Shown: positions 1-64,000 of the stretch, one piece after another
Numbering within the stretch: the stretch's first letter is position 1
How the letters are laid out: each line of letters begins with the position of its first letter
The notes under the pieces: generated by a model
What the model saw: the letters and a program-made list of their open reading frames with translations, nothing else
Databases searched by the model: none
What the model was told of the DNA's origin: nothing
Program-made: the position numbers and the translations under genes
IMG/VR virus record: IMGVR_UViG_3300021963_000023
Span: 62,001-126,000 of that record
Length of the DNA stretch: 64,000 nucleotides
Direction: 5' to 3' (one strand)

Positions 1-196
1 CTTTACTCAATAATAAGCTAGCATTAACAACAAATTTAATTTCTTTTTTTCTTGTTGTTATTAAATGTTTAAACGAATCAACAACACCACCATAAATTAA
101 TGGTTTGTTTTTATCTAAAAAATCTTCAAAAGAGTTATATTTTCCAGTTACGTGAACATCAAGTGTTTCTGGTTCGTTGGTGTTAGTTGTTCTCAT
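1..196 (-). CDS. hypothetical protein, partial (runs off window start)
   Basis: ATG at 196, read by hand as MRTTNTNEPETLDVHVTGKY..., open to position 1; overlaps the ligase stop. Confidence 0.65.
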   Translation of the reverse strand, partial: MRTTNTNEPETLDVHVTGKYNSFEDFLDKNKPLIYGGVVDSFKHLITTRKKEIKFVVNASLLLSK

Positions 197-1376
197 TTTT
201 AAATGGTTTTGAGTATGTTGGGTATAATAATTTCCAAATAGTTTGTTTAGGGTTTATCGAATCTAACATGTTAAATAAAATATTAGAGTGCCTATATTGT
301 TTTGCTCTTAAAGCAAAGTCTTTTCTACTTAAATTTCGACCATTTAAATTTTCAAATATTTCTCTATAATCTTTTTCTATGTTTTCAAATCTTACTGTTA
401 AATCACGGGCGGTTTCTTTTACCCAATTATTAAATTCATCCGGCACCTTTTCAAGTAATTCATCGAATGGTTTATTGTCTTTTAGGTATTCCCAAATATC
501 TCTATTCGAGATGTTTGTTAGGATTCTGTGTAGGCGAATGTATTCGTCACCTTTTATTTTCATTCGAAAGCCATTCTTAAATCTGATTACATACCCTTCT
601 TTATCGTTACTAATCTCTTCTTTAAGTAAATCATATCCTTCTCCCCATGTTTTATATAGGGTAACAACATTAATGTTTAAATTTTTTATTAGATTTTTTA
701 ATCTAATATCTTCATTATTATCGTTGTGTATATTAACCTCATCACCAGTTTTGGTGTGGATCATACCAAGTAAAATTAAATCTTCAAAATCATAGTTACA
801 AACTATTCTGTTTTCTGGGTAAATAATTTCAAACAAATATGTGTAATCTTTTGCCAATCGATTGTAGTCATATTTCTCTAATAATTCTCGACCTTTAATT
901 GCTTGTGGCGAAGTAAATGAACCACGTGTTGCTAATATCCATTCACCCTTTGTTTTTGGTGTTGGGTCATAATAAGTGTTATCAAAATCAGGTAAATTGT
1001 TTGGATCAAAGAATCTTTCCATACCCGTTTCATAATTGTTATTAAACCATATGTTATATCTTCTTTCATCAGTTAATTCTTCTTCATAATAAAAAAGAAT
1101 ACCTAATGAACCATCCATTTTTTCATATACCTCAAAATTTTCATTTGGTAAATCCTCAGGTTTATGTTCCTCATAATTGAAGAATTTCTTGAATGGTCTT
1201 GCAACAATTTCACCTTTAGTGTTTGTAACTAGCCCACGACATTGTATGGTAATATCATCCCATAGTCTCTCATATTGAACTCTTGGAGAATAATTCCAAA
1301 TAGTTAAATCAAGAGTCGGGTGAGTTTGTTTATGCAACAAACCATCTTTGTAATATTTTTCTAATGTTGCTAACAC
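183..1376 (-). CDS. RNA ligase, T4 Rnl1/RnlA-like
   Basis: Motif I EKMDGS, CRGL and RPFKKFFN N-terminal motifs, ATRGSF, FEII, EGYVI, KIK. In-frame GTG at 1376 preferred over the track start at 1430. Confidence 0.88.
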   Translation of the reverse strand: MLATLEKYYKDGLLHKQTHPTLDLTIWNYSPRVQYERLWDDITIQCRGLVTNTKGEIVARPFKKFFNYEEHKPEDLPNENFEVYEKMDGSLGILFYYEEELTDERRYNIWFNNNYETGMERFFDPNNLPDFDNTYYDPTPKTKGEWILATRGSFTSPQAIKGRELLEKYDYNRLAKDYTYLFEIIYPENRIVCNYDFEDLILLGMIHTKTGDEVNIHNDNNEDIRLKNLIKNLNINVVTLYKTWGEGYDLLKEEISNDKEGYVIRFKNGFRMKIKGDEYIRLHRILTNISNRDIWEYLKDNKPFDELLEKVPDEFNNWVKETARDLTVRFENIEKDYREIFENLNGRNLSRKDFALRAKQYRHSNILFNMLDSINPKQTIWKLLYPTYSKPFKNENN

Positions 1377-1443
1377 AGTTCTTGAAAGGATTTTTTGATG
1401 GAGGATAAAGAGTCTTGGTAAACGATTCAATAAACTTACTCAT

Positions 1444-1866
1444 TTACAATTTGATTTGAAACCTATTTTTCATTTGTTTGAGTTTGTCTTCCGGAACGTT
1501 GTGTATGTTTTTACTATCGTGCCTGTTTTCAACAATTAAAGTGTGAATTCGATATTTGTATCTTTCTGCCATTTCAAAATACGGTTCCATTTCCCACTCT
1601 TCAGTAAAAGTATTGGCAATAACAATTTTTGAAAATTCTAATTTCATTCTATCTGCACATATTTGTTGACAATTAATATGTGCCTCTTTAATTTTACTAG
1701 CATCAAAGTGGTAAACACCCTTATCATCAGTAAAATAATTGTCTGCAGAAATAATATCTGGTTTAGTCCCCTGATTTGAATGAAGTATTACTTCTGCCAA
1801 TGTCGTTTTACCGGCGCCTGGCAGTCCTCTTAGTAATATTACATCACCGACCCATTCTTTTTCCAT
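1444..1866 (-). CDS. P-loop polynucleotide kinase-like protein (AAA_33), kinase domain only
   Basis: Walker A RGLPGAGKTT, SADNYF, H..C, NT motif, HNVP; adjacent to RNA ligase. Confidence 0.8.
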   Translation of the reverse strand: MEKEWVGDVILLRGLPGAGKTTLAEVILHSNQGTKPDIISADNYFTDDKGVYHFDASKIKEAHINCQQICADRMKLEFSKIVIANTFTEEWEMEPYFEMAERYKYRIHTLIVENRHDSKNIHNVPEDKLKQMKNRFQIKL

Positions 1867-1867
1867 G

Positions 1868-2020
1868 CTACTTATCTTTATTAATAATTACTTCCAATTT
1901 CTTAATTCTAACGTCTAAAGACTTCATTTCGTCTCTATAATGGTTTACAATTGAGAGGACCATTAATAACATTAAAATGGTAACCACAAATAAAATAAAG
2001 GTATTAATTGTCTTGTTCAT
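1868..2020 (-). CDS. small membrane protein (50 aa), not in ORF track
   Basis: MNKTINTFILFVVTILMLLMVLSIVNHYRDEMKSLDVRIKKLEVIINKDK; one hydrophobic helix followed by a short coiled coil; fills the gap between neighbours. Confidence 0.65.
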   Translation of the reverse strand: MNKTINTFILFVVTILMLLMVLSIVNHYRDEMKSLDVRIKKLEVIINKDK

Positions 2021-2068
2021 ATCAATTATTATTAACTAAAGATAGATAAAAAAAACGGAAAAAAAAAA

Positions 2069-2407
2069 TTACTTAGTTTCCCAATAACTTTTTCTAATTT
2101 TTCCACCAAGTTCTGAGTCATTTGGTGTGTTTAAAATTGTAGAAACGGGCACCAGTATTTGTTCCCTATTTGTACCAAGATTATAACATTTTTCACATAA
2201 TTGGCCACATCCTTCAATATATCCATATCTCATGTCAATATGCTCATAAAATTTATAAGGGGTTTCTTCGCCACATAAAACGCACGTTTCAATTTTATCG
2301 GCTTTTTCTGTTTGTAAAACACAAGATAAATGATCGGTACCAACTAGATAATCATAATCAATATTAGAGGTGTCTTTATTACAAATGCTGCATACATATT
2401 TTTCCAT
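2069..2407 (-). CDS. hypothetical protein with two zinc-finger-like motifs
   Basis: CSIC...HLSC and CVLC...CEKC. Confidence 0.65.
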   Translation of the reverse strand: MEKYVCSICNKDTSNIDYDYLVGTDHLSCVLQTEKADKIETCVLCGEETPYKFYEHIDMRYGYIEGCGQLCEKCYNLGTNREQILVPVSTILNTPNDSELGGKIRKSYWETK

Positions 2408-2472
2408 ATTAGTAGTTTATAAACTAAAAATAAGTAAAAAATATAAATTAAGGAATATTTTATTGTACTTTT

Positions 2473-2503
2473 AAAAGAAAAGGGCCGAATTAACGGCCCC
2501 TTT
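2473..2503 (-). terminator. intrinsic terminator after lipoprotein gene
   Basis: GGGCCG/CGGCCC stem followed by a T-run on the minus strand. Confidence 0.75.
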
Positions 2504-2504
2504 G

Positions 2505-2687
2505 CTATTTTACCTCTGTAGAACTTGTAGTGTCTACCGCTGCTTTCGTAGAATCAACTGCAATTACAGCAGATGTGTCAGCTTGAGTACCGGTTGAATC
2601 TGTTGCTTCATTTGTGGTAGATCTTGAACCACATGCTGTTAGTGTAAGTACTACACCAATCGCAAAAATAATTGTATATTTCTTCAT
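2505..2687 (-). CDS. small lipoprotein
   Basis: MKK + hydrophobic stretch + lipobox LTAC; mature part is S/T/D/A-rich. Confidence 0.8.
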   Translation of the reverse strand: MKKYTIIFAIGVVLTLTACGSRSTTNEATDSTGTQADTSAVIAVDSTKAAVDTTSSTEVK

Positions 2688-2716
2688 ATAGGTTAAATAT
2701 AAGGAAAAAAAATGAT

Positions 2717-2746
2717 AAAAAAAACCCCAACGAGAAGTTGGGGTTT
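2717..2746 (-). terminator. intrinsic terminator
   Basis: AAACCCCAAC/GTTGGGGTTT stem with an 8-T tail on the minus strand. Confidence 0.8.
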
Positions 2747-2820
2747 AAGGTCTTTCGGCGGGTTCAACTCCGCTTACTTTTTGGAAAAAAACGAAAGGTA
2801 ATCGACAAAGAGAACCTATA
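2717..2820 (-). ncRNA. candidate structured small RNA
   Basis: GC-richer intergenic island between a TATTTATA motif (2832-2825) and a terminator, with several complementary segments. Confidence 0.35.
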
Positions 2821-2871
2821 GACATATAAATATATGTGATTTTGGTAAAAAGCCACATATTTAGTTAAAAA

Positions 2872-4890
2872 TTATATAATCTTCGTTTTTATCAATAATT
2901 TTTCTTTAAATGTAATTTTTAGGGGTGTGTTTTCTTTAATATTACCCTTTAAAATTTCATCACTAAGAAAATCTTCACAAAGAGATTGAATAATTCTTTT
3001 GATTGGTCTGGCTCCATACTGCTCATCTTTGTTTCTTTTAGCAATTTCACTCATAACACTAGCATCGAAGGTAATAAAATATTTTTTCTCATTTAAACGA
3101 TCTGTTAAACGATCCATTTCAAGTTTTATAATCTTCTTAATTGCTTCTTCACCTAATGGATTAAATAAAACTATATCATCGATTCTATTCAAGAACTCAG
3201 GATTGAATTGTTGCTTAAGCGATTTCTGAATAATTGTTTTTTTAACTTCATATTGTTGATTCTCACTACTACTAGTATTAAACCCAACACCACCACCAAA
3301 TTCTGATACTTTTTTAGCACCAATATTTGATGTCATAATAATCAATGTATTTGTGAAGTTTACTTTCCTACCAAATGCGTCGGTTAAATGACCTTCGTCT
3401 AGTATTTGTAACAATAAATTAAACACATCCTTGTGCGCCTTTTCTATCTCATCAAATAAAATCACAGAAAACGGATTATTCTTAATTTTTTCTGTTAATT
3501 GACCACCCTCTTCATAACCAACATAACCTGGAGGTGACCCAATCAATCTAGATACCGTATGCTTTTCCATGTACTCACTCATATCAACACGAATAACATT
3601 ATCTTCTGATCCAAAAATCAATTTAGATAATGTTTTTGCTAGATATGTTTTACCAACACCGGTAGAACCAAGAAATATAAAAGAACCAATTGGTTTTTTG
3701 CTATCTTTAATTCCAACCCTATTTCTTCTAATTGATTTAGATATTGTAGTAATCGCTTCGTCTTGGCCAATAACCCTTTCTGATAATTTAACTTCTAAAT
3801 TTATTAAATTAGAAACCTCATTACTATCCATTTTAGAAATTGGGATACCAACCATACTCGATACCATATCATAAACATCATCAACACTAACTGGTATTAA
3901 CGAATCGTTTTGTTTAGCTAACCATTTAGCCTTTTCATCATCTAATTTTTTGATGACCTTTTTTTCTTCGTCTCTTAGTTTTGCGGCTTCTTCATAAACT
4001 TGTTTTTTAACAACTTCATGTTTCTTTTCTTTAATTGTTTCAATTTCTTTTTTTAATTTCTCAATTATTTCAGGGACCTTTGTTACAACACGCTTTTCTG
4101 AACCTAATTCATCTAAAACATCAATAGCTTTATCTGGAAATTGTTTATCTGTCATAAATCTTCCTGATAATCTTACTATTGTTTCAACAACCTCATCACC
4201 ATATGATACTTTATGAAATCCCTCATATGATTTTTTTAAATTTTTTAAAATCTCAACCGTTTCGTCTTCAGTTGGTTCTTTTAAAATAATTTTTTGAAAT
4301 CTTCTTACTAGGGCACCGTCTTTTTCAATATGTTTTTTGAATTCATCAAATGTTGTTGCACCAATACATTGCATTTCACCTCTTGCTAATGCAGGTTTTA
4401 AAATATTAGCCGCATCCATTGAACCAGAAGCATTTCCAGCGCCAACCATCGTATGTATTTCATCAATAAAAACAATAACATCGGGATTTTCCTGTAATTC
4501 ATGTAAAATGGCTTTAATTCTCTCTTCAAATTGACCTCGATATTTTGTACCTGCGACTAACGAAGTTAAGTCAAGTGATACTAATCTTTTATCAATTAGA
4601 TTAGATGGGCAATCTCCCTTAGATATCATTAATGCCAGTTTTTCAACTAATGCAGATTTACCAACACCAGCTTCACCAACAATAATCACATTATTTTTTT
4701 TCTTTCTTGAAAGGATTTGCGCAATTCTTTTAACTTCTTTATCCCTACCAATAACTGGATCAATTTTATCTTCTTCTGCTAACTTAATTAAGTCTCTAGA
4801 AAAATTGTCTAATATTGGTGTGTTTGAATTAACTCTTTTGTTTTTAGGGTTAGTTCTGGGGTTTTCTTCATAACCAAATTCTACTGCCAT
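2872..4890 (-). CDS. clpC: ClpC-like AAA+ chaperone/protease ATPase lacking the N-terminal domain
   Basis: Two AAA modules (GEAGVGKS, GSTGVGKT), GTKYRGQFE and PPGYVGY pore loops, UVR-like M domain, VGF ClpP-docking loop. Confidence 0.9.
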   Translation of the reverse strand: MAVEFGYEENPRTNPKNKRVNSNTPILDNFSRDLIKLAEEDKIDPVIGRDKEVKRIAQILSRKKKNNVIIVGEAGVGKSALVEKLALMISKGDCPSNLIDKRLVSLDLTSLVAGTKYRGQFEERIKAILHELQENPDVIVFIDEIHTMVGAGNASGSMDAANILKPALARGEMQCIGATTFDEFKKHIEKDGALVRRFQKIILKEPTEDETVEILKNLKKSYEGFHKVSYGDEVVETIVRLSGRFMTDKQFPDKAIDVLDELGSEKRVVTKVPEIIEKLKKEIETIKEKKHEVVKKQVYEEAAKLRDEEKKVIKKLDDEKAKWLAKQNDSLIPVSVDDVYDMVSSMVGIPISKMDSNEVSNLINLEVKLSERVIGQDEAITTISKSIRRNRVGIKDSKKPIGSFIFLGSTGVGKTYLAKTLSKLIFGSEDNVIRVDMSEYMEKHTVSRLIGSPPGYVGYEEGGQLTEKIKNNPFSVILFDEIEKAHKDVFNLLLQILDEGHLTDAFGRKVNFTNTLIIMTSNIGAKKVSEFGGGVGFNTSSSENQQYEVKKTIIQKSLKQQFNPEFLNRIDDIVLFNPLGEEAIKKIIKLEMDRLTDRLNEKKYFITFDASVMSEIAKRNKDEQYGARPIKRIIQSLCEDFLSDEILKGNIKENTPLKITFKEKLLIKTKII

Positions 4891-4912
4891 ATACTATCTT
4901 TTAAGTTTAACA

Positions 4913-4920
4913 CAAACATA
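4913..4920 (-). promoter_or_regulatory. Bacteroidetes-type -7 promoter element for clpC
   Basis: TATGTTTG matches TAnnTTTG, 22 nt before the start codon. Confidence 0.55.
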
Positions 4921-4953
4921 CGTAAAAAAAGTTAAAAAACAAAGATATGCTTC

Positions 4954-5024
4954 AGACAAGATGGCATTGTGTTTAAAGCATTCTTGACATTATGTCATAA
5001 AAAATTAAATGGAATAAAAATTGT
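4954..5024 (+). promoter_or_regulatory. tandem TGACA-N3-TGTCA-type sites plus sigma54-like element before hsp20
   Basis: AGACAagaTGGCA at 4954, TGACAttaTGTCA at 4985, TGGaataaaaaTTGt at 5010. Confidence 0.45.
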
Positions 5025-5053
5025 TTAATACTCAACAAATAAAATAAAACTAT

Positions 5054-5422
5054 ATGATTACATTATTTAAAGATCCATTCTTCGATGCGTTTGATAAAGT
5101 ATTAGATGCATCTCGCTACAATGTTAGCCCACAAACTAATATTCACAAAACAGAAAGTGAATATAAAATCTCAATGTCAATACCTGGTTTAACCAAGGAT
5201 GACTTAAAGATTACCATAAAAGATGGTGTTTTAAGAATCTCTTTTGAAAAGGATGAGAAAAACGAAAGAACACATTTCATTGGTAATTTTATAAAATCTT
5301 ATACAATACCTGATGATGTTAAAGAAAAAGATGTTATGGGTAATGTTGAGAATGGTGTATTGACATTGACACTACCAATCGATAAAAAGAAATCGATTGA
5401 GAGGCTCATTTCTCTTAATTAA
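5054..5422 (+). CDS. small heat-shock protein Hsp20 (alpha-crystallin domain)
   Basis: PGLTKDDLKI, F.KSY.IPDDV, ENGVLTLTLP. Confidence 0.92.
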   Translation: MITLFKDPFFDAFDKVLDASRYNVSPQTNIHKTESEYKISMSIPGLTKDDLKITIKDGVLRISFEKDEKNERTHFIGNFIKSYTIPDDVKEKDVMGNVENGVLTLTLPIDKKKSIERLISLN

Positions 5423-5427
5423 ACGTG

Positions 5428-5453
5428 ACCCCGATAATATCGGGGTTTTCTTT
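5428..5453 (+). terminator. intrinsic terminator after hsp20
   Basis: ACCCCGAT/ATCGGGGT stem followed by Ts. Confidence 0.8.
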
Positions 5454-5476
5454 ACTATTTATAATAAATAGAAATC

Positions 5477-5662
5477 ATGAATAAATTAGAAATGAAACGT
5501 AAGCACATTGAAGAAGCTAACATTTTACTGGACAAAAGGTCTAAAGAAGTTAACAATAAGGTGACTGCAGTTAGAGACACAACAAAAAAAGACCAGTTAA
5601 AAGACAAATTAATGAGTCAATTGAAAACCGGTAGTGGAAATTCCTTTGGTTTGGTGAAATAA
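5477..5662 (+). CDS. hypothetical small protein (monocistronic, probably late)
   Basis: 61 aa ORF with its own TATTTATA motif and terminator. Confidence 0.65.
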   Translation: MNKLEMKRKHIEEANILLDKRSKEVNNKVTAVRDTTKKDQLKDKLMSQLKTGSGNSFGLVK

Positions 5663-5665
5663 ATT

Positions 5666-5691
5666 AAAACCCTCAATATTGAGGGTTTTTT
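5666..5691 (+). terminator. intrinsic terminator
   Basis: AAAACCCTCA/TGAGGGTTTT stem followed by Ts. Confidence 0.78.
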
Positions 5692-5733
5692 ATTTGGTAT
5701 TTATTAGTTATATTATATTATAACAATAACACT

Positions 5734-5979
5734 ATGGCTATACTATCAGAAAGGATCGAAGGTAAAAATATATTCGTCGATATTAAATCAACTAATATTA
5801 AATCAGCATCATATAATACAGAAAGTAAAATATTGACAGTTGTATTCAATAATGGGACTATTTATGAATATTCAGATGTGTCTTGGGAATTGTTCACCAA
5901 ATTTAGAATGGGTGATTCACAGGGAGCATTTTTAAACGCTAAAATAAAGAATACACACGCGTACAAAAAGGTAAGTTAA
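5734..5979 (+). CDS. KTSC domain protein
   Basis: STNIKSASYN...LTVVFNNGTIYEY.DV...F....SQGAFLN..IK..Y matches the KTSC pattern. Confidence 0.85.
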   Translation: MAILSERIEGKNIFVDIKSTNIKSASYNTESKILTVVFNNGTIYEYSDVSWELFTKFRMGDSQGAFLNAKIKNTHAYKKVS

Positions 5980-6767
5980 TGAAAAATCTAGTAGACGAAC
6001 TTTTAGAATTATCAGATCCAGAAACAGACAGTAAGATTATTAAGTCATTTCAACTTAAAGATACTTTATGTCCAACCATTTTTGATAAGTCAGAAACTGG
6101 TGAATATGTGATAAGTAAAGAGGTTTCGGATAAGTTACTTGAAATAACAGATTCTTTTATTGACTTTTTGGGTGTTAGCTTTTTTATACATGATGTTATC
6201 TTAACGGGCTCATTAGCTAACTATAATTGGTCAGAATACTCAGATGTTGATTTACATATACTAATAGATATGGATGAGATTAATGATGGTAATACGAATT
6301 CGGTTGCTATGCATGACATCGTTAAAGAGTTTTTTGATGCTAAGAAGAACGTGTGGAATGAAAAACATGACATTAAGATAAAAGGATTTGATGTTGAGAT
6401 ATATGTTCAAGACGTTGACGAGGAGCATGTTTCATCTGGTGTTTATTCGGTTTTAAACAACGAATGGGTTGTTGAACCATCACTAAAAAAGGAGAGCATA
6501 GACGCTAATAAGATATTAGAAAAGGGTGAGTTTTTTGCAAAAAGAATTGATCAACTGATTGATTATCACCAGGATGGAAAAGATGTCGATAAGATGGCTA
6601 TAGACCTTAGAGACAAGTTTAAAAAATTTAGAAAAAGTGGATTAGAGACTGGTGGGGAATACTCATATGAGAACTTAACTTTCAAACTATTAAGAAGAAA
6701 TGGGTATATCGAGAAGTTAATGGATCTTAGAAATAGTATTTCAAACAAAAAATTATCCCTATCATAA
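5979..6767 (+). CDS. DNA polymerase beta-superfamily nucleotidyltransferase
   Basis: LTGSLANYNWSEYSDVDLHI (GS...DxD) with a third acidic residue in DVEIYVQD; coupled to KTSC by TAATG. Confidence 0.8.
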   Translation: MKNLVDELLELSDPETDSKIIKSFQLKDTLCPTIFDKSETGEYVISKEVSDKLLEITDSFIDFLGVSFFIHDVILTGSLANYNWSEYSDVDLHILIDMDEINDGNTNSVAMHDIVKEFFDAKKNVWNEKHDIKIKGFDVEIYVQDVDEEHVSSGVYSVLNNEWVVEPSLKKESIDANKILEKGEFFAKRIDQLIDYHQDGKDVDKMAIDLRDKFKKFRKSGLETGGEYSYENLTFKLLRRNGYIEKLMDLRNSISNKKLSLS

Positions 6768-6840
6768 TTGTTATCAGTATTTTTTTCCTTTTCCTCTGTA
6801 TTTATAGGATAAGAATAAGCTTATTTTTAATTTAAAAACA

Positions 6841-7869
6841 ATGGGAGATATTAAACCTATCGGTAGTGAGAAATTACAAGGGGATGAGAAATTCAAAAGA
6901 ATCCTCGAATTAACATACTACAATCAAAAATCGTCAAACCAAAAAACATCCAAAGCTGAATTAGTTAAGGAGGGTAAAAATGGTGTTTATGGAATCGTAA
7001 GAGAGAAAGACGGTTACTATGTAAAAAAAGGATTGAACGAATCATCACTAGATTATATTGGTGGTATGTTCATGAAAAATAAAAACAAATTTAGTTCATA
7101 TAGTGAAGCCCTTAAGAGATTAGAACTCATTAAAGGTCAAGAATCTATGAATGAAGATATTACCAAGTATGTCCTAAAGACAAACAAACCAACACAAGAA
7201 ATGCCAAGCCCAGAGCCTGCTGTTGATAGTGCACCAGCACCGTCAATGCCACCATCTGATAGCGAAGCACCTGTTGATTCAATGGACGCGCCTATGCCGG
7301 ATTCTGAAGTTGAACCAGAGGCTATGAGCCCAGAAGAAAGTAAGCGTTCTGATTATATGGCTGAGATTCAAAAGTTTTCAGGTAAATTAGGTCAAGAACT
7401 TAGAGATCAACAACCTAAAATGGAAAGTGATGATATCAAATATGTTTTAAATATGATCATTTCAGCTGTTGATTTAGATAAGCTAGAAGAAGATGATATT
7501 GAGGAGATTTCTAAAAAGTTTGAAAGAGATGAAGAAGAGGGAATGGATTCCGAGGAAATGCCGGCTGATGATGAAGGTCCAGAAGCGGAACCAGAATCTG
7601 ATGAGGTAGTACCTGCACCTGAAGATGATTTAGCTGAAAGAATGTCTAAATTAGAGGAACTTATCAATACCAAGTTTGGTGAAGATGAGAGTCAAGAAGT
7701 TGCTTTAGATGAAATATATTTTGATTTTGAAGATGGCGAAGATGAGGAAACTTATGATAGTCATTTAACAAAAGATGATGAAGAAGAAAATGCAAAATTA
7801 GATATTACACACGAATTATCAGATATCAATGAAGCAATTAATACTACACTAAGTAAATATTTTGAGTAA
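6841..7869 (+). CDS. hypothetical acidic protein, probably head-associated
   Basis: 342 aa ORF, D/E/P-rich linkers, upstream TATTTATA, operon leading to terminase. Confidence 0.6.
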   Translation: MGDIKPIGSEKLQGDEKFKRILELTYYNQKSSNQKTSKAELVKEGKNGVYGIVREKDGYYVKKGLNESSLDYIGGMFMKNKNKFSSYSEALKRLELIKGQESMNEDITKYVLKTNKPTQEMPSPEPAVDSAPAPSMPPSDSEAPVDSMDAPMPDSEVEPEAMSPEESKRSDYMAEIQKFSGKLGQELRDQQPKMESDDIKYVLNMIISAVDLDKLEEDDIEEISKKFERDEEEGMDSEEMPADDEGPEAEPESDEVVPAPEDDLAERMSKLEELINTKFGEDESQEVALDEIYFDFEDGEDEETYDSHLTKDDEEENAKLDITHELSDINEAINTTLSKYFE

Positions 7870-8271
7870 ATGTACCTTCTATATATTAACGAGTTAGGTC
7901 AAGACTATAAAGGCCAAAGACAATATGAATTTATCTTTGGTAATGATCCAGATACGTTAGTTGAAGAATGGTTTATAATTCCATCTGCCGGTAGGGCGAT
8001 ACCACCAGAAGTAGAATCAATTGATTTAGTTGGTTTACTTAAGAATTCTGATTTAAAACTTGAATTAGTACAGAATTCTGATTATTTTGGTGTTATCGAT
8101 GCGGTTGATGGAATTGTTGCATTAGGGTGGGAAGCTTTCGATATTGAAGCAGAAGAAAGACCAATAAGGATTTCATTTCATTTTGCTGAAGAATTAGAAA
8201 GTATAACACAGAAATTAGCAACTAAGGGTCTTAGATTAATTAATGAAGAAATTAAATATAAATTAAAATGA
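7870..8271 (+). CDS. hypothetical protein
   Basis: 133 aa ORF abutting both neighbours. Confidence 0.7.
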   Translation: MYLLYINELGQDYKGQRQYEFIFGNDPDTLVEEWFIIPSAGRAIPPEVESIDLVGLLKNSDLKLELVQNSDYFGVIDAVDGIVALGWEAFDIEAEERPIRISFHFAEELESITQKLATKGLRLINEEIKYKLK

Positions 8272-9071
8272 AAAGAGCGGAAACAATAGAGAAACTTATT
8301 AAAGAAGGGTTCTCAGAAAAAACATTAGTTAAATTTAATGATAATCAGTTAAAGAAATTTGCTGATAAAATATTAAAGGAGGCTCAAAATGTTACAACAA
8401 CTAAAACCGTATATAACAGTAAAGACCCAAAAGATATTGCAGCACTAAATGCCGCGTTAAAAAATCCGGATGCATTGAAAAATCAACCAGCGGAAGTTAA
8501 AGAAGGTGAGGATGAAAGGTTTGTTGGTTGCTCATCAATTGGAGTAAAGTCTCCAGGTATGTGTGAAAAAGCCACAAAAAAACCTGTTGTTTCATGTGCT
8601 AAAATGGGTATTAAAACCCCTGGTTATTGTTATGTTGATAATAAAAAACCTGTTAGCAAAATGCAACCTACAGCAGATACTAAACCTTCTATAAATTTAA
8701 AAAGTATTAACGAGTTTGTTAATAATGTTGTTGCTAAGAAATATCACACACTTACAACTAAATCTGAGATTATCGAAATGGTTAAGTTGAAAATGAATAA
8801 GGTGGTATCTGAAGATTTAACTGAAAAAAAATTATCAAAATTACCTGAGTTCTTATCATTCGATTCTATCGTGTCTGCGGGTAAGCCAGAAGAGGCGCCA
8901 GTACAACCGGAAGTAATTCCTGATACACCAACAAGAGAAAAACCAACAAGAGAAGATGATCCTAGAAAAAGACCATTTAGAAATCCAAATGAAGAACCAG
9001 CTGCAGATCCAGATCCAAAAGCAAAAATAAGAAAATTAAATAGACCTAAAATGTCTATGGCCGCAGAATAA
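8268..9071 (+). CDS. hypothetical protein, possible internal head protein
   Basis: 267 aa ORF, several (I/L/V)xE sites, duplicated Cys motif. Confidence 0.6.
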   Translation: MKRAETIEKLIKEGFSEKTLVKFNDNQLKKFADKILKEAQNVTTTKTVYNSKDPKDIAALNAALKNPDALKNQPAEVKEGEDERFVGCSSIGVKSPGMCEKATKKPVVSCAKMGIKTPGYCYVDNKKPVSKMQPTADTKPSINLKSINEFVNNVVAKKYHTLTTKSEIIEMVKLKMNKVVSEDLTEKKLSKLPEFLSFDSIVSAGKPEEAPVQPEVIPDTPTREKPTREDDPRKRPFRNPNEEPAADPDPKAKIRKLNRPKMSMAAE

Positions 9072-9079
9072 TTTTAACT

Positions 9080-10387
9080 ATGAAATTAACAAAAAAAGCG
9101 TTATTATTGAGATTAAGTGAAAACCTTAACGAAATGCCAATGACATTTGATACACCAGATAGTAGACCTAATCCTGATATTGAAAGGGATTTAGCAAACA
9201 GGGATCATACATTTAAAAAAGTTAACTTCCCTAAGGATGTTGAACAACCAAATTCAAATTTTGAAGAATTATTAGCATCTAAACGTTACAAACAAATTGT
9301 TGACAATGTTAGACAAAATTTAGGTATGTCATTGGGTGTGGGTGATGAAACAACTTCCACATTAAAAAACACAATGGGGCAAGCTCAGTATGAGGTATCA
9401 CGTATTGAATCAAGACATTTAAGAGAGTTAGAAGCATTGGCTATTGAGCTAGTGATGAAAGAATTGGGTGTTGAGGAAGGTGATATTGTTTATGAAGCGA
9501 GGATTGAACTACCATCTAATTCGGGGTTTAAGAACTCACCTACAGGTGAAATGGAACCAGAGGAAGTCGAGTTGGAAAAAGAACTCGCCGATGAATTAGA
9601 TGATTTCACACTAGAACGAGCAAAAAGAAGAATGATAAACGCCATGATGCAAGGTGCGTCAACTAAGGGTCACTTTATGTTTCATTATGCATCAGAAAAA
9701 TTACAACAAATAACCGGACAAGCAAATAGATTAATACCATTGTATGGTGCTTTAATGTCAGCAGCAGATGCTATGTTATGGCAAGAAAGTAACAGAGGTT
9801 TAGGTGTTGGTGGAGGTGGCGGAACACCACAAGTTGGAGGTAAAGAAAAAGCCTATCCAAATGAAAACCCACCAAGAGTTGTTGCAACAGCAATTAACTT
9901 TCCAATATTGGTTCATGAATTAATTAAAGGAACATATGAAGTTATTTCAGCTCTACATGGTCAACCAAAAGATAAGGATTTGGCTAGAAGAGTGATGGAT
10001 AAGGAAGATAGTAAAAACAAAGAAATTTGGGATTTTAGATTGGGCCCCGCAATATGGGATATGATTAAAGATTCATTTCCAGAAGAAACGGTCACAGATG
10101 AAGATAAATCTGGTATTCAGTTACTTATGTTTCAAACAATAATATCTAAACCAGCTAAAGAATTTTTAGTTTTCATGCGAGAAGTTCTTTCTAATACCGA
10201 AACAGGTAAAAGATTAATGAATTCATTATATGATATGATTAACGGTGAAATAAATGACTATGATTATAAAGTAGCCATGAATGCTTTTAATGAAGAATTA
10301 GAAACAACGTCAGAGAATACAGATGATGACGATCTCCTAGATTTAGATTTCCTTAGTGATCTGGGGATAGATAAACCAAGAGATTAA
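9080..10387 (+). CDS. hypothetical protein, possible internal head protein
   Basis: 435 aa ORF, N-terminal LSENLNE, acidic tail. Confidence 0.6.
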   Translation: MKLTKKALLLRLSENLNEMPMTFDTPDSRPNPDIERDLANRDHTFKKVNFPKDVEQPNSNFEELLASKRYKQIVDNVRQNLGMSLGVGDETTSTLKNTMGQAQYEVSRIESRHLRELEALAIELVMKELGVEEGDIVYEARIELPSNSGFKNSPTGEMEPEEVELEKELADELDDFTLERAKRRMINAMMQGASTKGHFMFHYASEKLQQITGQANRLIPLYGALMSAADAMLWQESNRGLGVGGGGGTPQVGGKEKAYPNENPPRVVATAINFPILVHELIKGTYEVISALHGQPKDKDLARRVMDKEDSKNKEIWDFRLGPAIWDMIKDSFPEETVTDEDKSGIQLLMFQTIISKPAKEFLVFMREVLSNTETGKRLMNSLYDMINGEINDYDYKVAMNAFNEELETTSENTDDDDLLDLDFLSDLGIDKPRD

Positions 10388-10390
10388 CTT

Positions 10391-10416
10391 AAAGTGGTCA
10401 ATTTGACCACTTTTTT
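10391..10416 (+). terminator. intrinsic terminator
   Basis: AAAGTGGTCA/TGACCACTTT stem followed by Ts. Confidence 0.75.
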
Positions 10417-10429
10417 CATATTTATATAT

Positions 10430-12217
10430 ATGAGTCAAAAAATAGAACAATTAAAAGAGTATGCTCGCATAATAAAAGATACTCCATACGCACTTAAAAC
10501 ATATCTTCAAACCTTTGATAATACACAGAGAAAGTTTGTACCATTAGAGTTGTTTCCGGATCAAATACAATTATTAAAAGATTACGAAACATATAACGAG
10601 AATATCACAAGAAAATATCGTCAAGCTGGTGTTACAACAGTAACGGCCGCATGGTTATCAAAAAAATTACAATTAGCAAAACCAGAAAACCCAGAAAGGG
10701 TTTTGATTATCGCAAACAAGCGTGATACCGCAATTGAGATGGCGAATAAAGTTCGTCACTTTTTAGATCAATGGCCAGAATGGATTAATGTGGGGTTTTC
10801 ACCAGATAAAAATTCAGAAAGTAGATTTAGGTTAAATAACGGATCAGAGGTAAAAGCTGTGGCCACATCTGCGGATGCTCTTCGTGGTTTTACACCAACG
10901 ATATTAGTATTTGATGAGGCCGCGTATATTGAGGCTGGAGATGACTTCTGGGCGGCTTCTATGGCCTCGTTATCAACCGGTGGTAAGATTATATTAATCT
11001 CAACGCCAAATGGCTACGATCCAATTTATTACGGTGTTTATGAACAAGCAATAAGAGGTATTAATGATTTTCATATAACCGATTTAAGATGGTTTAAAGA
11101 TCCTAGATATACTAAAGATTTAGTTTGGATTAAAGTTCCCGATATTGTGCATTACATGTTGAACAGAGAACAATATAATGATGATGAGATTATTTTAAAG
11201 GAATTTGATATAACAAAATACCAAGAATTAATGGATGAGGGTTATCAACCATATTCAAATTGGTTTGAGTCCATGTCCAAAAAATTCAAATATGACAAAA
11301 GAAAAATAGCACAAGAACTTGAATGTGATTTCTTGGGTTCCGGTGATAGCGTTATACCAAATGAAACAATGGAAAAAATCGCTAAAACAATGGTTAAAGT
11401 ACCAAAAGAAAAATATATGCAAGGTTTGCTTTGGCAATGGAATGAACCAGTTCAGGGTCATAGATATATTATGGGAGTTGATGTTAGTAGAGGAGATAGC
11501 GAGGATTTTTCATCAATTAATATTATTGATTTTGATGAAAGGGAGCAAGTTGTTGAATATGTTGGTAAAATGCCACCAGATGATTTAGCATCTGTCGCTT
11601 ATAAATGGGGTGTATTATATGATGCGTTTATTGTAATTGATATAACAGGTGGTATGGGTGTTGCAACATCAAGAAAATTGCAAGAAATGAATTATAAAAA
11701 CTTATTCATTGATGGTATTAATACCAAGAATGTTTGGGAATATAATGCAAAAGCAATGGAAAAAATACCTGGTATTAATTTTAACAATAAAAGAACACAA
11801 ATAGTTTCAGCATTTGAGGAACAATTGAGACATGATTTTATTGTTAGATCACATAGGCTTTTAAATGAACTCAATACCTTTGTTTATATAAATGGTAGAC
11901 CGGATCACATGAAAGGACAACATGACGATTCTATTATGAGTTTAGCAATTGCGTTATATGCTGGAGAGATATCGTTTACACAATTAGTTAGAAATGAACA
12001 GCAAAACAAAGCAATGTTAGATTCTTGGGTTATGTCTGAAAGAACATATCAATCGCCACAAACAGAAACATACTCATATGGTACTAGCTTTGATCAGGTT
12101 GGTATGATGCAGATTGATAGTTCACCATATGCTAAGAGTAATACTAACGGAACGCCAGCAAAAGAACAGTACAATCAATATTCTTGGTTGTTTGGAACAA
12201 ATAAAAAGGCTTTATAA
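10430..12217 (+). CDS. terminase large subunit (T4 gp17-like)
   Basis: RQAGVTT Walker A variant, LVFDEAA Walker B, ISTPNG, QELECDF, nuclease GVDVSRG and HDDSIMSLA; ATG 10430 chosen because it lies after the terminator and promoter motif. Confidence 0.93.
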   Translation: MSQKIEQLKEYARIIKDTPYALKTYLQTFDNTQRKFVPLELFPDQIQLLKDYETYNENITRKYRQAGVTTVTAAWLSKKLQLAKPENPERVLIIANKRDTAIEMANKVRHFLDQWPEWINVGFSPDKNSESRFRLNNGSEVKAVATSADALRGFTPTILVFDEAAYIEAGDDFWAASMASLSTGGKIILISTPNGYDPIYYGVYEQAIRGINDFHITDLRWFKDPRYTKDLVWIKVPDIVHYMLNREQYNDDEIILKEFDITKYQELMDEGYQPYSNWFESMSKKFKYDKRKIAQELECDFLGSGDSVIPNETMEKIAKTMVKVPKEKYMQGLLWQWNEPVQGHRYIMGVDVSRGDSEDFSSINIIDFDEREQVVEYVGKMPPDDLASVAYKWGVLYDAFIVIDITGGMGVATSRKLQEMNYKNLFIDGINTKNVWEYNAKAMEKIPGINFNNKRTQIVSAFEEQLRHDFIVRSHRLLNELNTFVYINGRPDHMKGQHDDSIMSLAIALYAGEISFTQLVRNEQQNKAMLDSWVMSERTYQSPQTETYSYGTSFDQVGMMQIDSSPYAKSNTNGTPAKEQYNQYSWLFGTNKKAL

Positions 12218-12262
12218 TTCAATAAAAATTGATTAGATTAATTACAATAGTATTTATATAGT

Positions 12263-14065
12263 ATGGCGAATCAAGATTTGACAGTTTTTCAGAAATTAAC
12301 TAAAATATTCGGCTTTCAGAATAAAGGAGAGCAGAGCCCATCTTTTAACTTTTCGAGAGAAGAGTTACTTAAGACCGATGACCCAGTTGAATTTGAAAAA
12401 GCAAGATTACAAGCACAACAATCCCAGTATCTTTTTGATAAGTGGGCTAAATTGGATAATTCATTATATAACCAATCGGTATATTATGAACCAAACAGAT
12501 TAGCAGCTTATTATGATTATGAGTCTATGGAGTTTACTCCAGAGGTATCTGCCGCGTTAGACATTTACGCAGAAGAATCAACAACAGTTTCAGAAAAGGG
12601 ATATATTTTAAATGTGTACTCTGAATCAAAAAGAGTAAAAAATGTTTTAATAGATTTATTTGAAAATAGATTAGATATTAACACTAACCTACAAATGTGG
12701 GCTAGAAACGTATGTAAGTATGGTGACAACTTTGTTTATCTAAAGAGTGATCCAGAAAGAGGTATTGTTGGTTGCCAACAATTACCAAACATTGAAATTG
12801 AAAGAATTGAGGGTGCACAATCAAAAAATCCAACTGCTGGCGATATAAAATCTCCGATTCGCGAATTGCGATTTCAGTGGAAAAACAAGGATATGGAGTT
12901 TCAATCTTGGGAGCTTGCTCACTTTAGATTATTAGGTGATGATAGAAAGTTACCCTACGGTACTTCTATGTTAGATAAGATTAGAAGAATTTGGAAACAA
13001 CTTTTACTTGCTGAAGATGCTATGTTAATTTATAGAACATCAAGGGCACCTGAAAGACGCGTATTTAAAATATTTGTTGGAAACATGGATGATAAAGATA
13101 TCGAACCATATGTACAACGTGTTGCAAATAAATTTAAAAGAGATCAGGTAGTAGATAGTAGAAACGGTCAGGTGGATATGAGATATAACCAAATGGCTGT
13201 TGATCAGGATTATTTTATTCCTGTTCGTGATCCTGCAGCTCCTAGTCCAATTGAAACATTAGCTGGCGCACAAAACTTAGGTGAAATTGCGGATATCGAA
13301 TATATTCAAAAGAAGCTATTGGCAGCACTTCGTATTCCTAAGGCATTCTTAGGTTTTGAAGAGGTTGTTGGTGATGGTAAGAATCTTGCATTAATGGATA
13401 TTCGTTTTGCAAGAACCATTAATAGAATACAAAAGTCTTTAATACAAGAGTTAAATAAAATAGCATTAATTCATTTATATCTTTTAGGTTTAGAAGATGA
13501 ATTAGAGAATTTCACATTAGGTTTAACAAACCCATCTTCACAAGCAGATTTATTAAAGGTCGAGCAATGGAAAGAAAAAGTTACCTTATACAAAGACGCC
13601 ACTTCAGATCAATCTCAAATTGGTATATTACCAGTATCACATACTTGGGCTAAGAAAAACATTCTTGGTATGAGTGATAATGAAGTATTGTTAGATTTAC
13701 AACAACAACGTCTTGAAAGAGCTATGGGTACCGAATTACAAAACACAGCACAAATTATCAGAAGATCTGGTGTATTTGACGAAGTGGATAATAAATATGG
13801 TATACCTGAAGAGGAAAGAGCTAAGATAGAAGCACAGGCACCAGAAGGTGGTGAAGAGGGTGCATTAGGTGGTATGTCATCACCTACCCCAGCGGCCGCG
13901 CCATCTGGAGAACCATCAGAACCATTAAGTGAAAGAAAGAAATTTAGTAAGATTAGAAGTGTTTTAGGAGAATCTCAAGAAAATGATGATTTGTTTAATC
14001 TTGAAAAGGCACAGAAGAATATTTATGAAATAGAGAATAAATTGAACGACATTTTAAACGATTAA
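12263..14065 (+). CDS. portal protein (T4 gp20-like)
   Basis: EDAMLIYRTSRAPERRVF, DYFIPVR, IETLAGAQNLGEIADIEY. Confidence 0.95.
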   Translation: MANQDLTVFQKLTKIFGFQNKGEQSPSFNFSREELLKTDDPVEFEKARLQAQQSQYLFDKWAKLDNSLYNQSVYYEPNRLAAYYDYESMEFTPEVSAALDIYAEESTTVSEKGYILNVYSESKRVKNVLIDLFENRLDINTNLQMWARNVCKYGDNFVYLKSDPERGIVGCQQLPNIEIERIEGAQSKNPTAGDIKSPIRELRFQWKNKDMEFQSWELAHFRLLGDDRKLPYGTSMLDKIRRIWKQLLLAEDAMLIYRTSRAPERRVFKIFVGNMDDKDIEPYVQRVANKFKRDQVVDSRNGQVDMRYNQMAVDQDYFIPVRDPAAPSPIETLAGAQNLGEIADIEYIQKKLLAALRIPKAFLGFEEVVGDGKNLALMDIRFARTINRIQKSLIQELNKIALIHLYLLGLEDELENFTLGLTNPSSQADLLKVEQWKEKVTLYKDATSDQSQIGILPVSHTWAKKNILGMSDNEVLLDLQQQRLERAMGTELQNTAQIIRRSGVFDEVDNKYGIPEEERAKIEAQAPEGGEEGALGGMSSPTPAAAPSGEPSEPLSERKKFSKIRSVLGESQENDDLFNLEKAQKNIYEIENKLNDILND

Positions 14066-14067
14066 AA

Positions 14068-14817
14068 ATGAACAAATTCGGAACGATTAAAACCAAAATG
14101 TTAACTAAAATAACTGAATCTTATTCTAAACAAAATAAGAATGAAGTAAAAGATATGTTAAACACAATTAAAGAAAACAAAGCATTTAAAGAAATGTATT
14201 TGTTTTATGAAGAAATTGAGAATAAATATTTTGACAATAAAGAGATCGCGATACTATATGTTGAGGGATTAAATACATATTTTGGTCAACCAATGGGTAA
14301 TTGGAATGATTTAAATGTCTTTTGCGAATCACTACATAAAAAATTGGGGGATATTAAAATTGAAACTAACGAACTATATGAATCTTTAGATATATTATCT
14401 GAAAAAGATTCATTATCAAATATTGAAAAAAAGGTTATTGCAAAAAAGAAACTAGTTGAACATTTAACAACAAAAAAGTCAGTAAAAACCATTGTTGAGG
14501 ATAGTACATATACAGCAAATGAAAATTTGTTGCATGCGGTATTAGTAAACAATTTTAACACATTATATGAGAATACATTATCTCAAGAAGATAAAGAAGC
14601 TCTTAAAAACATATTAGTATTAAATGGTGAGGAGTTGGTAACAAAAACATCTGAACTAAAAGAAGCTATCCTTACTAAGGTTCAAAATATACTATCAGAA
14701 TCTAAGGATACTGATTTAGGTGTAAAACTTGAATCAGTTAGAACTGAGGTTACCACAATGGAACCATCAAAATATAACTACTACAGATTAACACAATTAA
14801 AAAATGGTCTTGATTAA
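14068..14817 (+). CDS. hypothetical protein in head module
   Basis: 249 aa helical ORF directly after portal. Confidence 0.65.
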   Translation: MNKFGTIKTKMLTKITESYSKQNKNEVKDMLNTIKENKAFKEMYLFYEEIENKYFDNKEIAILYVEGLNTYFGQPMGNWNDLNVFCESLHKKLGDIKIETNELYESLDILSEKDSLSNIEKKVIAKKKLVEHLTTKKSVKTIVEDSTYTANENLLHAVLVNNFNTLYENTLSQEDKEALKNILVLNGEELVTKTSELKEAILTKVQNILSESKDTDLGVKLESVRTEVTTMEPSKYNYYRLTQLKNGLD

Positions 14818-15005
14818 TTCAGACCATTTTTTAACTTTTCCACATAAACGGCTTTTAATACTTCGGCTCTTCTTTTAACTGAAGGCTTAACAAACTTTTC
14901 TCTTTCCCTTAGTTTTTGGATTTGTTTAGTTTTTTGTACTTTACTTTTGTAACTTTTAAGAGCAGATTCAATGCTCTTTTCTTTTTTCATGTCAATTATA
15001 ATCAT
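14814..15005 (-). CDS. rpsU: ribosomal protein bS21 (phage-encoded)
   Basis: SIESALKSYKSK...LRERE.FVKPSVKRR...KAVY is the bS21 signature with a Bacteroidetes-type C-terminus. Confidence 0.92.
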   Translation of the reverse strand: MIIIDMKKEKSIESALKSYKSKVQKTKQIQKLREREKFVKPSVKRRAEVLKAVYVEKLKNGLN

Positions 15006-15104
15006 AATTTATAAATATTTTTATTTAAATTTTTGGAATATTAAGAAATTTTTCTTATTTTTTACTATATCACCATAATATAAGTAAAATTATGAAAAAA
15101 ATTA

Positions 15105-15533
15105 ATGAAAATTGGAAAATTTATTCCATTAGAAGACCACAAGGATGTAAAAGTTGGTTATGGAACAGTAGATTTTAAAAATCTAAAGACCATTTATGTA
15201 AAAATGAATGCCTGGGTAGAACCAGATAATGAAAACGAAAATTTTGATAAAACAATCTCTAAAGCAAGAAAGAAGATAAAAGACTTCATTCGAGACTATA
15301 ATTTAGGTGAAAACTTTAAAAAAGAAAGTATTGTAGATTTAGACATTAGAACAAAGGGAATTAAATTAAATAAAAGGTCATTTATGAATCTAGAGATCAC
15401 TTTATTTGTTGATAAATTTTTTGATGTTAAGAGTATTTTAATTAAGAATTTACTAAAAAAATTCACTAGTGAGTCAATAGATCTGTGTTTAGGGGATAAA
15501 ACATTATTCAATTTTAATAAAACTAAGATTTGA
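15105..15533 (+). CDS. hypothetical protein
   Basis: 142 aa ORF divergent from rpsU. Confidence 0.7.
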   Translation: MKIGKFIPLEDHKDVKVGYGTVDFKNLKTIYVKMNAWVEPDNENENFDKTISKARKKIKDFIRDYNLGENFKKESIVDLDIRTKGIKLNKRSFMNLEITLFVDKFFDVKSILIKNLLKKFTSESIDLCLGDKTLFNFNKTKI

Positions 15534-15575
15534 TTTAATTATCCTTGTATTTATATGGTATATTAATATATCATA

Positions 15576-16265
15576 ATGAAAGTATTAGGGCCTAATGAAT
15601 CTGGAAGAGGACTATTGATTGAGTATGACGCAGGTCACATATCTCCAGAAGAGTTAAAAAACAAAAACATAATAACAGAAATACAGAATAAGGATACTGA
15701 TCAAGATCTTATTCTGTATGCTGTTTTACAAAAATATGATACCCCCAATAAGAACGGAAGGATTTATCCTGAATCGTTACTTAAAAGGGAAAATGACAAG
15801 TATCAACAAATAATCAGTAAAGGTTCGGCACTTAACGAACTTAATCATCCATCATCATCACTTATTGATTTAGATAGAGTTTCCCACACAATTACAGAAA
15901 CGTGGTGGGATGGTAGAACCCTAATGGGTAAAATTAAAATATTAACATCTCCAGGTTGGAAAAAAATGGGGATTGTTAGTTGTAAAGGTGATCAAGCAGC
16001 CATGCTACTTATAAATGGCGTTACATTAGGTATTTCTTCAAGAGGCGTTGGTTCATTAAAACAAATAAAAGGACAGAACATTGTACAAGATGATTTTGAA
16101 TTGGTTTGTTTTGATTTGGTATCATCACCATCAACACCAGGAGCTTACGTCTTTCAAGACATGGCTGATAAAGATAAATTCAACGAAACTATTGAAGAAA
16201 AGCCAACAATGGATAACAGATTAAAAAAATTAATGGGTAACCTAGACACTTTTCTTAAGAGATAA
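15576..16265 (+). CDS. prohead core protease (T4 gp21-like)
   Basis: NKNGRIYP, ELNHP, LGISSRGVGSL, FDLVSSPSTPGAY. Confidence 0.93.
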   Translation: MKVLGPNESGRGLLIEYDAGHISPEELKNKNIITEIQNKDTDQDLILYAVLQKYDTPNKNGRIYPESLLKRENDKYQQIISKGSALNELNHPSSSLIDLDRVSHTITETWWDGRTLMGKIKILTSPGWKKMGIVSCKGDQAAMLLINGVTLGISSRGVGSLKQIKGQNIVQDDFELVCFDLVSSPSTPGAYVFQDMADKDKFNETIEEKPTMDNRLKKLMGNLDTFLKR

Positions 16266-16357
16266 ACAATAAAACATTAAAAAATCATCTATTTTGATAT
16301 TAAAAAAGAGATTTTTTTAATTACGTACATATTTATATAGTAAATCAAACAAAAATA

Positions 16358-17554
16358 ATGAGCGAAAAATCGATTTTAGAACAAGCACTACTTCAAGTTA
16401 ATACACTTGAAGAAGCAGTAAAGCAAAATGCAAAAGGTATACTTTCTTCAGTAATGAAGCAAGAACTAAACGAATTGCTTAAAGAATCAGAAGAAGAGGA
16501 AGAAGCAGCAGATGCTGTTGATCCTGAAACAGAGGAAAACGACATGTCAGAGCAGCCAGCAGATGATGAAGATGCAGCTGATGATGAAGATGAAATCCCC
16601 TCGATAAATGATGAACCATCAAAAGATATCGATGGTGAAGACGAAGAAGAAGAAGACGATGAGTTTTCTACTGACGACGAATCACCTGAAATGGAAGACG
16701 ATGAGTTTCCATCTATGGATGATATGGCATCAGATGATGACGATACATTAGACATGACAGGAGCCGCAGATGATGAGGTTCTAAAGGTGTTTAAAGCAAT
16801 GTCAGATGAAGATGGTATTATCGTTAAAAAAGATGGTAACAACATTGAACTTACAGATGCTGATGATGAGTACATTATTAAGTTAGCAGAATCAGAAGAA
16901 GAGGAAGAAGAAGAAATGTCTGAAGACTCTTATCAAGAAGGCGCTAAAGATGATGTTGCAGACGAAGAAACTATCTATGAGATTGAGTTAGACGACGAAG
17001 ACGAAGAAGAAATGTCTGAAGAAGATGTTCCTGCTGAAGAGGAAGTTGGCGAAGCTGCTCATACTAAGTGGAACGTACATGGTGGTAAAAGAGCTGGATT
17101 AACAAGCAAAAAAGTTTTTGCGGCCGGTGCTAAAAATGAAACAAAAAAAGCATCAAAAGCAATTAACGAAGAAGTTGAAAATCTTAGAAAACAAAATGGC
17201 GAATATAAAAAAGCGTTAATTCTGTTTAAAGATAAATTAAACGAAGTTGCTGTATTCAACGCTAACCTTGCTTATGCAACTAGACTATTTACTGAACATT
17301 CAACAACAAAACAGGAGAAATTGAATATTTTGAAGAAATTTGATTCAATCTCTACTATAAACGAATCTAAAAATCTTTACAATTCTATCAAAGCAGAATT
17401 AGACACTAAAAAACCAGTGACTGAGACTGTAGCAGGTAAAATTGCTAATACAGCATCAACATCTTCTTCTCAAGAAGTTTTATCTGAGTCAAAAGCTTAC
17501 GAAGCCCCTCAGTTTAAGAGAATGAGAGATTTGATGAGTAAATTAAATAAATAA
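16358..17554 (+). CDS. prohead core scaffold protein (gp22-like)
   Basis: Very acidic centre, coiled-coil C-terminus, located between protease and capsid. Confidence 0.75.
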   Translation: MSEKSILEQALLQVNTLEEAVKQNAKGILSSVMKQELNELLKESEEEEEAADAVDPETEENDMSEQPADDEDAADDEDEIPSINDEPSKDIDGEDEEEEDDEFSTDDESPEMEDDEFPSMDDMASDDDDTLDMTGAADDEVLKVFKAMSDEDGIIVKKDGNNIELTDADDEYIIKLAESEEEEEEEMSEDSYQEGAKDDVADEETIYEIELDDEDEEEMSEEDVPAEEEVGEAAHTKWNVHGGKRAGLTSKKVFAAGAKNETKKASKAINEEVENLRKQNGEYKKALILFKDKLNEVAVFNANLAYATRLFTEHSTTKQEKLNILKKFDSISTINESKNLYNSIKAELDTKKPVTETVAGKIANTASTSSSQEVLSESKAYEAPQFKRMRDLMSKLNK

Positions 17555-17580
17555 AAAAAAACTAAAACCAAATATTAAAA

Positions 17581-19314
17581 ATGGGAGCATTATTAGAATC
17601 AGGTATGGTAGGTAACATCGGTTTAAAACACCTTAGAGTTATCAAAGAAGATACCATCAAAAAATGGGATGACTTAGGATTCCTAGAAGGCCTAGACGGT
17701 CATCAAAAAGATAACATCGCGCAATTGTATGAAAACCAAGCGTCTTACTTAATCAACGAAGCAGCAGTTTCTGACGCTTCTGGTTCTTTCGAGACAGTGG
17801 TATTCCCAATTATCCGCCGTGTATTCTCTAAATTATTAGCAAACGATATCGTTTCTGTACAAGCAATGAACTTACCAATTGGTAAATTGTTCTACTTCGT
17901 ACCTAAAATTCAAGAAAGACAATCAGGCGCACACACTGCACCTTATGGTATGCCAGGTAATTCTGACGCATCTACCTTAGGTTATAGCACTGGTACCAAC
18001 GATCCAAGAAGTTTATATGATCGTTTTTACGAAGCAAATGATGCTGCTGATACTGGTATCTATGATTATTCTAAAGGAGCTTACTCTGCAGTAACTTTAA
18101 CAGGTGCTACAGTTGTAACTTTCGCTAACGGAGCAACTACAGATGTAGCTAACGCTAACGTAACAGGTACTTCAGTTTCTGACTTAATCATTAAATTCAC
18201 AGGATTTGCAAAAGATGGTCAAGGTAAATTAATCGGGCCAAATGGTTCTGTAATGGATACTGAAGATTTCTTAGCTTCTGCTGTAGTTAACTACGCAGGT
18301 GTAGCAAGAAACTTTAACATTGTTACACAAAAATATGGTAAAGGTATTGTTGAATATGGTCAAAAATCAACTTCAGCATCATATCCTTCAGGAAGATACC
18401 AAGATATTTGTGATGAAGAAGGTACAATTTACATAAAAGTAGATTTACAATCTTACAGCGCAACTTCAGGTTTCTCTAACCTTACTGTTCCTTCAGGTTT
18501 CACTTCAGCTGGTGTAACATTAGTTTTCAGAGTTTACGATTCATTAGAATTTGAAGATCAAATTGGTGAAGTATCTTTTGATTTAGCTTCTGTAACAGTT
18601 TCTGTAACTGAAAGAAAATTAAGAGCTAGCTGGTCTCCAGAATTAGCACAAGACGTTTCTGCGTTTCATAACATCGATGCTGAAGCTGAATTAACAGCTT
18701 TATTATCTGAGCAAATCGCTGCTGAGGTTGACCGTGAAATTTTACGTGACCTTAGAAAAGGTGCTGCTTGGACTGCTAAGTGGGATTATAACGAGTGGAA
18801 ATATGGTGCAACTGGAAGCACTCCGTTCATGGGTTATACTCAGAAGGATTGGAACCAAACATTGGTTACTAAAATTAACCAATTATCAGCTCAAATTCAC
18901 AAGACTACATTAAGAGGTGGTGCAAACTGGATCGTTGTTTCTTCAGAAGTTTCTGCAGTATTCGATGATTTAGAGTATTTCCACGTATCTAATGCAGGTC
19001 CAGAGCAAGATCAGTACAACATGGGTATCGAGAAAGTTGGTACACTTGCTGGACGTTATCAAGTATACCGTGATCCATACTTACCAGCAGGTAAGATCCT
19101 TGTAGGTCACAAAGGTAAGTCACTATTAGACGCAGGTTATATCTACGCTCCATATGTGCCGTTACAGTTAACTCCAACAATGTACAATCCATTTAACATG
19201 ACTCCGATCAAAGGTATCATGACACGTTACGCAAAGAAAATGGTGAACAACCGTTACTTCGGTGTAATCAACGTAAGTGGTTTACAAACGTTCGATATGA
19301 ATACTTTAAGATAA
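17581..19314 (+). CDS. major capsid protein (T4 gp23-like)
   Basis: VSVQAMNLPIG, RKLRASWSPELAQD, EVDREI, YAPYVPL, GIMTRY. Confidence 0.97.
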   Translation: MGALLESGMVGNIGLKHLRVIKEDTIKKWDDLGFLEGLDGHQKDNIAQLYENQASYLINEAAVSDASGSFETVVFPIIRRVFSKLLANDIVSVQAMNLPIGKLFYFVPKIQERQSGAHTAPYGMPGNSDASTLGYSTGTNDPRSLYDRFYEANDAADTGIYDYSKGAYSAVTLTGATVVTFANGATTDVANANVTGTSVSDLIIKFTGFAKDGQGKLIGPNGSVMDTEDFLASAVVNYAGVARNFNIVTQKYGKGIVEYGQKSTSASYPSGRYQDICDEEGTIYIKVDLQSYSATSGFSNLTVPSGFTSAGVTLVFRVYDSLEFEDQIGEVSFDLASVTVSVTERKLRASWSPELAQDVSAFHNIDAEAELTALLSEQIAAEVDREILRDLRKGAAWTAKWDYNEWKYGATGSTPFMGYTQKDWNQTLVTKINQLSAQIHKTTLRGGANWIVVSSEVSAVFDDLEYFHVSNAGPEQDQYNMGIEKVGTLAGRYQVYRDPYLPAGKILVGHKGKSLLDAGYIYAPYVPLQLTPTMYNPFNMTPIKGIMTRYAKKMVNNRYFGVINVSGLQTFDMNTLR

Positions 19315-19335
19315 TCTTAAAATTATCATAATAAG

Positions 19336-19362
19336 AACCCTCACAGAAATGTGGGGGTTTTT
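19336..19362 (+). terminator. intrinsic terminator after capsid gene
   Basis: AACCCTCAC/GTGGGGGTT stem followed by Ts. Confidence 0.8.
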
Positions 19363-19380
19363 TATTTTTATAAAATTCCT

Positions 19381-19388
19381 TATATTTG
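19381..19388 (+). promoter_or_regulatory. Bacteroidetes-type -7 promoter element
   Basis: TATATTTG matches TAnnTTTG, 5 nt before ATG 19394. Confidence 0.55.
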
Positions 19389-19393
19389 TGTTT

Positions 19394-19711
19394 ATGGGTG
19401 AAATTGTAGATTATAGTAAACTTAGATTAGATGTCCTTGAAAAAATGATATACCAACGAGGTATTGACTGTAAATTGAAGAAGGATGAAATGATAAGAAT
19501 GCTTAAACTATATGACGAGGGTAAGTATGTGGAGCCAATGTTGGAAACCACCTATGACAAATATGAAAGTGGGTTTACTATAGGCATTGATTTAAAAAAT
19601 CATATACAATTGGTACAAATGGGTAAATTGGTTGAAAAAAAAGAAGCTAAGAGATTAAATCGTTATGCTTCTGGTAGGGTCTATTACTGGGGCCCAAATA
19701 AGCTCATTTAA
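19394..19711 (+). CDS. protein with N-terminal SAP/HeH-like nucleic-acid-binding motif
   Basis: YSKLRLDVLEKMIYQRGIDCKLKKDEMIRML; start moved to ATG 19394 because 19349 lies in the terminator. Confidence 0.55.
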   Translation: MGEIVDYSKLRLDVLEKMIYQRGIDCKLKKDEMIRMLKLYDEGKYVEPMLETTYDKYESGFTIGIDLKNHIQLVQMGKLVEKKEAKRLNRYASGRVYYWGPNKLI

Positions 19712-20238
19712 GAGACTTTCTTTTGATTCTTGACCTCTTCATGGCTTGGCTCAAGATAAGCCTCAATTAGGTCATGAAACTCCCTATAAACATCTGCTTT
19801 GTTTTCTGGTGTAATCTTTAAAACATATTTATTGGTTCTGGTTATATCTAACATCTCATTTACGTCTGTAGTAACCACATCAGCATCCTTTATTGAATCT
19901 TCAGCATAAAAAGAGACACCATCTTCAAATAATTGGGTATCATCATCAAATTCTCTGTATGATTCTTCCCAAGAATCTTCATCTTCAAAATCCGGATCAT
20001 CATCATTTACCCAATGGTAATCCCCTTGATAATACTCATGTGGAACATCCTCAATATCAATAATATACGTTTCTTTAGTTTCTTTTTTTCTTACTAATGC
20101 TAATCCCATACCATAATCACTATATGTGATTAAAACATCATATATTGGCGTTCTATCATCATATGCATCATCAACAAATCCGAAACCATCACTATATGAC
20201 TCAAGTAAATTTTTTGCTATATTAACTAAACTAATCAT
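19708..20238 (-). CDS. acidic hypothetical protein, possible internal head protein
   Basis: ATG 20238 overlaps upstream stop (TAATG); leader MISLVNIAKNLLE. Confidence 0.65.
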   Translation of the reverse strand: MISLVNIAKNLLESYSDGFGFVDDAYDDRTPIYDVLITYSDYGMGLALVRKKETKETYIIDIEDVPHEYYQGDYHWVNDDDPDFEDEDSWEESYREFDDDTQLFEDGVSFYAEDSIKDADVVTTDVNEMLDITRTNKYVLKITPENKADVYREFHDLIEAYLEPSHEEVKNQKKVS

Positions 20239-20987
20239 TACCAAGTTTTACATGCCCAATAACGAGGCTTCCAACGTGGGCCAGGATTAGCGCAATTGTG
20301 TCTCGCTCTAAAAGACTTACGTCTTGCAGGGTTATTTTTTTTAATTACCATTCTTTTACCTTTAGCAGATTTACCACCAAAACCAAAGTTTACTTTTACA
20401 ACCTTACCCTTATCATTTTTAACATAAACCTTAAACTTTTTAACATCACCTTGCATGATTTTACCTAACTGAACTTTACGTCCTTGGTATTCTGCTTCAT
20501 TTAATATATTATTAAAGACAAAATTGGTATTCTGTACAGAACCATCTTGATCTTCATATATTAATACGGGGGTTTCTTCATTGTATTCAAACAACCTATT
20601 AAATTGATCTTCAGATATTTGAATAATTTTTCTTCTTTTAATGCTTTCATCAAATTTTACCATGGTTGGTTTGTTTCCTTTCCCAACTTTGGGATCTTTC
20701 TTTTCTGCTCTTCTTTTTTGTGATGTCATTGCTTTCTTTTCTTTTTTATCATAAGATGAAGCAACTTTTGGGGTTTCTTTAGATACTTTTTTAGAAGGTC
20801 TACATTTTGGATAAGATTTTCCGTCAGCATCTTTTCTACCACAAGGTGGGTGTTTACCATCTACCTTTTTACTAACGTCTACCCATTTTTCTTTAAACCA
20901 TCTCCTAAGGTCTTCTTGTAAGACTTCTCCAGATCTTAATGACTCTTCGATATATTTTTTATCTTCCTTTGAAACGATGATTTTCAT
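20238..20987 (-). CDS. basic two-module protein, possible internal head polyprotein
   Basis: Start at ATG 20987; modules LRRWFKEKWVDV..CGR..YPKCRP and KKFKVYV..VNFG..RRKSFRARHNC..YWAC..W. Confidence 0.65.
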   Translation of the reverse strand: MKIIVSKEDKKYIEESLRSGEVLQEDLRRWFKEKWVDVSKKVDGKHPPCGRKDADGKSYPKCRPSKKVSKETPKVASSYDKKEKKAMTSQKRRAEKKDPKVGKGNKPTMVKFDESIKRRKIIQISEDQFNRLFEYNEETPVLIYEDQDGSVQNTNFVFNNILNEAEYQGRKVQLGKIMQGDVKKFKVYVKNDKGKVVKVNFGFGGKSAKGKRMVIKKNNPARRKSFRARHNCANPGPRWKPRYWACKTW

Positions 20988-20988
20988 G

Positions 20989-21519
20989 TTATTTACATTT
21001 TTTCCATCCACCACCCTTAGCTTTATAATTCTTAGCTGCCCAACCATTTGCGTAGGCACTAGGATACACATCAAACTTAGCTTTAGCTGCCGCTTTAGAT
21101 GCCGACCATTTTGCTGGGTCAGTAGGGCAATTTTTACTTTCGTCAATTTCTTCTTCCGATTCTTTCTTTGGTTTAATACCTTTTTTCTTCATATTAACAG
21201 CAATTGCGGCCTGTTTAGCTGAGCTAGAAGCCTCATTAACATTACTTTGATTTTCACCTTCTATTTGAAGTTTAACAAAATTAGCAACCTCTTCAATATC
21301 ATCTTTAGATGTTGTGATATGGTCACCAGCCCATGCGTGTTCACCAGTAACTAATTTGGGGAACATACTATGATGCTTGTATTTTAAGATGATTTGTATA
21401 TCATCCATTATTTGTTGAAGGTTCTGTAAAACCATATAAGTACCTTTTTCGGTAATATGTTCTTCTCCTTCTTGTATGATTTGTGTAAGGTGTTTTCTCA
21501 CAATTTTATTGATTTCCAT
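20989..21519 (-). CDS. modular protein with basic C-terminal module
   Basis: Start at ATG 21519 after TATTTATA; C-terminal KAKFDVYPSAYANGW...YKAKGGGW. Confidence 0.65.
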   Translation of the reverse strand: MEINKIVRKHLTQIIQEGEEHITEKGTYMVLQNLQQIMDDIQIILKYKHHSMFPKLVTGEHAWAGDHITTSKDDIEEVANFVKLQIEGENQSNVNEASSSAKQAAIAVNMKKKGIKPKKESEEEIDESKNCPTDPAKWSASKAAAKAKFDVYPSAYANGWAAKNYKAKGGGWKKCK

Positions 21520-21532
21520 GTTTATAAATATT

Positions 21533-22906
21533 TTACTTTTCTGAGACAATCTCAAATTTTATTACATCATTATAATATATGTATTCGTTATGCTTCTTAC
21601 CCTTAATTTCCAGATAGTATTCTCTTGGTATTAAATAAGATGTGTCTAACATAAATGAATTTTCATTTGTTTTATCAAGTACTGTCCAATCGAAGACATT
21701 TACATTTGTTTTACCCTCTCTAATGTATATTCTATAGAAAACCTCATCAAATAGAACATTTTGAGGTGTATCAATTGACCTGAATGTGGTAACAATTTTT
21801 CTTATTTCACCACTTTTAATCTTTTCATTTAGTTTTATTCCAAAAAATTGAACAGAATACCTTTCTAGTTCTTTAATGTTTTCACCAACACTAAAATTAA
21901 AAGTATATGGTTTAGGTACAAATTTTTGTACAACGGGATTGATACCAACACCGTCTAGAATTAACCCCTTCCATTTATCATAGTAAAACCTCTTACCATC
22001 ACATAAAACACCCGTTAAACCAAATGTAACCTTGTATACCCCTTTTCTTATTTTAGTTGTTGTTAGGTTTCCTAACCCAGAAAGAACAGCGCCATTGCTG
22101 TCAGTTATATCTACAGTTGGTAATGTTGCTAGGTTATAAAAATTATTACCTTTTGTAACATATAAGTATAAATTTTGATTTACCTTTTCTATAAAGTTTT
22201 GTCTATTATCGTCTATTGAGTCTTTAAAATCAGTTTCAACAAATGGTTCAAAAAATGTTTGTGTATATTTTGTGAAAAAAGCAACAGATTGGTCAACTTC
22301 AGATTCAATGTCTTGATATAAAACGGAGAATGCCAACCCTAATCCGTGATCAGTATTACCTGAAACAATTATTCCATTTACATAATTAGTGATATCTGCT
22401 GAGATATCCTCATTACCATTATCAAAATGAATTGTTTTAATTATAACTGGGGCGTTAATATACACCCCTTGGCTGGTCCATGAATCAAGGGTTGTTCTGT
22501 TAAACCAGTTTGAGGGCCTTTCGTCAAAAGTGTTGTTACCATCGGCGAAGTCATAAACTTGAGCTTCATAATCAAAACCGATACCCTCATCCCAATATTC
22601 TGGGACTTTAAATATGATTAAATCAAATGAGGCCGTTCTATCCCTACCTCTACCATTTTTTTGTCTAAGTAATGTCTCATCCCCAAAAATAGTGTTTGTT
22701 AAATGTAATTTATGTGTTGTGCCACTAGTAATGACAAATTCACCAGAACTTACTTTATTTTTCAATTCTGTAAAATCAACTTTAAAAATAAATTTAGAAA
22801 AAGTTGAACCATATATAAGTTCAGTATTAGGGTTCTTTGAGGTATTAACCTGAGAATCCTTTAAAATGGTGTTGTTTTTCTCGAAGTAAGAGCGAAAATA
22901 TGACAT
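21533..22906 (-). CDS. probable virion structural protein
   Basis: 457 aa, beta-rich, late motif upstream, next to baseplate spike gene. Confidence 0.55.
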   Translation of the reverse strand: MSYFRSYFEKNNTILKDSQVNTSKNPNTELIYGSTFSKFIFKVDFTELKNKVSSGEFVITSGTTHKLHLTNTIFGDETLLRQKNGRGRDRTASFDLIIFKVPEYWDEGIGFDYEAQVYDFADGNNTFDERPSNWFNRTTLDSWTSQGVYINAPVIIKTIHFDNGNEDISADITNYVNGIIVSGNTDHGLGLAFSVLYQDIESEVDQSVAFFTKYTQTFFEPFVETDFKDSIDDNRQNFIEKVNQNLYLYVTKGNNFYNLATLPTVDITDSNGAVLSGLGNLTTTKIRKGVYKVTFGLTGVLCDGKRFYYDKWKGLILDGVGINPVVQKFVPKPYTFNFSVGENIKELERYSVQFFGIKLNEKIKSGEIRKIVTTFRSIDTPQNVLFDEVFYRIYIREGKTNVNVFDWTVLDKTNENSFMLDTSYLIPREYYLEIKGKKHNEYIYYNDVIKFEIVSEK

Positions 22907-22929
22907 CTTTTTATTTAATAAATATCAAA

Positions 22930-24414
22930 TTAATTTATTCTTATCGAAGAATTAATCATATCTATCTTGGAACGCTCTATTAAGCGCTTTAAGCTGTCTG
23001 TGGTGGCTTTAAAATACTTTGGTGGTGTTATGATACCATGCGTGTGATTGAGTAAAATAAGGGTAATTAATTCAAGGATTTCAATTAATTTCTCACCCCT
23101 AACGGTTGAAAAGGTATTTGGTAGTATTCTCATTAAATAATCTTCCTGAGTATACTCATATTTGTCTAATGACCCAAAATCTATGCTTTTACCATCAACC
23201 CCACTATTGACCGTTGACATATGGATAATTTGATCTGCAGTTATTGCTGCAAATGTTTGATCAACATCACTTACTCTCTTAAGGTATGGGACTTCCTTTT
23301 TTTGACTAATAATCGGTACTTCGATTGATGTTCTACTATAAATTAAGCCATATCCACCGGTTTTGCTAAGATAAAATACATTCGATAGAAATTCAGCAGA
23401 TCCAAGTTGTCCTCTTAAATCGTTTTTTGGTCTAAAGTAAAATGGATGTGCTGGGATGTCTTGAAGTGTTGGTTCAATAATTTTTAAATTTTCCCTGTCA
23501 ACTCTAGATATAAAATCTCTAATAAGAATATATGCTTCTTGTTGTTTGCTTGTTGACTCTAATGTTTGAGTATCCTCGTATATTAACTCCGCAGTATTTA
23601 CTAAGTCAATTTCCGTGTTTAACCCAAAAACGTCTGTTTTATATTTTTCTCCAAAAGTTTTATTTATTCTGTAAATATAAAATGTTAATTCAGTAGGTGA
23701 TAAAACATTATCCATTTTGTATTCTATAACATGTTTAATATCTGTTCTACTTACAACACTATCAACAATTATTTGTTTATCTAGTTGTAATGTTTGCGGG
23801 AATTTCTTTATACTTAATTTAGCTTGTTTTTTAGAATATATTGGATATTTTGAAAGCTCATTTTTGAACTTTGGGTTAGTTGCAAATTTATCAACTAATT
23901 TACCAGCCCTAAGTTGTACACCGTGTTCTGTTAATATAACATCCGACCCATAGTTACCAACAAGACCAATATCATTTAACTTTGGTAATGTTCCAACAGA
24001 TTCAGCTCTAATGAAACCATCATCAAATGATTTTTTTTCACCAGTAAATGATTTAATAGCTGGTGATTTCTCTGACCTTTTAGAATATGTTGTTTCCGTT
24101 AACTGTGATAATTCATTTTGGTATGTATAGTCAAATGTTGTTGTAAATGGACCTGGGATATATTCCTGATTTTGTAAAGATTTCTCATTATCATATCTGA
24201 TAATTTTTACGGCTTGTTCCTTTTGTGGTATAATGTTGATATGTGTTGGTAGAAATGGAGAATAAACAAATGGATCGTCTTTACTCCATTGCTCCCAAAC
24301 TGGTATAGATTTAGATCTATCACTCTCTGTTTCAGAAATATCTCTTATTCTAATTCTACCAATACCTCTTGGATCTTTGTTGTCAACACAAATACCAATA
24401 TCAATTATTTTCAT
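22930..24414 (-). CDS. baseplate central spike (gp5/gpV-like)
   Basis: N-terminal OB-fold motif GICVDNKDPRGIGRIRIR and C-terminal HTH (HxH) tip motif. Confidence 0.7.
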   Translation of the reverse strand: MKIIDIGICVDNKDPRGIGRIRIRDISETESDRSKSIPVWEQWSKDDPFVYSPFLPTHINIIPQKEQAVKIIRYDNEKSLQNQEYIPGPFTTTFDYTYQNELSQLTETTYSKRSEKSPAIKSFTGEKKSFDDGFIRAESVGTLPKLNDIGLVGNYGSDVILTEHGVQLRAGKLVDKFATNPKFKNELSKYPIYSKKQAKLSIKKFPQTLQLDKQIIVDSVVSRTDIKHVIEYKMDNVLSPTELTFYIYRINKTFGEKYKTDVFGLNTEIDLVNTAELIYEDTQTLESTSKQQEAYILIRDFISRVDRENLKIIEPTLQDIPAHPFYFRPKNDLRGQLGSAEFLSNVFYLSKTGGYGLIYSRTSIEVPIISQKKEVPYLKRVSDVDQTFAAITADQIIHMSTVNSGVDGKSIDFGSLDKYEYTQEDYLMRILPNTFSTVRGEKLIEILELITLILLNHTHGIITPPKYFKATTDSLKRLIERSKIDMINSSIRIN

Positions 24415-24608
24415 TTATATCTTTTATTTAATTCACCATTAATGTTATTATATAATACCTCGATTGATTCTAATTGTCTTGTTAATTCAATAATTATTTC
24501 TTTTGTTTTATCAAATTCAGAAATTAAAAAATCTCTGGCATCAACAAGATCTTTGTTACCTATGTTTATAACATCATTCCCAATTTCTATAACCTTATTT
24601 AATTCCAT
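24411..24608 (-). CDS. small coiled-coil hypothetical protein
   Basis: 65 aa ORF coupled to both neighbours. Confidence 0.65.
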   Translation of the reverse strand: MELNKVIEIGNDVINIGNKDLVDARDFLISEFDKTKEIIIELTRQLESIEVLYNNINGELNKRYK

Positions 24609-24609
24609 A

Positions 24610-26493
24610 TTATGTTAATTTACCGTGTGCTTTTAATAAACCTGGAGGTATGATCGCAACCCCACCTAATGGTGCCACAGGTATTTGTGCGTAATCTAAA
24701 CTTACCTGAACAAAAGAGTTTTGATCCATTTCTTTTTGGTGACCTTTAATTATAGATGAAAAAAACGCCACAACATTGTTGTCTTGGCCATATAAGTCAC
24801 CTGTAGGTATTCCATTAGCTTCCAACAATTCCCCAACATTCATAATTGCTCTATCTTCACTATATCCTGGAAGCATTTTTGATACCTGTAACAATAATCC
24901 AGGTATTTTTTGCGTTATCCCAACTTTTAATAAATTTAATAATTGTAAAATAGCATTATAAAAATCCTCACATGAGGCAATACCAATAAAAGGAACTAGG
25001 GCAGATAAAATATCAATTAACGCGGTTAATATTACAAGGTATCTTTTTTTAGAATTTTTTAATATTTTTTTAGCTAAATCTTTTAAAATTAATGCTAATT
25101 GAGGTTTAACTTTTGTCCAAAAAACGGTTAAAAATTTATTAAAAATATCTTTAATAATATTATAAACCATTTTAGTTAAATTCTTAATAATTGTTTGTAT
25201 TGATGAAATAGCATTGATTGCACCAGATTTTATTATTTTCCAAAGAACAACAATGGGAAAAAACATTTTTGCTGAAAATATAGACGATATTAACGCCTTG
25301 GGTAAATTCTTTAAAGCATTAAAATCTAGGTTAGCAGCAAATTGTGGATACGGTATTGATAAATTTTTACTTGCAGCGTCCTTTGCTACCTTTGATAATG
25401 CACTATTGTATAAATCGGTAATATCGGTTTTAGTTGTGGAAAAAAACGCAAACTCTTCAACAATACCCTGGTTAACTGGAATTGTAAAATTATTACAATC
25501 GGTGAATCTTAATACTTTTTGATACCTTAAGTTTTCATCATCAATGTCAATACCTTCAACATCATCAAAGTTAAAAAATGCACCAAAATCTATATCACCC
25601 TCATTAAACTGATTAACAGCATTCTGTTTTAATCCACTATTTTCTGATTTAGCACAAACAGCGCATATTTTATCAATAACTCTGGTTAACTTATTCATGT
25701 TAACATCATAGCTACTATTTGTCACATTAATACCGCCGACGGGAATTAACATTGAAAAACTATTCTTCAACACATCCGAAATTTTTGGAAACTCAATAGA
25801 TTCATAATATTTTGTAATAAACTGATCGATAGTCGTTCCAGCTCCTTGAAGCCCATCTATTTTATATTTTTGAATTGCACTGTCCCACTCTAAAGAAAAT
25901 AACTGAGTTTCATCTATTGATTTAAATATATGAACACCGCCACTAAACTTTTCATAAAATATTTTATTCATTTTTACTTTATCACCATTGGCTTGTGTAC
26001 CTTCATATATTATTTTACCTAACCCTGTTTGAGGATCTGTTTGTAACATATCTAAAAGATCAAACTCTTTTGGTGAAATTGTTAATCCACTAACCGGCAT
26101 CGCGGTTGTTGTTCCACAGTTCATATCACTGTCACTGGCAAAAAATAGTTTTCTAACATTATCTAAAAAAATAGGCTTAACAGCTTCGGTTGTTTCTTTA
26201 ACAGATTCTCTGGTAATTCTTCTTAACATACTTTCCCCGTCTTTTTGTTTTACGGGGAGGATCTTCTGTAGATCAGATGTGATTTTTTCAAATATATTTT
26301 CAACATTTGGTAATTTCTGTTTTGCCTTATCTGCATAACTTTCTAATGTACCACCAATCTGTCCTTGTAAATTTTCTAAGGTATCGTCATATTTCTTCAA
26401 TAGATCATCAACACCCTTTTTTGTATCATTGGCTTGTTGAATAATTTTAAACTTGGATTTAATCTCCCTTTGTTTACTTTTTAAATCTATCAT
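24610..26493 (-). CDS. hypothetical protein, probably structural
   Basis: 627 aa ORF in the spike operon, hydrophobic amphipathic helices in C-terminal half. Confidence 0.55.
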   Translation of the reverse strand: MIDLKSKQREIKSKFKIIQQANDTKKGVDDLLKKYDDTLENLQGQIGGTLESYADKAKQKLPNVENIFEKITSDLQKILPVKQKDGESMLRRITRESVKETTEAVKPIFLDNVRKLFFASDSDMNCGTTTAMPVSGLTISPKEFDLLDMLQTDPQTGLGKIIYEGTQANGDKVKMNKIFYEKFSGGVHIFKSIDETQLFSLEWDSAIQKYKIDGLQGAGTTIDQFITKYYESIEFPKISDVLKNSFSMLIPVGGINVTNSSYDVNMNKLTRVIDKICAVCAKSENSGLKQNAVNQFNEGDIDFGAFFNFDDVEGIDIDDENLRYQKVLRFTDCNNFTIPVNQGIVEEFAFFSTTKTDITDLYNSALSKVAKDAASKNLSIPYPQFAANLDFNALKNLPKALISSIFSAKMFFPIVVLWKIIKSGAINAISSIQTIIKNLTKMVYNIIKDIFNKFLTVFWTKVKPQLALILKDLAKKILKNSKKRYLVILTALIDILSALVPFIGIASCEDFYNAILQLLNLLKVGITQKIPGLLLQVSKMLPGYSEDRAIMNVGELLEANGIPTGDLYGQDNNVVAFFSSIIKGHQKEMDQNSFVQVSLDYAQIPVAPLGGVAIIPPGLLKAHGKLT

Positions 26494-26867
26494 TATAACT
26501 CATATTTTTGACCTTTGTCGTTATCGTTGTCCCCAACTAACTTCTCAAGTAATTCTCGATCTTCATCGGTAAGTGTCATTTTACCTGGTGAGAATTTCTC
26601 TGACGATCCGCCACCCTTTTGTATAAGCGCGTTTTGAATTTTAACTAAAGAGATTTTCTTTTCAGTGCACTCATTTAGTATTTTTTGTTGTTCTTTAATT
26701 ACTGGCCCAATAACAGACATATCTTCAGATTCTTTCATAAAAGAAAGCATCTTTTTCATTATCAGTGTGGCCGTGTTTTTTTGCTCTACAATGTCATGGT
26801 AGATCTCTTGCATCAATGATAGCGCAGATTCTGTATCTATCGCTAAGTTTTTCTTAGGTGGTCTCAT
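26493..26867 (-). CDS. hypothetical helical protein
   Basis: 124 aa ORF with late motif 3 nt upstream. Confidence 0.65.
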   Translation of the reverse strand: MRPPKKNLAIDTESALSLMQEIYHDIVEQKNTATLIMKKMLSFMKESEDMSVIGPVIKEQQKILNECTEKKISLVKIQNALIQKGGGSSEKFSPGKMTLTDEDRELLEKLVGDNDNDKGQKYEL

Positions 26868-26881
26868 ATCAATAAATAGGT

Positions 26882-27580
26882 TTATTCTAAAAATCCACCT
26901 AAAACACCGTCATATAAAAGTTTATATCTTTTAAGGGATATTCTAATTTCTTTTGTTGATAATGATGTCATCTCTCTTAGAGACAGGAGGATTAAATTCT
27001 TATTGAACTTATTGCCATCACCTATTTGAAATATTTGGTCAAAATTGCTAAATATTTCTAAGAGGGCATAGCCTAGTTTTTTCTCATTATCCGTTAGATC
27101 TTCTTTTTCAATAAAATCTTCCAATTTGTTGGTTAGATTGATTATAACATTGGTATAATCTATATGATACTCATCAATTGTATATGAAAACTCAACCCTG
27201 CTTTCAATATCTTCAGATATGTCCTCATATGAAATACTCCTATTTTGCTCCTTGGTATCTTTTTGGATTGCCCCCATTAAGTAGTTCTTACAAATGGTTC
27301 CAAAATAGGAATAGGCTTTGTGGTTTTTTGTGTGATCAAACTTGTTGATCTTAGTTATTAAAAAAGACATGGTATCAGTATGAATCTCTTCAAATTCCAT
27401 GTCTTTTCTGTATAGTTTATAACGTCGAATAATTGATTCGACCATTATAATTAGGGGTTCACGTAAATATTCGTTGAATATCTTATTCCTTTCCGCATCG
27501 TCAGTACTTTCTAAGTATTTAACTACTGCCTTTTCTTGATCCTCCCCAAAATAAACTTTTTGGGTTCTTTTTCTTGGCAT
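26882..27580 (-). CDS. phage sigma factor, T4 gp55-like (late transcription)
   Basis: Region-2-like KINKFDHTKNHKAYSYFGTICKNYL resembles gp55 FD....N.F.YFT. Confidence 0.65.
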   Translation of the reverse strand: MPRKRTQKVYFGEDQEKAVVKYLESTDDAERNKIFNEYLREPLIIMVESIIRRYKLYRKDMEFEEIHTDTMSFLITKINKFDHTKNHKAYSYFGTICKNYLMGAIQKDTKEQNRSISYEDISEDIESRVEFSYTIDEYHIDYTNVIINLTNKLEDFIEKEDLTDNEKKLGYALLEIFSNFDQIFQIGDGNKFNKNLILLSLREMTSLSTKEIRISLKRYKLLYDGVLGGFLE

Positions 27581-28365
27581 TAAATTGCATTATAATTGAC
27601 TTCTCGTTTATTGGTAAAGAAAAATTCTTTTTTAGCTGTTTCTACCCAAAATTTAGCTTCGTTTTCTACAAGTTTAGTTTTCTCATCATTTTTATATGAC
27701 CAGAATAAAGAATCTTCTCTTAGATTAACGTGTCTGTATCCTATTCTAGGTACAACCATAACCTTGGCACCATTATGTGTAAGTCTTAATAAAAATTCAT
27801 AACCAAAGGTTAATTTGATATTTTCTTTAAGACCACCATTTTCTTTAACTACTTTTGTTTTGTATAACCCGCCACTAATTTGATAGCTTTGATATTCAAT
27901 TAAAACTTCATTATCAATAAATCCTTGTTTTTCTGAAAAACCATATGCCCAAACAGATTCATTTGTGAAGTTTGTAAAATTACCCTCTTCGTCGATATCC
28001 TTAACAATTGGTAAAAAAACATCAACACCTGGATTTTCGTTAACATATTGATTAACTGACTTTAACCATATTTTTTGATATTCATCATCAATCTCTAAAA
28101 TTGAGAACCACTCAGTATCGCAACTATTAATACCTTCATTTACTTGCGTGCAGAAGTCAGTATTATTATTGTGAAGTTTATATTCAATTTCTAATTTTTT
28201 ACCTAAATCAACAGCATCTAATTTGGTTTTCAAACTTGCTGGTGCAACAATCATTAGTTTAACATCGTTGTAAAATTCTTTAGCAGATTCTACAGCTTTT
28301 TGTAACATTAAATTATAATCGTCGTTTAATTTATGTACCGGTAATATTATTGTTATATTTTTCAT
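27580..28365 (-). CDS. glycosyltransferase, GT-A fold (GT2-like)
   Basis: ITIILPVH, NEGI, ILEIDDEY (DxD-like), EFLLRL, GYRH. Confidence 0.78.
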   Translation of the reverse strand: MKNITIILPVHKLNDDYNLMLQKAVESAKEFYNDVKLMIVAPASLKTKLDAVDLGKKLEIEYKLHNNNTDFCTQVNEGINSCDTEWFSILEIDDEYQKIWLKSVNQYVNENPGVDVFLPIVKDIDEEGNFTNFTNESVWAYGFSEKQGFIDNEVLIEYQSYQISGGLYKTKVVKENGGLKENIKLTFGYEFLLRLTHNGAKVMVVPRIGYRHVNLREDSLFWSYKNDEKTKLVENEAKFWVETAKKEFFFTNKREVNYNAI

Positions 28366-29432
28366 ATAGCTTCTTCTTCTTTTTTTAATTTTTCTAATCC
28401 TTTTAAAATCGTATCTTTTCTTTTAGAATTGAATGATTCAAAAATGTTAATGGTGTTATTTTTAGTGATATCTTTATTATATGGTAATAATGTATCTTGC
28501 ATTTTTTGTTTTACCTCTTCATTAATTTCAACACCCTCTAACCAAGCTAAAGAGTATGTTCCTAATAATTCAATAAGTTTACTTTCATCATATGTCCACA
28601 TACCATTCTCAGATAACCAATCAGGTTCACTCATTGGTATTTTACCAATAATTGGTACACCAGACTTCATTGACTCTAACGGGAAGGTTCCAAATGTACT
28701 ATCGTCATCTAACCATAATGAAACAAAACATTCTTTTAATCCTTCAGCAAATTCCACATTTGACATTTGAACCATGTCTCTAAATGTGATCCATCTTAAT
28801 TGTGGATACTTTAAATAAAATTCAGAAATTAACTTTCTATGTTTAACCCTATCTCTACAGCTAATGGCAATAAATGGTTTTGCTGGCGATGTTGGAACAT
28901 TAAAGTGATCTTCAATAACCGGTGGAATGATAAAAACTAAAGATTCTGGAAAATATTCTAGAATGTATTTTTTAGCCGATTCAGTTGTTGTAATGACTTT
29001 ATCAAAACCAAAATCGCTAAATCTGCTACCAATTGATAATGTATCGAACATGTATTCTTTTTGTTGAATTAACATAATTTTAGTACATCTAACATTTGCT
29101 AATTGTTGTAACACATTCGCGTAGCTCTCTGGAACAACAAGAATATCGTCAATACTCATTTCTACTTTATCTTCTTTAATTGATACCACTGGTATTTCAT
29201 TATAAGAATCTCCTAGCCATGCTGAAACCCCACTATACTTAGAATCCTCAACAAGTATCTTTGAATTCATACCCGCTTGTTTTAAGTATAATGCCATATC
29301 ATAGATATGTTTAACTGATGCTCTTGGATTACCTTTAGTGTCATAACACAAAAAATAAATCGCATTTTCTTTAGATTCAATTCTGGTTAGAGCGTCTTCT
29401 AATTTTTCGATGTTTTTTAATTTTTCACTCAT
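28362..29432 (-). CDS. glycosyltransferase, GT-B fold (GT4-like)
   Basis: STFGTFPLESMKSGVPIIG motif; DILVVPE. Confidence 0.75.
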   Translation of the reverse strand: MSEKLKNIEKLEDALTRIESKENAIYFLCYDTKGNPRASVKHIYDMALYLKQAGMNSKILVEDSKYSGVSAWLGDSYNEIPVVSIKEDKVEMSIDDILVVPESYANVLQQLANVRCTKIMLIQQKEYMFDTLSIGSRFSDFGFDKVITTTESAKKYILEYFPESLVFIIPPVIEDHFNVPTSPAKPFIAISCRDRVKHRKLISEFYLKYPQLRWITFRDMVQMSNVEFAEGLKECFVSLWLDDDSTFGTFPLESMKSGVPIIGKIPMSEPDWLSENGMWTYDESKLIELLGTYSLAWLEGVEINEEVKQKMQDTLLPYNKDITKNNTINIFESFNSKRKDTILKGLEKLKKEEEAI

Positions 29433-29436
29433 TTTT

Positions 29437-29721
29437 TTATATTTCTTCGTTTATTATTCCGTTATGTATTAGGGTGTTAAAAGCCAAATTAAATGATAAC
29501 GAACCAGCACTATCTTTTAAAGAAGATAACATATCATCTTCTCCCTCGTCATCAAATTCATTTAGAACTCTATCTAACATCATCTTTATTAATTCATACT
29601 TAAAAACGTTTATTTCAATAACGTCTTTACCATCTTCGTCACTTATTGTGCCACCAGTTCTACATTTTTCGACAATACCGTCGATATCAATGTAATAATC
29701 TTTTCCGTAAAATTTATGCAT
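29437..29721 (-). CDS. hypothetical protein
   Basis: 94 aa ORF coupled within the operon. Confidence 0.65.
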   Translation of the reverse strand: MHKFYGKDYYIDIDGIVEKCRTGGTISDEDGKDVIEINVFKYELIKMMLDRVLNEFDDEGEDDMLSSLKDSAGSLSFNLAFNTLIHNGIINEEI

Positions 29722-30346
29722 TTAATAATTTTTGTTCATCGTTATTGAATATTATATTATTTTGATTATCAATAATAATATCACTTAATTTATTGATTTT
29801 TTTCTCATAAGTAAAGAAATTGTTATAAGTTGTTTCAAATAAAATAAACTCTTTATTTTCTGGTTTTAAATCCAAAATTCTTTTAGAGTCTGAAATCCAC
29901 ACATCCGCTTTATTCCATGCTTCGCTAATTTCTTCACTTAAAATAAATTTAATATTATTGGGCATGAAACCACTTCTAGCTAAAAAGAAAAATGTTGCTG
30001 GTTTTGCTTTAGCGAACTCATCTAAACCAATTAAATAAACGTCATGATCTTTGTAGTCAAAAACAAATTTATTAAACTCGTTATAAACATTAACATAGCT
30101 AACTGGTGAATGCCCATATAATTCCATTGGGTATTCTATATACTGGAAGTGATTGCTCTGATCTTTTGATTGAAATGCAAAATGATCTGTAAGATTTAAA
30201 TTCGTTATTGGTTCGGTAACTTTATACTCAAAAGTATCTGTTGACGCTTCTTCTTCATCAACATTTATGTAAGCATTTTCATAGTGATAATGAAACCTGT
30301 TTACAAAATTACGTAAAACCCCATCGATTGAAATATAGATATTCAT
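29714..30346 (-). CDS. HAD-superfamily 5'(3')-deoxyribonucleotidase-like protein, degenerate
   Basis: ISIDGVLRNF motif I lacking first Asp, DVWISD, TTYN. Confidence 0.55.
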   Translation of the reverse strand: MNIYISIDGVLRNFVNRFHYHYENAYINVDEEEASTDTFEYKVTEPITNLNLTDHFAFQSKDQSNHFQYIEYPMELYGHSPVSYVNVYNEFNKFVFDYKDHDVYLIGLDEFAKAKPATFFFLARSGFMPNNIKFILSEEISEAWNKADVWISDSKRILDLKPENKEFILFETTYNNFFTYEKKINKLSDIIIDNQNNIIFNNDEQKLLNA

Positions 30347-30389
30347 ATTTCAAAAGATAGGGCTTAATTTAGATAAAGTAAATGAGTTA

Positions 30390-31118
30390 TTACTCGTATC
30401 TGTTTAATATTTCACCAATGATTGGATTTCTAACAATATCCTGATGTCCAAATTCAAAAATTCCTATTCCTTTAACGCCATCTAATCTTTTCTTGGCATC
30501 ATATAATCCGGATTTGGTTTTATCTTTATATTTGTCAGATTGTTCTAAATCACCAGATAGGAAAAACTTGGAGTTGAATCCAATTCTGGTTAATAATAAT
30601 TTAATTTGAGATGGTGTTGCATTTTGTGCTTCTTCAAAAACTAATATTGTATTATCAACATTCCATCCTCTCATGTATGCTAATGCTGCAACCTCAATAT
30701 ACCCCTCATCTTTTAATTGTTCTCTAGCTTCTTTACCTATAATTTTATTTAATAAGTAATATGAAGGATAAATGTACGGATCTAATTTTTCTTCTAATCC
30801 ACCAGGTAAAGAACCAAGTTTTTCTTCAGCCTCAACAGCTGGCCTAACTATGATTATTTTTTCAAATTTATTATCATCATCATGCAATAAATCTACCGCT
30901 CTTTTCATAGCTATGTATGATTTACCAACCCCTGCGGGGCCAAAACATAGTGTTATTTGGTTTTCACCTAATATATCCCAGTATATTTCTTGATTTTTTG
31001 TTAGAAATTTTTCCTTTGGTTTTTTGATAATCTCTCTAATTCTCTGCTTATGTGGTATTTTCTTTTCCTCTACCGCAACTAGTGGGTAGTTTCTTCCTGT
31101 TTTAGGTTTTAATGCCAA
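30390..31118 (-). CDS. phoH: PhoH-family ATPase
   Basis: GPAGVGKS, RPAVEAEEKLGSLPG, YMRG, EEAQN, GDLEQSD, DIVRNP. Confidence 0.93.
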   Translation of the reverse strand: MALKPKTGRNYPLVAVEEKKIPHKQRIREIIKKPKEKFLTKNQEIYWDILGENQITLCFGPAGVGKSYIAMKRAVDLLHDDDNKFEKIIIVRPAVEAEEKLGSLPGGLEEKLDPYIYPSYYLLNKIIGKEAREQLKDEGYIEVAALAYMRGWNVDNTILVFEEAQNATPSQIKLLLTRIGFNSKFFLSGDLEQSDKYKDKTKSGLYDAKKRLDGVKGIGIFEFGHQDIVRNPIIGEILNRYE

Positions 31119-31157
31119 AGTATGTAGTTTTTAATAATTCTTTATTACCTATAAATA

Positions 31158-31775
31158 TCACTTAATTCCACTAGAATTAAAACCACCTTCCCCTCTTAAA
31201 GTTTCATTAATCTCTTCTGTTTTTGCTAAAATAACCTTACCCTCACCAAATACAGGCATAATTACCGCTTGAGCGATCCTATCTCCCTTTTGTATGGTAA
31301 ATGGTTCTTCCCCAAGATTAATTAACGGAACCTTAATTTCACCCCTATAATGGCTATCGACAGTTCCTGGGCTATTTAAAACAGTAATACCATTTTTAAT
31401 GGCTAAACCACTTCTTGGTCTAACCTGTATTTCGGTACCTTTTTCTAATTGAAAATAGAGACCAGTTGGGATTAAAACTCGTTTTAATGGATTTAATGTG
31501 ATTGTTTCAGAAATGTCCGCTCTAAGATCAAATCCACTATCCCCTTCGTATGCGAACTTTGGATCATCATTAGTTGATTTGTTTATATACTTAACTGAAA
31601 GTTTTGAATATTCTTCTTTTTGTGCATTATAAACCTCATTATTCAACTCATCTAATGTTAAATTAATTTGTTGTGCTAATGTTTCATCAATTGTATCATC
31701 ATCTTCATCTGTAGATAACAATTTTTCATACTCCTTTAATTTTTCTAGGATTTCCTGAAAATTACCTTGTTCCAT
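31158..31775 (-). CDS. dut: dUTPase (trimeric) with acidic N-terminal extension
   Basis: SGFDL, RPRSGLA, GTVDSHYRGEI, GDRIAQ, RGEGGFNSSG. Confidence 0.95.
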   Translation of the reverse strand: MEQGNFQEILEKLKEYEKLLSTDEDDDTIDETLAQQINLTLDELNNEVYNAQKEEYSKLSVKYINKSTNDDPKFAYEGDSGFDLRADISETITLNPLKRVLIPTGLYFQLEKGTEIQVRPRSGLAIKNGITVLNSPGTVDSHYRGEIKVPLINLGEEPFTIQKGDRIAQAVIMPVFGEGKVILAKTEEINETLRGEGGFNSSGIK

Positions 31776-31789
31776 AGAGATAATATTTT

Positions 31790-32020
31790 TTACTTGTAAT
31801 ATTCTGGAGTGTTATTTTCGTCTATAACACACTCAATTTGCATCTTAGAGACACTTAGGCTTTCGCTACCTCGGATATCACCTGAGCGATATTTTGCGGC
31901 AACAATTGTTGCTTCTTCGACCGAGTTGGCTTGCAACACATACTTAACTTTTTTAATTCTTGGGTTACCTTCTCTGTCCATTTGTTCAGTTTCGTAACCA
32001 ATTGTAATTAGATAATACAT
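31790..32020 (-). CDS. DUF4494-like small protein
   Basis: Y......G..KKVKYVLQANSVEEA pattern resembles this Bacteroidetes family. Confidence 0.5.
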   Translation of the reverse strand: MYYLITIGYETEQMDREGNPRIKKVKYVLQANSVEEATIVAAKYRSGDIRGSESLSVSKMQIECVIDENNTPEYYK

Positions 32021-32092
32021 AATTTTTTATATTTTAATGTTCACTACTAATATATGTGATTTTATTTTATAAAACAAAAAAAAGGGAATAAA

Positions 32093-33322
32093 TTATTTAT
32101 TAACAATAGACTTGAAAAACTCAACCCTATCTTCACACACCTTTTTTAAAGAATATTTAACCTTAACCGTTTCATACAACCTATTTCCTAGGTCTTCAAC
32201 TAAAGCGGGGTTATCTACTAATCTTTTCATATGTTTAGCCCAATCTTTATGGTTTTTTCTTGGCGAAACTAATAGGGCATTGCCTTTGTCATTAAACACG
32301 CCACTATCAACAGCCGATACTAAATCTATGGTATATGGATTAGTTTCACTAGCAATAATGGCCTTTTTATGGAACCCAGCTTCAATGACTTTTAATTGAG
32401 ATTTACATGAGTTGAAAAATGATTCAACAAGAGGTGCTAATGACACATCAAAATAATTATAGTTCATAGCATATTTGCTAACCTCTTGTGTCCATCTTCT
32501 AACATATGGTACGTCCATTGATGAATAATCGGTTTCTTTAAATGACGTTAAATGATTTTTATACTCATCATTTAAAACTTTATAAGATTTTGTAAAAATG
32601 CTTTCGTATTTACACCACACAGTTTCATGTGGCATAATTGGCCTTTGTCTTTGCTGACCAGTAGATTTATCGATTTCTGTAACAGTACCTCTTAGATCAA
32701 AACCACACAAAACAAATTGTGTTTTATCTAAATATAAATTTTGTATACTTTCAATTCCTGATTGTAATAATTCAATATCATGTAAATGAGATGATCCACC
32801 CAACCAACCAAATCTTAATCTATCTGATTTAATTGGGTTTGATTTAAACTGTGGTTCATTTTCATCAACCGCATTAGGAAAAATAAATACGTTCTTTGTT
32901 AGCCCTAATCTTTTTTTAATTTCATCAGCAAAAAATGGCGTTGTGCATGTTACATAGTCCACTAGTTTTAATAGTTCTATCTTTTTTTCACCTACTTTTG
33001 CAACTCTAATTTGTTCATATAGTGGGTGTCTTTGATCTACAGTCCAGAAATCATCAATATCCATTATTGTTTTTATTCCTTTGGCTTTCAACCACTTAAC
33101 TCTTTCTACATTTCTTTCGTGATTAACTTGGTGAATGAAGCTATGAAAAACAACAATATCATAGTTGTTAAAAACCTCATCACGATCCTCTAAATTCATG
33201 GTGATATCCACATGAATTTCATCATTGAAATTATTACCAATATACTTAAATGGATCTAATACTCTGTATTTACCAACCCCATGAGCATCTGAAGGAATAG
33301 CTAAAATTCTTAATTTTGACAT
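32093..33322 (-). CDS. glycosyltransferase, GT-B fold
   Basis: GVGKYRV, MDIDDFW, GWLGGSSHLHD, LAPL...FNSCKSQLKVIEAG. Confidence 0.85.
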   Translation of the reverse strand: MSKLRILAIPSDAHGVGKYRVLDPFKYIGNNFNDEIHVDITMNLEDRDEVFNNYDIVVFHSFIHQVNHERNVERVKWLKAKGIKTIMDIDDFWTVDQRHPLYEQIRVAKVGEKKIELLKLVDYVTCTTPFFADEIKKRLGLTKNVFIFPNAVDENEPQFKSNPIKSDRLRFGWLGGSSHLHDIELLQSGIESIQNLYLDKTQFVLCGFDLRGTVTEIDKSTGQQRQRPIMPHETVWCKYESIFTKSYKVLNDEYKNHLTSFKETDYSSMDVPYVRRWTQEVSKYAMNYNYFDVSLAPLVESFFNSCKSQLKVIEAGFHKKAIIASETNPYTIDLVSAVDSGVFNDKGNALLVSPRKNHKDWAKHMKRLVDNPALVEDLGNRLYETVKVKYSLKKVCEDRVEFFKSIVNK

Positions 33323-33370
33323 ATCTTAATATTATATGTCTAGTATAAGGGAATAAAAAATAAAAGTAAA

Positions 33371-33958
33371 TTATTTAGATTTATTAACCCCAGTAATTTT
33401 ACCTTTAAAAATTGAATCTCCAACCTTTAGTACAAGGTTTTCATTAATTGATTGTGTTTGTTGCGCGGATAACAGTTGATTTAATTTTTCATCCATAACT
33501 TTACGAACAGTATTTTCAATAATAGTTGCAATTGAATTCATGTCAATATTTGAAGGTTGAGACGTTGGTTTTGATACCGTTTGTTTACTTTTCGATGTGC
33601 CCTCTTGTTCCATTAATCTTTTAGCCCCTTTTATAAAATTCATATCCAAAGTTTCATTTAATGAAATTTGTGACACTTGTTCAATAGGATTTTCAATCAT
33701 TGCTTTTTTAATATTATCAGGTAGTCTAGAATTTTGAATTTTACTGATACTGGCTGGTGCAGATACGTTTCTTGTTTCAGATAATGGCGGCATATTATTT
33801 GTATGAATATATTCTTCTGGATCACTTCTTAATACTTCCTCATTAACGTGGCCTCTTTCGAAATTACCCGTGTCTACTTTATTCATTATCTTTTTTGCTT
33901 GTGCCAATTTTTGCATCAAATCATTTGAACTAATTGGGCCGGTATTTAATTGTGTCAT
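33371..33958 (-). CDS. hypothetical protein
   Basis: 195 aa ORF. Confidence 0.65.
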   Translation of the reverse strand: MTQLNTGPISSNDLMQKLAQAKKIMNKVDTGNFERGHVNEEVLRSDPEEYIHTNNMPPLSETRNVSAPASISKIQNSRLPDNIKKAMIENPIEQVSQISLNETLDMNFIKGAKRLMEQEGTSKSKQTVSKPTSQPSNIDMNSIATIIENTVRKVMDEKLNQLLSAQQTQSINENLVLKVGDSIFKGKITGVNKSK

Positions 33959-33995
33959 ATTAATAAGTATATTCTAATTATATCCAAAAATAAAG

Positions 33996-35003
33996 TTAAA
34001 AATACGAAATAAGTTTTTTAACTCTATGAACAAACGATTCACTTAAATCATATCGATTTTCATCTTCTGGACTTTTATCTGGTTTTTCTGTCTTTTTAGG
34101 TTCAGGTAGTTTATTTTTTTCTATAGCCGTATTTGGCTCATTTGGTTTTTTAGTGGGTTTTTTGCTTGGTTCTGGTATATTAATTTCTGGTTCTGTTTTA
34201 ATGGCTCTATTAGCACTTAAAAATTTCTGAACATTAACATTCTTCATGTCGACACCAGACTGTGCAATTTGATTAACTAAATCATCGATCTTAATTACCA
34301 GTTCTTTTTTCTTTGCTGTTAAATCTTTTAATGTGTTTAGAAGAGGTTCAGCTTCTGGTGTATCTTTAACTTGTTTGTATTTTTCGTTTGTTGATTTTAA
34401 ATCTGAAACAACTTTTGCCAAATCATTTTGTACGGTTGTCATTTCCTTATCAAAATTTCTGGTTGTTTTAGTTACCCCAGGTTTTTTTGTTGGTTTAGTT
34501 GGTTCAGCTTTTGGTGCTGTGGATTTTGGTTCTTCTTTTGTTTTTGGCTCTTTTTGTTTAGGTGAGAAATCAGTACTAACATATGTAACACTCATTGATT
34601 TATCATCGCCACCACCATTAAACTTTTCTCTTGGAACATCAAATGTTTCATTTTTTAATACATCAATGGCACTCATTCTGGATACTAAAAATGTTCTCCA
34701 TCCATAATTTGCTTTTTCATTACCAACATTAGAAGGTGTTCCTCTTTTTGATTTTGATGGATTATCTATCCACGCTCTAATAACTAAATTACCTTTTTTG
34801 TTTGACCCCAATGCAACCGCTTCAGCTTTAACTCTATAGCCAGCCTTAACATTAGTTTTTTTGGGTTTTCTTGGGCCAGTATAATAGAAAGTAATTGGAT
34901 GTCTATTTGTAATAGCATCCGCTAATGGCTTGTTTTTAGTTGTTTTTAAAACAAGATCATTTTGTTCTTCTAATATATCTGTAAAAAATTCGTTTAGTGT
35001 CAT
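33996..35003 (-). CDS. WYL-like domain protein with coiled-coil and K/P-rich C-terminus
   Basis: ITFYY...R..E.VALG.....LVIRAW...GWRTFLVSRM; ATG 35003 avoids overlap with the upstream gene. Confidence 0.6.
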   Translation of the reverse strand: MTLNEFFTDILEEQNDLVLKTTKNKPLADAITNRHPITFYYTGPRKPKKTNVKAGYRVKAEAVALGSNKKGNLVIRAWIDNPSKSKRGTPSNVGNEKANYGWRTFLVSRMSAIDVLKNETFDVPREKFNGGGDDKSMSVTYVSTDFSPKQKEPKTKEEPKSTAPKAEPTKPTKKPGVTKTTRNFDKEMTTVQNDLAKVVSDLKSTNEKYKQVKDTPEAEPLLNTLKDLTAKKKELVIKIDDLVNQIAQSGVDMKNVNVQKFLSANRAIKTEPEINIPEPSKKPTKKPNEPNTAIEKNKLPEPKKTEKPDKSPEDENRYDLSESFVHRVKKLISYF

Positions 35004-35004
35004 A

Positions 35005-35658
35005 TTAAAAATCTGGGTATTTTTTTGTTTCGCCAAATTTATTTCTAGCGACACTATCTTTTCTTGAATTAACGTCTGTTAATGATCCAACAGATCCGTT
35101 GTTTTCTCCTTTACCCTTTTCATCACCATCAGATAATGCATTGGGATTTTTAGAATTATAAGCGTTTTGATTATTATATGAATTTCTAGATAAACTTTCC
35201 GTCCTAACTTTGATATCTGTTAATGAACCAATTTTACCACTATTTTCACCCTTTCCCTTTTCATCATCATCAGATAATGCATTAGGACTAGTTACACCAT
35301 ATGCTTTGTTTTGTAAATATGTATTTTTAGACATTAACTCATTTCTTGTTAATATGTCTACAGATGAGCCAATAGTTCCATTTTCACCTTTACCTTTTTC
35401 ATCACCATCAGATAATGCGTTAACATTTTTTGAATTATATTGATTATTTGATGAATATGGATTTCTAAGAAGGTTTTCAACTCTGGCTTGAATATCTACA
35501 GATGATCCAATTGTACCAGCTTCTCCTTTACCTTTTTCATCACCATTTGATAGTGCATTTTCATGTGTTACACCGTAGCCATTTTTTTCAACGTATGAAT
35601 TTCTTGTTAAATGTGCCTGTCTTTCTTTTTCAGCAATGATTTCTAATTGTGTTGCCAT
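35005..35658 (-). CDS. tandem-repeat protein (4 x 46-47 aa)
   Basis: Repeated NALSDGDEKGKGE..G.IGS..D. Confidence 0.75.
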   Translation of the reverse strand: MATQLEIIAEKERQAHLTRNSYVEKNGYGVTHENALSNGDEKGKGEAGTIGSSVDIQARVENLLRNPYSSNNQYNSKNVNALSDGDEKGKGENGTIGSSVDILTRNELMSKNTYLQNKAYGVTSPNALSDDDEKGKGENSGKIGSLTDIKVRTESLSRNSYNNQNAYNSKNPNALSDGDEKGKGENNGSVGSLTDVNSRKDSVARNKFGETKKYPDF

Positions 35659-35661
35659 ATC

Positions 35662-36153
35662 TTACATTAATTTTTTAATTCTTTTGATTTGTTCAAATAA
35701 ACCATTTTGTTTTATTGAGGAAACAGAGTTTTCTTCTGAATTTGATTTCAATAGATCAACAGACATTTTATTGCTGTGTTTTCTTTCACCCTCTTTTCTG
35801 AATGGGTTTTTTCTTAAACCATTCATTCCGGTATTATTATTTATTTTGTGTGATGACGTTTTTTTATCTTTAACCAGCTGTCTTTCACCATCTAAAAAAG
35901 TGTTGGCCCATTTTTCCATCAATTCGCCCCCATATAAATTGTATCTAGCCTGTTCGGTATTTTTATCAAGAGTTTTAATATCGTGGATAATTCTCTTTAA
36001 CTGACCGTATGTTACTTTTTTTTCTGAACAAAGTGTTTTTGCTCGTTTAATACCATGAAGATCATTACCGGCCGCGCTAGCTAATGTTTGATTAATTTTT
36101 TCTATTACATCATTTGGTATGTCATATACCCTATCTTTTAAATCACTATTCAC
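35662..36153 (-). CDS. hypothetical basic protein
   Basis: 163 aa ORF ending LFEQIKRIKKLM. Confidence 0.65.
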   Translation of the reverse strand: MNSDLKDRVYDIPNDVIEKINQTLASAAGNDLHGIKRAKTLCSEKKVTYGQLKRIIHDIKTLDKNTEQARYNLYGGELMEKWANTFLDGERQLVKDKKTSSHKINNNTGMNGLRKNPFRKEGERKHSNKMSVDLLKSNSEENSVSSIKQNGLFEQIKRIKKLM

Positions 36154-36904
36154 CTTTTAAATGTTTTATAATTTTTTCTACTGGTATGTTATTTTTATTT
36201 AGTGATTTTTTAAGGGACTCAATTTGCTTTAATATTAGTGGATTTACAGTTTCATTACTTTCTTTTTCCAAAACATCAGAATCTTGAGATTTCTTAACTA
36301 AAACGCTTTCAATATAATCTTGCATAAATCTTTTAGGATTTTCAACCAATCTAACTAATTCTTTTTCTCCCTCAATATACCCCATTGCTGCTAATCTCTC
36401 CTTAGCCTCATCTTCTGGAAGACCTAAGTCTTTAATAAAATAATTATAAGCTTCGTCATATGTTTTATCGTTACCCATAGTATTTTCATACCCTAATATG
36501 TCATCCATTGCAATTTCTCTCACCTCTTGACCTTCACCCCAAGCTCTTGATCTGATGTTAGTACTATTAATTCCGTAATTTCCCATTGCTCCAGTACCAG
36601 TTTTTACAACTTTATCCGTTCTTCTTTTGGCCCCAATTAAAGATTTTTTAATTTGAGTGGGGATATCACCTCTCATAATGTTACCTTTTTCATCAACAAT
36701 TTCTTCAATATCCTCCTCATTATCTTCAACTTTATCTGGTATTTTTTTGAAATTAGTATCGCTAGAGAACTCGCTAGCCCACTTTTTCCACTTTTTCTTT
36801 TCTTTTTTAGGTGCACCCTTTTCATTGGCTTTAGCATAGAAATACCTTTGCTGTGACTTCGATGCAAACTTCTCTTCTATTACTTGTTTTATAAAATCGT
36901 TCAT
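36146..36904 (-). CDS. modular hypothetical protein
   Basis: 252 aa; basic N-terminal module FASKSQQRYFYA; late motif upstream. Confidence 0.65.
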   Translation of the reverse strand: MNDFIKQVIEEKFASKSQQRYFYAKANEKGAPKKEKKKWKKWASEFSSDTNFKKIPDKVEDNEEDIEEIVDEKGNIMRGDIPTQIKKSLIGAKRRTDKVVKTGTGAMGNYGINSTNIRSRAWGEGQEVREIAMDDILGYENTMGNDKTYDEAYNYFIKDLGLPEDEAKERLAAMGYIEGEKELVRLVENPKRFMQDYIESVLVKKSQDSDVLEKESNETVNPLILKQIESLKKSLNKNNIPVEKIIKHLKGE

Positions 36905-36955
36905 GGAATCTTTTTTATATAAATATCAAACGCTATGAAAGATATTTATCTAAAT

Positions 36956-38407
36956 ATGAATAGCCAGAATATTTTAAAGTTTTATGGTACAAGATTGGAT
37001 GCCAAACTAGATTCGTCAGAATTTTATGATTATGAAATCACAAAAGTCGATACTGACTATAATACTGACGTTTTAGACTTATATACACCAATTGTATATC
37101 AAAGTTTAAAAATTGATCAAAGTTTAACAAACTTACAATGTGTAAAATCATTGATTAACCTATCTGAGGACAACATTTCAGACTTGGTTAATGGATATAC
37201 CTATTCTGGCTTACAGATGACTCTTAACTATGATGATTTTACTAATTACATTGGATCAAACTATAAAAACGTATTATTAGACTCAAATAGATTTAAATTT
37301 ACATTAATTAGTGGTAGAACACATTATTTTAAAATAAATTCATATAATTTAGCTACTCCAGATTCTAACGCTTTAACTGGTTATACTAAATCTCAATTAA
37401 TATCTGGATTTACAACAGATGTATATAAATCAAGAAAAAATATTATTACCCCTAATGCGTGTTCACCTTTGGCACCAATTCAAGTTGTTAAGCCATGGGC
37501 ATATGATTTTAGACAAGGTCAAGGAACAGACAATTGTACACCAACATTAGCAAGAAGAACCGAAAAGGGTTGGACATTAGATTTTATTTTTAATAGAAAT
37601 AACTTAAGCTGGGCTTCTGGAGGGATATTTTACTATTGGGGTGTTAGAGGCACTAATGTTGTTTCTGAATATGCAGATAATAATCTTTCGTTTGGGTTTA
37701 CCTCCGATGGAAGAATAAAATGGTCTGCATATCGTTATTCTGGCGCATGTGTTAATGGCGCATATTCTGAATCATATTATCTATCTAGTGGTCAAACACC
37801 AACATTGTGTACAATAAACCCAATAAAAGATTTTAATGTAACAATAACGTTTGACAGATACAAGCATTATGATAATTGTGATATTGAAAACGATGGTGGT
37901 TTTAATGATATGATTGGGTTTAAAACTTCCCCATATCAAAACACAGTAGTTACCGCAGTTACATCAACACAACTAACGGTTTGGAATGCTTCTGAATCAT
38001 TGAGAGAAGAGTGGTCAGAGGAAAGACAAAGAAGATTGGGTACACTTAAAATATATCTAAACGGAAGACCCATCTATAAGTTAGAAAATTGGGAGGAAGT
38101 TATTCCATCAACAAGAGGAACTCAACCATTTATACAATCTTGGGGAGCCGGAACTGGTTTAATGAACAATATCCACAGTGGTGCTTGTTGTTTTAAAATG
38201 AAAAAAATAAAATATTATGAGGAGCCATTAGATTTTGTTCATGTTAGACATGATTTTTTAAATATTTTAAACAACTATGATTTTGAGATATGTGGTATTG
38301 GTTGTATTGATGATTTAAGTGGGTTACCTTTGCCTACCGCAACTCCATCCCCAACACCTACACCAAGTGCCACACCATCACCAACACCAACAGTTACACC
38401 ACAATAA
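36956..38407 (+). CDS. probable virion protein, beta-sandwich/lectin-like with Pro/Thr-rich tail
   Basis: LKIYLNG, IKYYEEPL, C-terminal PTATPSPTPTPSATPSPTPT; ATG 36956 follows the late motif. Confidence 0.55.
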   Translation: MNSQNILKFYGTRLDAKLDSSEFYDYEITKVDTDYNTDVLDLYTPIVYQSLKIDQSLTNLQCVKSLINLSEDNISDLVNGYTYSGLQMTLNYDDFTNYIGSNYKNVLLDSNRFKFTLISGRTHYFKINSYNLATPDSNALTGYTKSQLISGFTTDVYKSRKNIITPNACSPLAPIQVVKPWAYDFRQGQGTDNCTPTLARRTEKGWTLDFIFNRNNLSWASGGIFYYWGVRGTNVVSEYADNNLSFGFTSDGRIKWSAYRYSGACVNGAYSESYYLSSGQTPTLCTINPIKDFNVTITFDRYKHYDNCDIENDGGFNDMIGFKTSPYQNTVVTAVTSTQLTVWNASESLREEWSEERQRRLGTLKIYLNGRPIYKLENWEEVIPSTRGTQPFIQSWGAGTGLMNNIHSGACCFKMKKIKYYEEPLDFVHVRHDFLNILNNYDFEICGIGCIDDLSGLPLPTATPSPTPTPSATPSPTPTVTPQ

Positions 38408-38430
38408 AATAAACAAACTATTTATAACAT

Positions 38431-38799
38431 ATGGAATTTTTTATAAGACAGGGCGCAAGTGACCCAATATTAAAAATGAGACTAATTGATGATGGTAAAA
38501 ACGATAAATCTTCATTTAACGATTTATTGGAAAATACAGACATTACATTTGAAATGTATGACCATAAAACTGGCGAGCCATCTGTTTTAAATGCCCAGTG
38601 TTTTTTAACAACCAGAAACAAAAAATACAATCAGACAACATTGGAATATTATATAACATACAGATTTACAGAGCTTCAGACCGCAAAACCAGGTAAGTTT
38701 GAAGGTAAAATTAATATTCAATTTCTAGACACAAACTCAACAAAAACAACAAAACTTATCCTACCAGTACGAGAAAAATTATATATTAATATCATATAG
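38431..38799 (+). CDS. BppU-N-like structural protein
   Basis: FFIRQG..P.L...Y.F...T..PGKFEG...I.F....LILP pattern. Confidence 0.5.
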   Translation: MEFFIRQGASDPILKMRLIDDGKNDKSSFNDLLENTDITFEMYDHKTGEPSVLNAQCFLTTRNKKYNQTTLEYYITYRFTELQTAKPGKFEGKINIQFLDTNSTKTTKLILPVREKLYINII

Positions 38800-38896
38800 T
38801 TTTTGTTTTTTTCGGAAATTTTACTTATTTTTATGGTTAATTAAGGCTAACTACGGGAATCCCGTAAGCTAATGTGTCATCCATAAATTATAAATC

Positions 38897-41803
38897 ATGC
38901 AAGAGATTATTTCTCAAGAGGTTATCGAAACCTTCTTGAACGGGTCTGACCCCGAAAGATTCATTGTCGGTATCGAATATGACTACCGAAAGAATAAAAT
39001 TTACAAAATCATACAACACCCAGAAAGAGGTAAAATTGTTCTTGAGGACACGTTTACTCCGTTTCTTTGGGCCGGTGACTTATCTGGATTTAACTTCTAT
39101 AATGGAAGTAAAGAAAAGCAGAAAAAGAAAATGGCGGAATATGGTATATTAAGCACCAAACTTGAAACCATGGGTAACGATAGGCTAGAAGATGGGTTAA
39201 AATACCTAGTTAAGAGCACTAATGGTTATCAATCTCTATTGGCTTTTTTTAAGGACGGTGGAATCGATCCTTGGGGTGAAGACTTTAAATCTCAATTTCA
39301 GATATTATCACCAGCCGAACAGTATTTGGTTCAGAAGAAAAAAAGATTGTTTAAGGGTATTGAAGACTATTCCGAAGTTCACCGACTTGTATTTGATATT
39401 GAGACAACTGGTTTAGACCCAGAGACAAGCAATATCATTCTAATTGGAGTTAAAGATAATAGAGGGTATAGTAAATTATTAAACGCATATGGAGATGATG
39501 GTGAAAAAAGATGTATTGAAGAATTTTTTAAAATCATAAAAGAATTAAAGCCATCAATTATTGGTGGGTATAATTCAGCCGCGTTTGACTTACCATTCAT
39601 ATTTAAAAGAGCACAAATTTGTGGGCTGAATATTAGTAAGTTAACTAAGATTTTAAATGATAACCCGCTTAGAATAAAAGAGGGTAAATTAAAATTAGCA
39701 AATGAAGTGGAACCATATACACAGTATGTGTTATGGGGATTTAATATTGTAGATATTGCCCATGCGGTTAGAAGGGCACAAGCAATTAATTCTGAAATTA
39801 AAAGCTGGGGATTGAAATATATTACCACATATCTAGAAAAAGAAAAAGCAAATCGTGTGTATGTTGATGGTGCCTTTATTTCTAAAATATATCTTGAAAA
39901 TCAGAGTTATTATGTTAATCCTAAAACAGGAAAATATAAGAAAATTGGTGATCCAGGTACTGATGACTTGTTAGAAAAATATCCAGGTAAATTTGAAATA
40001 TGGCCTGGCCAAAGAATTGTTGAACAGTATCTTGATGATGACTTATATGAAACTATGGTTGTTGATGAATCATTTAGTCAATCAACATTTTTATTATCTA
40101 AGGTTATCCCAACAACATATGAAAGAATATCGACAATGGGTACAGCAACTCTTTGGAAAATATTAATGCTTGCCTGGTCATATGATAATAATTTAGCAAT
40201 ACCAGCAAAAGATGAAAAACGTCCATTTACTGGAGGGTTATCTCGTTTATTAAATGTGGGTTATGCAAAGAACATTGTTAAGTTTGACTATGCGTCACTT
40301 TATCCATCTATTCAATTGGTCTATGATATATTTCCAGCGTGTGATGTAATGGGAGTTCAAAAATCAATGTTAAAATATTTCCGAGATATTCGTATTAAAT
40401 ATAAACATCTTGCCAGTTCATTAGCAAAAACAAGCCCTGTTGAAGCTGAAATGTATGATAGAAAACAATTACCAATCAAGATTTTTATCAACGCATATTT
40501 TGGTAGTTTATCCGCACCACACGTATTCCCTTGGGGAGAAATGGATTCAGGTGAAACTATTACCTGTATTGGTCGTCAGTGTTTAAGAATGATGATTATG
40601 TTCTATATGAATAAAGGATATAAACCACTTGTAATGGATACTGATGGTGTGAATTTTGAAACACCAGAAGGAATTGCAGAAACAAGATATATTGGTAAAG
40701 GATTAAATGAATTATCTATTGAAGGTAAGGAGTATCATGGAATTGAAGCAGACACCGCAGAATTTAATGATATATTCATGAGGGGTGAAATGGGGTTAGA
40801 TATTGATTATGTTGCTCCGGCATGTATTAATGTGTCTCGTAAGAACTACATTATTAAAATAATTAAAAAGGGAAAGGAGAAGATAAAATTAACCGGTAAT
40901 ACCATTAAATCTAAACGACTTCAGCAATTCGTTGTTGAATTTTTAGATGAGGGGTTTACACATTTACTTAATGGTGACGGTCAATCTTTTTTAAATTTGT
41001 ATTATTCAACAATAAGAAAAATATATAATAAAGAAATACCGTTAGCTAAGATCGCTAGTAAAGCTCGTGTTAAACAAAGTGCTAATGACTATAAAAACCA
41101 TTGTAAGAAAACAACCAAGTCTGGTTCAACAATGTCTCGTCAAGCTCATATGGAATTAATATTAGAAAACGATTATCATGCAACATTGGGTGAAACAATT
41201 TATTATATAAACAACGGTGCAAAAAAAGGAGATGGTGATGTTAAGAAAATAACAAAGCCAACAAAAAAAGAGAAAGAAGATTATTTGCTTAAGCATGGTT
41301 GTGAAATACCAAAAGACTTTATTCAAGTTAATTGCTATATGATTCCTGAAAAAGAATTAGCTAACAATCCTAATATGACTGGTGAATATAATGTTGCTAG
41401 AAATGTTACAACTTTTAATAAAAGAATTGAACCTCTTTTAGTTGTGTTTAAACCAGAGATTAGGGATAACATTTTAATTGAAGACCCAAATGATGAACAA
41501 CAGTTTACGAAAAAACAATCTGAGTTGATTTCAGGGTACCCTCTTAAAGAAGGTGGTCAGGATAGTTTAGATGAAGTTATGACATTATCAGATGGTGAGG
41601 TTTTATTCTGGAACAAAGTGAATAAAGATCCATTCTTTATGTATGTTGAAGATAGTTTAAACAGCGTAGATCAAAAATGGGTTGATTACAATAGAAAGGT
41701 TGTTTCATTCCAAGCAGAAAGTGTTAAAGATATTCAAGATAATGAAATCATTGAGAATAACGGACACGACTATGCATATCACGCGTCAGTATATGTTGAT
41801 TAA
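38897..41803 (+). CDS. family B DNA polymerase
   Basis: Exo I FDIET, Exo II YNSAAFD, DYASLYPS, KIFINAYFG, MDTDG, RKNY. Confidence 0.95.
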   Translation: MQEIISQEVIETFLNGSDPERFIVGIEYDYRKNKIYKIIQHPERGKIVLEDTFTPFLWAGDLSGFNFYNGSKEKQKKKMAEYGILSTKLETMGNDRLEDGLKYLVKSTNGYQSLLAFFKDGGIDPWGEDFKSQFQILSPAEQYLVQKKKRLFKGIEDYSEVHRLVFDIETTGLDPETSNIILIGVKDNRGYSKLLNAYGDDGEKRCIEEFFKIIKELKPSIIGGYNSAAFDLPFIFKRAQICGLNISKLTKILNDNPLRIKEGKLKLANEVEPYTQYVLWGFNIVDIAHAVRRAQAINSEIKSWGLKYITTYLEKEKANRVYVDGAFISKIYLENQSYYVNPKTGKYKKIGDPGTDDLLEKYPGKFEIWPGQRIVEQYLDDDLYETMVVDESFSQSTFLLSKVIPTTYERISTMGTATLWKILMLAWSYDNNLAIPAKDEKRPFTGGLSRLLNVGYAKNIVKFDYASLYPSIQLVYDIFPACDVMGVQKSMLKYFRDIRIKYKHLASSLAKTSPVEAEMYDRKQLPIKIFINAYFGSLSAPHVFPWGEMDSGETITCIGRQCLRMMIMFYMNKGYKPLVMDTDGVNFETPEGIAETRYIGKGLNELSIEGKEYHGIEADTAEFNDIFMRGEMGLDIDYVAPACINVSRKNYIIKIIKKGKEKIKLTGNTIKSKRLQQFVVEFLDEGFTHLLNGDGQSFLNLYYSTIRKIYNKEIPLAKIASKARVKQSANDYKNHCKKTTKSGSTMSRQAHMELILENDYHATLGETIYYINNGAKKGDGDVKKITKPTKKEKEDYLLKHGCEIPKDFIQVNCYMIPEKELANNPNMTGEYNVARNVTTFNKRIEPLLVVFKPEIRDNILIEDPNDEQQFTKKQSELISGYPLKEGGQDSLDEVMTLSDGEVLFWNKVNKDPFFMYVEDSLNSVDQKWVDYNRKVVSFQAESVKDIQDNEIIENNGHDYAYHASVYVD

Positions 41804-42915
41804 ATAATATTAAATGGACTTGGCATGGCTCTGAATTTCAGGGCCTTGTTTAAGTTCTCTGCTTCATTACCTTTTCTTTCAAGCATTTTATCAGGACGAA
41901 GTCTTTCTAATCTTAATGATAATTCTTCATTAAGCTTCATTCTTTCATCTTTTGCTTCTGTAAGTAATGTTGAGTAATCTAATTTTACATCACTATCTGG
42001 AACTTTAAGATCTCCAGAAAATTTACCATAGATTCTACCAAGTGATTCTTTGCAATATGTTGTAAGATACTTTCTAACCCAGTTTTGGGCTGGTCTGTTT
42101 AATTCGTCCCAAGCTAGTTGTTGTGTCATAACATCTGATGGTAATTTAATAACATCTTTGTTTTCAGCTAAACAGTTATCTCTATCCATGGTATCATAAT
42201 ACCAATACCATACTTTACTATTATATTTCGTTGTGTTATTAAAATCAAATCTTCCGCCAGGAACGTTCGATAAGTGAATGTATTTTATACCGTTTGGACC
42301 GGCTGTAATTCTATATGTCAAATCTCCACCAATTAATCTATTTTTAATGTTTCTATCTTGCATTCTAAGTAGTAAGTCAAACGCAGGTAACATGAAATAA
42401 GACCCCGAACCACCTACTTGAGCAAATCCACCCATACCACCGAAACCACCGCCTCCTATGCCACCAAAACCACCAAGAAATGGATCTACAATAGAGTCGG
42501 TTAATTCAGCTCTACTAAACCATAATAATTCGTTTATTTCTCTACCTGCTGGTATCTCATATATTTGTTGACCACTAACTAAATCAACATAATCCTTTTT
42601 TAATATCCATGGCCCATCGGCTTGTAAACCAACAATTTTAGAATAAGAATATGTGTATTGATTTTCAAAATTCATATCCCTGGTTGTAAACGCTCTAGTT
42701 AATGATTGATTATCAACGTCTAATCCAACTAGTGAAGACCATTGTGATTCTATTAACCAATCACTTACATATTGTTCATATTCATTTACAGACATTTCTA
42801 AAAAAGAGTCCATTTGCTCTTCAGTTAGTTCTACGCCTCTAACAGGCATACCTAATAAATGTAGAATTTGGCTATAAAGTTTTTCCTTTTCAGAAACGCT
42901 AATTACTGTACTCAT
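41800..42915 (-). CDS. neck protein (T4 gp13-like)
   Basis: LLGMPVRGVELTEEQM N-terminus, WVRKY...KE.LG..YGKF C-terminus. Confidence 0.78.
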   Translation of the reverse strand: MSTVISVSEKEKLYSQILHLLGMPVRGVELTEEQMDSFLEMSVNEYEQYVSDWLIESQWSSLVGLDVDNQSLTRAFTTRDMNFENQYTYSYSKIVGLQADGPWILKKDYVDLVSGQQIYEIPAGREINELLWFSRAELTDSIVDPFLGGFGGIGGGGFGGMGGFAQVGGSGSYFMLPAFDLLLRMQDRNIKNRLIGGDLTYRITAGPNGIKYIHLSNVPGGRFDFNNTTKYNSKVWYWYYDTMDRDNCLAENKDVIKLPSDVMTQQLAWDELNRPAQNWVRKYLTTYCKESLGRIYGKFSGDLKVPDSDVKLDYSTLLTEAKDERMKLNEELSLRLERLRPDKMLERKGNEAENLNKALKFRAMPSPFNII

Positions 42916-42956
42916 TGAGTCGTGCTTTTCTTATAAATACCGGATTTATTATAAAA

Positions 42957-44708
42957 CTATAATAAATTCTTAAGCAATTCACTTGCAAAAGTATCACTAT
43001 ATTCCCCATCACCCATAACTTGGTCAATAATACCCTTTTTCTTTTGTAAAATATTATAAACCTGTATTTCGATTGTATTTTCAAAAACAGGGTAATATAC
43101 CAGTACGGTGTTTTTTTGACCATATCTATATGCTCTATCCTCGGCTTGAGAGTGATCGGCAGGAACAAATGATAAGTCATTCATAATGACAGTTTCGGCC
43201 GCAGTCAATGTTATACCAACACCGCCGGCTTTAATATTTGAAATAAATATTTTAATTTTGTCATTGTTTTGAAACTTATCTACACTCTCCTGTCTTTTTT
43301 CTTTACTCATTCTACCATCTAAAACAACAGAGTTTTTCTTATATTTTTCATGTATCATATCTAATGATGCGGTGAAATTTGTAAAGACAATAACTTTTTT
43401 ATCTTGTTCAATAAATTTATCAATAAATTCACATGTATATGGTACCTTTTCAATTGCAATTAATTGTCTAAGTTTCATTAATCTATTTAAAGTAACTGAA
43501 ACGCTTTCGCTGTTTCTTTTCTCTTTGGTAATCCTAATAAAATCTTCTAGTTCGTGATCATAGAATCTACTTTGAAGCTCTAAATAAACAGGAGTAATGA
43601 TTTTTTCTGGTAAATCCAATATGTCAGTCTTCATTCTTCTTAAAACAAGATTTTTAGTCTTTTCCCTTAATTCATCTAGATTGGATGCTCCTGATGTGTT
43701 CCACACTTTTCTATTACCAACTCTAAATTGATAACCAGCGCAATATCTAAAAACAAAACTTTGCCAATTCAATGCTAACGGTGATTCAACAATCTTAAGT
43801 AAGTTGTAATAATTTATTGGTCTAGACGTCATAGGTGTGCCTGTTAACAACCAAACCTTAGGAATCTTACTAAGAATATCATTTAATAATTTAGTTCTTT
43901 GTGCTGTTGAATTTGAAATATAGTGAGCCTCATCCACAATAGCTAAATCAAACCCAGCCTTTGTAATCAATTGATAAGCTTCACTATCCTCACTTTTATC
44001 TGTTGTGTGAAAGTTTTTTAATATATCATAATTGATAATATAATAATCAAAAGTTGATCCCCATTTCTTACCTTCAATTAATAATATTCGTCTATCTGTA
44101 TAATTTTTAATTTCTCTTTCCCAGTTAATCTTTAAAGAAGCCGGACAAACAATTAAAATTTTCTTAGCACCGCTTTCTAGTGAACCAATAACCGCGGCTG
44201 TTGTTTTACCAAGACCCATATCATCAGCAAGGATAAACTTATCATTAGCTAAAAGTTTTTCAATTGCTGTTTTCTGATGTTCCATTGGTGGTCTTACATC
44301 ATATGGGGTATAATCAATTTCTCTATCTAACTTTTTCTCTTCTTGTATTATACCCGTTTTAGGTACCCAAAAAGAATGCATTTTATCTGACTCTAATATT
44401 TTACCCCAGATATGATATGCTTTATCTGATTCACACAATAACTTCTCAACCCAAATCTCTTCTGGTGGTTTTGGCAATAGTCTATCCAGCATTATTTTAT
44501 CTGCAAAAGATGAAAATAATTTAACTTTTTTTCTGGCTACTTTTGGAATTGTTTTTTCATTCTTGATTATATAATCGGCTTGAGTTCTACTCAAAGAAAA
44601 ATGTTTACTTTCTAAAAGCCTTTTTTTAAGTTCCAATAGGTGGTTGTTCGAACCAGCATATGCTAGTAATATTTCTCTACCTACTATTTCCGGTATTTTA
44701 GTTTCCAT
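42957..44708 (-). CDS. SNF2-family helicase (SMARCAL1/HARP-like)
   Basis: LADDMGLGKT, DEAH, LTGTP, LRRMK, GVGITLT, QAEDRAYRYGQ. Confidence 0.92.
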   Translation of the reverse strand: METKIPEIVGREILLAYAGSNNHLLELKKRLLESKHFSLSRTQADYIIKNEKTIPKVARKKVKLFSSFADKIMLDRLLPKPPEEIWVEKLLCESDKAYHIWGKILESDKMHSFWVPKTGIIQEEKKLDREIDYTPYDVRPPMEHQKTAIEKLLANDKFILADDMGLGKTTAAVIGSLESGAKKILIVCPASLKINWEREIKNYTDRRILLIEGKKWGSTFDYYIINYDILKNFHTTDKSEDSEAYQLITKAGFDLAIVDEAHYISNSTAQRTKLLNDILSKIPKVWLLTGTPMTSRPINYYNLLKIVESPLALNWQSFVFRYCAGYQFRVGNRKVWNTSGASNLDELREKTKNLVLRRMKTDILDLPEKIITPVYLELQSRFYDHELEDFIRITKEKRNSESVSVTLNRLMKLRQLIAIEKVPYTCEFIDKFIEQDKKVIVFTNFTASLDMIHEKYKKNSVVLDGRMSKEKRQESVDKFQNNDKIKIFISNIKAGGVGITLTAAETVIMNDLSFVPADHSQAEDRAYRYGQKNTVLVYYPVFENTIEIQVYNILQKKKGIIDQVMGDGEYSDTFASELLKNLL

Positions 44709-44761
44709 ACATTATGAAATATAAGTAATTACAAACACTTTCTAAACTATTTATAGATATT

Positions 44762-45274
44762 ATGGACAACAAATTACCAATAACAAGAATGAGTAAATTC
44801 TTTTCTGAAGAGGATTTCAGCCTACAAATACAAATAGGTCAAGAGTATTTGCATGGAGATTTAAACATGAAATTGGTGCTTTATAGGGTTGATAGACAAA
44901 AAACAGAAAAAGACGATGTTTATGGTGAAGTTGGTAAAGATGAAATAAAGTACTTCCCTCCGATTGAATTTAATGCACTAGTTAAAGTAGAAGAGGCTAA
45001 AAATAGCTCATATAAGGGTGGAATGCTTCGTTATTTAGAACCAGGTAATTTAACGTTATCTGTTTATATAAAGCATTTAGAAGAACTTGGTGTTGATATA
45101 AAATACGGGGATTATATTGGGTACCCAGAGTCTGAGGAAAAAGTTAGATTTTATACTGTCACAAATGACGGTAGGGTAACCTCAGATAATAAACATCATC
45201 TATTTGGTTTTAAACCATACTATAGAACGATTACTTGTGCAATAGCGCAGGAACAAGAATTTAGAGGAGTATAA
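44762..45274 (+). CDS. head closure/neck protein (gp14-like)
   Basis: DDVYGE motif, GDYI, position between neck and tail terminator genes. Confidence 0.55.
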   Translation: MDNKLPITRMSKFFSEEDFSLQIQIGQEYLHGDLNMKLVLYRVDRQKTEKDDVYGEVGKDEIKYFPPIEFNALVKVEEAKNSSYKGGMLRYLEPGNLTLSVYIKHLEELGVDIKYGDYIGYPESEEKVRFYTVTNDGRVTSDNKHHLFGFKPYYRTITCAIAQEQEFRGV

Positions 45275-45275
45275 A

Positions 45276-46511
45276 ATGGCCATACCTAAAAGAAAAACAG
45301 ATATTCAAATATACAAGGGTAAACAACTTACCGAAAGAAGACAAGAACTATTGGAAAAAATAACCAAGTCAGATTCGTATCTTCCTGATTCTGTTTTACA
45401 TGACGATTTAGATTCTGGAATGTTAGAGTTTATTAAGAAAAACTTTGTTGTTGTTTCTGATGGTAGTCAAATACCGGTAATCCCAAAAATATTAACAATT
45501 CAAAGATGGGCCCAAATTATGAATACTTGGGAGTTTTCTGATGATGACGGTAATCTAAAGGTTCCATTTGTTGGTGTTATAAGAAGACCAGATGTTCAAC
45601 CAGGAACTAACCCATCAGTTATCAGAACAATACCAGATAGATTACAATTTCATTATGCTTCAGTTGCAACTTGGAATGGAACACAAATGGGCGCTGATGT
45701 ATATAAGATACCTCAACCGGTGGCCGTAGACATAACATTTGAAGTAACCATTGTTTGTACGAAACTTAGAGAATTAAATAGATTTAATAAAATTGTTCTA
45801 CAGAAATTTGCCTCAAGACAAGCTTACACCATTGTAAAAGGTCATTATATTCCAATTATAATGGATAAGGTTGAAGATAATTCTCCTGTTGATCAAATAG
45901 ATGGGCGTAGATTTTATATGCAAACATATCAATTTACCATGTTAGGGTTTCTTATCGACCAAGATGAATTTGAGGTTAAACCAGCGGTTAGTAGATTTTT
46001 CTTAATGAATGAGTTCGCAAAAAATTCTAATTTTCAGAAAAAATATATTAATAAAACAATTGATATAACGGTTGCTACGTTTTTGGCGGATGGCTTACAG
46101 ACCGCATTTAGTGTTGGTGAAAGTATTGGTATTTTATTTAATGTGACAATTAATGGTATAATACAAGAAAGAGACGTTAACTACTTCCATGTTGCTGGAA
46201 CTTCTAAAATTACCTTCCCAGAAGCACCTTATGAAGGAAGTAATGTTACAGTAACTTATTATAAAGGTAGAAATAGTGTTTTTATTGATAATTACGGAAA
46301 ACCAATTCAGGTAGAAACAGAACATTTTATATATAATGGGTCAACTTTGGTGTTTACGGTTATGAACGCAATTAATAGTGTTGTTGGTGTAGATATTAAC
46401 GGTCTTGCTGATGAAGAGGGTGTTGGTTTCAATATCACTAGTGAAACTCAAATTACCTTAACTTCAGCGCCTGTACTTGGATCAAGAATTGGTGTTAATT
46501 ATTTATATTAA
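45276..46511 (+). CDS. tail terminator/completion protein (gp15-like) with C-terminal repeat extension
   Basis: PQPVAVDITFEV, position before sheath; two beta-rich repeats at C-terminus. Confidence 0.55.
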   Translation: MAIPKRKTDIQIYKGKQLTERRQELLEKITKSDSYLPDSVLHDDLDSGMLEFIKKNFVVVSDGSQIPVIPKILTIQRWAQIMNTWEFSDDDGNLKVPFVGVIRRPDVQPGTNPSVIRTIPDRLQFHYASVATWNGTQMGADVYKIPQPVAVDITFEVTIVCTKLRELNRFNKIVLQKFASRQAYTIVKGHYIPIIMDKVEDNSPVDQIDGRRFYMQTYQFTMLGFLIDQDEFEVKPAVSRFFLMNEFAKNSNFQKKYINKTIDITVATFLADGLQTAFSVGESIGILFNVTINGIIQERDVNYFHVAGTSKITFPEAPYEGSNVTVTYYKGRNSVFIDNYGKPIQVETEHFIYNGSTLVFTVMNAINSVVGVDINGLADEEGVGFNITSETQITLTSAPVLGSRIGVNYLY

Positions 46512-46666
46512 TCCTCATCATATAGGTCAGTTTTTTTAGGCTTACAAGTGTCTTCTATTAATTTTTCTAAAATTTTATAAATTTTAAGCCCTTTCTTATC
46601 ACAGTATGATTTTAGCATCTCGTGGTGTTTTTCACTGATTTTCACATTTTTAGTTTTGTTTTCCAT
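46508..46666 (-). CDS. ribbon-helix-helix-like DNA-binding protein (52 aa), not in ORF track
   Basis: MENKTKNVKISEKHHEMLKSYCDKKGLKIYKILEKLIEDTCKPKKTDLYDED. Confidence 0.65.
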   Translation of the reverse strand: MENKTKNVKISEKHHEMLKSYCDKKGLKIYKILEKLIEDTCKPKKTDLYDED

Positions 46667-46670
46667 ATAT

Positions 46671-46700
46671 AAAGATAAATAATGATAAAAAAGGATAAAT
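46671..46700. repeat. three 10-bp direct repeats (AANGATAAAW)
   Basis: aaagataaat aatgataaaa aaggataaat. Confidence 0.5.
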
Positions 46701-46792
46701 AACTATCTAAATACAGAAAATTTGAGAAATCTTTGCTTAAAACAAAGATATTTATTTGGAAAGAATAAAATTATTTAACCAAACATTTATCA

Positions 46793-49630
46793 ATGGCAAA
46801 TTCAAACAGAGTATTCGTGTCTCCGGGTGTGTACACATCAGAGAAGGATCTAACATTCGTAGCGCAGAGCGTTGGAGTTACAACATTGGGTCTAGTGGGT
46901 GAGACTTTAAAAGGTCCGGCATTTGAACCAATTTTGATTTCTAATTTCGACGAATTTAAAGTATATTTTGGTACTACCAGTCCAGCAAAGTACGGAGATG
47001 GTAACCCAAAATATGAGCTTCCATATGTAGCTAAATCATATTTACAAGAATCAAATCAATTATTTGTAACTAGAGTTTTAGGATTAACTGGCTACAAACC
47101 AGGAAAGACCTATGGAATTAAAACATTAGGAGGTATTACTGTTGATCTAACAAGTACCCCAACAACAAGCGGTAGTACATTAACACCTACATCTTTAACA
47201 ACAATAACAGGTGCAACATTTTATGCTGAACTTTCAGGTAAAACATCAACAGAAGGTACATCAATTACTGATTACTTAATTGCTGGTTCAAATTCTAATG
47301 GGGCATATGCTCTTAACGAATGGTTTACAATTGGTACGGTGCCAGCATCTGCAACAAGTGGATTAACTGGAACACAGTTAGTATCACCTATTGGAAATGC
47401 TAACAAGAACTGGTATAACAATTACTTTGTAAAAAGTGGTTCTACCGATTCAACAATTCATGGTGTATATTCATACCTTTTTGTTTTAACAGGTGCATCA
47501 TCATTTAGTGTTACAAGATACAAGTATTCAGCGTCATTAAATGCTGACTATGCTGGTAGAACTGTATGTTTATTAAGATCTAGGGGTTCATACGTATCAA
47601 ACGCACTTGTACACAGAGTAACTGGTGCAACTGCCGTTCAAATTACGGGGGCAACTATTGATACTAATCCATTGGGTGAATTTAATTTAGCTATTACCGA
47701 TGTTGCTTCGATTGTAAACAACTTTACGTGTTCTTTCGACACATCTTCTTCAAAATATATCACCAAAATACTTGGTACTGATGTTTTTGATAAAGAAAAG
47801 GTTGAATATCCAATTTATGTTCACGAAGTATATCCAAATTTAATAAACAACTTGTTTGAACAAGGTTTAATTAGAGGTTTAAGTACAGATGAACAAGTTT
47901 TAACAGAGGTGGATAATTTTGTTACACAATGGGATATGGCAGGGTCATCAACAGTAGTTTCTGAAGTTAGAGGCGGGAAGGTTTTTGATTTATTCAGTTT
48001 CTTAACTGTATCAGATGGTGATACTTCTAACTATGAAGTTAAAATAACAATTTCAAATATTGACATTGACACAGCAGAATTTGATATTCTTGTTCGTGAT
48101 TTTAATGATACCGATACTAATCAAGTTGTTTTGGAGAAATTCACAAGATGTACAATGAATCCAGATTTACCAGGATATGTTGGTAGAAAGGTTGGTACAT
48201 CAGATGGAGAGTATGAATTAAGATCTAAGTATATTATGCTTGTTTTAGCTGAGGAGCATCCAACAGACGCATTCCCAGCTGGGTTCAAGGGAGTAACAAC
48301 AAGATCTGAAATAGGTGAAATTCTTTATAAAACAAAATACTATGATGCAGGTGATGTATTATACTATGACGCTAGCGGAAATCCAGTTACCACAAATGGT
48401 GATAAAGTTAAAAAAGTAACTTTAGGATTTTCAACAGATGGTAATTTTATATATGATAGAGACATGTTAAAGTTTAAGGGTAAGGTAGCAGCCGGATCAA
48501 CATTTGGTTTCCACTTATCAACAAATGCGTCATCAATCACTGGAACAACTGGTAGTAAATTATTTAAAACAACAGCATATGATTTAGAAGGAATTAACAA
48601 AGGTAAATTAGCAACTACATCATATAGAAAATTCACTCTACCATTATTTGGTGGTTTTGATGGTTGGGACATTTATAGAAATACAAGAACAAATGGTGAC
48701 GGGTATGTATTTGGTAAAACAACGTATATAAGTGGTCACACTGGAAACGGTGGTGTATTCAGCAGTACAGTTGGAAACTCAGATTACTATGCATACTTAC
48801 AAGCTATTGAAACATATGCAAATCCTGAAGCAGTAGATATTAACATATTTGCAACACCAGGTATTGATTGGAATAATCATAGTTCATTAGTTAATCAAGG
48901 AATTGATATTATTGAAAATGATAGAGCGGATTCATTATACATTATCAACTCACCTAACTATACAACTGCTGATGAAACAATTTCATCTTTAGATGATTTA
49001 GGTCTTGATAGTAACTATTCTGCAACATATTGGCCTTGGATTCAAGTAAGAGATACAGATAATGCAACACAGCTTTTTATACCGCCAACAGGTGAAGTAT
49101 TAAAGAACATAGCATTGACTGATAACGTTTCTTATCCTTGGTTTGCTGTGGCGGGTTACTCAAGAGGTCTTGTTAACGCAATAAAAGCACAAAAGAAATT
49201 AACTCTTGATGAAAGAGATAATCTTTATAAAGCCAGAATTAACCCAATCGCAACTTTCTCTGATACAGGTACTATTATCTGGGGTAACAAAACGTTACAA
49301 GTTAGAGAATCAGCATTAGATAGAATCAACGTAAGAAGATTGTTATTGAGAGCTAGAAAGTTAATCTCTGCAGTAGCTGTAAGATTGTTATTTGAACAAA
49401 ATGACGAACAAGTTAGACAAGAGTTCTTAAGATTGGTAAATCCAATTCTTGAGTCAATTAAGAAAGAAAGAGGTTTATATGACTTCCGTGTAAGTGTATC
49501 TAACGATCCAGAGGATATTGATGCAAACACATTAAGAGGTAAAATATACATAAAACCAACAAGAGCATTGGAATTCATTGATGTTGAATTCATTATTACT
49601 CCAACGGGTGCTTCTTTTGAAAATATCTAA
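46793..49630 (+). CDS. tail sheath protein (gp18-like)
   Basis: FVSPGVYTSEKD, YWPW, WFAVAGYSRG, RINPI, WGNKTL, RINVRRL. Confidence 0.96.
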   Translation: MANSNRVFVSPGVYTSEKDLTFVAQSVGVTTLGLVGETLKGPAFEPILISNFDEFKVYFGTTSPAKYGDGNPKYELPYVAKSYLQESNQLFVTRVLGLTGYKPGKTYGIKTLGGITVDLTSTPTTSGSTLTPTSLTTITGATFYAELSGKTSTEGTSITDYLIAGSNSNGAYALNEWFTIGTVPASATSGLTGTQLVSPIGNANKNWYNNYFVKSGSTDSTIHGVYSYLFVLTGASSFSVTRYKYSASLNADYAGRTVCLLRSRGSYVSNALVHRVTGATAVQITGATIDTNPLGEFNLAITDVASIVNNFTCSFDTSSSKYITKILGTDVFDKEKVEYPIYVHEVYPNLINNLFEQGLIRGLSTDEQVLTEVDNFVTQWDMAGSSTVVSEVRGGKVFDLFSFLTVSDGDTSNYEVKITISNIDIDTAEFDILVRDFNDTDTNQVVLEKFTRCTMNPDLPGYVGRKVGTSDGEYELRSKYIMLVLAEEHPTDAFPAGFKGVTTRSEIGEILYKTKYYDAGDVLYYDASGNPVTTNGDKVKKVTLGFSTDGNFIYDRDMLKFKGKVAAGSTFGFHLSTNASSITGTTGSKLFKTTAYDLEGINKGKLATTSYRKFTLPLFGGFDGWDIYRNTRTNGDGYVFGKTTYISGHTGNGGVFSSTVGNSDYYAYLQAIETYANPEAVDINIFATPGIDWNNHSSLVNQGIDIIENDRADSLYIINSPNYTTADETISSLDDLGLDSNYSATYWPWIQVRDTDNATQLFIPPTGEVLKNIALTDNVSYPWFAVAGYSRGLVNAIKAQKKLTLDERDNLYKARINPIATFSDTGTIIWGNKTLQVRESALDRINVRRLLLRARKLISAVAVRLLFEQNDEQVRQEFLRLVNPILESIKKERGLYDFRVSVSNDPEDIDANTLRGKIYIKPTRALEFIDVEFIITPTGASFENI

Positions 49631-49647
49631 TATTACAATAAAATAAG

Positions 49648-49678
49648 AATGGGGATGGCTAAAAACCTCCCCATTTTT
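49648..49678 (+). terminator. intrinsic terminator after sheath
   Basis: AATGGGGA/TCCCCATT stem followed by Ts. Confidence 0.75.
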
Positions 49679-49680
49679 GT

Positions 49681-49808
49681 ATAGTATATTGAATATCAGT
49701 AAATTAGTTAATTAGAATAAAAGAATATAAGTAAATCAGAATATCAGAAATATTAGTATATTAGTACATTAGAATATTAGTATTTTAGAATTTTAGTAAG
49801 TTAGTAGC
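49681..49808. repeat. tandem array of 16 degenerate 8-mers (TTAGWAWA)
   Basis: Parsed by hand: atagtata ttgaata tcagtaaa ttagttaa ttagaata aaagaata taagtaaa tcagaata tcagaaata ttagtata ttagtaca ttagaata ttagtatt ttagaatt ttagtaag ttagtagc. Confidence 0.85.
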
Positions 49809-49921
49809 AAAAAGCTAAGGAAAAAAAACGAGAAAAACAACTATTTTACAAAATAAATTTTATTTCACATATTGATATATTTATAGGAAAGAAATAAACA
49901 CAAAATTATAATACAAAAACA

Positions 49922-50410
49922 ATGGCAGATTTATTAATGAAAATGCCGGTTCCATATGAACCGAAACGCAAAAATAGGTTTATCTTAAGATTTCCATCAT
50001 CTTTAGGTATTAACGAATGGTATGTAACATCTACTGCTCGTCCTAGTGCTAAAATTAACTCAACAGAAATTCCATTTTTAAATACTTCAACATACGTAGC
50101 AGGTAGATTTACATGGGACCCAATCAAAGTTACTTTTAAAGACCCAATTGGTCCTTCAGCATCTCAGGCTCTTATGGAATGGTTTCGCTTACACGCAGAA
50201 TCGGTTACAGGTAGAATGGGCTACGCCGCAGGTTACAAGAAAAACGTAGAATTAGAAATGTTAGACCCAACAGGAGTTGTAGTTGAGAAATGGATAATGG
50301 AAGGTTGTTTCTTAACTAGTTTAAACTTTGGTGATTTGAACTACTCTCAAGATGAATTAGCAACAATTGATGCTGAATTGAGAATGGATAGATGTATCCA
50401 AGTATACTAA
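49922..50410 (+). CDS. tail tube protein (gp19-like)
   Basis: EPKRKNRF, YVAGRFTWDPI.VTF.D, YKKN..L..LDP.G..VEKW; follows sheath. Confidence 0.9.
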   Translation: MADLLMKMPVPYEPKRKNRFILRFPSSLGINEWYVTSTARPSAKINSTEIPFLNTSTYVAGRFTWDPIKVTFKDPIGPSASQALMEWFRLHAESVTGRMGYAAGYKKNVELEMLDPTGVVVEKWIMEGCFLTSLNFGDLNYSQDELATIDAELRMDRCIQVY

Positions 50411-50435
50411 TATTACTTTTAAAATAGATTTATTT

Positions 50436-50468
50436 AAATCCATCATCCTTTTAGGTTGGTGGATTTTT
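50436..50468 (+). terminator. intrinsic terminator after tube gene
   Basis: AAATCCATCA/TGGTGGATTT stem followed by Ts. Confidence 0.7.
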
Positions 50469-50484
50469 CGTTCCATGTGGAACC
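50469..50484. promoter_or_regulatory. parS-like palindrome
   Basis: cGTTCCAtGTGGAACc, 13/16 match to TGTTCCACGTGGAACA, intergenic. Confidence 0.5.
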
Positions 50485-50549
50485 TTTTTCATTACCAATT
50501 GATTTTCTAATAAATTATACTTATATTAAAAGAAACAAATTAATTTAAT

Positions 50550-51290
50550 ATGGATAATATAAACCCAATGGTTGCATATGATGTGGTATCCTTACCATCT
50601 CAAGGTGTACACTATTCCAACGGAAAGAAAACATTAAGAGTAGCTTATCTAACGGCTGCAGATGAAAATATTCTAATGTCCCCCAATTTAATACAATCCG
50701 AAACGGTTGTTGATGAATTATTAAAAAGAAAAATATTGGATAAAGACCTTAGTTATGAGGATCTTGTTGAGGAAGATAAACAAGCTATTTTAATATTTTT
50801 AAGAAATACAGCATTTGGTACAGAATATACATTAACATTAACCGATCCAGCAACTAAGAAATCTTTTGAGGGAATACTAGATTTATCTGTATTAAAGGTT
50901 AAAGATTTTAAATTAGTTGCTGATTCAAATGGCGAATATTCATACATATTACCAATGTCTAAGAAAAATATAACATTTAACTTCTTAACAAACACACAAG
51001 AAAAAGAATTACAGAACATTAAAGAATCAAGTGGATCATCGGTTTCTCCAGTTAATACTAAAAAACTTGAGATGATGATTAAATCTATTGATGGTCAACG
51101 AGATCAAATGGCAATATATCAATTTATTCAAAATCTACCAATCAAAGATTCACAAGATTTTAAAAAATTCGTATCAGAAAATAAACCAGGTTTAGACCTA
51201 ATAGTTGATGTAATCGCCCCGTCAGGAGAAAAAGTCCCAGTTTTGGTTGACTTTGGGGTGGAGTTTTTTCGTCCCTTCTACGGAATATAA
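50550..51290 (+). CDS. tail assembly chaperone / baseplate hub assembly protein (gp26-like)
   Basis: VSLPSQG.HY, LTAADENIL, D..AILIFLR, ends FFRP; between tube and tape measure. Confidence 0.75.
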   Translation: MDNINPMVAYDVVSLPSQGVHYSNGKKTLRVAYLTAADENILMSPNLIQSETVVDELLKRKILDKDLSYEDLVEEDKQAILIFLRNTAFGTEYTLTLTDPATKKSFEGILDLSVLKVKDFKLVADSNGEYSYILPMSKKNITFNFLTNTQEKELQNIKESSGSSVSPVNTKKLEMMIKSIDGQRDQMAIYQFIQNLPIKDSQDFKKFVSENKPGLDLIVDVIAPSGEKVPVLVDFGVEFFRPFYGI

Positions 51291-51414
51291 GAAAAACCAA
51301 ATACAGATTATTTTATTTCTTTTAACAAAGGGATTTACTTATCAAGACATATTAATATTACCAATACACGAAAGAAGTAATATCATTGGCGCTTTATTAG
51401 AAAATAACGGATAA
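51271..51414 (+). CDS. C-terminal extension of tail chaperone, reached by probable frameshift
   Basis: ATG-less +1 frame VPSTEYKKNQIQIILFLLTKGFTYQDILILPIHERSNIIGALLENNG after TTTTTTCGT. Confidence 0.65.
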   Translation, partial: VPSTEYKKNQIQIILFLLTKGFTYQDILILPIHERSNIIGALLENNG

Positions 51415-51429
51415 AACTATTTATATAAT

Positions 51430-53376
51430 ATGGCAGATAATAGAGAAGATTTTTTAAAATTTTTAAAAAGCTTAGGTATTGATGATTCAGATGCAAAAGC
51501 TGGTGCGGATAGGTATCAAAAATCTATCGACGAATTAGCATCAAAAGCATCTAGAGCATCAAGAACATCAACCACTAGTGGTACAGGTAGTGTTATTAAC
51601 GCACTAGGCGCTGGATTTATCGATCAACAGGTAAACACTTTAGGTAGAATTAGTACAAGTACAGGTAAAGCAATACTTGAAGGTATTAATAAAAGTGCCT
51701 CATTTAATCCAGTAACAATTATAAAGGGTGTATTAGATGGTGCATTAAAGGGTGGTGAAGCCATACTTGGGGATTTAGCTGAATTAGACAAAGAATTACT
51801 AGAACGAGTTAGAGGTGCAGGAGGATATGTAGGGGATGCTGCAACAGACATGATGAGATCAGTTAGGGTTGCTATGATTGCAGCGCAAGAAGCTGGTGCA
51901 TCTACAGATGATACATTAGGTGCTGTAAAAAGCCTAATGGAAAACTCTGAAAGAATGTCTATCTATGCAGAAAAAACAATTTCAGATGGAATGCTAGCTT
52001 CCGTTGCTTTTACCAAAAATGCTAGAACAATATTAGAAAATGCTGAAAACTTTAGAAACGTTGGTATAGGTTTAGATGATGCATCTAAATCAATTACCGC
52101 CATAGGTATGGATTCGGTAAAGTTAGGTTTAAATGCTAAAGCAACTTCTGAAACATTAATTAAAAATTTAGGTAGCTTAAATGCATATGGATTCCAAAAC
52201 GGAATTAAAGGTTTAGGTAAAATGGTCCAAGAGGCACAATCACTTAAAATCAATATGGATGATGTGCTAAAGGTTGCTGATAAATTATATGATCCAGAAA
52301 GTGCAATTAACCTTGCTGCAAATCTACAAGTTGTTGGAGGTGCGTTTGGTGATTTAAACGATCCAATTAAATTAATGTATGATGCAACAAATAATGTTGA
52401 ATCATTACAAACAAGTATTATTGGCGCTGCTAGAAGTTTAGCAACATATAATGTTGAACAAGGTAGGTTTGAAGTAACAGGAGTCAATTTAAGACGTGCT
52501 AAAGCTATGTCTGATGCTTTAGGTATATCAATGGGTGAATTAACTAATATGGCTGTTAAAGGGGCTGCTAAGTTCGAAGCGATGAGCCAATTAGACATAT
52601 TCCCATCTTTAAATGATGAACAAAAAGAGTTTGTTTCAAATTTAGCAACAATGAAAGATGGTAAAGTTGGTTTTGATATTCCTAAAAGTATGGTCGAAAG
52701 ACTTGGTTTAGATAATGTTAAAGATGGTTTCGTTGGATTAAGTGATTTATCAGATAAACAAATTGTGCAACTACAAGCGATGCAAAAAAGTGCAGCAGAT
52801 GAAAAACCAATAGACATCGCAAGAAATCAATTTAATGAAACAACAAAAATATTAAATGTTGCAACAGCAATTTACTTAAGGATGATGGATGATGGAAGAA
52901 AGGGACCAATAGGTCAAACAGCATCAAAAGGTATGGAAGCGGCAGCTAATTTTATGCAAAAAACATTTAACCCATCTGAAGATAGTACTGGAGAAACAGT
53001 TAAAAAATTAGCTGGCGCAGCTATAGATGCTGGTGGTGAGGCAATGTCTGCAGTTGCTGATTATATGAAAAATTTAAGTCCAGAGATGATGGAAACACTT
53101 GGTTTACTTAAGAAAAAACTTAGTGAAGCAACAAAAGATATAAATGTTGAAGATATTAAAAATAAAGCAGGAGAAATGCTTGAAAAAGGCGGCGAGAAAG
53201 CAAAAGAAGCATATGATGAAATTAAAAAATTCTTTGGGGAACTTACTGTAAAGGTTGATATTAATAGTAATAGCCCAGAATTAGCCGGTATTGTTGTTAA
53301 TGAAATATCTAGAAATCCACAATTAAGAGCTGATCTCGCATCGAACATAGTTAAGAACACTAAAAACTACACATAA
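51430..53376 (+). CDS. tape measure-like protein
   Basis: Ala/Gly-rich helical 648 aa ORF after tube and chaperone. Confidence 0.7.
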   Translation: MADNREDFLKFLKSLGIDDSDAKAGADRYQKSIDELASKASRASRTSTTSGTGSVINALGAGFIDQQVNTLGRISTSTGKAILEGINKSASFNPVTIIKGVLDGALKGGEAILGDLAELDKELLERVRGAGGYVGDAATDMMRSVRVAMIAAQEAGASTDDTLGAVKSLMENSERMSIYAEKTISDGMLASVAFTKNARTILENAENFRNVGIGLDDASKSITAIGMDSVKLGLNAKATSETLIKNLGSLNAYGFQNGIKGLGKMVQEAQSLKINMDDVLKVADKLYDPESAINLAANLQVVGGAFGDLNDPIKLMYDATNNVESLQTSIIGAARSLATYNVEQGRFEVTGVNLRRAKAMSDALGISMGELTNMAVKGAAKFEAMSQLDIFPSLNDEQKEFVSNLATMKDGKVGFDIPKSMVERLGLDNVKDGFVGLSDLSDKQIVQLQAMQKSAADEKPIDIARNQFNETTKILNVATAIYLRMMDDGRKGPIGQTASKGMEAAANFMQKTFNPSEDSTGETVKKLAGAAIDAGGEAMSAVADYMKNLSPEMMETLGLLKKKLSEATKDINVEDIKNKAGEMLEKGGEKAKEAYDEIKKFFGELTVKVDINSNSPELAGIVVNEISRNPQLRADLASNIVKNTKNYT

Positions 53377-53415
53377 TAAAACAATTAATTATCTATTTAT
53401 TAGATAAAAGAATAG

Positions 53416-56400
53416 ATGCCAAGTTACTTAGATTTTGATGCTACAAAAAGGTTTAGAGATGAGTTATTATCAAAGACCTTAAATGCTCCTAATGGTCCTC
53501 AGACTTTTAGTAGTAGTAACTATCCTATTCAAAAAACAAACAGTTTTCCAAACAAAGATCAGGGTGATGTAATATTAAACCAACAAACATCTAGAGACGC
53601 ACAAATAATATCTACTGGAACAAGTAATAGATTTGCACCAGAAAATGGTGATTATGTTGTTGTTGAGGATGTAAGAAATATTACATCAATAGACAATGTT
53701 GGTATATATCCATATTTTCCAATTAATAGTGGTATTTTAGGTAGAGGGTTAATAGGGGCATTAGATTCTAAAAACTATGAGTTTGAATCTAAATTAGCAA
53801 AGTTTGCTAACTATCATATATCTGAAAGTCCAGATGGGCCTGTTCAAGCAAGAATTAGACAAAATTTACAAACAGCAACACTTGGTAGAGTTAGAGCACT
53901 TGATGCTTTAAATGGTAATTTATCTACAGCTATTAATTTAGTTACAGGTAAAGAAAAGTTAATTGAAAGAAATTATAAAATAACTGTAGCCAAAACACTA
54001 CCCGGAAAACTTATTGATTTTGTTCAAACAGTTGCAGGTGTCGAGTTTCCATTTTCAGAAATTCCTGGTGACTACTTAACCAACCCAGCTAATCCTGTTA
54101 TTAATAGACCAGTTCCACAAAGTGAGTTTGGTAAAATATTTCAAGATGCAACAGGTGTTCTAGGTTCTTTATTAGGAATTCAAAGAAGACCAAAAGCTAG
54201 TAGAAAACCATCAGACTTAATGCTTGAATATTTAAGTGATGGTCAAAAGGGTGTGTTATATGATAATTTATCCTTTTCAACATACGCGCCAAATTATACA
54301 ACAACAGCTAGATCACAAAATTCTAGTAAATTATTTAATTTTGTAGATAAGATTGCTGCTGGTATTAATAAAGTTATAGGTAGAGAAGCGCCAGCAGGTA
54401 AAGCTTATATTGGTGATGATAGAGGTAATGATGTAAAAAATGTTATCGCTGATTTTAACGATAATAAAACAAGAAGTCCATATTATCTATCATTAATGTT
54501 TGACGAGACAGCAACAAAACTGTTTCATAGCGAAAGGAATATTTCAGAGAGAGGCCCAATACCTGGTAAATTAACATGGTATAGCCCAAATAGTAAAAAT
54601 AAATTAGGTGTTCACAATTTAGAATATCAAAGTGAGAGTTCTGTATTTGAAGAAACCTTATCAACAAAATATGCATTTAGAGATGATTCTATTTTAGGTA
54701 AAACACAAGAGTTATTAAATTCATTACCTAAAGATGGTGGTCTATCAAGATCACACGTTGCTAATGTTATTGATCAAACAAGTAGAATATTCAGAGAGGG
54801 TGATACATTATTATCTAGAGGCTCTGCAATTAAATATATTGATAAAGCAACGGGTAAACAAGACGGTACAGAATATTGTAGAGTATGGACAAAAGATAGA
54901 TCATACATGAACTATTCTGATACTATGAAAAGAACTGGGTTGATTAGAAAAGTTGAAGATAGTGTTTTATCAACACCGTGGAACTTGAATATTGCACCAA
55001 TGTCAAATGGTAATGGTTCATTTGATAAAAGTTCAACCAACATTGATGCTGTTGCTGGTAAAGTAAAAAAATATATGTTTTCACTTGAAAATTTATCATG
55101 GAAAACATCAAACAAATTTGGTTACACATATAATGATCTACCATATTGTGAAAGAGGTCCGAATGGTGGACGTGTTATGTGGTTCCCACCATATGACTTA
55201 AAAGTAAATGAAACAAATAGTGCTAGCTGGGATAAGAATAATTTCTTAGGAAGACCAGAACCAATTTATACATATCAAAATACAGAAAGAAGCGGAACCG
55301 TTTCATTTAAAGTTATTGTTGATCACCCAAGTATTTTAAATTTATTAATAAAAGAAATAAGTGACGAACAAGCAGAAGAATATTTAAATTCAGTTTTTGC
55401 TGGTTGTCAAGATATTGATTTTTATACATTAGTTAGAAAATATACAACATTAGATAGATCTGATTTAGAATTAATACAAGCATATCTTGAATATTATAGG
55501 GATGGTAAAACTGTTGATATATCAGATTCACTTGAATTTATAAATATTGCTGGCGAATCAACGGTAACCCCTGAAACAACAACAGGCGGATCTGAAGCAA
55601 GCAGCGTGCTTGGTACAGCAACAAATTATACTGGGTTTCTATTTTTTCCAAACGATTATCCAAAACCACAAAACGATATATATTCCAACCAAGATTATGG
55701 CCAAATTTATTCTGGTTACACAACAGCAGATAAAAAAGCATTATTCAACACAACCCTTAATACTGAACTAACTAAAATATTAACTGTTAACACACCAAAT
55801 AATAAATCGGATGTAAAAACAATATATGGTAGTGAAACACCAACAGAAACAACATCCGCTTTAGTTACAAGAACTCAAGGTCAAATAACATCTGCGTTTC
55901 AAAAGTTAGAAGGTAATTATACTTCTTTAACAGACACATTAAATGCAATAAAAGCCGAGTTAGTAAAAAATAGTTTAAAAAGTATTGAAATTGATTTAGA
56001 ATCATCTACATCATTTGTTGCGGATGAAAAATACAACATTAAATTATCATATAGAAGATCTGATAGTATTGTAAAACACATTATAAAAACATTATCAAAA
56101 AATAATGATATACCATCAACCCTTTCCAAATATTGGAAAAAAACTATAAGTGAATTAGACTCAAATCCGGGAGAAGTTAAAGATAGTAAAACATTAAACC
56201 TAAAAGATTTAGGTTATGGTGATGATGTAAATGGTGATATCATTATTAATTTTACAAACAAAGGAGAAAATGCAACTAGATCTGGTCCAGAAGGATATGA
56301 TTGTCATAAACAAGAAATAAAAAATACTGGCGGTTTAAAAGAATACGCACCGGTAACATTTTATTGTAGATCAGTTGAAGTCAAAATAAATGCTTACCCT

Positions 56401-58191
56401 AAAGAAACACAAATACCAGCTAAACCTGGTACCGTTATTCCAGGTAAAACAGAATATGGTTCAGGAAAAACTGAGATTAAAAAAACCGAAATTAAAACAA
56501 ACAGAAAACCACCATTGGATGTTGTTAAGAAATTAATAATGAAGACATTGTCTGAGTGTTTTTATTTTAAAAAATTAGAAGAAACTGACCCAGTTGTTTT
56601 CAATTCACTTAAACAGAAATTTAGATATTTTCACCCAGCGTTTCACTCAATGACACCAGAAGGATTAAATGCTAGATTAACATTCTTACAGCAATGTATA
56701 AGACCTGGTGATACAATACCAATTAAAGGATTAAGTGTTGATAGTGATTCAAATATTGTTGATGCCAGAAATACAACATTTGGACCTCCACCTGTTTGTG
56801 TTTTAAGAATCGGCGATTTTTATCATTCAAAAATAGTAATTACAAATCTTAATATAACATTTGAAAATTCAACTTGGGATTTAAACCCTGAAGGTATTGG
56901 TGTACAACCAATGATTGCTGATGTTACATTACAAATAAATTTTATTGGTGGTCAAGGTATTAAAGAACCAGTTGCAAAATTACAAAATGCATTAAGTTCT
57001 AACTTCTATGCAAATACAGAAATTTATGACTATAGAGCGGATTCAACCGTAAATAAAGATGATTTAAAAAACTTTAATATTGATTTCTTAGAAAAATTAG
57101 TAGGTAAAGTTAAAACACCAGATATAGCCGGTATTGATACATCACAAAATCCTAAGAAAGAGGGAAAATATATTGGTACCTTAACAACAACACAAATGAG
57201 TTACCAGCAAAATAGAGATGATTTATTAGCTGCAACAAATGAGTATTTTGATAAATTTAAAGACACATATAATAAATTATTAAAAACTTATGGTAATGAA
57301 ATTCTACCGTTATTTATATCACCAACATATAGAACAACAAATCAATTAGATGTTCAGAATACTATTAGTACAACAACTCAGATAACATTATTAGGTAACT
57401 ATAAGAAGACAAGAGATTTTACAAATCTATATGGTAGATTAGAAACAAAACTTTTAGAAAAAGTTTCAGCATCTGACCATAATATTGTATTAGACTTTGA
57501 TATGGATTTGGGTTCAACAAAATACGAGAGATCTAGAGCTATTATTGATCCTTATATTAAAAACACAGTAACCGAATTTTTAAACAGTATCAAGGATGAA
57601 CAAATGATAAAAGAACTTGAGACTAATAGAAATAAATTTATTGAGTTTATTGATGGGTTTAATTTTATCATGGAAACTAATGGTAAAGACGCTAGAATAG
57701 ATAAAGAAACAACAACGGTTGTTAGCTTAACGGATTTTAACGTTCAAAAATTATATGAGCAATATGATGAAGTGGTAAACCTTGTAAAAGACAAGCATTC
57801 AATGTTTACTGCTGAGTTAAATACATCAATTGACTTTGCTGATCCATCATTTACAGACGATCTTTACAAACAACTATTGGCGTTTATAATTAAAAATAAC
57901 GTTGATAAAATTTTAAAAGAATACGAGAATTCACCAGATAATAAATTATTTGATAAAAATGCTATTAACAAAATAGAAAGAAGATTAAATAAGTTTATTA
58001 AAAAAGCATTAGACATTGACGAGAAGAAATTTAAATATAAAAAGGTACAGAATAAAAAAGAATTTAAACCATACGCGGTTACAATTACTGGATCAATAAC
58101 AGGCCCACAACAAGAAAAATTGAACAACGTACATGGTTTAAAAGATAATTCAACAGAATCAAAGTTAAACTTTTCTAAAGTTATTAAATAA
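53416..58191 (+). CDS. large baseplate hub/tube-initiator protein with inserted OmpA-like domain
   Basis: Tube-like motifs LGRPEPIYTYQNTERS and PPVCVLRIGD; YNIKLSYRRSDSIV OmpA-C-like motif. Confidence 0.6.
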   Translation: MPSYLDFDATKRFRDELLSKTLNAPNGPQTFSSSNYPIQKTNSFPNKDQGDVILNQQTSRDAQIISTGTSNRFAPENGDYVVVEDVRNITSIDNVGIYPYFPINSGILGRGLIGALDSKNYEFESKLAKFANYHISESPDGPVQARIRQNLQTATLGRVRALDALNGNLSTAINLVTGKEKLIERNYKITVAKTLPGKLIDFVQTVAGVEFPFSEIPGDYLTNPANPVINRPVPQSEFGKIFQDATGVLGSLLGIQRRPKASRKPSDLMLEYLSDGQKGVLYDNLSFSTYAPNYTTTARSQNSSKLFNFVDKIAAGINKVIGREAPAGKAYIGDDRGNDVKNVIADFNDNKTRSPYYLSLMFDETATKLFHSERNISERGPIPGKLTWYSPNSKNKLGVHNLEYQSESSVFEETLSTKYAFRDDSILGKTQELLNSLPKDGGLSRSHVANVIDQTSRIFREGDTLLSRGSAIKYIDKATGKQDGTEYCRVWTKDRSYMNYSDTMKRTGLIRKVEDSVLSTPWNLNIAPMSNGNGSFDKSSTNIDAVAGKVKKYMFSLENLSWKTSNKFGYTYNDLPYCERGPNGGRVMWFPPYDLKVNETNSASWDKNNFLGRPEPIYTYQNTERSGTVSFKVIVDHPSILNLLIKEISDEQAEEYLNSVFAGCQDIDFYTLVRKYTTLDRSDLELIQAYLEYYRDGKTVDISDSLEFINIAGESTVTPETTTGGSEASSVLGTATNYTGFLFFPNDYPKPQNDIYSNQDYGQIYSGYTTADKKALFNTTLNTELTKILTVNTPNNKSDVKTIYGSETPTETTSALVTRTQGQITSAFQKLEGNYTSLTDTLNAIKAELVKNSLKSIEIDLESSTSFVADEKYNIKLSYRRSDSIVKHIIKTLSKNNDIPSTLSKYWKKTISELDSNPGEVKDSKTLNLKDLGYGDDVNGDIIINFTNKGENATRSGPEGYDCHKQEIKNTGGLKEYAPVTFYCRSVEVKINAYPKETQIPAKPGTVIPGKTEYGSGKTEIKKTEIKTNRKPPLDVVKKLIMKTLSECFYFKKLEETDPVVFNSLKQKFRYFHPAFHSMTPEGLNARLTFLQQCIRPGDTIPIKGLSVDSDSNIVDARNTTFGPPPVCVLRIGDFYHSKIVITNLNITFENSTWDLNPEGIGVQPMIADVTLQINFIGGQGIKEPVAKLQNALSSNFYANTEIYDYRADSTVNKDDLKNFNIDFLEKLVGKVKTPDIAGIDTSQNPKKEGKYIGTLTTTQMSYQQNRDDLLAATNEYFDKFKDTYNKLLKTYGNEILPLFISPTYRTTNQLDVQNTISTTTQITLLGNYKKTRDFTNLYGRLETKLLEKVSASDHNIVLDFDMDLGSTKYERSRAIIDPYIKNTVTEFLNSIKDEQMIKELETNRNKFIEFIDGFNFIMETNGKDARIDKETTTVVSLTDFNVQKLYEQYDEVVNLVKDKHSMFTAELNTSIDFADPSFTDDLYKQLLAFIIKNNVDKILKEYENSPDNKLFDKNAINKIERRLNKFIKKALDIDEKKFKYKKVQNKKEFKPYAVTITGSITGPQQEKLNNVHGLKDNSTESKLNFSKVIK

Positions 58192-58511
58192 TGAATCAAT
58201 ATTTTAACAGATATGAGTATTTCCTAGAGGATGGTGAATTTAAAATTGTACCAGGAATTGAAATACCACCTAAATCAACTGACAAGTACGTAAAGTATAT
58301 AAAGGGTAAAGATAGGTTGGATAAGATGTCTCAAGAGTATTATAGCACCCCACTTTTTGGTTGGTTAATTCTACTATCCAACCCTAAGGTAGGTTCAATT
58401 GAGTTTGAAATACCTGATAATTCAATTATTAGAATACCATTTCCACTTATTAATTCTTTACAAGAATACAAAAAGAACGTAGAATTGTATAAACTATATT
58501 ATGGGGAATAA
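58191..58511 (+). CDS. LysM-like baseplate wedge protein (gp53/gpX-like)
   Basis: DRLDKMSQEYY..P..GWLIL..NP...IRIP. Confidence 0.7.
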   Translation: MNQYFNRYEYFLEDGEFKIVPGIEIPPKSTDKYVKYIKGKDRLDKMSQEYYSTPLFGWLILLSNPKVGSIEFEIPDNSIIRIPFPLINSLQEYKKNVELYKLYYGE

Positions 58512-61500
58512 CAAATTAAATCAAAATGAAAACATACTAGTAGTAGTCGATCAGCAAAACATTGTACATATCGATCCTAATACTGTTATAGATCAAGATG
58601 GTCAACTACAAAGTAGATTGGTTGATCATGAGAATCTAGTAATGTATGTTAACCTAGAAGCTGATTTGGTACCCAGAAGTGTTTTTTACTCGGATTCAGA
58701 AAAAAGCACATTAACATCATTAGCATCAGGTAGATTTAACATGATGCGAAATCAAGGAGATAAGAATGAGTTTGAAAATAACTTTGATACCAATTGGACA
58801 GAGACATTTGTACCAGAAGCAATACTAAGTACTAATGTTAATGAACCAAAAACTTATGACCCTACAGCACAAACATTTGGTATAGAAAGTATTAATATAG
58901 TTGTTAAAGGAGCAAATAGCATACCACAAGTATCAATTAATTTTATTGATGTTAGAGGTAAAACATTATTTGATTCACCTAAAAACTCACCATATAAAGC
59001 GTTTTTTCATCAACCCTGGCCAATATTTTATCTAACTGTTAAAGGGTATTATGGTAAAGCCATTAGATATAGAATCCAACTCGTAGATTTTAAAACCAAA
59101 TTTAATGGTAATACTGGTAACTTTGAGATATCAACAAAATTTGTTGGGTCAACGTATGCTTTTTTAAATGATATTTTACTTCAAAATATTGTTAATGCAC
59201 CATACATGTATATGGTAGAATCTAGCGAACCATATAAAACTAATCCAAAGACTGGATTCATCGAAAAGAAAATATCAAAAACAACAAAGGGATTTTCAAT
59301 TTTAAAATCAGTTTATTCTGATTATAAAGCTAAGGGATATATTCCTAAAGACTTTCCGGTAAAAACGCTTAGAGAACTTTTAATGACCGCAACGGGATTA
59401 GAAAGTATTATTGAAAACGCACTTTTTAGTGAAACTGTTAGTCCTAATGTTTTAAGTGATGTTTCAGAATTTGATAAGATTCTAGGGAATCTAGAGAAAA
59501 CAGTTATTTCATGGAGCAATAGATTTTTAAATTCTACCGATATTGTTAAAGAAGATGGGGACGTAATTTATTACGCTTTAAATAAAGCCACAAATGATAG
59601 AACACAAACATCAAGTGGACCTATTAGCGGCGATATAATAAGTGGTACAACCAACAACTTATCACTTAAAAGTAGAATAGACAAATATATTATTGATTTA
59701 GAAAACAATTCTGCGTTTGGTAAAAAAATAGAAAACAAACAGAAAATTAAAACTAAAACAATATCATTAGATTCAATAAGAAATATTGGTGATTTTTTTG
59801 TTTTTAATAATGGTAAGTACGGCGTTGCAAACGAAAAACTAGTTGAAAGAATTAAAAAAATTCAAAACGAATTTATTACCAGTAGAGATTCAGTTGAAAC
59901 AGATGTTGAAAAAGCAATAAATGAAGTTGTTAAAGATAATAAAAAAGGTGGTTTTGGATTTGAACCAACCATTAGGAATATATTTGCTGTTATTTTAGCA
60001 AATGCTGACACATATGTTCGTTTAATGAAAGATGTTCATAGAAAAGCGATACAAAGATCTGATTTTAGAAAAAAAGAAATTGTGGGGATTAGTGATAATA
60101 AAGATGAAGTGATATATCCTTGGCCCGAAGTTAGAAAGAAAGGGAATAAAGAGCAATATGCATTTTATTATCCAGCAGATAGTCAAGTTGTTGAATCAAC
60201 AAAAGGTAAAAACTTTTCACTATGGCCTGAGGTTGAATTTGTAGAAACATATAATAGTGTTGCAACAAAAAGAGTGGATAGTGAAAGTGGTAAAGAAATT
60301 TTTCCATCTGACCTTATGTTTGTTTTTGATGGTAAAGATGAGTTAAGAGAAATTAAAAATGTAAGTACATTCTTTAAAACAGAAGATAAATACCCATATA
60401 CAGACAAATCAATAGCTTCAATTTTATATGAAATTTCTGAAAGGGCACAATATATAACATCATATAATAATTTTTCAGCAGAAAATGGATTAAATGAAAT
60501 TTGTGCAAATGAATTTGAAACGCTAAGTAGCGCGATAGATGGTGATATTGATATTAGGGAGGTTTTAAATCAACTAATTACAAGTCAACAGACACTAATC
60601 GACTATATGTCAAAATATTCAAAAAACGAAAGGTATCCATATTTTCAAGATAGACTACCAACAGTTGATTACATAAAAGAACTTGTAGATAGGGATTTTA
60701 ATATTATTGAATATAATGATGTTAAAACAACGGATGTTACAGATAAAGAATTACCAAGATTGCAGGCTTATATCGACAACTATGTTATTGATCCATACCG
60801 ATTAAAAGAATTTCCATTTAATTCTGATCTATATCAATCATATATTGGCAATAAGGTATTAGCAGAAAACGATTATAAATATTATAACATTTTTAAGGTA
60901 AATCAGGATGATAATTTTATCAGTTCACCAATTAATTCAAAATCTTGGGTTCTAAGTGCATACACTGAAAATATTTTTAATCAAAAAATAACACTTAGTG
61001 GACAAACAAGAAATTTACTTAACACACCATATTTTCATAAACAACTTTATAACGATTTTTTCAAAGGCGGCGTTTCAGAAAGATATGTTGGTTCGGCTTA
61101 TCTATTATTAAATTCATTACCATATAAAGATTTAGATGATATTATTGAATTTAATGAAAGTAAAATATTAATGTCATCTTTATTTAAAGAGGTTGCGGCC
61201 GCTCACTACGTTCCATATTATTTAATGTTAAAATGGGGATCAATTTATCATAGATATAAAAAGTATCTTAAAGAAAACGTTGACATATTAAGTGGTGTTA
61301 CTGTTTCTATAAATGGTTCTACCTTTTTTGATAACGGAACAAACGTATCTTTCAATCTTAGTGGGTTAACACCATCAATGAGTGCTGTAACGTATTCATC
61401 CAATTCATATGTTGGAGTTTACCCATACTATCATGGTATATTTCATCAAGTAGTTAATGGCTATAGTTTTTATAATCCATCTGGGTTTACAAAAACAAGT

Positions 61501-64000
61501 GCAACCGCCGTTAATGCTAGTGCGTTATACAATAATGCGATTACAAGTGGAATCACAAAATATATTTTAGAAAAACCAACCACAAAAAGTGGGTTCACAT
61601 TAACATCACTAGTTGATAACTCTAAATTTGAGACGACAGATGTTAGATATACAATTTTACCGTCTAATGGGGCATCTAAAATTGATAATATTGTTGATGA
61701 TTTCTCAAATTTATTACAAGATTCATTTAGAATAATATTAGATGATAGTGACCTAACTAAACATCCATTTTATAACGTTTTAAGTTTTCCGGCTTACAAT
61801 CAAATTATTAAAACAACTAATAATGAATTTTCATTAACTGGAGATAAGAAAAAAGTTATGGATCTTATTGCCACGTTTAGCCCTAAGATGTTAGATGAGT
61901 TTGAATCTATGTTTTTAGAATTTTCATCATTAGATTTAGATATTGATGCACCAAGGAAAAGTTCACACGACTATACTTCTTTCCAAGAAATATTGAAAGA
62001 AATATGTAGCATTGACAAAACAGGTATTGATTTCACAGTAGATGGAAATAGAGAAAAAATAATTAAAGCTCAAAATACTAAATTGGAGGCTTTAACTAAA
62101 AATATGTTAGATAATAAAAATCTAAGAAAATTAGTTATTGGTAACCCAAAACAAATTGATGATTATATCATAAATGGATTTGTTGGTAAATCTAAATCAT
62201 ATTTACCAAATCCATATAACGCGGGACAATTAACAACAGGTGTAACAGGAACAAATAAATTTATTGATTTATACATTGGACAACCTATTGAATTTTCAAC
62301 ATATACCGGTGTAACAGCAAACAGATACAATAACATATATGCTGACTTTTTTAGAGTTAATAATATTGAAATAACGGAAGAGAATATCTACTCACATAGA
62401 GAGCTTGCTAGAATATATGCTGGTTGGGTTAAAGATAATAAAGCAACCAATAATACTTTTATACCTACCAACGCATTATTTAAAACATATATAAAAACTG
62501 AAATATTTGATCCACAGGATTCTAGAATTTCATTTTTTTTACAAAACCTTATAAAAAAGTTTAAAGATTTAGGTAAGGAAAAAAATAAAGAGAAAATAAC
62601 ATTATACCATGGATATAACGAAGCTAAAACAACGAAATTAGATTTATATCAATATTTTAAATCGTTTAACGATAAGTGGATTGCTGGTAATGCGATTGGA
62701 CAAAGACATTTAATGGATGAGTTTTTATTCTTAGATAGGGCTAATAGAGATATTGGTGATAAAGCATATGTAAGTTTAGAAAGAATTATTTCTCTAGGTA
62801 GTGAGAAAAATGCAAAAATAGATTTATACAGTGCAATATCAACTTTGATACAGGGCACAAATTTTGATATGAGACCATTACCGGCTTACATTAATTTTTA
62901 TGGTACCAATACTAGTAATAAAAAAAGAATTATACCATCTAAAAACTTAGCTAGAAATTTATTCGGAACATTTTTAGATGTTGACTATCAGGACTCATCA
63001 CCTAAAATCATATTACAATATATTAATAAGACATCTCAATACTTGGATATGTCTATAGTTAATAAGGACTATAAATTTAAGAGTGACAGTTTTGATATTA
63101 AGGATACAAATAATAATCCATTAATTGTTGAACCAAGAATATTCATGGAAACAGATACTGCTAATTCAAATAGGGTTGTATCTTTTGAAGTTAATTTTGG
63201 TGATCAAGCTCAGGGTGTTTTTAAAAGTATATCATTAGATCAAAGCACATATAAAAACACAACAGAAAGTGCCCTTGCTCAAGAAAGATTGGCAAGATCA
63301 CAAGGTGGTGGTGGATCACATTCCGTGGACATAGGATTATTTGACATTTATAAAACAGCATCATATCAATGTAGTGTTACTTGTATGGGTAATGTAATGT
63401 TACAACCAACAATGTATTTCTATTTAGCAAATGTTCCAATGTTTAATGGGACCTATTTAATATTTGATGTTAGTCACTCAATAAAAGCTGGACAATTTGA
63501 AACATCATTTACTGGTGTTAGAATTTCAAACAGCACGTTACCATCTCTTGATAGTACGTTTATGTCTAGTTATAGACCATTATTTAGTAGACTACTATCA
63601 TCTGCGGTTAAGAAGAAACAACAAAGTATTCAAAATCCCACAACAGAAAAAACAATTACAACCAAGGATAAACAAACTATTAGTATTGATCCAGGTTTCC
63701 CAGTTGGTGGCGAAGATCTAAATAAAATAATTATAAACCAATCTGGGTTGTTATATGATATTATACCATATAATGGTGCAAAAGTCGGTGGTGCAAATGA
63801 AAAGTATATTCAATACATTGAGCCTAAAAAGGGTGAATTCTGGCTTAGAACAAGGGTGGCATTATTTGGTGGTTCAAAATATGACCCAACAGGTGAATTA
63901 CAATTAATTAGTGGATGGAATGCTTATCCAAATGTTCTTAAAACATATAATGATATTAAAGACACCCTTTTTGATTATTATTCAGTAAGATTACAAATCA
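58501..64000 (+). CDS. very large baseplate/tail protein, partial (over 1830 aa, no stop in window)
   Basis: ATG 58501 MGNNKLNQNENIL...; frame open at every point checked; late segment C.VTCMGNVMLQPTMYFYL...GTYLIFDVSHSI resembles hub (gp27/gpD-like) C-termini. Confidence 0.75.
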   Translation, partial: MGNNKLNQNENILVVVDQQNIVHIDPNTVIDQDGQLQSRLVDHENLVMYVNLEADLVPRSVFYSDSEKSTLTSLASGRFNMMRNQGDKNEFENNFDTNWTETFVPEAILSTNVNEPKTYDPTAQTFGIESINIVVKGANSIPQVSINFIDVRGKTLFDSPKNSPYKAFFHQPWPIFYLTVKGYYGKAIRYRIQLVDFKTKFNGNTGNFEISTKFVGSTYAFLNDILLQNIVNAPYMYMVESSEPYKTNPKTGFIEKKISKTTKGFSILKSVYSDYKAKGYIPKDFPVKTLRELLMTATGLESIIENALFSETVSPNVLSDVSEFDKILGNLEKTVISWSNRFLNSTDIVKEDGDVIYYALNKATNDRTQTSSGPISGDIISGTTNNLSLKSRIDKYIIDLENNSAFGKKIENKQKIKTKTISLDSIRNIGDFFVFNNGKYGVANEKLVERIKKIQNEFITSRDSVETDVEKAINEVVKDNKKGGFGFEPTIRNIFAVILANADTYVRLMKDVHRKAIQRSDFRKKEIVGISDNKDEVIYPWPEVRKKGNKEQYAFYYPADSQVVESTKGKNFSLWPEVEFVETYNSVATKRVDSESGKEIFPSDLMFVFDGKDELREIKNVSTFFKTEDKYPYTDKSIASILYEISERAQYITSYNNFSAENGLNEICANEFETLSSAIDGDIDIREVLNQLITSQQTLIDYMSKYSKNERYPYFQDRLPTVDYIKELVDRDFNIIEYNDVKTTDVTDKELPRLQAYIDNYVIDPYRLKEFPFNSDLYQSYIGNKVLAENDYKYYNIFKVNQDDNFISSPINSKSWVLSAYTENIFNQKITLSGQTRNLLNTPYFHKQLYNDFFKGGVSERYVGSAYLLLNSLPYKDLDDIIEFNESKILMSSLFKEVAAAHYVPYYLMLKWGSIYHRYKKYLKENVDILSGVTVSINGSTFFDNGTNVSFNLSGLTPSMSAVTYSSNSYVGVYPYYHGIFHQVVNGYSFYNPSGFTKTSATAVNASALYNNAITSGITKYILEKPTTKSGFTLTSLVDNSKFETTDVRYTILPSNGASKIDNIVDDFSNLLQDSFRIILDDSDLTKHPFYNVLSFPAYNQIIKTTNNEFSLTGDKKKVMDLIATFSPKMLDEFESMFLEFSSLDLDIDAPRKSSHDYTSFQEILKEICSIDKTGIDFTVDGNREKIIKAQNTKLEALTKNMLDNKNLRKLVIGNPKQIDDYIINGFVGKSKSYLPNPYNAGQLTTGVTGTNKFIDLYIGQPIEFSTYTGVTANRYNNIYADFFRVNNIEITEENIYSHRELARIYAGWVKDNKATNNTFIPTNALFKTYIKTEIFDPQDSRISFFLQNLIKKFKDLGKEKNKEKITLYHGYNEAKTTKLDLYQYFKSFNDKWIAGNAIGQRHLMDEFLFLDRANRDIGDKAYVSLERIISLGSEKNAKIDLYSAISTLIQGTNFDMRPLPAYINFYGTNTSNKKRIIPSKNLARNLFGTFLDVDYQDSSPKIILQYINKTSQYLDMSIVNKDYKFKSDSFDIKDTNNNPLIVEPRIFMETDTANSNRVVSFEVNFGDQAQGVFKSISLDQSTYKNTTESALAQERLARSQGGGGSHSVDIGLFDIYKTASYQCSVTCMGNVMLQPTMYFYLANVPMFNGTYLIFDVSHSIKAGQFETSFTGVRISNSTLPSLDSTFMSSYRPLFSRLLSSAVKKKQQSIQNPTTEKTITTKDKQTISIDPGFPVGGEDLNKIIINQSGLLYDIIPYNGAKVGGANEKYIQYIEPKKGEFWLRTRVALFGGSKYDPTGELQLISGWNAYPNVLKTYNDIKDTLFDYYSVRLQI

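What the first reader, a model, noticed from the sequence alone, without database searches (positions are those of the whole stretch)
5456..53401. Sense-strand TATTTAT(A) late-promoter motif, the reverse complement of the T4 late box, often only 3-6 nt before the ATG
Seen: the motif precedes starts on the + strand at 5456, 6799, 10419, 12251, 15548, 16330, 36943, 38419, 44748, 46749, 49878, 51418 and 53394, and on the - strand at 15017, 21530, 22924, 26878, 31157, 36925 and 42939. Nearly all are structural or assembly genes. It is absent directly before DNA polymerase, helicase, dUTPase and clpC. Nine gaps to the ATG are 3-6 nt (terminase 3, portal 4, rpsU 4, 21519 gene 3, 26867 gene 3, 36956 gene 5, 38431 gene 4, 44762 gene 6, tape measure 4). 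Known: T4 gp55 reads TATAAATA as a lone -10 box with the start site a few nt downstream. Inference: the gp55-like sigma at 26882-27580 reads a different box here, and many late mRNAs are leaderless.
Basis: partly seen in the sequence, partly recalled or inferred. Interest (0 to 1): 0.8.

Follow-up and report, generated by a model that had tools for sequence, protein, structure and literature searches.

The report
Conserved phage late-promoter box, often leaderless
An 8-base signal, TATTTATA, sits just upstream of the virion and assembly genes of this large freshwater phage and its relatives; it is almost certainly the phage's late promoter, and it lies so close to many start codons that those messages should have almost no leader.

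Summary
All 20 listed sites and all nine short gaps check out. TATTTAT is the most enriched 7-mer upstream of gene starts (21 of 41 copies, p about 1e-21). It is 3.7-fold over AT-matched shuffles of intergenic DNA, 24 of 25 intergenic copies point at a gene start, and it is 4-fold depleted inside genes.

In hundreds of related contigs the box is kept before the same 13 genes (375 of 378 distinct upstream sequences). It is absent before seven operon-internal or replication genes (0 of 146).

It is also the top upstream 7-mer in two cultured relatives: Flavobacterium phage immuto (leaders mostly 12-31 nt) and Microcystis phage Mel-JY01 (17-43 nt, with GGAG). So it follows the phage lineage, not one host's translation signals. 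An invariant copy also precedes a conserved structured non-coding RNA.

Best reading: a single-element late promoter, probably read by the phage sigma at 26882-27580. That protein is sigma-70 family and only weakly gp55-like. In this clade terminase, portal, bS21 and others should be leaderless or nearly so.

No RNA 5'-end data could be obtained. I found no earlier description of the box.

The parts
10419..10426 (+). Late box TATTTATA, 3 nt before the terminase ATG (10430). It directly follows terminator 10391-10413.
   Evidence: Kept in 47 of 48 distinct orthologue upstream sequences, mostly 4 nt from the 7-mer to the ATG.
12251..12258 (+). Late box, 4 nt before the portal ATG (12263).
   Evidence: Kept in 57 of 58 orthologue sequences, gap 4-6 from the 7-mer.
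15010..15017 (-). Late box, 4 nt before the ATG of ribosomal protein bS21 (14814-15005). This is a lone reverse-strand gene inside the head module.
   Evidence: Exact box in 16 of 42 orthologue sequences; other clades have TACTTAT or TAnnTTT-like boxes.
15548..15555 (+). Late box, 20 nt before the prohead protease gene (15576).
   Evidence: Kept in 44 of 44.
16330..16337 (+). Late box, 20 nt before the 398-aa gene (16358). It presumably also serves the major capsid gene 17581-19314, which has no box of its own.
   Evidence: Kept in 44 of 44; MCP 0 of 34. Published RNA profiles show MCP co-transcribed with its upstream gene (PMC9723584).
5456..5463 (+). Late box after terminator 5427-5447, 13 nt before the 61-aa ORF (5477).
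5698..5705 (+). Late box (TATTTATT) after terminator 5666-5689, 28 nt before the 81-aa gene (5734).
   Evidence: Kept in 24 of 32.
6799..6806 (+). Late box, 34 nt before the 342-aa gene (6841) that heads the operon running to 10387.
   Evidence: Kept in 29 of 29.
21523..21530 (-). Late box, 3 nt before the ATG at 21519 (176-aa gene).
   Evidence: Kept in 10 of 11, gap 4-7.
22917..22924 (-). Late box (TATTTATT), 10 nt before the 457-aa gene (22906).
   Evidence: Kept in 13 of 13.
26871..26878 (-). Late box (TATTTATT), 3 nt before the 124-aa gene (26867). It lies immediately downstream of the sigma gene.
   Evidence: The same 'sigma gene, box, next gene' order occurs in contigs whose sigma is only 34% identical (L164, L166).
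31150..31157 (-). Late box before the PhoH-like gene (30390-31118).
   Evidence: PhoH also has the box in phage immuto.
36918..36925 (-). Late box, 13 nt before the 252-aa gene (36904), in a 51-nt divergent intergenic region.
36943..36950 (+). Late box (TATTTATC), 5 nt before the ATG at 36956. The start is ambiguous because an in-frame ATG at 36935 lies upstream of the box.
38419..38426 (+). Late box, 4 nt before the 122-aa gene (38431).
   Evidence: Kept in 9 of 15, always gap 5 from the 7-mer.
42932..42939 (-). Late box, 16 nt before the head-tail adaptor-like gene (41800-42915).
   Evidence: Kept in 22 of 22.
44748..44755 (+). Late box, 6 nt before the 170-aa gene (44762), in a 53-nt divergent region opposite the helicase gene.
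   Evidence: Kept in 28 of 28, gap 4-7.
46749..46756 (+). Late box (TATTTATT), 36 nt before the tail sheath gene (46793).
   Evidence: Kept in 24 of 24.
49878..49885 (+). Late box, 36 nt before the tail tube gene (49922).
   Evidence: Kept in 29 of 29.
51418..51425 (+). Late box, 4 nt before the 648-aa gene (51430).
   Evidence: Kept in 5 of 5.
53394..53401 (+). Late box (TATTTATT), 14 nt before the 1591-aa gene (53416).
   Evidence: Kept in 23 of 23.
46674..46701 (-). Two further boxes (first bases at 46701 and 46681) before a 52-aa ORF (46508-46666), divergent from the sheath gene.
2704..2832 (-). Invariant ATATATTTATAT (box 2825-2832) followed by about 100 nt of conserved non-coding sequence with three hairpins, the last an intrinsic terminator. 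Candidate late-box-driven small RNA.
   Evidence: 16 sequences; 10 of 21 pairs have compensatory changes. No Rfam family.
26882..27580 (-). Phage sigma-70-family protein (232 aa), the candidate reader of the box.
   Evidence: Homologues in immuto and Mel-JY01.
10391..10413 (+). Intrinsic terminator hairpin and T-run ending 3-5 nt before the terminase box. The stem covaries among relatives.

Best explanation
TATTTAT(A), never preceded by T, is the core and apparently the only element of this phage lineage's late promoters. It works like a T4 late promoter: a lone -10-type box without a -35 partner. It marks the start of each late transcription unit, covering head, neck and tail genes, terminase, bS21, PhoH and one small RNA.

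The most likely reader is host RNA polymerase core carrying the phage sigma encoded at 26882-27580. This step is inferred.

In the clade to which the window belongs, about nine of the 21 units have the ATG 3-6 nt after the 8-mer, which is where initiation is expected. Those mRNAs should begin at or within about 3 nt of the AUG, so they would be leaderless or nearly so. This step is also inferred.

Replication and early genes lack the box. Some of them carry host-type Bacteroidetes promoters (TTTG ... TAnnTTTG).
For: Statistics in the window: top upstream k-mer; 3.7-fold over AT-matched intergenic shuffles; 24 of 25 intergenic copies oriented toward a gene start; 4-fold depleted inside genes.

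Phylogenetic footprint: the box is kept before 13 orthologous genes in 375 of 378 distinct upstream sequences while the flanks diverge. It is found before 0 of 146 sequences for MCP, DNA polymerase and five other operon-internal genes.

Promoter-type contexts:
- Directly after intrinsic terminators (5427, 5666, 10391). The terminase terminator covaries in relatives.
- In 51- and 53-nt divergent intergenic regions.
- Before the lone reverse-strand bS21 gene.
- Before a conserved structured non-coding RNA with no start codon.

Independence from host translation signals: the same box is the top upstream 7-mer in Flavobacterium phage immuto, using the deposited gene starts (18 of 42 copies, p = 1e-15). 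The same holds in Microcystis phage Mel-JY01, where GGAG-containing leaders of 17-43 nt lie between box and ATG (12 of 55 copies). Both phages carry a homologue of the sigma.

The box is found next to sigma genes only 34% identical (L164, L166). A TATTTA-core variant, ACTATTTA, occurs in L165, whose sigma is 37% identical.

Sigma identity:
- Pfam region 2 in 33 of 78 family members, and region 4 in none.
- The best single-sequence PDB hit is T4 gp55.
- The AlphaFold model (pLDDT 93.6) matches almost only sigma factors.

Leaderless reading:
- The gap has a hard minimum, with a pile-up at 4 nt from the 7-mer.
- The base before the ATG is a pyrimidine in 102 of 113 short-gap sites against 38 of 166 long-gap sites, as expected for a pyrimidine(-1)/purine(+1) start.
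- The terminase architecture of T-run, box, 3 nt, ATG leaves no room for a leader.

Published metatranscriptomes of this phage group show that the head region is not one operon, that MCP is co-transcribed with its upstream gene, and that bS21 is co-expressed with structural genes (PMC9723584). This matches the box-defined units.
Against: The sigma-to-box link is correlative, and the sigma's similarity to gp55 is marginal.

With T4 geometry (box at -13 to -6) the start site would fall at or beyond the G of the ATG in gap-3 genes. Even the host sigma-A geometry (-12 to -5) puts +1 one base too far, so the leaderless model needs an unusually short box-to-start distance.

Leaderless mRNAs are rare in the presumed host phylum: 5.5% in F. 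psychrophilum (PMC9723704) and 3.7% of UTRs under 10 nt in B. thetaiotaomicron (PMC7366714).

Orthologue counts are phylogenetically non-independent.

bS21 and the 38431 gene keep the exact box in only part of the relatives (16 of 42 and 9 of 15).
Confidence: 0.72

Rival explanations
1. The box is a promoter, but the short-gap genes are not leaderless. Their functional mRNAs would come from upstream promoters by read-through, or initiation at these boxes would follow T4 spacing and serve only downstream genes.
For: T4 geometry (box at -13 to -6, PMC1524935) would place +1 inside or after the ATG. Leaderless mRNAs are rare in Bacteroidetes. In immuto and Mel-JY01 the same genes have leaders of 16-34 nt.
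Against: A covarying terminator sits directly upstream of the terminase box in all relatives. bS21 (99-nt intergenic region) and the 44762 gene (53 nt) stand at divergent or isolated positions with no co-directional upstream gene. The gap distribution is sharply peaked at one value. A pyrimidine at -1 is specific to this class.
Confidence: 0.25
2. The box is read by the host primary sigma, alone or with a phage appropriator or activator, and not by the phage sigma at 26882-27580.
For: The box starts with TA and shares T at positions 5 and 7 with the host TAnnTTTG box, and sits at a similar distance from the start. The phage sigma is only weakly gp55-like.
Against: The TTG of the host box is highly conserved (PMC9723704) and is missing here. 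The same box is used by a relative reported on a cyanobacterium, whose primary sigma reads different promoters. The box co-occurs with the sigma family down to 34% identity. Early genes in the window use distinct TAnnTTT(G)-type boxes.
Confidence: 0.15
3. The motif acts at the RNA level, for example as a translation enhancer, a recruiting site for bS21-containing ribosomes, or a processing site. It would not be a promoter.
For: It lies very close to many start codons. The phage encodes its own bS21. The host phylum does not use Shine-Dalgarno pairing.
Against: The distance to the ATG ranges from 3 to 43 nt. In Mel-JY01 a GGAG lies between the motif and the ATG. The motif follows terminators. 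It is invariant upstream of a non-coding RNA with no ORF. It is strongly avoided on the sense strand inside genes, though an RNA-level signal could produce that avoidance too.
Confidence: 0.05
4. The box is read by a phage-encoded non-canonical RNA polymerase encoded outside the window, with initiation only about 2 nt after the box, at the conserved purine.
For: The purine two bases after the 8-mer is kept in 19 of 21 sites. The box-to-ATG distance is shorter than any sigma-70-type geometry comfortably allows.
Against: No RNA polymerase subunit was found in the 64 kb examined. The paper on this phage group never mentions an RNA polymerase. A sigma factor is conserved throughout the lineage.
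Confidence: 0.04

Closest known systems
T4-type late promoters (TATAAATA read by gp55 with gp33 and the gp45 clamp)
   Same: Both are a single AT-rich 8-bp box with no -35 element, upstream of virion genes of a T4-like myovirus (T4-type portal, terminase, protease, MCP, sheath and tube). Both phages carry a small sigma in which only region 2 is recognisable. The boxes are 6 of 8 identical in the same orientation.
   Different: The two central bases differ (AA in T4, TT here), whereas known T4-like variants keep the TAAATA core (nATAAATA, CTAAATA; PMC1524935). The box must lie 1-2 nt closer to the start site if the short-gap genes are translated from it. The sigma is 232 aa against 185, with an extra C-terminal helical domain, and is only marginally similar to gp55. 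No gp33 or gp45 homologue was identified in the window.
Bacteroidetes primary-sigma promoters (-7 box TAnnTTTG at -12 to -5, with an optional -33 TTTG)
   Same: Both have TA at the same end of an 8-bp box close to the start site, and the presumed host phylum is the same. Host-type examples exist in the window before the ClpC-like gene (box starting at 4920, minus strand) and the 195-aa gene (33992, minus strand).
   Different: The conserved TTG is replaced by ATA. There is no -33 element. The box is also used by a relative with a cyanobacterial host.
bS21-encoding freshwater Bacteroidetes phages (Chen et al. 2022, PMC9723584)
   Same: The window matches this group's description. It has a reverse-strand bS21 inside the terminase-portal-protease-MCP module, comes from a 251-kb contig, and has very many close relatives in public metagenome and viral contig collections. 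Published late co-expression of bS21 with structural genes fits the box-defined units.
   Different: The paper's text contains none of the words promoter, motif, sigma or leaderless. The box, the sigma and the leaderless architecture are additions made here.
Thermus phage P23-45 middle and late promoters
   Same: From my own recollection, not checked here because the paper is not held: -35-less promoters placed so that many middle and late transcripts are leaderless. A review confirms only that they are of the extended -10 class (PMC7403470).
   Different: Those promoters are read by the host sigma-A with phage modifiers gp39 and gp76, in a host phylum where leaderless mRNAs are common. Here a phage sigma is the likely reader and the host phylum rarely uses leaderless mRNAs.

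Membership tests
T4-type late transcription system (promoter) | A single -10-type box with no -35 element, upstream of late (virion) genes. | tested here: met
   No information content upstream of the box beyond 'not T' at -1. The gene list is dominated by head, neck and tail genes.
T4-type late transcription system (promoter) | Box sequence TATAAATA, or variants that keep the TAAATA core. | tested here: not met
   The box is TATTTATA. TATAAAT shows no comparable sense-strand association, and its intergenic copies are mostly the other strand of the same sites.
T4-type late transcription system (promoter) | Box at -13 to -6 relative to the transcription start. | not testable with these tools
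   No 5'-end data. The 3-4 nt box-to-ATG gaps are incompatible with this spacing if those genes are translated from these promoters.
T4 gp55 family (protein) | Sequence homology to gp55. | tested here: inconclusive
   phmmer best PDB hit 7d7c_F (gp55), E = 0.009. The family profile hits SigA region 2 at E = 0.005 and gp55 at E = 0.11. hhalign against T4 gp55: probability 55% over 83 columns. gp55 is not among the top 50 Foldseek PDB hits.
T4 gp55 family (protein) | Dependence on the co-activator gp33 and the sliding clamp gp45. | not testable with these tools
   The 124-aa protein downstream of the sigma gene shows no gp33 similarity. No clamp was identified in the window.
Sigma-70 family | Region 2 fold and sequence. 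| tested here: met
   Pfam Sigma70_r2 in 33 of 78 family members, best E = 4e-07. NCBIfam sigma models give weak hits. Foldseek hits in PDB and BFVD are almost all sigma factors, though with weak E-values.
Sigma-70 family | Region 4 reading a -35 element. | tested here: not met
   No Sigma70_r4 hit in any of 78 members, and no -35-like conservation. The fold of the C-terminal domain (residues 142-231) was not resolved separately.
Bacteroidetes sigma-A promoter | TAnnTTTG box with conserved TTG at -12 to -5. | tested here: not met
   The box lacks TTG. Genuine TAnnTTTG sites occur elsewhere in the window, before non-late genes (PMC9723704).
Leaderless mRNA | Transcript 5' end at, or within a few nt of, the start codon. 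| not testable with these tools
   Only indirect support: the terminator-box-ATG architecture, the hard minimum gap, and a pyrimidine at -1 in 90% of short-gap sites.
Leaderless mRNA | AUG start codon with no upstream alternative start. | tested here: met
   ATG starts all nine short-gap genes. The varying gap breaks the frame upstream of the portal ATG among relatives. The exception is the 36956 gene, which has an in-frame ATG at 36935.

The most novel reading that the evidence does not exclude
This phage clade has moved key late genes (terminase, portal, its own bS21 and others) onto leaderless mRNAs, in a host phylum where such mRNAs are rare. The phage-encoded bS21, itself made from a leaderless late message, would retune host ribosomes to favour these messages. 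The late promoter box and the phage ribosomal protein would then form one coupled transcription-translation takeover system.
Probability: 0.15. Interest if true: 0.85.

Novelty: new variant of a known kind. Interest (0 to 1): 0.6.

Why it matters
These phages have very many relatives in public lake-water and other metagenomes: more than 590 related contigs in IMG/VR and more than 7,900 sigma homologues. They are thought to infect freshwater Bacteroidetes.

A strict 7-8 bp late box gives three practical things:
- a way to annotate late transcription units and correct start codons, for example terminase at 10430 rather than the GTG at 10394;
- a way to find late-expressed accessory genes (PhoH, bS21) and small RNAs;
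- a defined promoter-sigma pair for Bacteroidetes genetics, where standard expression signals fail.

The conserved terminator-box-ATG architecture makes the question of what the phage bS21 does directly testable: is it linked to translation of leaderless late mRNAs? Two cultured relatives that carry the same box (immuto on Flavobacterium sp. LMO8, and Mel-JY01) offer experimental systems.

Tried and rejected
It was replaced by three exact-protein look-ups, and two of those contigs were only about 1.3-1.5 kb.
- A -35-like or upstream element: none is shared by all sites. The TTAATTA-N6 seen before three head genes in the window is not kept in relatives, so it was rejected as a general element.
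- E. coli-type promoters: not enriched (89 against 91 expected, and 93 against 98.5).
- gp33 candidate: the 124-aa gene downstream of the sigma has no family hits and only spurious PDB hits.
- One-mismatch box variants: no association, except possibly TACTTAT.
- 'Real T4-type TATAAATA boxes on the other strand': rejected, because the box position is fixed relative to the downstream sense-strand ATG and 24 of 25 intergenic copies point at a gene start.
- Stop-codon recoding for the ORF-poor end of the window: rejected. It is one giant ORF running off the end.
- tRNA and Rfam scans: nothing found.
- Literature: no paper links TATTTAT(A) to a phage late promoter, and nothing on promoters was found under the names of immuto or Mel-JY01.
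- The P23-45 paper could not be read.

Full report
WHAT THE WINDOW IS

The window has 31% G+C and matches IMG/VR contig IMGVR_UViG_3300021963_000023 (251 kb).

It encodes these identifiable proteins:
- T4-type portal and large terminase
- prohead protease, tail sheath and tail tube
- major head protein
- a head-tail adaptor-like protein, PhoH and ribosomal protein bS21
- DNA polymerase, helicase and dUTPase
- a ClpC-like ATPase and an RNA ligase

The reverse-strand bS21 gene inside the terminase-portal-protease-MCP module matches the 'bS21 phages' of Chen et al. 2022 (PMC9723584). Those are predicted to infect freshwater Bacteroidetes.

The closest cultured relatives are distant. Flavobacterium phage immuto and Microcystis phage Mel-JY01 share about 37% portal identity with the window.

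THE OBSERVATION

All 20 listed sites and all nine quoted gaps are correct.

The whole window holds fewer TATTTAT copies than shuffles predict (41 against 55). The reason is that the word is avoided inside genes and concentrated before them.

- 20 of 41 copies are followed within 40 nt by an ATG opening a long ORF. The other 20 words of the same composition give 4-14 of 45-106 copies, and the reverse complement gives 5 of 41.
- In an unbiased scan of all k-mers in the -50..+3 windows, TATTTAT ranks first (21 of 41, p = 1.3e-21) and TATTTATA is the top 8-mer.
- Against dinucleotide-preserving shuffles of the intergenic DNA itself (80% AT), 25 copies are observed against 6.8 +/- 2.5 expected. 24 of 25 point toward a gene start.
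- Codon shuffling predicts 26.7 +/- 5.2 sense-strand copies within genes, and 6 are found.
- The position before the box is never T. The base after the 7-mer is A in 15 of 21 sites. No upstream element is shared.

CONSERVATION

Two scans of IMG/VR returned 80 loci each around the portal and sheath genes. Protein identity to the window ranged from 66% to 100%.

I located orthologous N-termini by tblastn and counted only distinct upstream sequences. The box is present before these genes:

| Gene | Box present |
|---|---|
| terminase | 47/48 |
| portal | 57/58 |
| protease | 44/44 |
| 16358 gene | 44/44 |
| 6841 gene | 29/29 |
| 22906 gene | 13/13 |
| 21519 gene | 10/11 |
| adaptor | 22/22 |
| 44762 gene | 28/28 |
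| sheath | 24/24 |
| tube | 29/29 |
| 53416 gene | 23/23 |
| 51430 gene | 5/5 |
| Total | 375/378 |

It is absent before these genes:

| Gene | Box present |
|---|---|
| MCP | 0/34 |
| 9080 gene | 0/30 |
| 19349 gene | 0/14 |
| DNA polymerase | 0/13 |
| 45276 gene | 0/34 |
| 58191 gene | 0/12 |
| baseplate gene 50550 | 0/9 |
| Total | 0/146 |

Flanking sequence diverges freely. Each gene keeps its own gap class: terminase and portal 4-8 nt from the 7-mer, protease 13-23, sheath and tube 33-40. These counts are not phylogenetically independent, but the pattern is unambiguous.

WHY IT IS A PROMOTER AND NOT A TRANSLATION SIGNAL

1. The box directly follows intrinsic terminators at 5427, 5666 and 10391. 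Upstream of terminase every relative has a GC hairpin with a different, compensating stem, then a T-run, then 1-3 nt, the box, and the ATG after a gap of mostly 3 nt (up to 7) from the 8-mer.

2. It occupies the 51-nt and 53-nt divergent intergenic regions at 36.9 kb and 44.7 kb. It also precedes the isolated reverse-strand bS21 gene, where a promoter must exist.

3. In phage immuto, using the depositors' gene starts, TATTTAT is again the top upstream 7-mer (18 of 42 copies, p = 1e-15). It lies before terminase, portal, PhoH, sheath, tube, hub and virion proteins, with leaders mostly 12-31 nt.

4. In Mel-JY01, reported on a cyanobacterium, it is again the top upstream 7-mer (12 of 55 copies). 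Leaders there are 17-43 nt and contain GGAG. The box therefore follows the phage lineage, while the leader follows the host's translation system.

5. An invariant ATATATTTATAT at 2832 (minus strand) is followed by about 100 nt of conserved non-coding sequence. It forms three hairpins, the last a terminator, and 10 of 21 pairs show compensatory changes across 16 relatives. No ORF is conserved there.

6. Published RNA profiles of this phage group show three things: the head region is not one operon, MCP is co-transcribed with its upstream gene, and bS21 is expressed together with structural genes (PMC9723584). This is what the box map predicts, with a box at 16330 and none before MCP.

WHO READS IT

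The 232-aa protein at 26882-27580 belongs to a very large family: 7,935 of the 8,000 candidates scored had E <= 0.001, and the representative library holds 1,300 clusters with E <= 0.001.

- Pfam region 2 is detected in 33 of 78 diverse members. Region 4 is detected in none.
- Its best single-sequence PDB hit is T4 gp55 (E = 0.009).
- The family profile prefers SigA region 2 (E = 0.005), with gp55 at E = 0.11.
- hhalign against T4 gp55 gives 55% probability over 83 collinear columns.
- A confident AlphaFold model (pLDDT 93.6) matches almost only sigma factors in PDB and BFVD. E-values are weak and gp55 is not among the top hits.

It is therefore a phage sigma-70-family protein, gp55-like at most distantly.

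Its link to the box is correlative. Homologues exist in immuto and Mel-JY01. In contigs whose sigma is only 34% identical, the gene after the sigma again carries TATTTATA. One lineage at 37% identity shows ACTATTTA(A/C) at the syntenic sites.

The host primary sigma is a less likely reader. Its TTG is highly conserved (PMC9723704) and is absent from the box. Host-type TTTG...TAnnTTTG promoters stand before non-late genes in the window, at 4920 (minus strand) and 33992 (minus strand).

RELATION TO THE T4 BOX

The reverse complement of TATAAATA is indeed TATTTATA. But the T4 box is nearly palindromic, so the same 8-mer is also the T4 box in the same orientation with its two central A's replaced by T's.

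The simpler description is a same-orientation variant, 6 of 8 identical. Described T4-like variants keep TAAATA (PMC1524935), so this is a new box variant.

LEADERLESS READING

Nine of 21 units in the window have 3-6 nt between the 8-mer and the ATG. Across relatives the gap distribution has a hard floor and a sharp peak at that floor.

The base before the ATG is a pyrimidine in 102 of 113 short-gap sites but in only 38 of 166 long-gap sites, where A dominates. That fits a pyrimidine(-1)/purine(+1) start at the A of the ATG.

The terminator-box-ATG architecture of terminase leaves no room for a leader.

Against this:
- T4 geometry (-13 to -6) and even host geometry (-12 to -5) would put +1 one to two bases too far downstream for the commonest class.
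- Leaderless mRNAs are only about 4-6% in Bacteroidetes.
- The cultured relatives use ordinary leaders.

I rate the promoter identity at about 0.85, the sigma assignment at about 0.6, and the leaderless (0-3 nt) reading at about 0.6.

LIMITS

- The start of the 36956 gene is ambiguous, with an in-frame ATG at 36935.
- The 'tape measure' label is unverified.
- Only 64 kb of the 251-kb genome was seen, so a clamp, a gp33-like factor or polymerase genes elsewhere cannot be excluded.

NOVELTY

Full-text searches found no paper that describes this box. The paper on this phage group contains none of the words promoter, motif, sigma or leaderless.

It is a new variant of a known kind: a phage-sigma-type, single-element late promoter. 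It comes with an unusual, conserved leaderless arrangement that may connect to the phage's own bS21.

Noticed in passing
window 2704-2842 (minus strand): Candidate small RNA of about 100 nt. An invariant late box is followed by conserved non-coding sequence with three hairpins, 10 of 21 pairs have compensatory changes in 16 relatives, and it ends in an intrinsic terminator. No Rfam family matches. The 27-codon ORF seen in the window is not conserved.
   Followed up: partly
window 46674-46701 (minus strand) and 46508-46666 (minus strand): Two tandem late boxes 20 nt apart precede a 52-aa ORF that is divergent from the sheath gene. This is possibly an unannotated small late gene.
   Followed up: no
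window 4890-4950 (minus strand) and 33958-33995 (minus strand): Host-type Bacteroidetes promoters (TTTG, about 19-21 nt, TAnnTTTG) before the ClpC-like ATPase gene and a 195-aa gene. Several other non-late genes have TAnnTTT boxes only 6-9 nt before their ATG (2687, 30346, 44708), so short leaders may not be limited to late genes.
   Followed up: partly
window 50518 (plus), 44727 (minus), 33969 (minus), 2436 (minus); bS21 upstream in L032, L040, L043, L050, L056 and others: The variant box TACTTAT(A) recurs before the T4-type baseplate gene 50550, the helicase, two small genes, and bS21 in other clades. It may be a weaker or differently timed promoter class.
   Followed up: partly
L165:1100-14900: In a syntenic contig whose sigma is 37% identical, the sites equivalent to the window's boxes read ACTATTTA(A/C) rather than TATTTAT. 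This may be co-variation of box and sigma, but it rests on only three sites.
   Followed up: partly
window 15006-15104: In the divergent region between bS21 and the 142-aa gene at 15105, a CCAAAAA element (TTTTTGG on the other strand) is conserved in many relatives upstream of the bS21 box. The 142-aa gene is probably the 'bS21_CN' neighbour of Chen et al.
   Followed up: no
window 5456-5470: The box at 5456 is half of a small inverted repeat (TATTTATAATAAATA). This gives the only intergenic copy that points at a gene end (5470, minus strand).
   Followed up: no
window 53416-58191 and 58501-64000: Two giant ORFs with no family hits for the first: 1591 aa, and more than 1832 aa running off the window end. 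They lie downstream of the tail module and are presumably baseplate or fibre proteins. The ORF-poor look of 58.5-64 kb is due to this single ORF, not to stop-codon recoding.
   Followed up: partly
window 10394-10430: The longest-ORF start of terminase (GTG at 10394) lies inside the upstream terminator hairpin. The conserved start is the ATG at 10430.
   Followed up: yes
window 49631-49877: The 291-nt gap between the sheath and tube genes (49631-49921) has no called ORF upstream of the tube box at 49878. It was not examined further.
   Followed up: no

What the first reader, a model, noticed from the sequence alone, without database searches (positions are those of the whole stretch)
14814..15017. 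Phage bS21 keeps the anti-SD-sequestering Tyr54 and sits under the late motif with essentially no leader
Seen: rpsU lies antisense inside the head module, TATTTATA is 4 nt from its ATG, and residue 54 is Tyr (KAVY). Known: bS21 next to head genes is described in large freshwater Bacteroidetes phages; in Flavobacterium, bS21 Tyr54 helps occlude the anti-Shine-Dalgarno, and host rpsU is autoregulated through a strong SD. Inference: the phage copy has no room for an SD, escapes that feedback, and may tune ribosomes toward leaderless or SD-less late transcripts. A sigma + leaderless mRNA + bS21 link would be a coherent late-expression system.
Basis: partly seen in the sequence, partly recalled or inferred. 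Interest (0 to 1): 0.75.

Follow-up and report, generated by a model that had tools for sequence, protein, structure and literature searches.

The report
Phage bS21 gene on leaderless-type late promoter
A large phage of lake Flavobacteria carries its own copy of ribosomal protein bS21, as already published for this phage group; its start codon sits 4 bases after a conserved late-promoter box, so its mRNA probably has no leader, but many other late genes share this layout.

Summary
Every observation is confirmed. Window 14814-15005 (-) encodes a 63-aa bS21. It aligns without gaps to Flavobacterium johnsoniae bS21 and keeps Tyr54. It lies antisense between portal and prohead protease, and TATTTATA ends 4 nt before its ATG.

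The gene, its antisense position, Tyr54 and late expression were already published (Chen 2022, PMC9723584). The promoter analysis appears to be new.
- TATTTATA is the dominant upstream signal of this 251-kb genome and precedes 43 genes.
- It has no -35 partner and is invariant across distant relatives.
- It co-occurs with a gp55-like sigma.
- Motif-to-ATG gaps are bimodal: 3-7 nt (19 genes, mode 4) or 11 nt and more.
- The host -7 element occupies -12 to -5, with 4-5 nt to the start site. A 4-nt gap therefore predicts transcription starting at the A of AUG.

No 5' end could be mapped, so leaderless status is inferred.

No Shine-Dalgarno sequence exists upstream, so escape from host rpsU autoregulation is plausible. 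The proposed link between bS21 and leaderless translation is weak. Short gaps are three times commoner in bS21-encoding genomes (35/86 versus 9/71), but they also occur in relatives without bS21, and the comparison is one phylogenetic contrast.

The parts
14814..15005 (-). bS21 (rpsU) coding sequence, 63 aa, Tyr54 present
   Evidence: In 39 distinct relatives Met1 and Tyr54 are invariant.
15010..15017 (-). TATTTATA late-promoter (-10/-7-type) box, 4 nt upstream of the ATG
   Evidence: Conserved at this register in relatives.
15005..15005 (-). Predicted transcription start, the A of the AUG (inferred, not mapped)
   Evidence: The F. johnsoniae -7 element spans -12..-5 with 4-5 nt to the start site (PMC6847099). 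The 5th base after the motif is A in 35 of 44 sites. Gaps are bimodal.
14795..14836 (.). Bidirectional intrinsic-terminator hairpin (A-tract, stem, U-tract). Its loop holds the overlapping stop codons of bS21 (14814-14816) and of the convergent 249-aa ORF (14815-14817).
   Evidence: dG -17.8 kcal/mol, z -5.5, 0 of 200 shuffles fold as well. Sequence.
15105..15533 (+). Divergent 142-aa ORF, the 'bS21_CN' neighbour of Chen 2022. It has no TATTTATA but a conserved CACCATAA box.
   Evidence: RNA contigs begin at 15084 and 15086.
12251..12265 (+). Same arrangement at the portal gene: TATTTATA, 4 nt, ATG
   Evidence: The gap is 3-5 nt in nearly all of the 35 distinct relatives' contexts.
10419..10432 (+). 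Same arrangement at the large terminase: TATTTATA, 3 nt, ATG, directly after a terminator-like hairpin
38419..38433 (+). Same arrangement (4 nt) at a 122-aa ORF upstream of the family-B DNA polymerase
51418..51432 (+). Same arrangement (4 nt) at a 648-aa ORF in the tail/baseplate region
15548..15555 (+). Leadered version of the motif, 20 nt before the prohead protease ATG
16330..16337 (+). Leadered version of the motif, 20 nt before the 398-aa scaffold-like ORF. RNA depth rises here.
   Evidence: Depth goes from 2-6 to 60-80 in bin 16237-16433.
26882..27580 (-). gp55-like small sigma factor, the candidate reader of TATTTATA
   Evidence: T4 gp55 E 2e-4. Sigma70_r2 19-21 bits, below the cut-off. 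Atlas clusters are named sigma factor. hhalign to gp55 gives probability 23%. The top 41 PDB fold matches, and nearly all of the 50 listed, are sigma factors, at weak E-values. Homologues are in all four motif-using genomes tested.

Best explanation
The ORF is a phage-encoded ribosomal protein bS21 of the freshwater Bacteroidetes myophage group already described by Chen et al. 2022.

It forms its own minimal transcription unit of about 210 nt. The unit starts with an 8-bp late-promoter box, TATTTATA, and ends at a bidirectional terminator hairpin that contains its stop codon.

The box is inferred to be read by host RNA polymerase carrying the phage gp55-like sigma. It has no -35 partner, as in T4 late promoters. 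Placed in the register of the host -7 element (-12 to -5), it puts the transcription start on the A of the AUG. The mRNA is therefore probably leaderless.

With no leader and no Shine-Dalgarno sequence, synthesis of the phage protein cannot be governed by the host rpsU feedback. That feedback relies on an extended Shine-Dalgarno sequence read by ribosomes that lack bS21.

The protein keeps Tyr54 and the C-terminal region that occlude the anti-Shine-Dalgarno sequence. It is therefore expected to load onto host 30S subunits and keep them in the state that ignores Shine-Dalgarno sequences.

Leaderless architecture is a general feature of about 40% of late promoters in this lineage (terminase, portal and others), not a device peculiar to bS21.

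Shown: gene identity, motif, spacing, conservation, absence of a Shine-Dalgarno sequence, and the terminator. Inferred: promoter function, the sigma assignment, the exact start site, ribosome incorporation, and escape from feedback.
For: Identity. Context identical to Chen 2022.

The motif is real and promoter-like:
- 43 genes carry it, and 55% of copies lie upstream in sense orientation, against 9% for composition-matched 8-mers.
- It gives the top de novo 7-mers.
- No conserved -35 box is present. T is avoided at the base before the motif, and the 4th and 5th bases after it are A in 20 and 21 of 25 long-gap sites.
- It often follows terminator hairpins directly.
- It precedes TerL, portal, protease, a head-tail adaptor and the tail tube.
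- It is invariant upstream of portal, protease and the scaffold-like gene while the flanks diverge.
- It is present upstream of portal in clades down to 44% portal identity and in the cultured Flavobacterium phage immuto.

Leaderless geometry:
- Gaps are bimodal, 3-7 nt and 11 nt or more, with none at 8-10 in this genome. In relatives' head-module loci the values are 3-6 nt, then 15 nt or more.
- The host -7 element lies at -12..-5 with 4-5 nt to the start site.
- Among bS21 relatives the 4-nt register is kept even where the motif carries one mismatch.
- The first 45 nt of the mRNA are unstructured.

No Shine-Dalgarno sequence. Terminator. The sigma co-occurs with the motif in genomes with and without bS21, whereas the second sigma is confined to bS21-encoding genomes. 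RNA depth rises at the motif at 16330.
Against: No 5' end was mapped. The metatranscriptome contigs do not cover 14858-15054, and no start clusters were reported.

With the published T4 register (-13..-6), the start would fall one base later, on the U of AUG, for a 4-nt gap.

The sigma assignment is weak: Pfam is below its cut-off, hhalign gives 23%, Foldseek E-values are 0.04 and worse, and no PHROG matched. No T4 gp45 homologue was found.

Most motif-linked genes have no annotation, so 'late' rests on the few that do. One motif-linked small ORF sits just upstream of the DNA polymerase.
Confidence: 0.6

Rival explanations
1. One reading: phage bS21 specifically adapts host ribosomes to initiate on leaderless, 5'-AUG late phage mRNAs. 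Sigma, leaderless transcripts and bS21 would then form one late-expression system.
For: Short gaps are three times more frequent in bS21-encoding genomes (35/86 against 9/71, Fisher p 1.4e-4). The head-module loci show 38/91 against 6/173.

The portal gap is 3-5 nt in nearly all bS21-clade relatives. It is 14-34 nt in seven portal lineages with no bS21 at the locus.

Phage bS21 has invariant V23, Q24 and Q28 in the N-terminal helix that faces the mRNA, differing from the host residues (Chen 2022).
Against: The two sets are two clades, so the comparison is one evolutionary contrast.

Genomes without bS21 still carry real, conserved ORFs with TATTTATA-N3-4-ATG. Host ribosomes with host bS21 presumably translate these.

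In E. coli, leaderless lambda cI translation is favoured by ribosomes lacking uS2 and bS21.

One bS21 clade has an 18-nt gap and another has a weak Shine-Dalgarno-like leader. About 60% of motif-linked genes in this phage are leadered.
Confidence: 0.15
2. TATTTATA is a promoter, but transcription starts inside or just before the box or spacer, giving very short leaders (about 2-10 nt) rather than a 5'-terminal AUG. Initiation would then use the ordinary Shine-Dalgarno-independent, A/U-rich 30S pathway of Bacteroidetes.
For: Start-site choice was not measured. The T4 register differs by one base. Gaps of 5-7 nt occur in this genome. Bacteroidetes initiation does not need a Shine-Dalgarno sequence (PMC6847099).
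Against: A start inside the -10/-7-type element is not how sigma70-family holoenzymes behave. The sharp 3-5 nt mode and the empty 8-10 nt range fit a switch between a 5'-AUG and a leader long enough for 30S binding.
Confidence: 0.15
3. The box acts at the RNA level, as a processing site or a translation-initiation element on longer transcripts, and is not a promoter.
For: The box is A/U-rich and lies close to many start codons. Portal and terminase could also be read from upstream transcripts.
Against: The distance to the ATG ranges from 3 to about 50 nt, unlike a ribosome-binding element. bS21 is the only minus-strand gene in its neighbourhood, so it needs its own promoter within 99 nt, and the box is the only conserved element immediately upstream of the ATG. 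The box often follows terminators, and RNA depth rises at the box at 16330. Its form and register resemble the host -7 element TAHHTTTG at 6 of 8 positions.
Confidence: 0.07

Closest known systems
bS21-encoding freshwater Bacteroidetes myophages (Chen et al. 2022, ISME Commun, PMC9723584)
   Same: bS21 lies on the reverse strand between two conserved hypothetical genes inside TerL-portal-protease-MCP. Tyr54 is conserved and the N-terminal helix is divergent. GC is about 32%, the genome is large and carries many tRNAs, and hosts are lake Bacteroidetes.
   Different: Nothing about the gene itself differs. The paper does not mention promoter, motif, UTR, leaderless or sigma. The TATTTATA box, the 4-nt register, the terminator and the comparison with bS21-less relatives are additions.
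Flavobacterium johnsoniae bS21 / rpsU (Jha 2021, PMC7797042; McNutt 2023, PMC9976891; PDB 7JIL)
   Same: The protein is 63 against 64 aa and aligns without gaps. Tyr54 and the basic C-terminal helix that occlude the anti-Shine-Dalgarno sequence are retained.
   Different: Host rpsU carries an extended Shine-Dalgarno sequence (below -13 kcal/mol) for autoregulation by bS21-less ribosomes. The phage gene has none (+1.3 kcal/mol) and probably no leader. Residues 21, 23, 24 and 28 differ (S, V, Q, Q against R, F, D, T).
T4 late transcription (gp55 sigma, gp33, gp45 clamp; promoter TATAAATA at -13..-6)
   Same: A T4-like head and tail module, an 8-bp A/T-only box without a -35 element upstream of morphogenesis genes, and a small divergent phage sigma.
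   Different: The box is TATTTATA. Its two central bases are swapped relative to TATAAATA, and it also equals the reverse complement of TATAAATA. It matches the Bacteroidetes -7 element TAHHTTTG at 6 of 8 positions. No gp45 homologue was detected. About 40% of the boxes abut the start codon, which is not described for T4.
Leaderless mRNAs (lambda cI from pRM; abundant in Actinobacteria, Deinococcus and archaea)
   Same: A -10-type element a few bases upstream of an AUG, no Shine-Dalgarno sequence, and an unstructured 5' coding end.
   Different: The host phylum is mostly leadered: 87% of F. johnsoniae leaders exceed 10 nt. Here the class is a phage late regulon. 5' ends have not been mapped.
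Flavobacterium phage vB_FspM_immuto (MW353175) and immuto-like IMG/VR genomes
   Same: The same TATTTATA box precedes TerL, portal, tail sheath and other genes, and the same gp55-like sigma is present.
   Different: No bS21. Gaps are mostly 10-25 nt. Only 9 of 71 motif-linked genes have gaps of 7 nt or less.

Membership tests
Ribosomal protein bS21 (PF01165) | Profile match above the curated cut-off | tested here: met
   43.8 bits against 27, residues 4-54.
Ribosomal protein bS21 (PF01165) | Full-length collinear match to a bS21 seen in a solved ribosome | tested here: met
   7JIL_z, E 5e-13, residues 1-62 gapless. 9I5V chain 9, E 1.3e-10.
Bacteroidetes-type bS21 | [quoted passage not shown] | tested here: met
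   Tyr54 aligned to Tyr54. 39 of 39 distinct relatives have Tyr.
Ribosomal protein bS21 | Incorporation into the 30S subunit | not testable with these tools
   Needs ribosome purification or proteomics from infected or expressing cells.
bS21 phages of Chen et al. 2022 | bS21 antisense between two conserved hypothetical genes within TerL-portal-protease-MCP | tested here: met
   The same order is seen in 10 independent metagenome contigs and 80 IMG/VR loci.
bS21 phages of Chen et al. 2022 | GC 31-33.7%, genome about 290-330 kb, many tRNAs | tested here: met
   GC 32.3%, 251 kb at an estimated 75% completeness, 21 tRNAs.
bS21 phages of Chen et al. 2022 | Bacteroidetes host | tested here: inconclusive
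   The closest cultured relative infects Flavobacterium. bS21 is closest to F. johnsoniae. No CRISPR or host link was tested.
Host-type rpsU autoregulation | Extended Shine-Dalgarno sequence pairing below -13 kcal/mol with the 16S tail | tested here: not met
   +1.3 kcal/mol for this gene. Relatives have a median of -1.0 and a best value of -6.5. The 16S tail was typed from general knowledge.
T4-type late promoter system | Short A/T-only -10-type box without a -35 element, upstream of morphogenesis genes | tested here: met
T4-type late promoter system | Consensus TATAAATA | tested here: not met
   The box is TATTTATA.
T4-type late promoter system | gp55-family sigma encoded by the phage | tested here: inconclusive
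   Weak but consistent signals. It co-occurs with the motif in four other genomes.
T4-type late promoter system | gp45 clamp and gp33 co-activator | tested here: inconclusive
   A T4 gp45 BLAST search found nothing in a contig that is 75% complete. gp33 was not searched.
Leaderless mRNA | Primary 5' end on the A of the AUG | not testable with these tools
   RNA contigs give no coverage of 14858-15054 and no 5'-end clusters.
Leaderless mRNA | AUG start, promoter box at start-site distance, no Shine-Dalgarno sequence | tested here: met
   The register equals that of the host -7 element.

The most novel reading that the evidence does not exclude
In the bS21-encoding lineage of T4-like Flavobacteriia phages, about 40% of late transcription units, including bS21's own, are truly leaderless. 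Phage bS21 has an invariant phage-specific N-terminal helix and a host-like Tyr54 C-terminus. On this reading it retunes host ribosomes toward 5'-AUG mRNAs, and it also shuts off host rpsU through the host's own anti-Shine-Dalgarno-occlusion feedback.
Probability: 0.12. Interest if true: 0.85.

Novelty: new variant of a known kind. Interest (0 to 1): 0.5.

Why it matters
What phage-encoded bS21 does is an open question (Mizuno 2019; Chen 2022; McNutt 2023).

This analysis adds a concrete regulatory anatomy:
- a conserved late-promoter box shared by T4-like Flavobacteriia phages;
- a probable class of leaderless late mRNAs in a phylum whose own mRNAs are mostly leadered;
- a phage rpsU that lies outside the host's Shine-Dalgarno-based feedback.

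These points turn a vague 'ribosome hijack' idea into specific experiments. One compares leaderless and leadered reporters with and without phage bS21. Another tests the effect of phage bS21 on host rpsU translation. If the link fails, the box is still useful for annotating late genes and start codons in these abundant lake phages.

Tried and rejected
- Metatranscriptome contigs (4 RNA runs) laid on 12100-18000 gave no coverage over the bS21 5' end and no 5'-end clusters. They showed only a rise in depth at the box at 16330 and high capsid-gene depth.
- Contigs encoding the exact protein were all DNA metagenome contigs.
- PHROG scans of 30 motif-linked or neighbouring ORFs mostly returned nothing, so 'late' rests on the annotated few.
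- The word-index protein search with the portal was saturated by relatives of 77% identity or more. The representative search was needed to reach intermediate clades.
- Whole records behind the intermediate-clade loci are not held, so absence of bS21 there is known only for 6 kb either side of the portal.
- T4 gp45 was not found.
- A literature search for the motif string found only unrelated primer sequences.
It was rerun without that row.
- Met6 as an alternative start was rejected.
- Chance was rejected.
- The phage tRNA-CAT as an initiator was rejected, because position 1-72 is paired and the anticodon stem lacks the G-C run.

Full report
**1. Observation**

The window is bases 62001-126000 of a 251,149-bp IMG/VR phage contig with 32.3% GC and an estimated completeness of 75%.

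The ORF at 14814..15005 on the minus strand encodes 63 aa.
- It matches Pfam Ribosomal_S21 at 43.8 bits against a cut-off of 27.
- Its best solved-structure relative is bS21 of the Flavobacterium johnsoniae ribosome (7JIL chain z, E 5e-13). The alignment is gapless over residues 1-62, and Tyr54 aligns to Tyr54.

All neighbouring genes are on the plus strand. In order they are the T4-type large terminase, the gp20-type portal, a 249-aa ORF, then bS21 on the minus strand, a 142-aa ORF, the S77 prohead protease, a 398-aa ORF and the gp23-type capsid protein.

On the minus strand TATTTATA occupies 15017..15010, followed by AATT and the ATG at 15005.

**2. What was already known**

Chen et al. 2022 (PMC9723584) described 47 genomes of this phage group. 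They reported the following:
- bS21 on the reverse strand inside the conserved TerL-portal-protease-MCP block;
- Tyr54 or another aromatic residue conserved;
- a divergent N-terminal helix;
- Bacteroidetes hosts;
- bS21 transcribed together with late structural genes.

The present gene fits that group. Residues 21, 23, 24 and 28 are S, V, Q and Q against R, F, D and T in the host protein. V23, Q24, Q28 and Y54 are invariant in 39 distinct relatives.

McNutt et al. 2023 (PMC9976891) showed that host rpsU is autoregulated. The mechanism uses an extended Shine-Dalgarno sequence (below -13 kcal/mol) read by ribosomes that lack bS21.

The Chen paper contains no mention of promoter, motif, UTR, leaderless or sigma.

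**3. The motif is a real, orientation-specific upstream signal**

The plain count of TATTTATA in the window is not enriched (20 against 15.8 expected). Its placement is strongly non-random.
- Genome-wide, 43 genes have it within 60 nt upstream on the coding strand.
- That is 55% of all 78 copies, against a mean of 9% for the other 55 8-mers of the same composition.
- In an unbiased 7-mer screen of upstream regions, the top words all derive from it. TATTTAT precedes 66 of 266 genes, a 10.5-fold enrichment.
- No second, -35-like conserved block is present.
- The base before the box is rarely T.
- The 4th and 5th bases after the box are A in 20 and 21 of 25 sites where the ATG is far away, and are never G.
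- The box frequently follows a terminator-like hairpin.

Genes behind it that can be named are terminase, portal, prohead protease, a head-tail adaptor, the tail tube and a tail-fibre-like protein. Most others have no annotation.

**4. Conservation**

In 80 IMG/VR loci found with the bS21 protein, the box is invariant upstream of portal, protease and the scaffold-like gene while flanking bases diverge.

Upstream of bS21, most clades have the box or a one-mismatch form (TACTTATA, TAATTATA, TATTTATT) exactly 4 nt before the ATG. There are two exceptions:
- One clade has an 18-nt gap.
- One clade has no box but carries a weak Shine-Dalgarno-like AAAGAGGA.

The N-terminus MIIID/N is universal. Met6 is present in only 5 of 39 distinct proteins, so the first ATG is the start.

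The same box also precedes late genes in more distant phages:
- the cultured Flavobacterium phage immuto;
- 67 distinct immuto-like portal contexts;
- portal lineages down to 44% identity.

**5. Which sigma**

The window ORF 26882-27580 (-) shows several weak but consistent sigma signals.
- It is weakly similar to T4 gp55 (E 2e-4) and to Sigma70 region 2 (19-21 bits, below the cut-off).
- It falls in viral clusters labelled sigma factor.
- It aligns collinearly with gp55 by hhalign at low probability (23%).
- Its AlphaFold model (pLDDT 62) gives sigma factors as the top 41 PDB fold matches and nearly all of the 50 listed, at weak E-values.
- Homologues exist in all four other motif-using genomes tested, with and without bS21.

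A second, clearer sigma70-family ORF (G000 174112-174924) occurs only in the bS21-encoding genomes. The gp55-like protein is therefore the better candidate reader of the box. This is an inference.

**6. Leaderless geometry**

In this genome the motif-to-ATG gaps are bimodal.

| Gap class | Genes | Detail |
|---|---|---|
| 3-7 nt | 19 | 11 at exactly 4 nt |
| 8-10 nt | 0 | none |
| 11 nt and more | 24 | leadered class |

In the relatives' head-module loci the values are 3-6 nt, and then 15 nt or more. At register -12..-5, TATTTATA is the commonest 8-mer of all genes, and no other 8-mer or offset comes close.

In F. johnsoniae the 8-bp -7 element TAHHTTTG spans T-12 to G-5, with 4 or 5 nt to the mapped start site (PMC6847099). 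The phage box matches that element at 6 of 8 positions. If it is read in the same register, a 4-nt gap puts +1 on the A of the AUG.

The published T4 register (-13..-6) would shift the start by one base. The exact start therefore remains an inference.

Three further points fit a leaderless mRNA for bS21:
- The first 45 nt of the coding sequence are unstructured.
- bS21 is the only minus-strand gene in its neighbourhood, so it needs its own promoter.
- The box is the only conserved element immediately upstream of the ATG.

The unit ends in a strong hairpin at 14795-14836 (dG -17.8, z -5.5). Its loop contains the overlapping stop codons of bS21 and of the convergent 249-aa gene. The whole transcript would be about 210 nt.

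**7. RNA evidence**

Contigs of four lake metatranscriptomes were laid on 12100-18000.
- They show almost no signal over portal and bS21.
- Depth rises from 2-6 to 60-80 in the bin that contains the box at 16330.
- Depth is very high over the capsid gene.
- No 5'-end clusters were reported, and nothing covers 14858-15054.

This is compatible with a promoter at 16330. It says nothing about the bS21 start.

**8. Shine-Dalgarno sequence and feedback**

The 30 nt upstream of the phage gene do not pair with the 16S 3' tail (+1.3 kcal/mol). The relatives have a median of -1.0, and the best value is -6.5. Host rpsU pairs at below -13. The defining feature of host-type autoregulation is therefore absent.

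Escape from feedback follows logically but is untested. A corollary is that a phage bS21 able to occlude the anti-Shine-Dalgarno sequence would also lower translation of host rpsU. That is inference only.

**9. Is the leaderless class tied to bS21?**

Whole-genome counts of motif-linked genes with gaps of 7 nt or less:

| Genome | bS21 | Gaps of 7 nt or less |
|---|---|---|
| This genome | yes | 19/43 |
| G006 (324 kb) | yes | 16/43 |
| immuto | no | 4/24 |
| G001 (complete) | no | 2/20 |
| G002 (complete) | no | 3/27 |

Pooled, the counts are 35/86 against 9/71, p 1.4e-4.

The portal gap is 3-5 nt in nearly all bS21-clade relatives. It is 14-34 nt in the immuto-like clade and in six further portal lineages whose loci show no bS21.

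Against a causal link:
- These genomes form essentially one phylogenetic contrast.
- Genomes without bS21 do contain real ORFs with TATTTATA-N3-4-ATG. One is conserved between immuto and G001, and one sits next to the portal in L233.
- In E. coli, leaderless lambda cI mRNA is translated better by ribosomes lacking uS2 and bS21 (PMC10491246).

**10. Verdict**

The gene and its headline features are already known. The additions are:
- a conserved late-promoter box;
- a probable leaderless class of late mRNAs that includes bS21, terminase and portal;
- a self-contained bS21 transcription unit;
- the demonstrated lack of any Shine-Dalgarno sequence.

The functional coupling of bS21 to leaderless initiation remains a speculative hypothesis that can be tested.

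Noticed in passing
window 15018-15104 and relatives (L005-L084): The divergent 142-aa 'bS21_CN' gene has no TATTTATA box. It has a conserved CACCATAA(T) box and, in most relatives, a tiny upstream ATG or mini-ORF 11-15 nt before the main ATG. RNA contigs from two runs begin at 15084 and 15086, just after the box.
   Followed up: partly
G000:C1:39720-50489 and 246799-246889 (outside the window): The phage encodes a tmRNA (39720-40116, tag ending ...NVAVA) and 21 tRNAs, 20 of them in one cluster. The tRNA-CAT does not look like an initiator.
   Followed up: partly
G000:C1:174112-174924 (+), outside the window: A second, clearer sigma70-family factor (regions 2 and 4) is present in the two bS21-encoding genomes tested. 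It is absent from three bS21-less genomes that use the same box.
   Followed up: partly
L078, L079 (IMG/VR relatives): One bS21 clade lacks the box at the ATG. It has instead a leader with AAAGAGGAAUCC, which resembles a decayed extended Shine-Dalgarno sequence (-6.3 kcal/mol). This may be a remnant of a host-type rpsU leader.
   Followed up: partly
window 2872-4890 (-) and 5054-5422 (+): A ClpA/B/C-type double-AAA+ unfoldase and an Hsp20 are encoded near the head module. McNutt 2023 speculated that such phages might target host bS21 for proteolysis.
   Followed up: no
window 38431-41803 (+): A 122-aa ORF with the 4-nt box arrangement sits about 100 nt upstream of the family-B DNA polymerase. 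The box may therefore not be restricted to morphogenesis genes.
   Followed up: no
protein representatives P0121-P0270: Many portal homologues are 1000-1900 aa and match the query in 2-5 separated stretches. This suggests insertions such as inteins in the portal genes of related phages.
   Followed up: no
L239:9717-11394: In one distant relative, an IS605-type pair (Y1 transposase plus a TnpB/Cas12f-like protein) lies next to the portal region.
   Followed up: no
L233:8604-9322: In a bS21-less intermediate clade, the slot between the portal-adjacent gene and the protease holds two other antisense genes (161 aa, and 75 aa with DUF4494). The antisense slot may be a recurrent insertion site.
   Followed up: no

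What the first reader, a model, noticed from the sequence alone, without database searches (positions are those of the whole stretch)
27580..64000. Candidate virion glycosylation system: three glycosyltransferases plus an [S/T]-G-x-T motif enriched in structural proteins
Seen, counted by hand: about 9 [ST]GxT in the sheath (SGST, TGAT, SGKT, SGLT, SGST, TGAT, TGAT, TGTT, SGHT), clustered in its insertion regions; at least 9 in the 58501 protein (SGTT, SGQT, SGVT, SGLT, SGFT, SGIT, SGFT, TGVT, TGVT); 4 in the 36956 protein; 3 in the capsid; 2 in the 21533 protein. I noticed 2 in the 968 aa polymerase and none in ClpC or the helicase. One GT-A and two GT-B genes lie next to the late sigma gene. 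Inference: the motif may be a sequon for phage-encoded O-glycosylation of exposed virion loops.
Basis: inference. Interest (0 to 1): 0.72.

Follow-up and report, generated by a model that had tools for sequence, protein, structure and literature searches.

The report
Tail-protein [S/T]GxT motif, glycosyltransferase-rich phage
A freshwater jumbo phage carries a four-residue motif (Ser/Thr-Gly-x-Thr) about eight times more often than chance on its tail proteins and encodes many sugar-adding enzymes, so its tail may be sugar-coated at defined sites, but no sugar has yet been shown.

Summary
The window lies in a 251-kb T4-like jumbo phage. [ST]G.T occurs 182 times against about 92-98 expected genome-wide. 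All of the excess sits in the tail module: 106 against 27 (z=15). Twelve virion proteins hold 90 against 11.7.

The motif is sharply defined: hydrophobic residue, then S or T, G, x, T. Ser at position 4, Asp/Asn at position 1 and the reversed motif are not enriched. Composition, local composition, repeats, paralogy and DNA words do not explain it.

Relatives keep the motif density (sheaths have a median of 8 against 1.45 expected) while individual sites turn over; only 28% sit at the same place in a 52%-identical relative.

The three glycosyltransferases are real, soluble, and present in every relative whose contig covers the locus. The genome holds at least four more glycosyltransferases and a sugar epimerase. 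No route to a DNA hydroxyl handle was found.

A distant 735-kb phage that shares one of the transferases shows the same motif, seven-fold enriched. Most of the ten other phages tested show no clear enrichment.

The sequon reading is therefore plausible (about 0.4) but unproven. A lineage-typical beta-turn motif is the main rival (about 0.3). Structure models were too poor to map the sites. Mass spectrometry is needed to decide.

The parts
27580..28365 (-). GT-A fold glycosyltransferase (GT2-like, 261 aa, DxD 'DID' at residue 123, no membrane segment)
   Evidence: Pfam Glycos_transf_2 1.4e-7, above cut-off. Found again in the whole-genome scan. 65-75% identical copies at the same place in relatives G002 and G003. 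Maximum 19-residue hydropathy 0.90.
28362..29432 (-). GT-B fold glycosyltransferase (356 aa, GT4-like)
   Evidence: No Pfam hit. The only PDB sequence hit is 8xsg AmGGT, 4e-7. AmGGT is a homologue of Agt, which lengthens glucose chains on glycosylated adhesins (PMC12159676). Atlas neighbours are viral clusters with Glycos_transf_1. Present in all 9 relatives' contigs that cover the syntenic place.
32093..33322 (-). Second GT-B glycosyltransferase (409 aa, 'GT-B2'); the only transferase shared with megaphage LR756501
   Evidence: phrog_7162 8e-42, with weak Pfam GT1/GT4 matches. Homologues at 33% in LR756501 and 27% in Phapecoctavirus. 65-70% identical in G002 and G003. More than 7,000 metagenome relatives, with generic names only.
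26882..27580 (-). Candidate phage sigma factor (weak)
   Evidence: Sigma70_r2 E=0.0012, below cut-off. NCBIfam sigma-70 family 2e-4 to 6e-4, below cut-off.
30390..31775 (-). PhoH-like ATPase (30390-31118) and dUTPase (31158-31775) lying between the transferase genes. PhoH has a TATTTATA promoter-like box 39 nt upstream.
   Evidence: Pfam PhoH 8e-63 and dUTPase 6e-26. Promoter-like box.
46793..49630 (+). Tail sheath (945 aa). Nine motif sites, seven of them in a lineage-specific insertion (about residues 100-310) and none in the conserved C-terminal core (660-945).
   Evidence: Pfam Phage_sheath_1 and 1C; phrog_23. Counts. 79 homologues have a median of 8 sites against 1.45 expected. The insertion is absent from the T4, Mel-JY01, LR756508 and immuto sheaths.
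58501..64000 (+). Large tail-module protein (1915 aa, ends at window coordinate 64248). Nine sites against about 1.1 expected.
   Evidence: The orthologue in G003 (43% identical) has 6 against 1.2. No Pfam or PHROG family.
36935..38407 (+). Unknown 490-aa protein with 4 sites against 0.55 expected. It shares the word TG.TKSQL..G.T with the 191-aa protein at genome 158230.
17581..19314 (+). Gp23-type major capsid protein. Three sites against 0.55-0.6 expected (weak; shuffle P about 0.03).
   Evidence: Pfam Gp23 1.4e-73. Counts. The head module as a whole has 3 against 1.7, not significant.
21533..22906 (-). Unknown 457-aa protein. Two sites against 0.4 expected (not significant).
49922..58191 (+). 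Tail tube gp19 (49922-50410), T4 baseplate protein (50550-51290), a 648-aa protein and a 1591-aa protein. No motif excess (0, 0, 1 and 2 sites); these serve as internal controls.
   Evidence: Pfam. Counts.
38897..44708 (.). Non-virion controls: family-B DNA polymerase (3 sites against 0.3 expected) and SNF2 helicase (0 sites).
   Evidence: Pfam. Counts.

Best explanation
Hydrophobic-[S/T]-G-x-T is a short linear motif that selection keeps at high density in the outward-facing, fast-evolving parts of this lineage's tail proteins: the sheath insertion domain, baseplate-distal proteins and fibre proteins. The most likely use is as an acceptor site for O-glycosylation in the host cytoplasm, before or during tail assembly.

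The enzymes would be the phage's own soluble glycosyltransferases. One enzyme, not identified, would put the first sugar on a Ser or Thr hydroxyl in an exposed turn. Others would lengthen it; candidates are the Agt-like GT-B and the two beta4GalT-like enzymes fused to a lectin-like domain. Activated sugars would come from the host and from a phage NDP-sugar epimerase/dehydratase. The result would be a sugar coat on the tail.

Shown: the motif, its sharpness, its restriction to tail proteins, its turnover with kept density, the conserved set of soluble transferases, and the lack of a route to DNA glycosylation.

Inferred: that the transferases act on these proteins and that the motif is what they read.
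For: 1. Size and place. The tail module has 106 against 27.3 (z=15). Every other part of the genome has O/E 0.6-1.2. Twelve virion proteins have 90 against 11.7; the other 252 proteins have 92 against 80.

2. Sharpness. At position 1, S is 44/5.4 and T is 46/6.0, while D, N, A and G are near expectation. At position 4, T is 90/11.4 but S is 11/10.1 and V/I are not enriched. The reversed motif occurs 13 times against 82 for the forward one. Position -1 is hydrophobic in 72% of sites against 35% background.

3. Not ancestry and not DNA. The motif-rich proteins share no blastp similarity and have no internal repeats. Codon use at Gly and at Thr4 matches the background.

4. Density is kept while sites move. 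79 sheaths have 4-12 sites against 1.45 expected, spread over 38 alignment columns, only one of which is shared by at least 80% of sequences. In the 380-aa family, counts are 5-13 against 1.06 expected, over 27 columns. Between G000 and G003 orthologues (52% identical), 22 of 80 sites stay in place, 36 new ones appear, and per-position conservation (0.50, 0.51, 0.20, 0.49) is no higher than average.

5. The fold does not require it. Sheaths of T4, Mel-JY01, LR756508 and immuto have 0-3 sites. At aligned places they read INAAN or ITAGN where this sheath reads ISGHT.

6. Enzymes. The three transferases are conserved in 9 of 9 relatives whose contig covers the locus, at 65-94% identity. None has a membrane segment. 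The nearest solved relative of the 356-aa GT-B belongs to the family that lengthens glucose on glycosylated adhesins. Two GT7 proteins have beta4GalT7 as best PDB hit (1e-28) and are fused to a ConA-like domain. Further GT2-type genes and an NDP-sugar epimerase are present.

7. No DNA handle. There is no TET or C5-methyltransferase in five lineage records. The only ThyA-family gene is a canonical thymidylate synthase with the dUMP-specifying Asn.

8. A second, independent case. Megaphage LR756501 has the closest outside homologue of GT-B2 and at least 10 GT2 hits. In 14 of its proteins the motif occurs 154 times against 21.3 expected, with the same position-1 and Gly specificity (Ser at position 4 is also mildly raised, 43/16.1). 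These proteins are unrelated to the ones here. Most of the ten phages with 0-4 transferases show no clear excess.
Against: - No glycan has been observed, and transferase function cannot be read from the fold.
- Multi-transferase phages are usually explained by DNA or host-envelope modification (PMC12801897, PMC12619734).
- Phapecoctavirus has a GT-B2 homologue and four transferases but O/E 1.06.
- Cellulophaga phi38:1, with no detectable transferase, has 16 sites against about 3.5 in four tail proteins.
- T4 fibre proteins gp36 and gp37 show about a three-fold excess without known glycosylation.
- In homologues Gly is replaced mainly by Asp, Asn or Ala, and position -1 is hydrophobic, as in a plain tight turn after a strand.
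- Known bacterial and phage O-glycosylation seldom uses so strict a sequon.
- The one proven phage case decorates the C-termini of capsid and tail tube (cited in PMC12619734). Here the tube has no sites and the capsid is not clearly enriched.
- The motif is not avoided in non-virion proteins (the PolB has 3).
Confidence: 0.4

Rival explanations
1. Structural turn motif. Hydrophobic-[S/T]-G-x-T is simply the preferred way, in this lineage and some other Bacteroidota phages, to end one beta-strand and start the next: a tight turn with Gly at the positive-phi position, a capping Ser/Thr and a beta-branched Thr. Thr-rich tail domains evolve quickly by inserting and deleting hairpins. The glycosyltransferases do something unrelated, such as modifying the host envelope or an unknown substrate.
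For: - Position -1 is hydrophobic in 72% of sites, and S/T is enriched at +5 and +8, as in an alternating strand.
- Many sites are spaced 5-30 residues apart.
- Gly is replaced by Asp, Asn or Ala in homologues.
- In the few moderately confident parts of the models, sites fall at strand ends or in the loop after them.
- There is a mild excess in T4 gp36/gp37 and in phi38:1 tail proteins without a matching transferase set.
- Phapecoctavirus has the GT-B2 homologue but no motif excess.
Against: - Individual sites are no better conserved than average residues and turn over quickly, while the density stays 5-10 times expectation.
- Ser at position 4, Val/Ile at position 4 and Asp/Asn at position 1 are not enriched, although they would serve a turn or a strand nearly as well.
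- The beta-rich SprB/cadherin and adhesin-like paralogues of the same genome show no excess (O/E 1.2).
- Homologous sheaths do without the motif.
- Two unrelated sets of proteins in two distant transferase-rich phages share the core but differ in flanking context: position -1 is hydrophobic in 0.72 against 0.52 of sites.
Confidence: 0.3
2. The motif is read by something other than a glycosyltransferase. It could be a different modification of Ser/Thr or neighbouring residues, for instance by the six tandem N-terminal-twitch radical-SAM paralogues encoded next to four transferase genes. It could also be a docking site for an assembly chaperone or a decoration protein.
For: - The signature is that of a selected short linear motif.
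- The genome carries an unusual block of six radical-SAM paralogues (NF033640, 358-377 bits) directly after a GT2/GT7/GT7/GT2 block, plus one more radical-SAM gene.
- A ClpB/C-type chaperone is encoded in the window.
Against: Nothing links these enzymes to proteins, and no precedent is known to me for this motif. Whether the radical-SAM block co-occurs with the motif in LR756501 or in relatives was not tested.
Confidence: 0.12
3. The transferases glycosylate the phage DNA, as T4 alpha- and beta-glucosyltransferases and the 5mYOX- or ThyS-linked transferases do, and the motif has nothing to do with them.
For: - The three genes sit among nucleotide-metabolism genes (PhoH, dUTPase).
- Core-gene status fits an anti-restriction role.
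- The paper on the 'moraphage' lineage, which this phage resembles, names DNA glucosylation as the usual role (PMC12619734).
Against: - DNA-sugar pathways are normally clustered with a ThyA-like hydroxymethylase or with a C5-methyltransferase plus TET (bioRxiv 10.1101/2023.12.21.572611).
- None was found in G000 or four relatives. The TET search had no positive control and is weak.
- The single ThyA-family gene, in G001, is a canonical thymidylate synthase (1e-78 to bacterial enzymes) with the dUMP-specifying Asn kept in 'PFNIASY'.
- No PDB sequence hit to the T4 transferases.
- The genome is only about 75% complete, so absence is not proven.
Confidence: 0.1
4. Artefact: the excess comes from S/T/G-rich composition, locally biased segments, cryptic repeats, or post-hoc choice of motif.
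For:
- Tail proteins are rich in S, T and G.
- Other S/T/G words (TGS, SGS, VSG, PT repeats) are also over-represented genome-wide.
Against: - Local block shuffles give 94-98 against 182 observed.
- In an unbiased scan of all 8000 a-b-x-c words, SG.T ranks 4th and TG.T 12th.
- Permuted motifs give 8-47 against 82.
- There are no repeats or paralogy.
- A tail set defined in advance gives z=15.
- The result is replicated in relatives and in LR756501.
Confidence: 0.01

Closest known systems
Mycobacteriophage virion glycosylation (Freeman et al. 2023, Cell Host Microbe 31:1216; known to me through its citation in PMC12619734 and PMC11256854, the paper itself is not held)
   Same: Phage-encoded glycosyltransferases would modify the phage's own structural proteins in the host cytoplasm, giving a sugar-coated virion.
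   Different: There, glycans sit on the C-termini of the capsid and tail-tube subunits. Here the candidate sites are internal, follow a strict four-residue word, and lie in the sheath insertion, baseplate and fibre proteins. The tube has none and the capsid is not clearly enriched. The host is probably a Gram-negative Bacteroidota. Nothing is experimentally shown here.
Cytoplasmic NGT/Agt adhesin glycosylation of Actinobacillus and Haemophilus (N-x-S/T sequon; Agt/AmGGT lengthens glucose; PMC12159676)
   Same: Soluble cytoplasmic transferases read a short sequon on large beta-rich surface proteins. The window's 356-aa GT-B has AmGGT as its only solved sequence relative (4e-7).
   Different: N-x-[ST] is not enriched here (108 against 117). 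No NGT (GT41) was looked for or seen. The linkage would be to oxygen rather than nitrogen.
Proteoglycan linker synthesis (xylose on the Ser of Ser-Gly sites, then beta4GalT7)
   Same: The acceptor is a hydroxy-amino acid followed by Gly. The phage has two GT7 proteins whose best solved match is beta4GalT7 (1e-28).
   Different: This is a resemblance only. The match to beta4GalT1 is nearly as good (6e-25). No xylosyltransferase is known here. The acidic flanks of the animal site are absent, and Thr at +3 is not part of that site.
Phage DNA glucosylation and sugar hypermodification (T4 alpha/beta-GT; 5mYOX- or ThyS-linked transferases, bioRxiv 10.1101/2023.12.21.572611)
   Same: Several GT-A and GT-B genes in a large virulent phage, placed among nucleotide-metabolism genes and conserved as core genes.
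   Different: No hydroxymethylase, TET or C5-methyltransferase partner was found.
'Moraphages', large freshwater Bacteroidota phages (Arch Virol 2025, PMC12619734)
   Same: The gene set matches. Core genes include four glycosyltransferase groups, dUTPase, a sigma factor, a ClpA-type ATPase, and T4-like sheath, tube, portal and capsid. The window also carries SprB-repeat proteins pointing to Bacteroidota.
   Different: Membership was not tested by phylogeny. That paper leaves the role of the transferases open and does not describe the motif.

Membership tests
Phage virion glycosylation (mycobacteriophage type) | Phage-encoded glycosyltransferases present and conserved | tested here: met
   Three in the window and at least four more in the genome. 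The trio is present in 9 of 9 relatives whose contig covers the locus.
Phage virion glycosylation (mycobacteriophage type) | Glycans demonstrated on virion proteins | not testable with these tools
   Needs mass spectrometry or glycan staining of virions; no isolate exists.
Phage virion glycosylation (mycobacteriophage type) | Acceptor region at the C-termini of capsid and tail-tube subunits | tested here: not met
   The tube (49922-50410) has 0 sites. The capsid sites are internal (residues 174, 305, 411). Sites cluster in the sheath insertion and in baseplate and fibre proteins.
DNA sugar hypermodification pathway | ThyA-like pyrimidine hydroxymethylase or hydroxylase (cytosine-specific Asp variant) | tested here: not met
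   No PF00303 hit in G000, G002, G003 or G004. The hit in G001 is a canonical thymidylate synthase with Asn retained. The genomes are fragments, so absence is not proven.
DNA sugar hypermodification pathway | C5-cytosine methyltransferase plus TET/5mYOX next to the transferases | tested here: not met
   PF00145: 0 of 5 records, with a working control. PF12851: 0 of 5, but the control was silent, so that half is inconclusive.
Bacteroidota general O-glycosylation | Sequon D-[ST]-[AILVMT] on exported proteins | tested here: not met
   23 against 36.9 in the twelve virion proteins, which is a depletion. That system also works outside the cytoplasm, whereas tails assemble inside it (established knowledge).
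NGT/Agt cytoplasmic N-glycosylation | N-x-S/T sequon enriched on the substrates | tested here: not met
   108 against 116.6.
NGT/Agt cytoplasmic N-glycosylation | Agt-type GT4 elongating enzyme | tested here: inconclusive
   The only PDB hit of the 356-aa GT-B is AmGGT, at 4e-7 over residues 75-282. This is too distant to infer specificity.
Serotype-converting Gtr-type host glycan modification | Membrane-embedded transferase or flippase components | tested here: not met
   Eight of the nine transferase candidates have a maximum 19-residue hydropathy of 1.4 or less, so no membrane segment. The weak GT2 hit at 40551-41231 reaches 1.77. Flippases were not searched for.
T4-like (Gp23-capsid) myovirus, probably 'moraphage' lineage | Gp23 capsid, Gp20 portal, gp19 tube, sheath, T4-type terminase | tested here: met
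   Pfam hits.

The most novel reading that the evidence does not exclude
Abundant freshwater jumbo phages of Bacteroidota, and independently a 735-kb megaphage, run a sequon-directed cytoplasmic O-glycosylation system. A conserved set of soluble phage glycosyltransferases reads [S/T]-G-x-T in exposed turns and coats the tail sheath, baseplate and fibres with glycans. The sites turn over as in a viral glycan shield. This would be the first defined O-glycosylation sequon of a bacterial virus, and the first glycosylated contractile tail.
Probability: 0.35. Interest if true: 0.85.

Novelty: new variant of a known kind. Interest (0 to 1): 0.62.

Why it matters
Glycosylation of phage particles is known from a single group, the mycobacteriophages, where it changes how antibodies see the virion. 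If these tails are glycosylated at a readable four-residue word, three things follow:
1. Glycosylation sites could be predicted from sequence in thousands of uncultured phages. The sheath family alone has more than 590 contigs, and the GT-B2 family more than 7,000 proteins.
2. The many 'orphan' glycosyltransferases of large phages would get a testable substrate.
3. A soluble, sequon-reading O-glycosyltransferase would be a useful tool for cytoplasmic glyco-engineering.

Even if the motif proves purely structural, it is still unexplained and worth a structural answer: a short word whose density is kept at 5-15 times expectation while its positions turn over, in unrelated tail proteins of two distant phage lineages.

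Tried and rejected
- Composition: whole-protein and local (10-40 aa) shuffles do not explain the counts.
- Post-hoc motif choice: an unbiased scan of all three-residue gapped words ranks SG.T 4th and TG.T 12th. PT-linker words rank first.
- Repeats and paralogy: there are no blastp hits among the motif-rich proteins and no internal repeats.
- DNA-level word: codons at Gly and Thr4 match the background. The NNT preference at position 1 applies generally before G.
- Generic feature of phage structural proteins: T4, Mel-JY01, LR756508, Phapecoctavirus, crAss001, phi4:1 and B40-8 give O/E 0.65-1.46.
- Structure mapping: both AlphaFold jobs gave poor models (sheath pLDDT 44, 380-aa protein pLDDT 40). 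The VIA-align search recovered only the conserved sheath C-terminus (Z about 7). Exposure of the sites is therefore untested.
- Co-occurrence inside the lineage: uninformative, because every contig that covers the locus has the transferases.
- Megablast of 20 kb against cultured phages: no match.
- Sequence searches of the GT-A and GT-B2 against PDB: nothing useful.
- The large protein search for GT-B2 returned only generic names.
- NCBIfam gave no specific names for the transferases.
- Complex prediction was not used. Which of about eight transferases would start the chain is unknown, and enzyme-substrate contacts are poorly predicted.
- Late-promoter test: TATAAATA is not informative. A different box, TATTTATA, precedes 45 genes, including tail genes and PhoH at the head of the transferase run, but its timing is unknown.

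Full report
**What the window is.** The 64-kb window is bases 62001-126000 of a 251,149-bp IMG/VR virus record with about 31-32% G+C, estimated 75% complete. It is a T4-like myovirus. It has a Gp23 capsid (17581-19314), a Gp20 portal, a T4-type terminase, a gp19 tube, a T4 baseplate protein, and a 945-aa sheath at 46793-49630. It also has a family-B DNA polymerase, an SNF2 helicase and a ClpB/C-type ATPase. No cultured phage matches at the DNA level. The capsid is 29-45% identical to those of an uncultured 484-kb phage, Rhodothermus RM378, Microcystis Mel-JY01 and Flavobacterium phage immuto. A SprB-repeat/cadherin protein just downstream points to a Bacteroidota host. The gene set (four glycosyltransferase groups, dUTPase, sigma factor, ClpA, T4-like structural genes, freshwater origin) matches the recently described 'moraphages' (PMC12619734). 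I did not test membership by phylogeny.

**The observation.** Genome-wide there are 182 [ST]G.T sites. Whole-protein shuffles expect 91.6, and shuffles within blocks of 10-40 residues, which keep local composition, expect 94-98. The excess is concentrated.
- A set defined in advance (all 32 ORFs on the + strand from the sheath to genome position 163836, which even includes a ribonucleotide reductase) has 106 against 27.3 (z=15).
- The head module, the early region, all minus-strand genes, the transferase/radical-SAM island and the S/T/G-rich adhesin-like paralogues all have O/E 0.0-1.8, none significant.
- The strongest proteins lie just beyond the window: 18 against 2.05, 13 against 1.24, 11 against 0.71 and 10 against 0.99.

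**What the motif is.** In twelve virion proteins (90 sites against 11.7 expected) the specificity is sharp.
- Position 1: S 44 against 5.4 expected and T 46 against 6.0. Asp, Asn, Ala and Gly are near expectation.
- Position 2: Gly 90 against 11.4.
- Position 4: Thr 90 against 11.4, but Ser only 11 against 10.1, and Val/Ile are not enriched.
- Position -1: hydrophobic in 72% of sites against 35% background.

The reversed word T.G[ST] occurs 13 times against 82 forward in the nine top proteins, and other permutations occur 8-47 times. In an unbiased scan of all 8000 a-b-x-c words, SG.T ranks 4th and TG.T 12th, behind the words of Pro-Thr linkers. The motif-rich proteins have no blastp similarity to each other and no internal repeats. 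Codon use at Gly and Thr4 equals the background, and the NNT preference at position 1 holds for any Ser/Thr before a G-starting codon. The signal is therefore at the protein level and is not inherited from a shared domain.

**Evolution of the sites.** The lineage is very abundant: more than 590 IMG/VR contigs carry the sheath.
- 79 sheath homologues (66-96% identical) have 4-12 sites, with a median of 8 against 1.45 expected.
- In a 32-sequence alignment the sites occupy 38 different columns, and only one column is shared by at least 80% of sequences.
- In a 380-aa tail protein family (47-94% identical), counts are 5-13 against 1.06 expected, over 27 columns. New sites appear inside lineage-specific insertions.
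- Between this genome and relative G003 (orthologues on average 52% identical), only 22 of 80 sites are at the same aligned place (control triplets: 16%), and 36 sites in G003 lie where this genome has none. Conservation at the three fixed positions (0.50, 0.51, 0.49) is no higher than the average identity. Yet G003 keeps O/E 3.3 in these proteins and 2.09 genome-wide.

Selection thus seems to act on density rather than on particular sites. The sheath fold does not require the word. The sheaths of T4, Mel-JY01, LR756508 and immuto have 0-3 sites. Seven of this sheath's nine sites lie in an insertion the others lack. At two alignable places the others read INAAN or ITAGN where this one reads ISGHT.

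**The enzymes.** 27580-28365 is a GT2-type GT-A with a DxD. 28362-29432 is a GT-B whose only solved sequence relative is AmGGT. AmGGT belongs to the Agt family, which lengthens glucose chains on cytoplasmically glycosylated adhesins. 32093-33322 is a second GT-B, phrog_7162.

All three are kept at 65-94% identity, in the same order, in every one of nine relatives whose contig reaches that place. They are as well conserved as the sheath and better conserved than the fibre proteins.

Outside the window the genome adds more:
- two beta4GalT-like GT7 proteins fused to a ConA-like domain (best PDB hit beta4GalT7, 1e-28);
- two GT2_4-type paralogues;
- two weak GT2 hits;
- an NDP-sugar epimerase/dehydratase.

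None of the three window transferases or the GT7 and GT2_4 proteins has a membrane segment.

**Rival substrates.** DNA sugar modification normally needs a ThyA-like hydroxymethylase, or a C5-methyltransferase with a TET enzyme, and these usually sit beside the transferases (bioRxiv 10.1101/2023.12.21.572611). None was found in this genome or four relatives. The single ThyA-family gene, in G001 in a part missing from this contig, is a canonical thymidylate synthase. The TET search lacked a positive control and the genomes are incomplete, so this rival is weakened but not excluded. Host-envelope modification cannot be tested here.

**Co-occurrence across phages.** Strong enrichment, defined as at least 7 proteins with at least 5 sites and O/E of at least 3, was seen in three genomes:
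- this genome (7 proteins);
- its relative G003 (8 proteins);
- LR756501 (16 proteins), a 735-kb uncultured megaphage.

LR756501 holds the closest outside homologue of GT-B2 (33% identical) and at least ten GT2 genes, but shares only 18 detectable proteins with this phage. In 14 of its proteins the word occurs 154 times against 21.3 expected. Position 1 is S 70/9.2 and T 84/12.1, position 4 is T 154/21.3, and the rest of the genome is at 1.08. Some of these proteins look like tail fibres or carry a Bacteroidota secretion-tail domain.

Among ten phages with 0-4 transferases, T4, Phapecoctavirus, Mel-JY01, LR756508, crAss001, phi4:1 and B40-8 have O/E 0.65-1.46, and immuto has 1.71 (one protein passes the threshold). 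Cellulophaga phi38:1, with no transferase found, has 2.28, with 16 sites against about 3.5 in four tail proteins.

Two independent transferase-rich lineages with the motif against none of the others is suggestive. It is a small sample, and it is confounded by host phylum and genome size. Phapecoctavirus (transferase homologue, no motif) and phi38:1 (mild motif, no transferase) both cut against a simple link.

**Verdict.** A selected, lineage-typical short motif on tail proteins co-exists with a conserved set of soluble transferases that lack an evident DNA substrate. I rate O-glycosylation at these sites as the single most likely explanation (about 0.4). The alternatives are a purely structural strand-turn word (about 0.3), another modification or binding function (about 0.12), and transferases acting on DNA with an unrelated motif (about 0.1). 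Mapping the sites on structures failed because the models were poor. Only mass spectrometry or enzyme assays can decide.

Noticed in passing
outside the window: G000:C1:214181-226481 (loci L090): An island of four glycosyltransferase genes (GT2_4-like, two GT7/beta4GalT-like proteins fused to a ConA/Laminin_G_3 domain, GT2_4), followed directly by six tandem paralogous radical-SAM genes with an N-terminal twitch/SPASM domain (NF033640, 358-377 bits). One more radical-SAM gene lies at 244062-245063. GT7 enzymes and such a radical-SAM array are unusual in a phage.
   Followed up: partly
outside the window: G000:C1:249330-251128 (L091): An NDP-sugar 4,6-dehydratase/4-epimerase (Pfam Epimerase 4e-45) next to a weak GT2-like ORF at the very end of the contig. 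A DUF401 transporter-like protein lies at 247794-248801.
   Followed up: partly
whole genome; in the window e.g. upstream of 49922, 51430, 12263, 15576, 16358, 38431, 44762, and of PhoH (31118, minus strand): The octamer TATTTATA lies 12-76 nt (mostly 12-45) upstream of 45 genes, 17 times the genome-wide rate, often only 4-15 nt before the start codon. It is probably a phage promoter giving short or leaderless mRNAs. It precedes tail genes and also PhoH at the head of the PhoH-ORF-GT-B-GT-A-sigma run. T4's TATAAATA is not enriched in the same way.
   Followed up: partly
outside the window: G000:C1:147200-161698: Pro-Thr repeat linkers (TPTPTP...) occur in five consecutive tail-module proteins and give the most over-represented three-residue words in the genome (z about 19). 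Such linkers are O-glycosylated in other systems and are a second candidate target for the transferases.
   Followed up: no
outside the window: G000:C1:184113-210598 and 234783-239099: A family of large S/T/G-rich paralogues (up to 76% identical segments), several with the N-terminal word [IL]P.SGVTGLNL. Despite their composition they show no [ST]G.T excess (O/E 1.2). The neighbouring 154065-158186 protein has SprB repeats and cadherin domains.
   Followed up: partly
LR756501.1 (loci L204-L240), e.g. 252448-256500, 466198-470223, 247690-249690: The 735-kb megaphage shows the same [ST]G.T enrichment in 16 large proteins that are unrelated to those of this phage. One of them carries a T9SS Por_Secre_tail domain and a Fib_succ_major domain.
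   Followed up: partly
Cellulophaga phage phi38:1 NC_021796 44784-55558 (L253): Four adjacent large tail proteins have 3-5 [ST]G.T sites each (16 against about 3.5 expected), although no GT2 or GT1 family gene was detected in the genome. This warns that part of the signal may be structural.
   Followed up: partly
relative G001:C1:7834-8937 (L095): A canonical thymidylate synthase with a roughly 50-residue insertion. It lies in a part of the lineage's genome that is missing from this contig, which shows how much the 75%-complete record can hide.
   Followed up: yes
window 38897-41803: The family-B DNA polymerase, a non-virion protein, has 3 motif sites against 0.3-0.4 expected (shuffle P about 0.003).
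   Followed up: no
window 36935-38407 and G000:C1:158230-158805: Two otherwise unrelated proteins share the 13-residue word TG.TKSQL..G.T. More loosely, 28 of the 182 sites continue as [ST]G.T...L, which hints at a longer sub-motif.
   Followed up: no
outside the window: G000:C1:239119-242506: Three tandem paralogues of about 370 aa (60-66% identical) with no family match.
   Followed up: no
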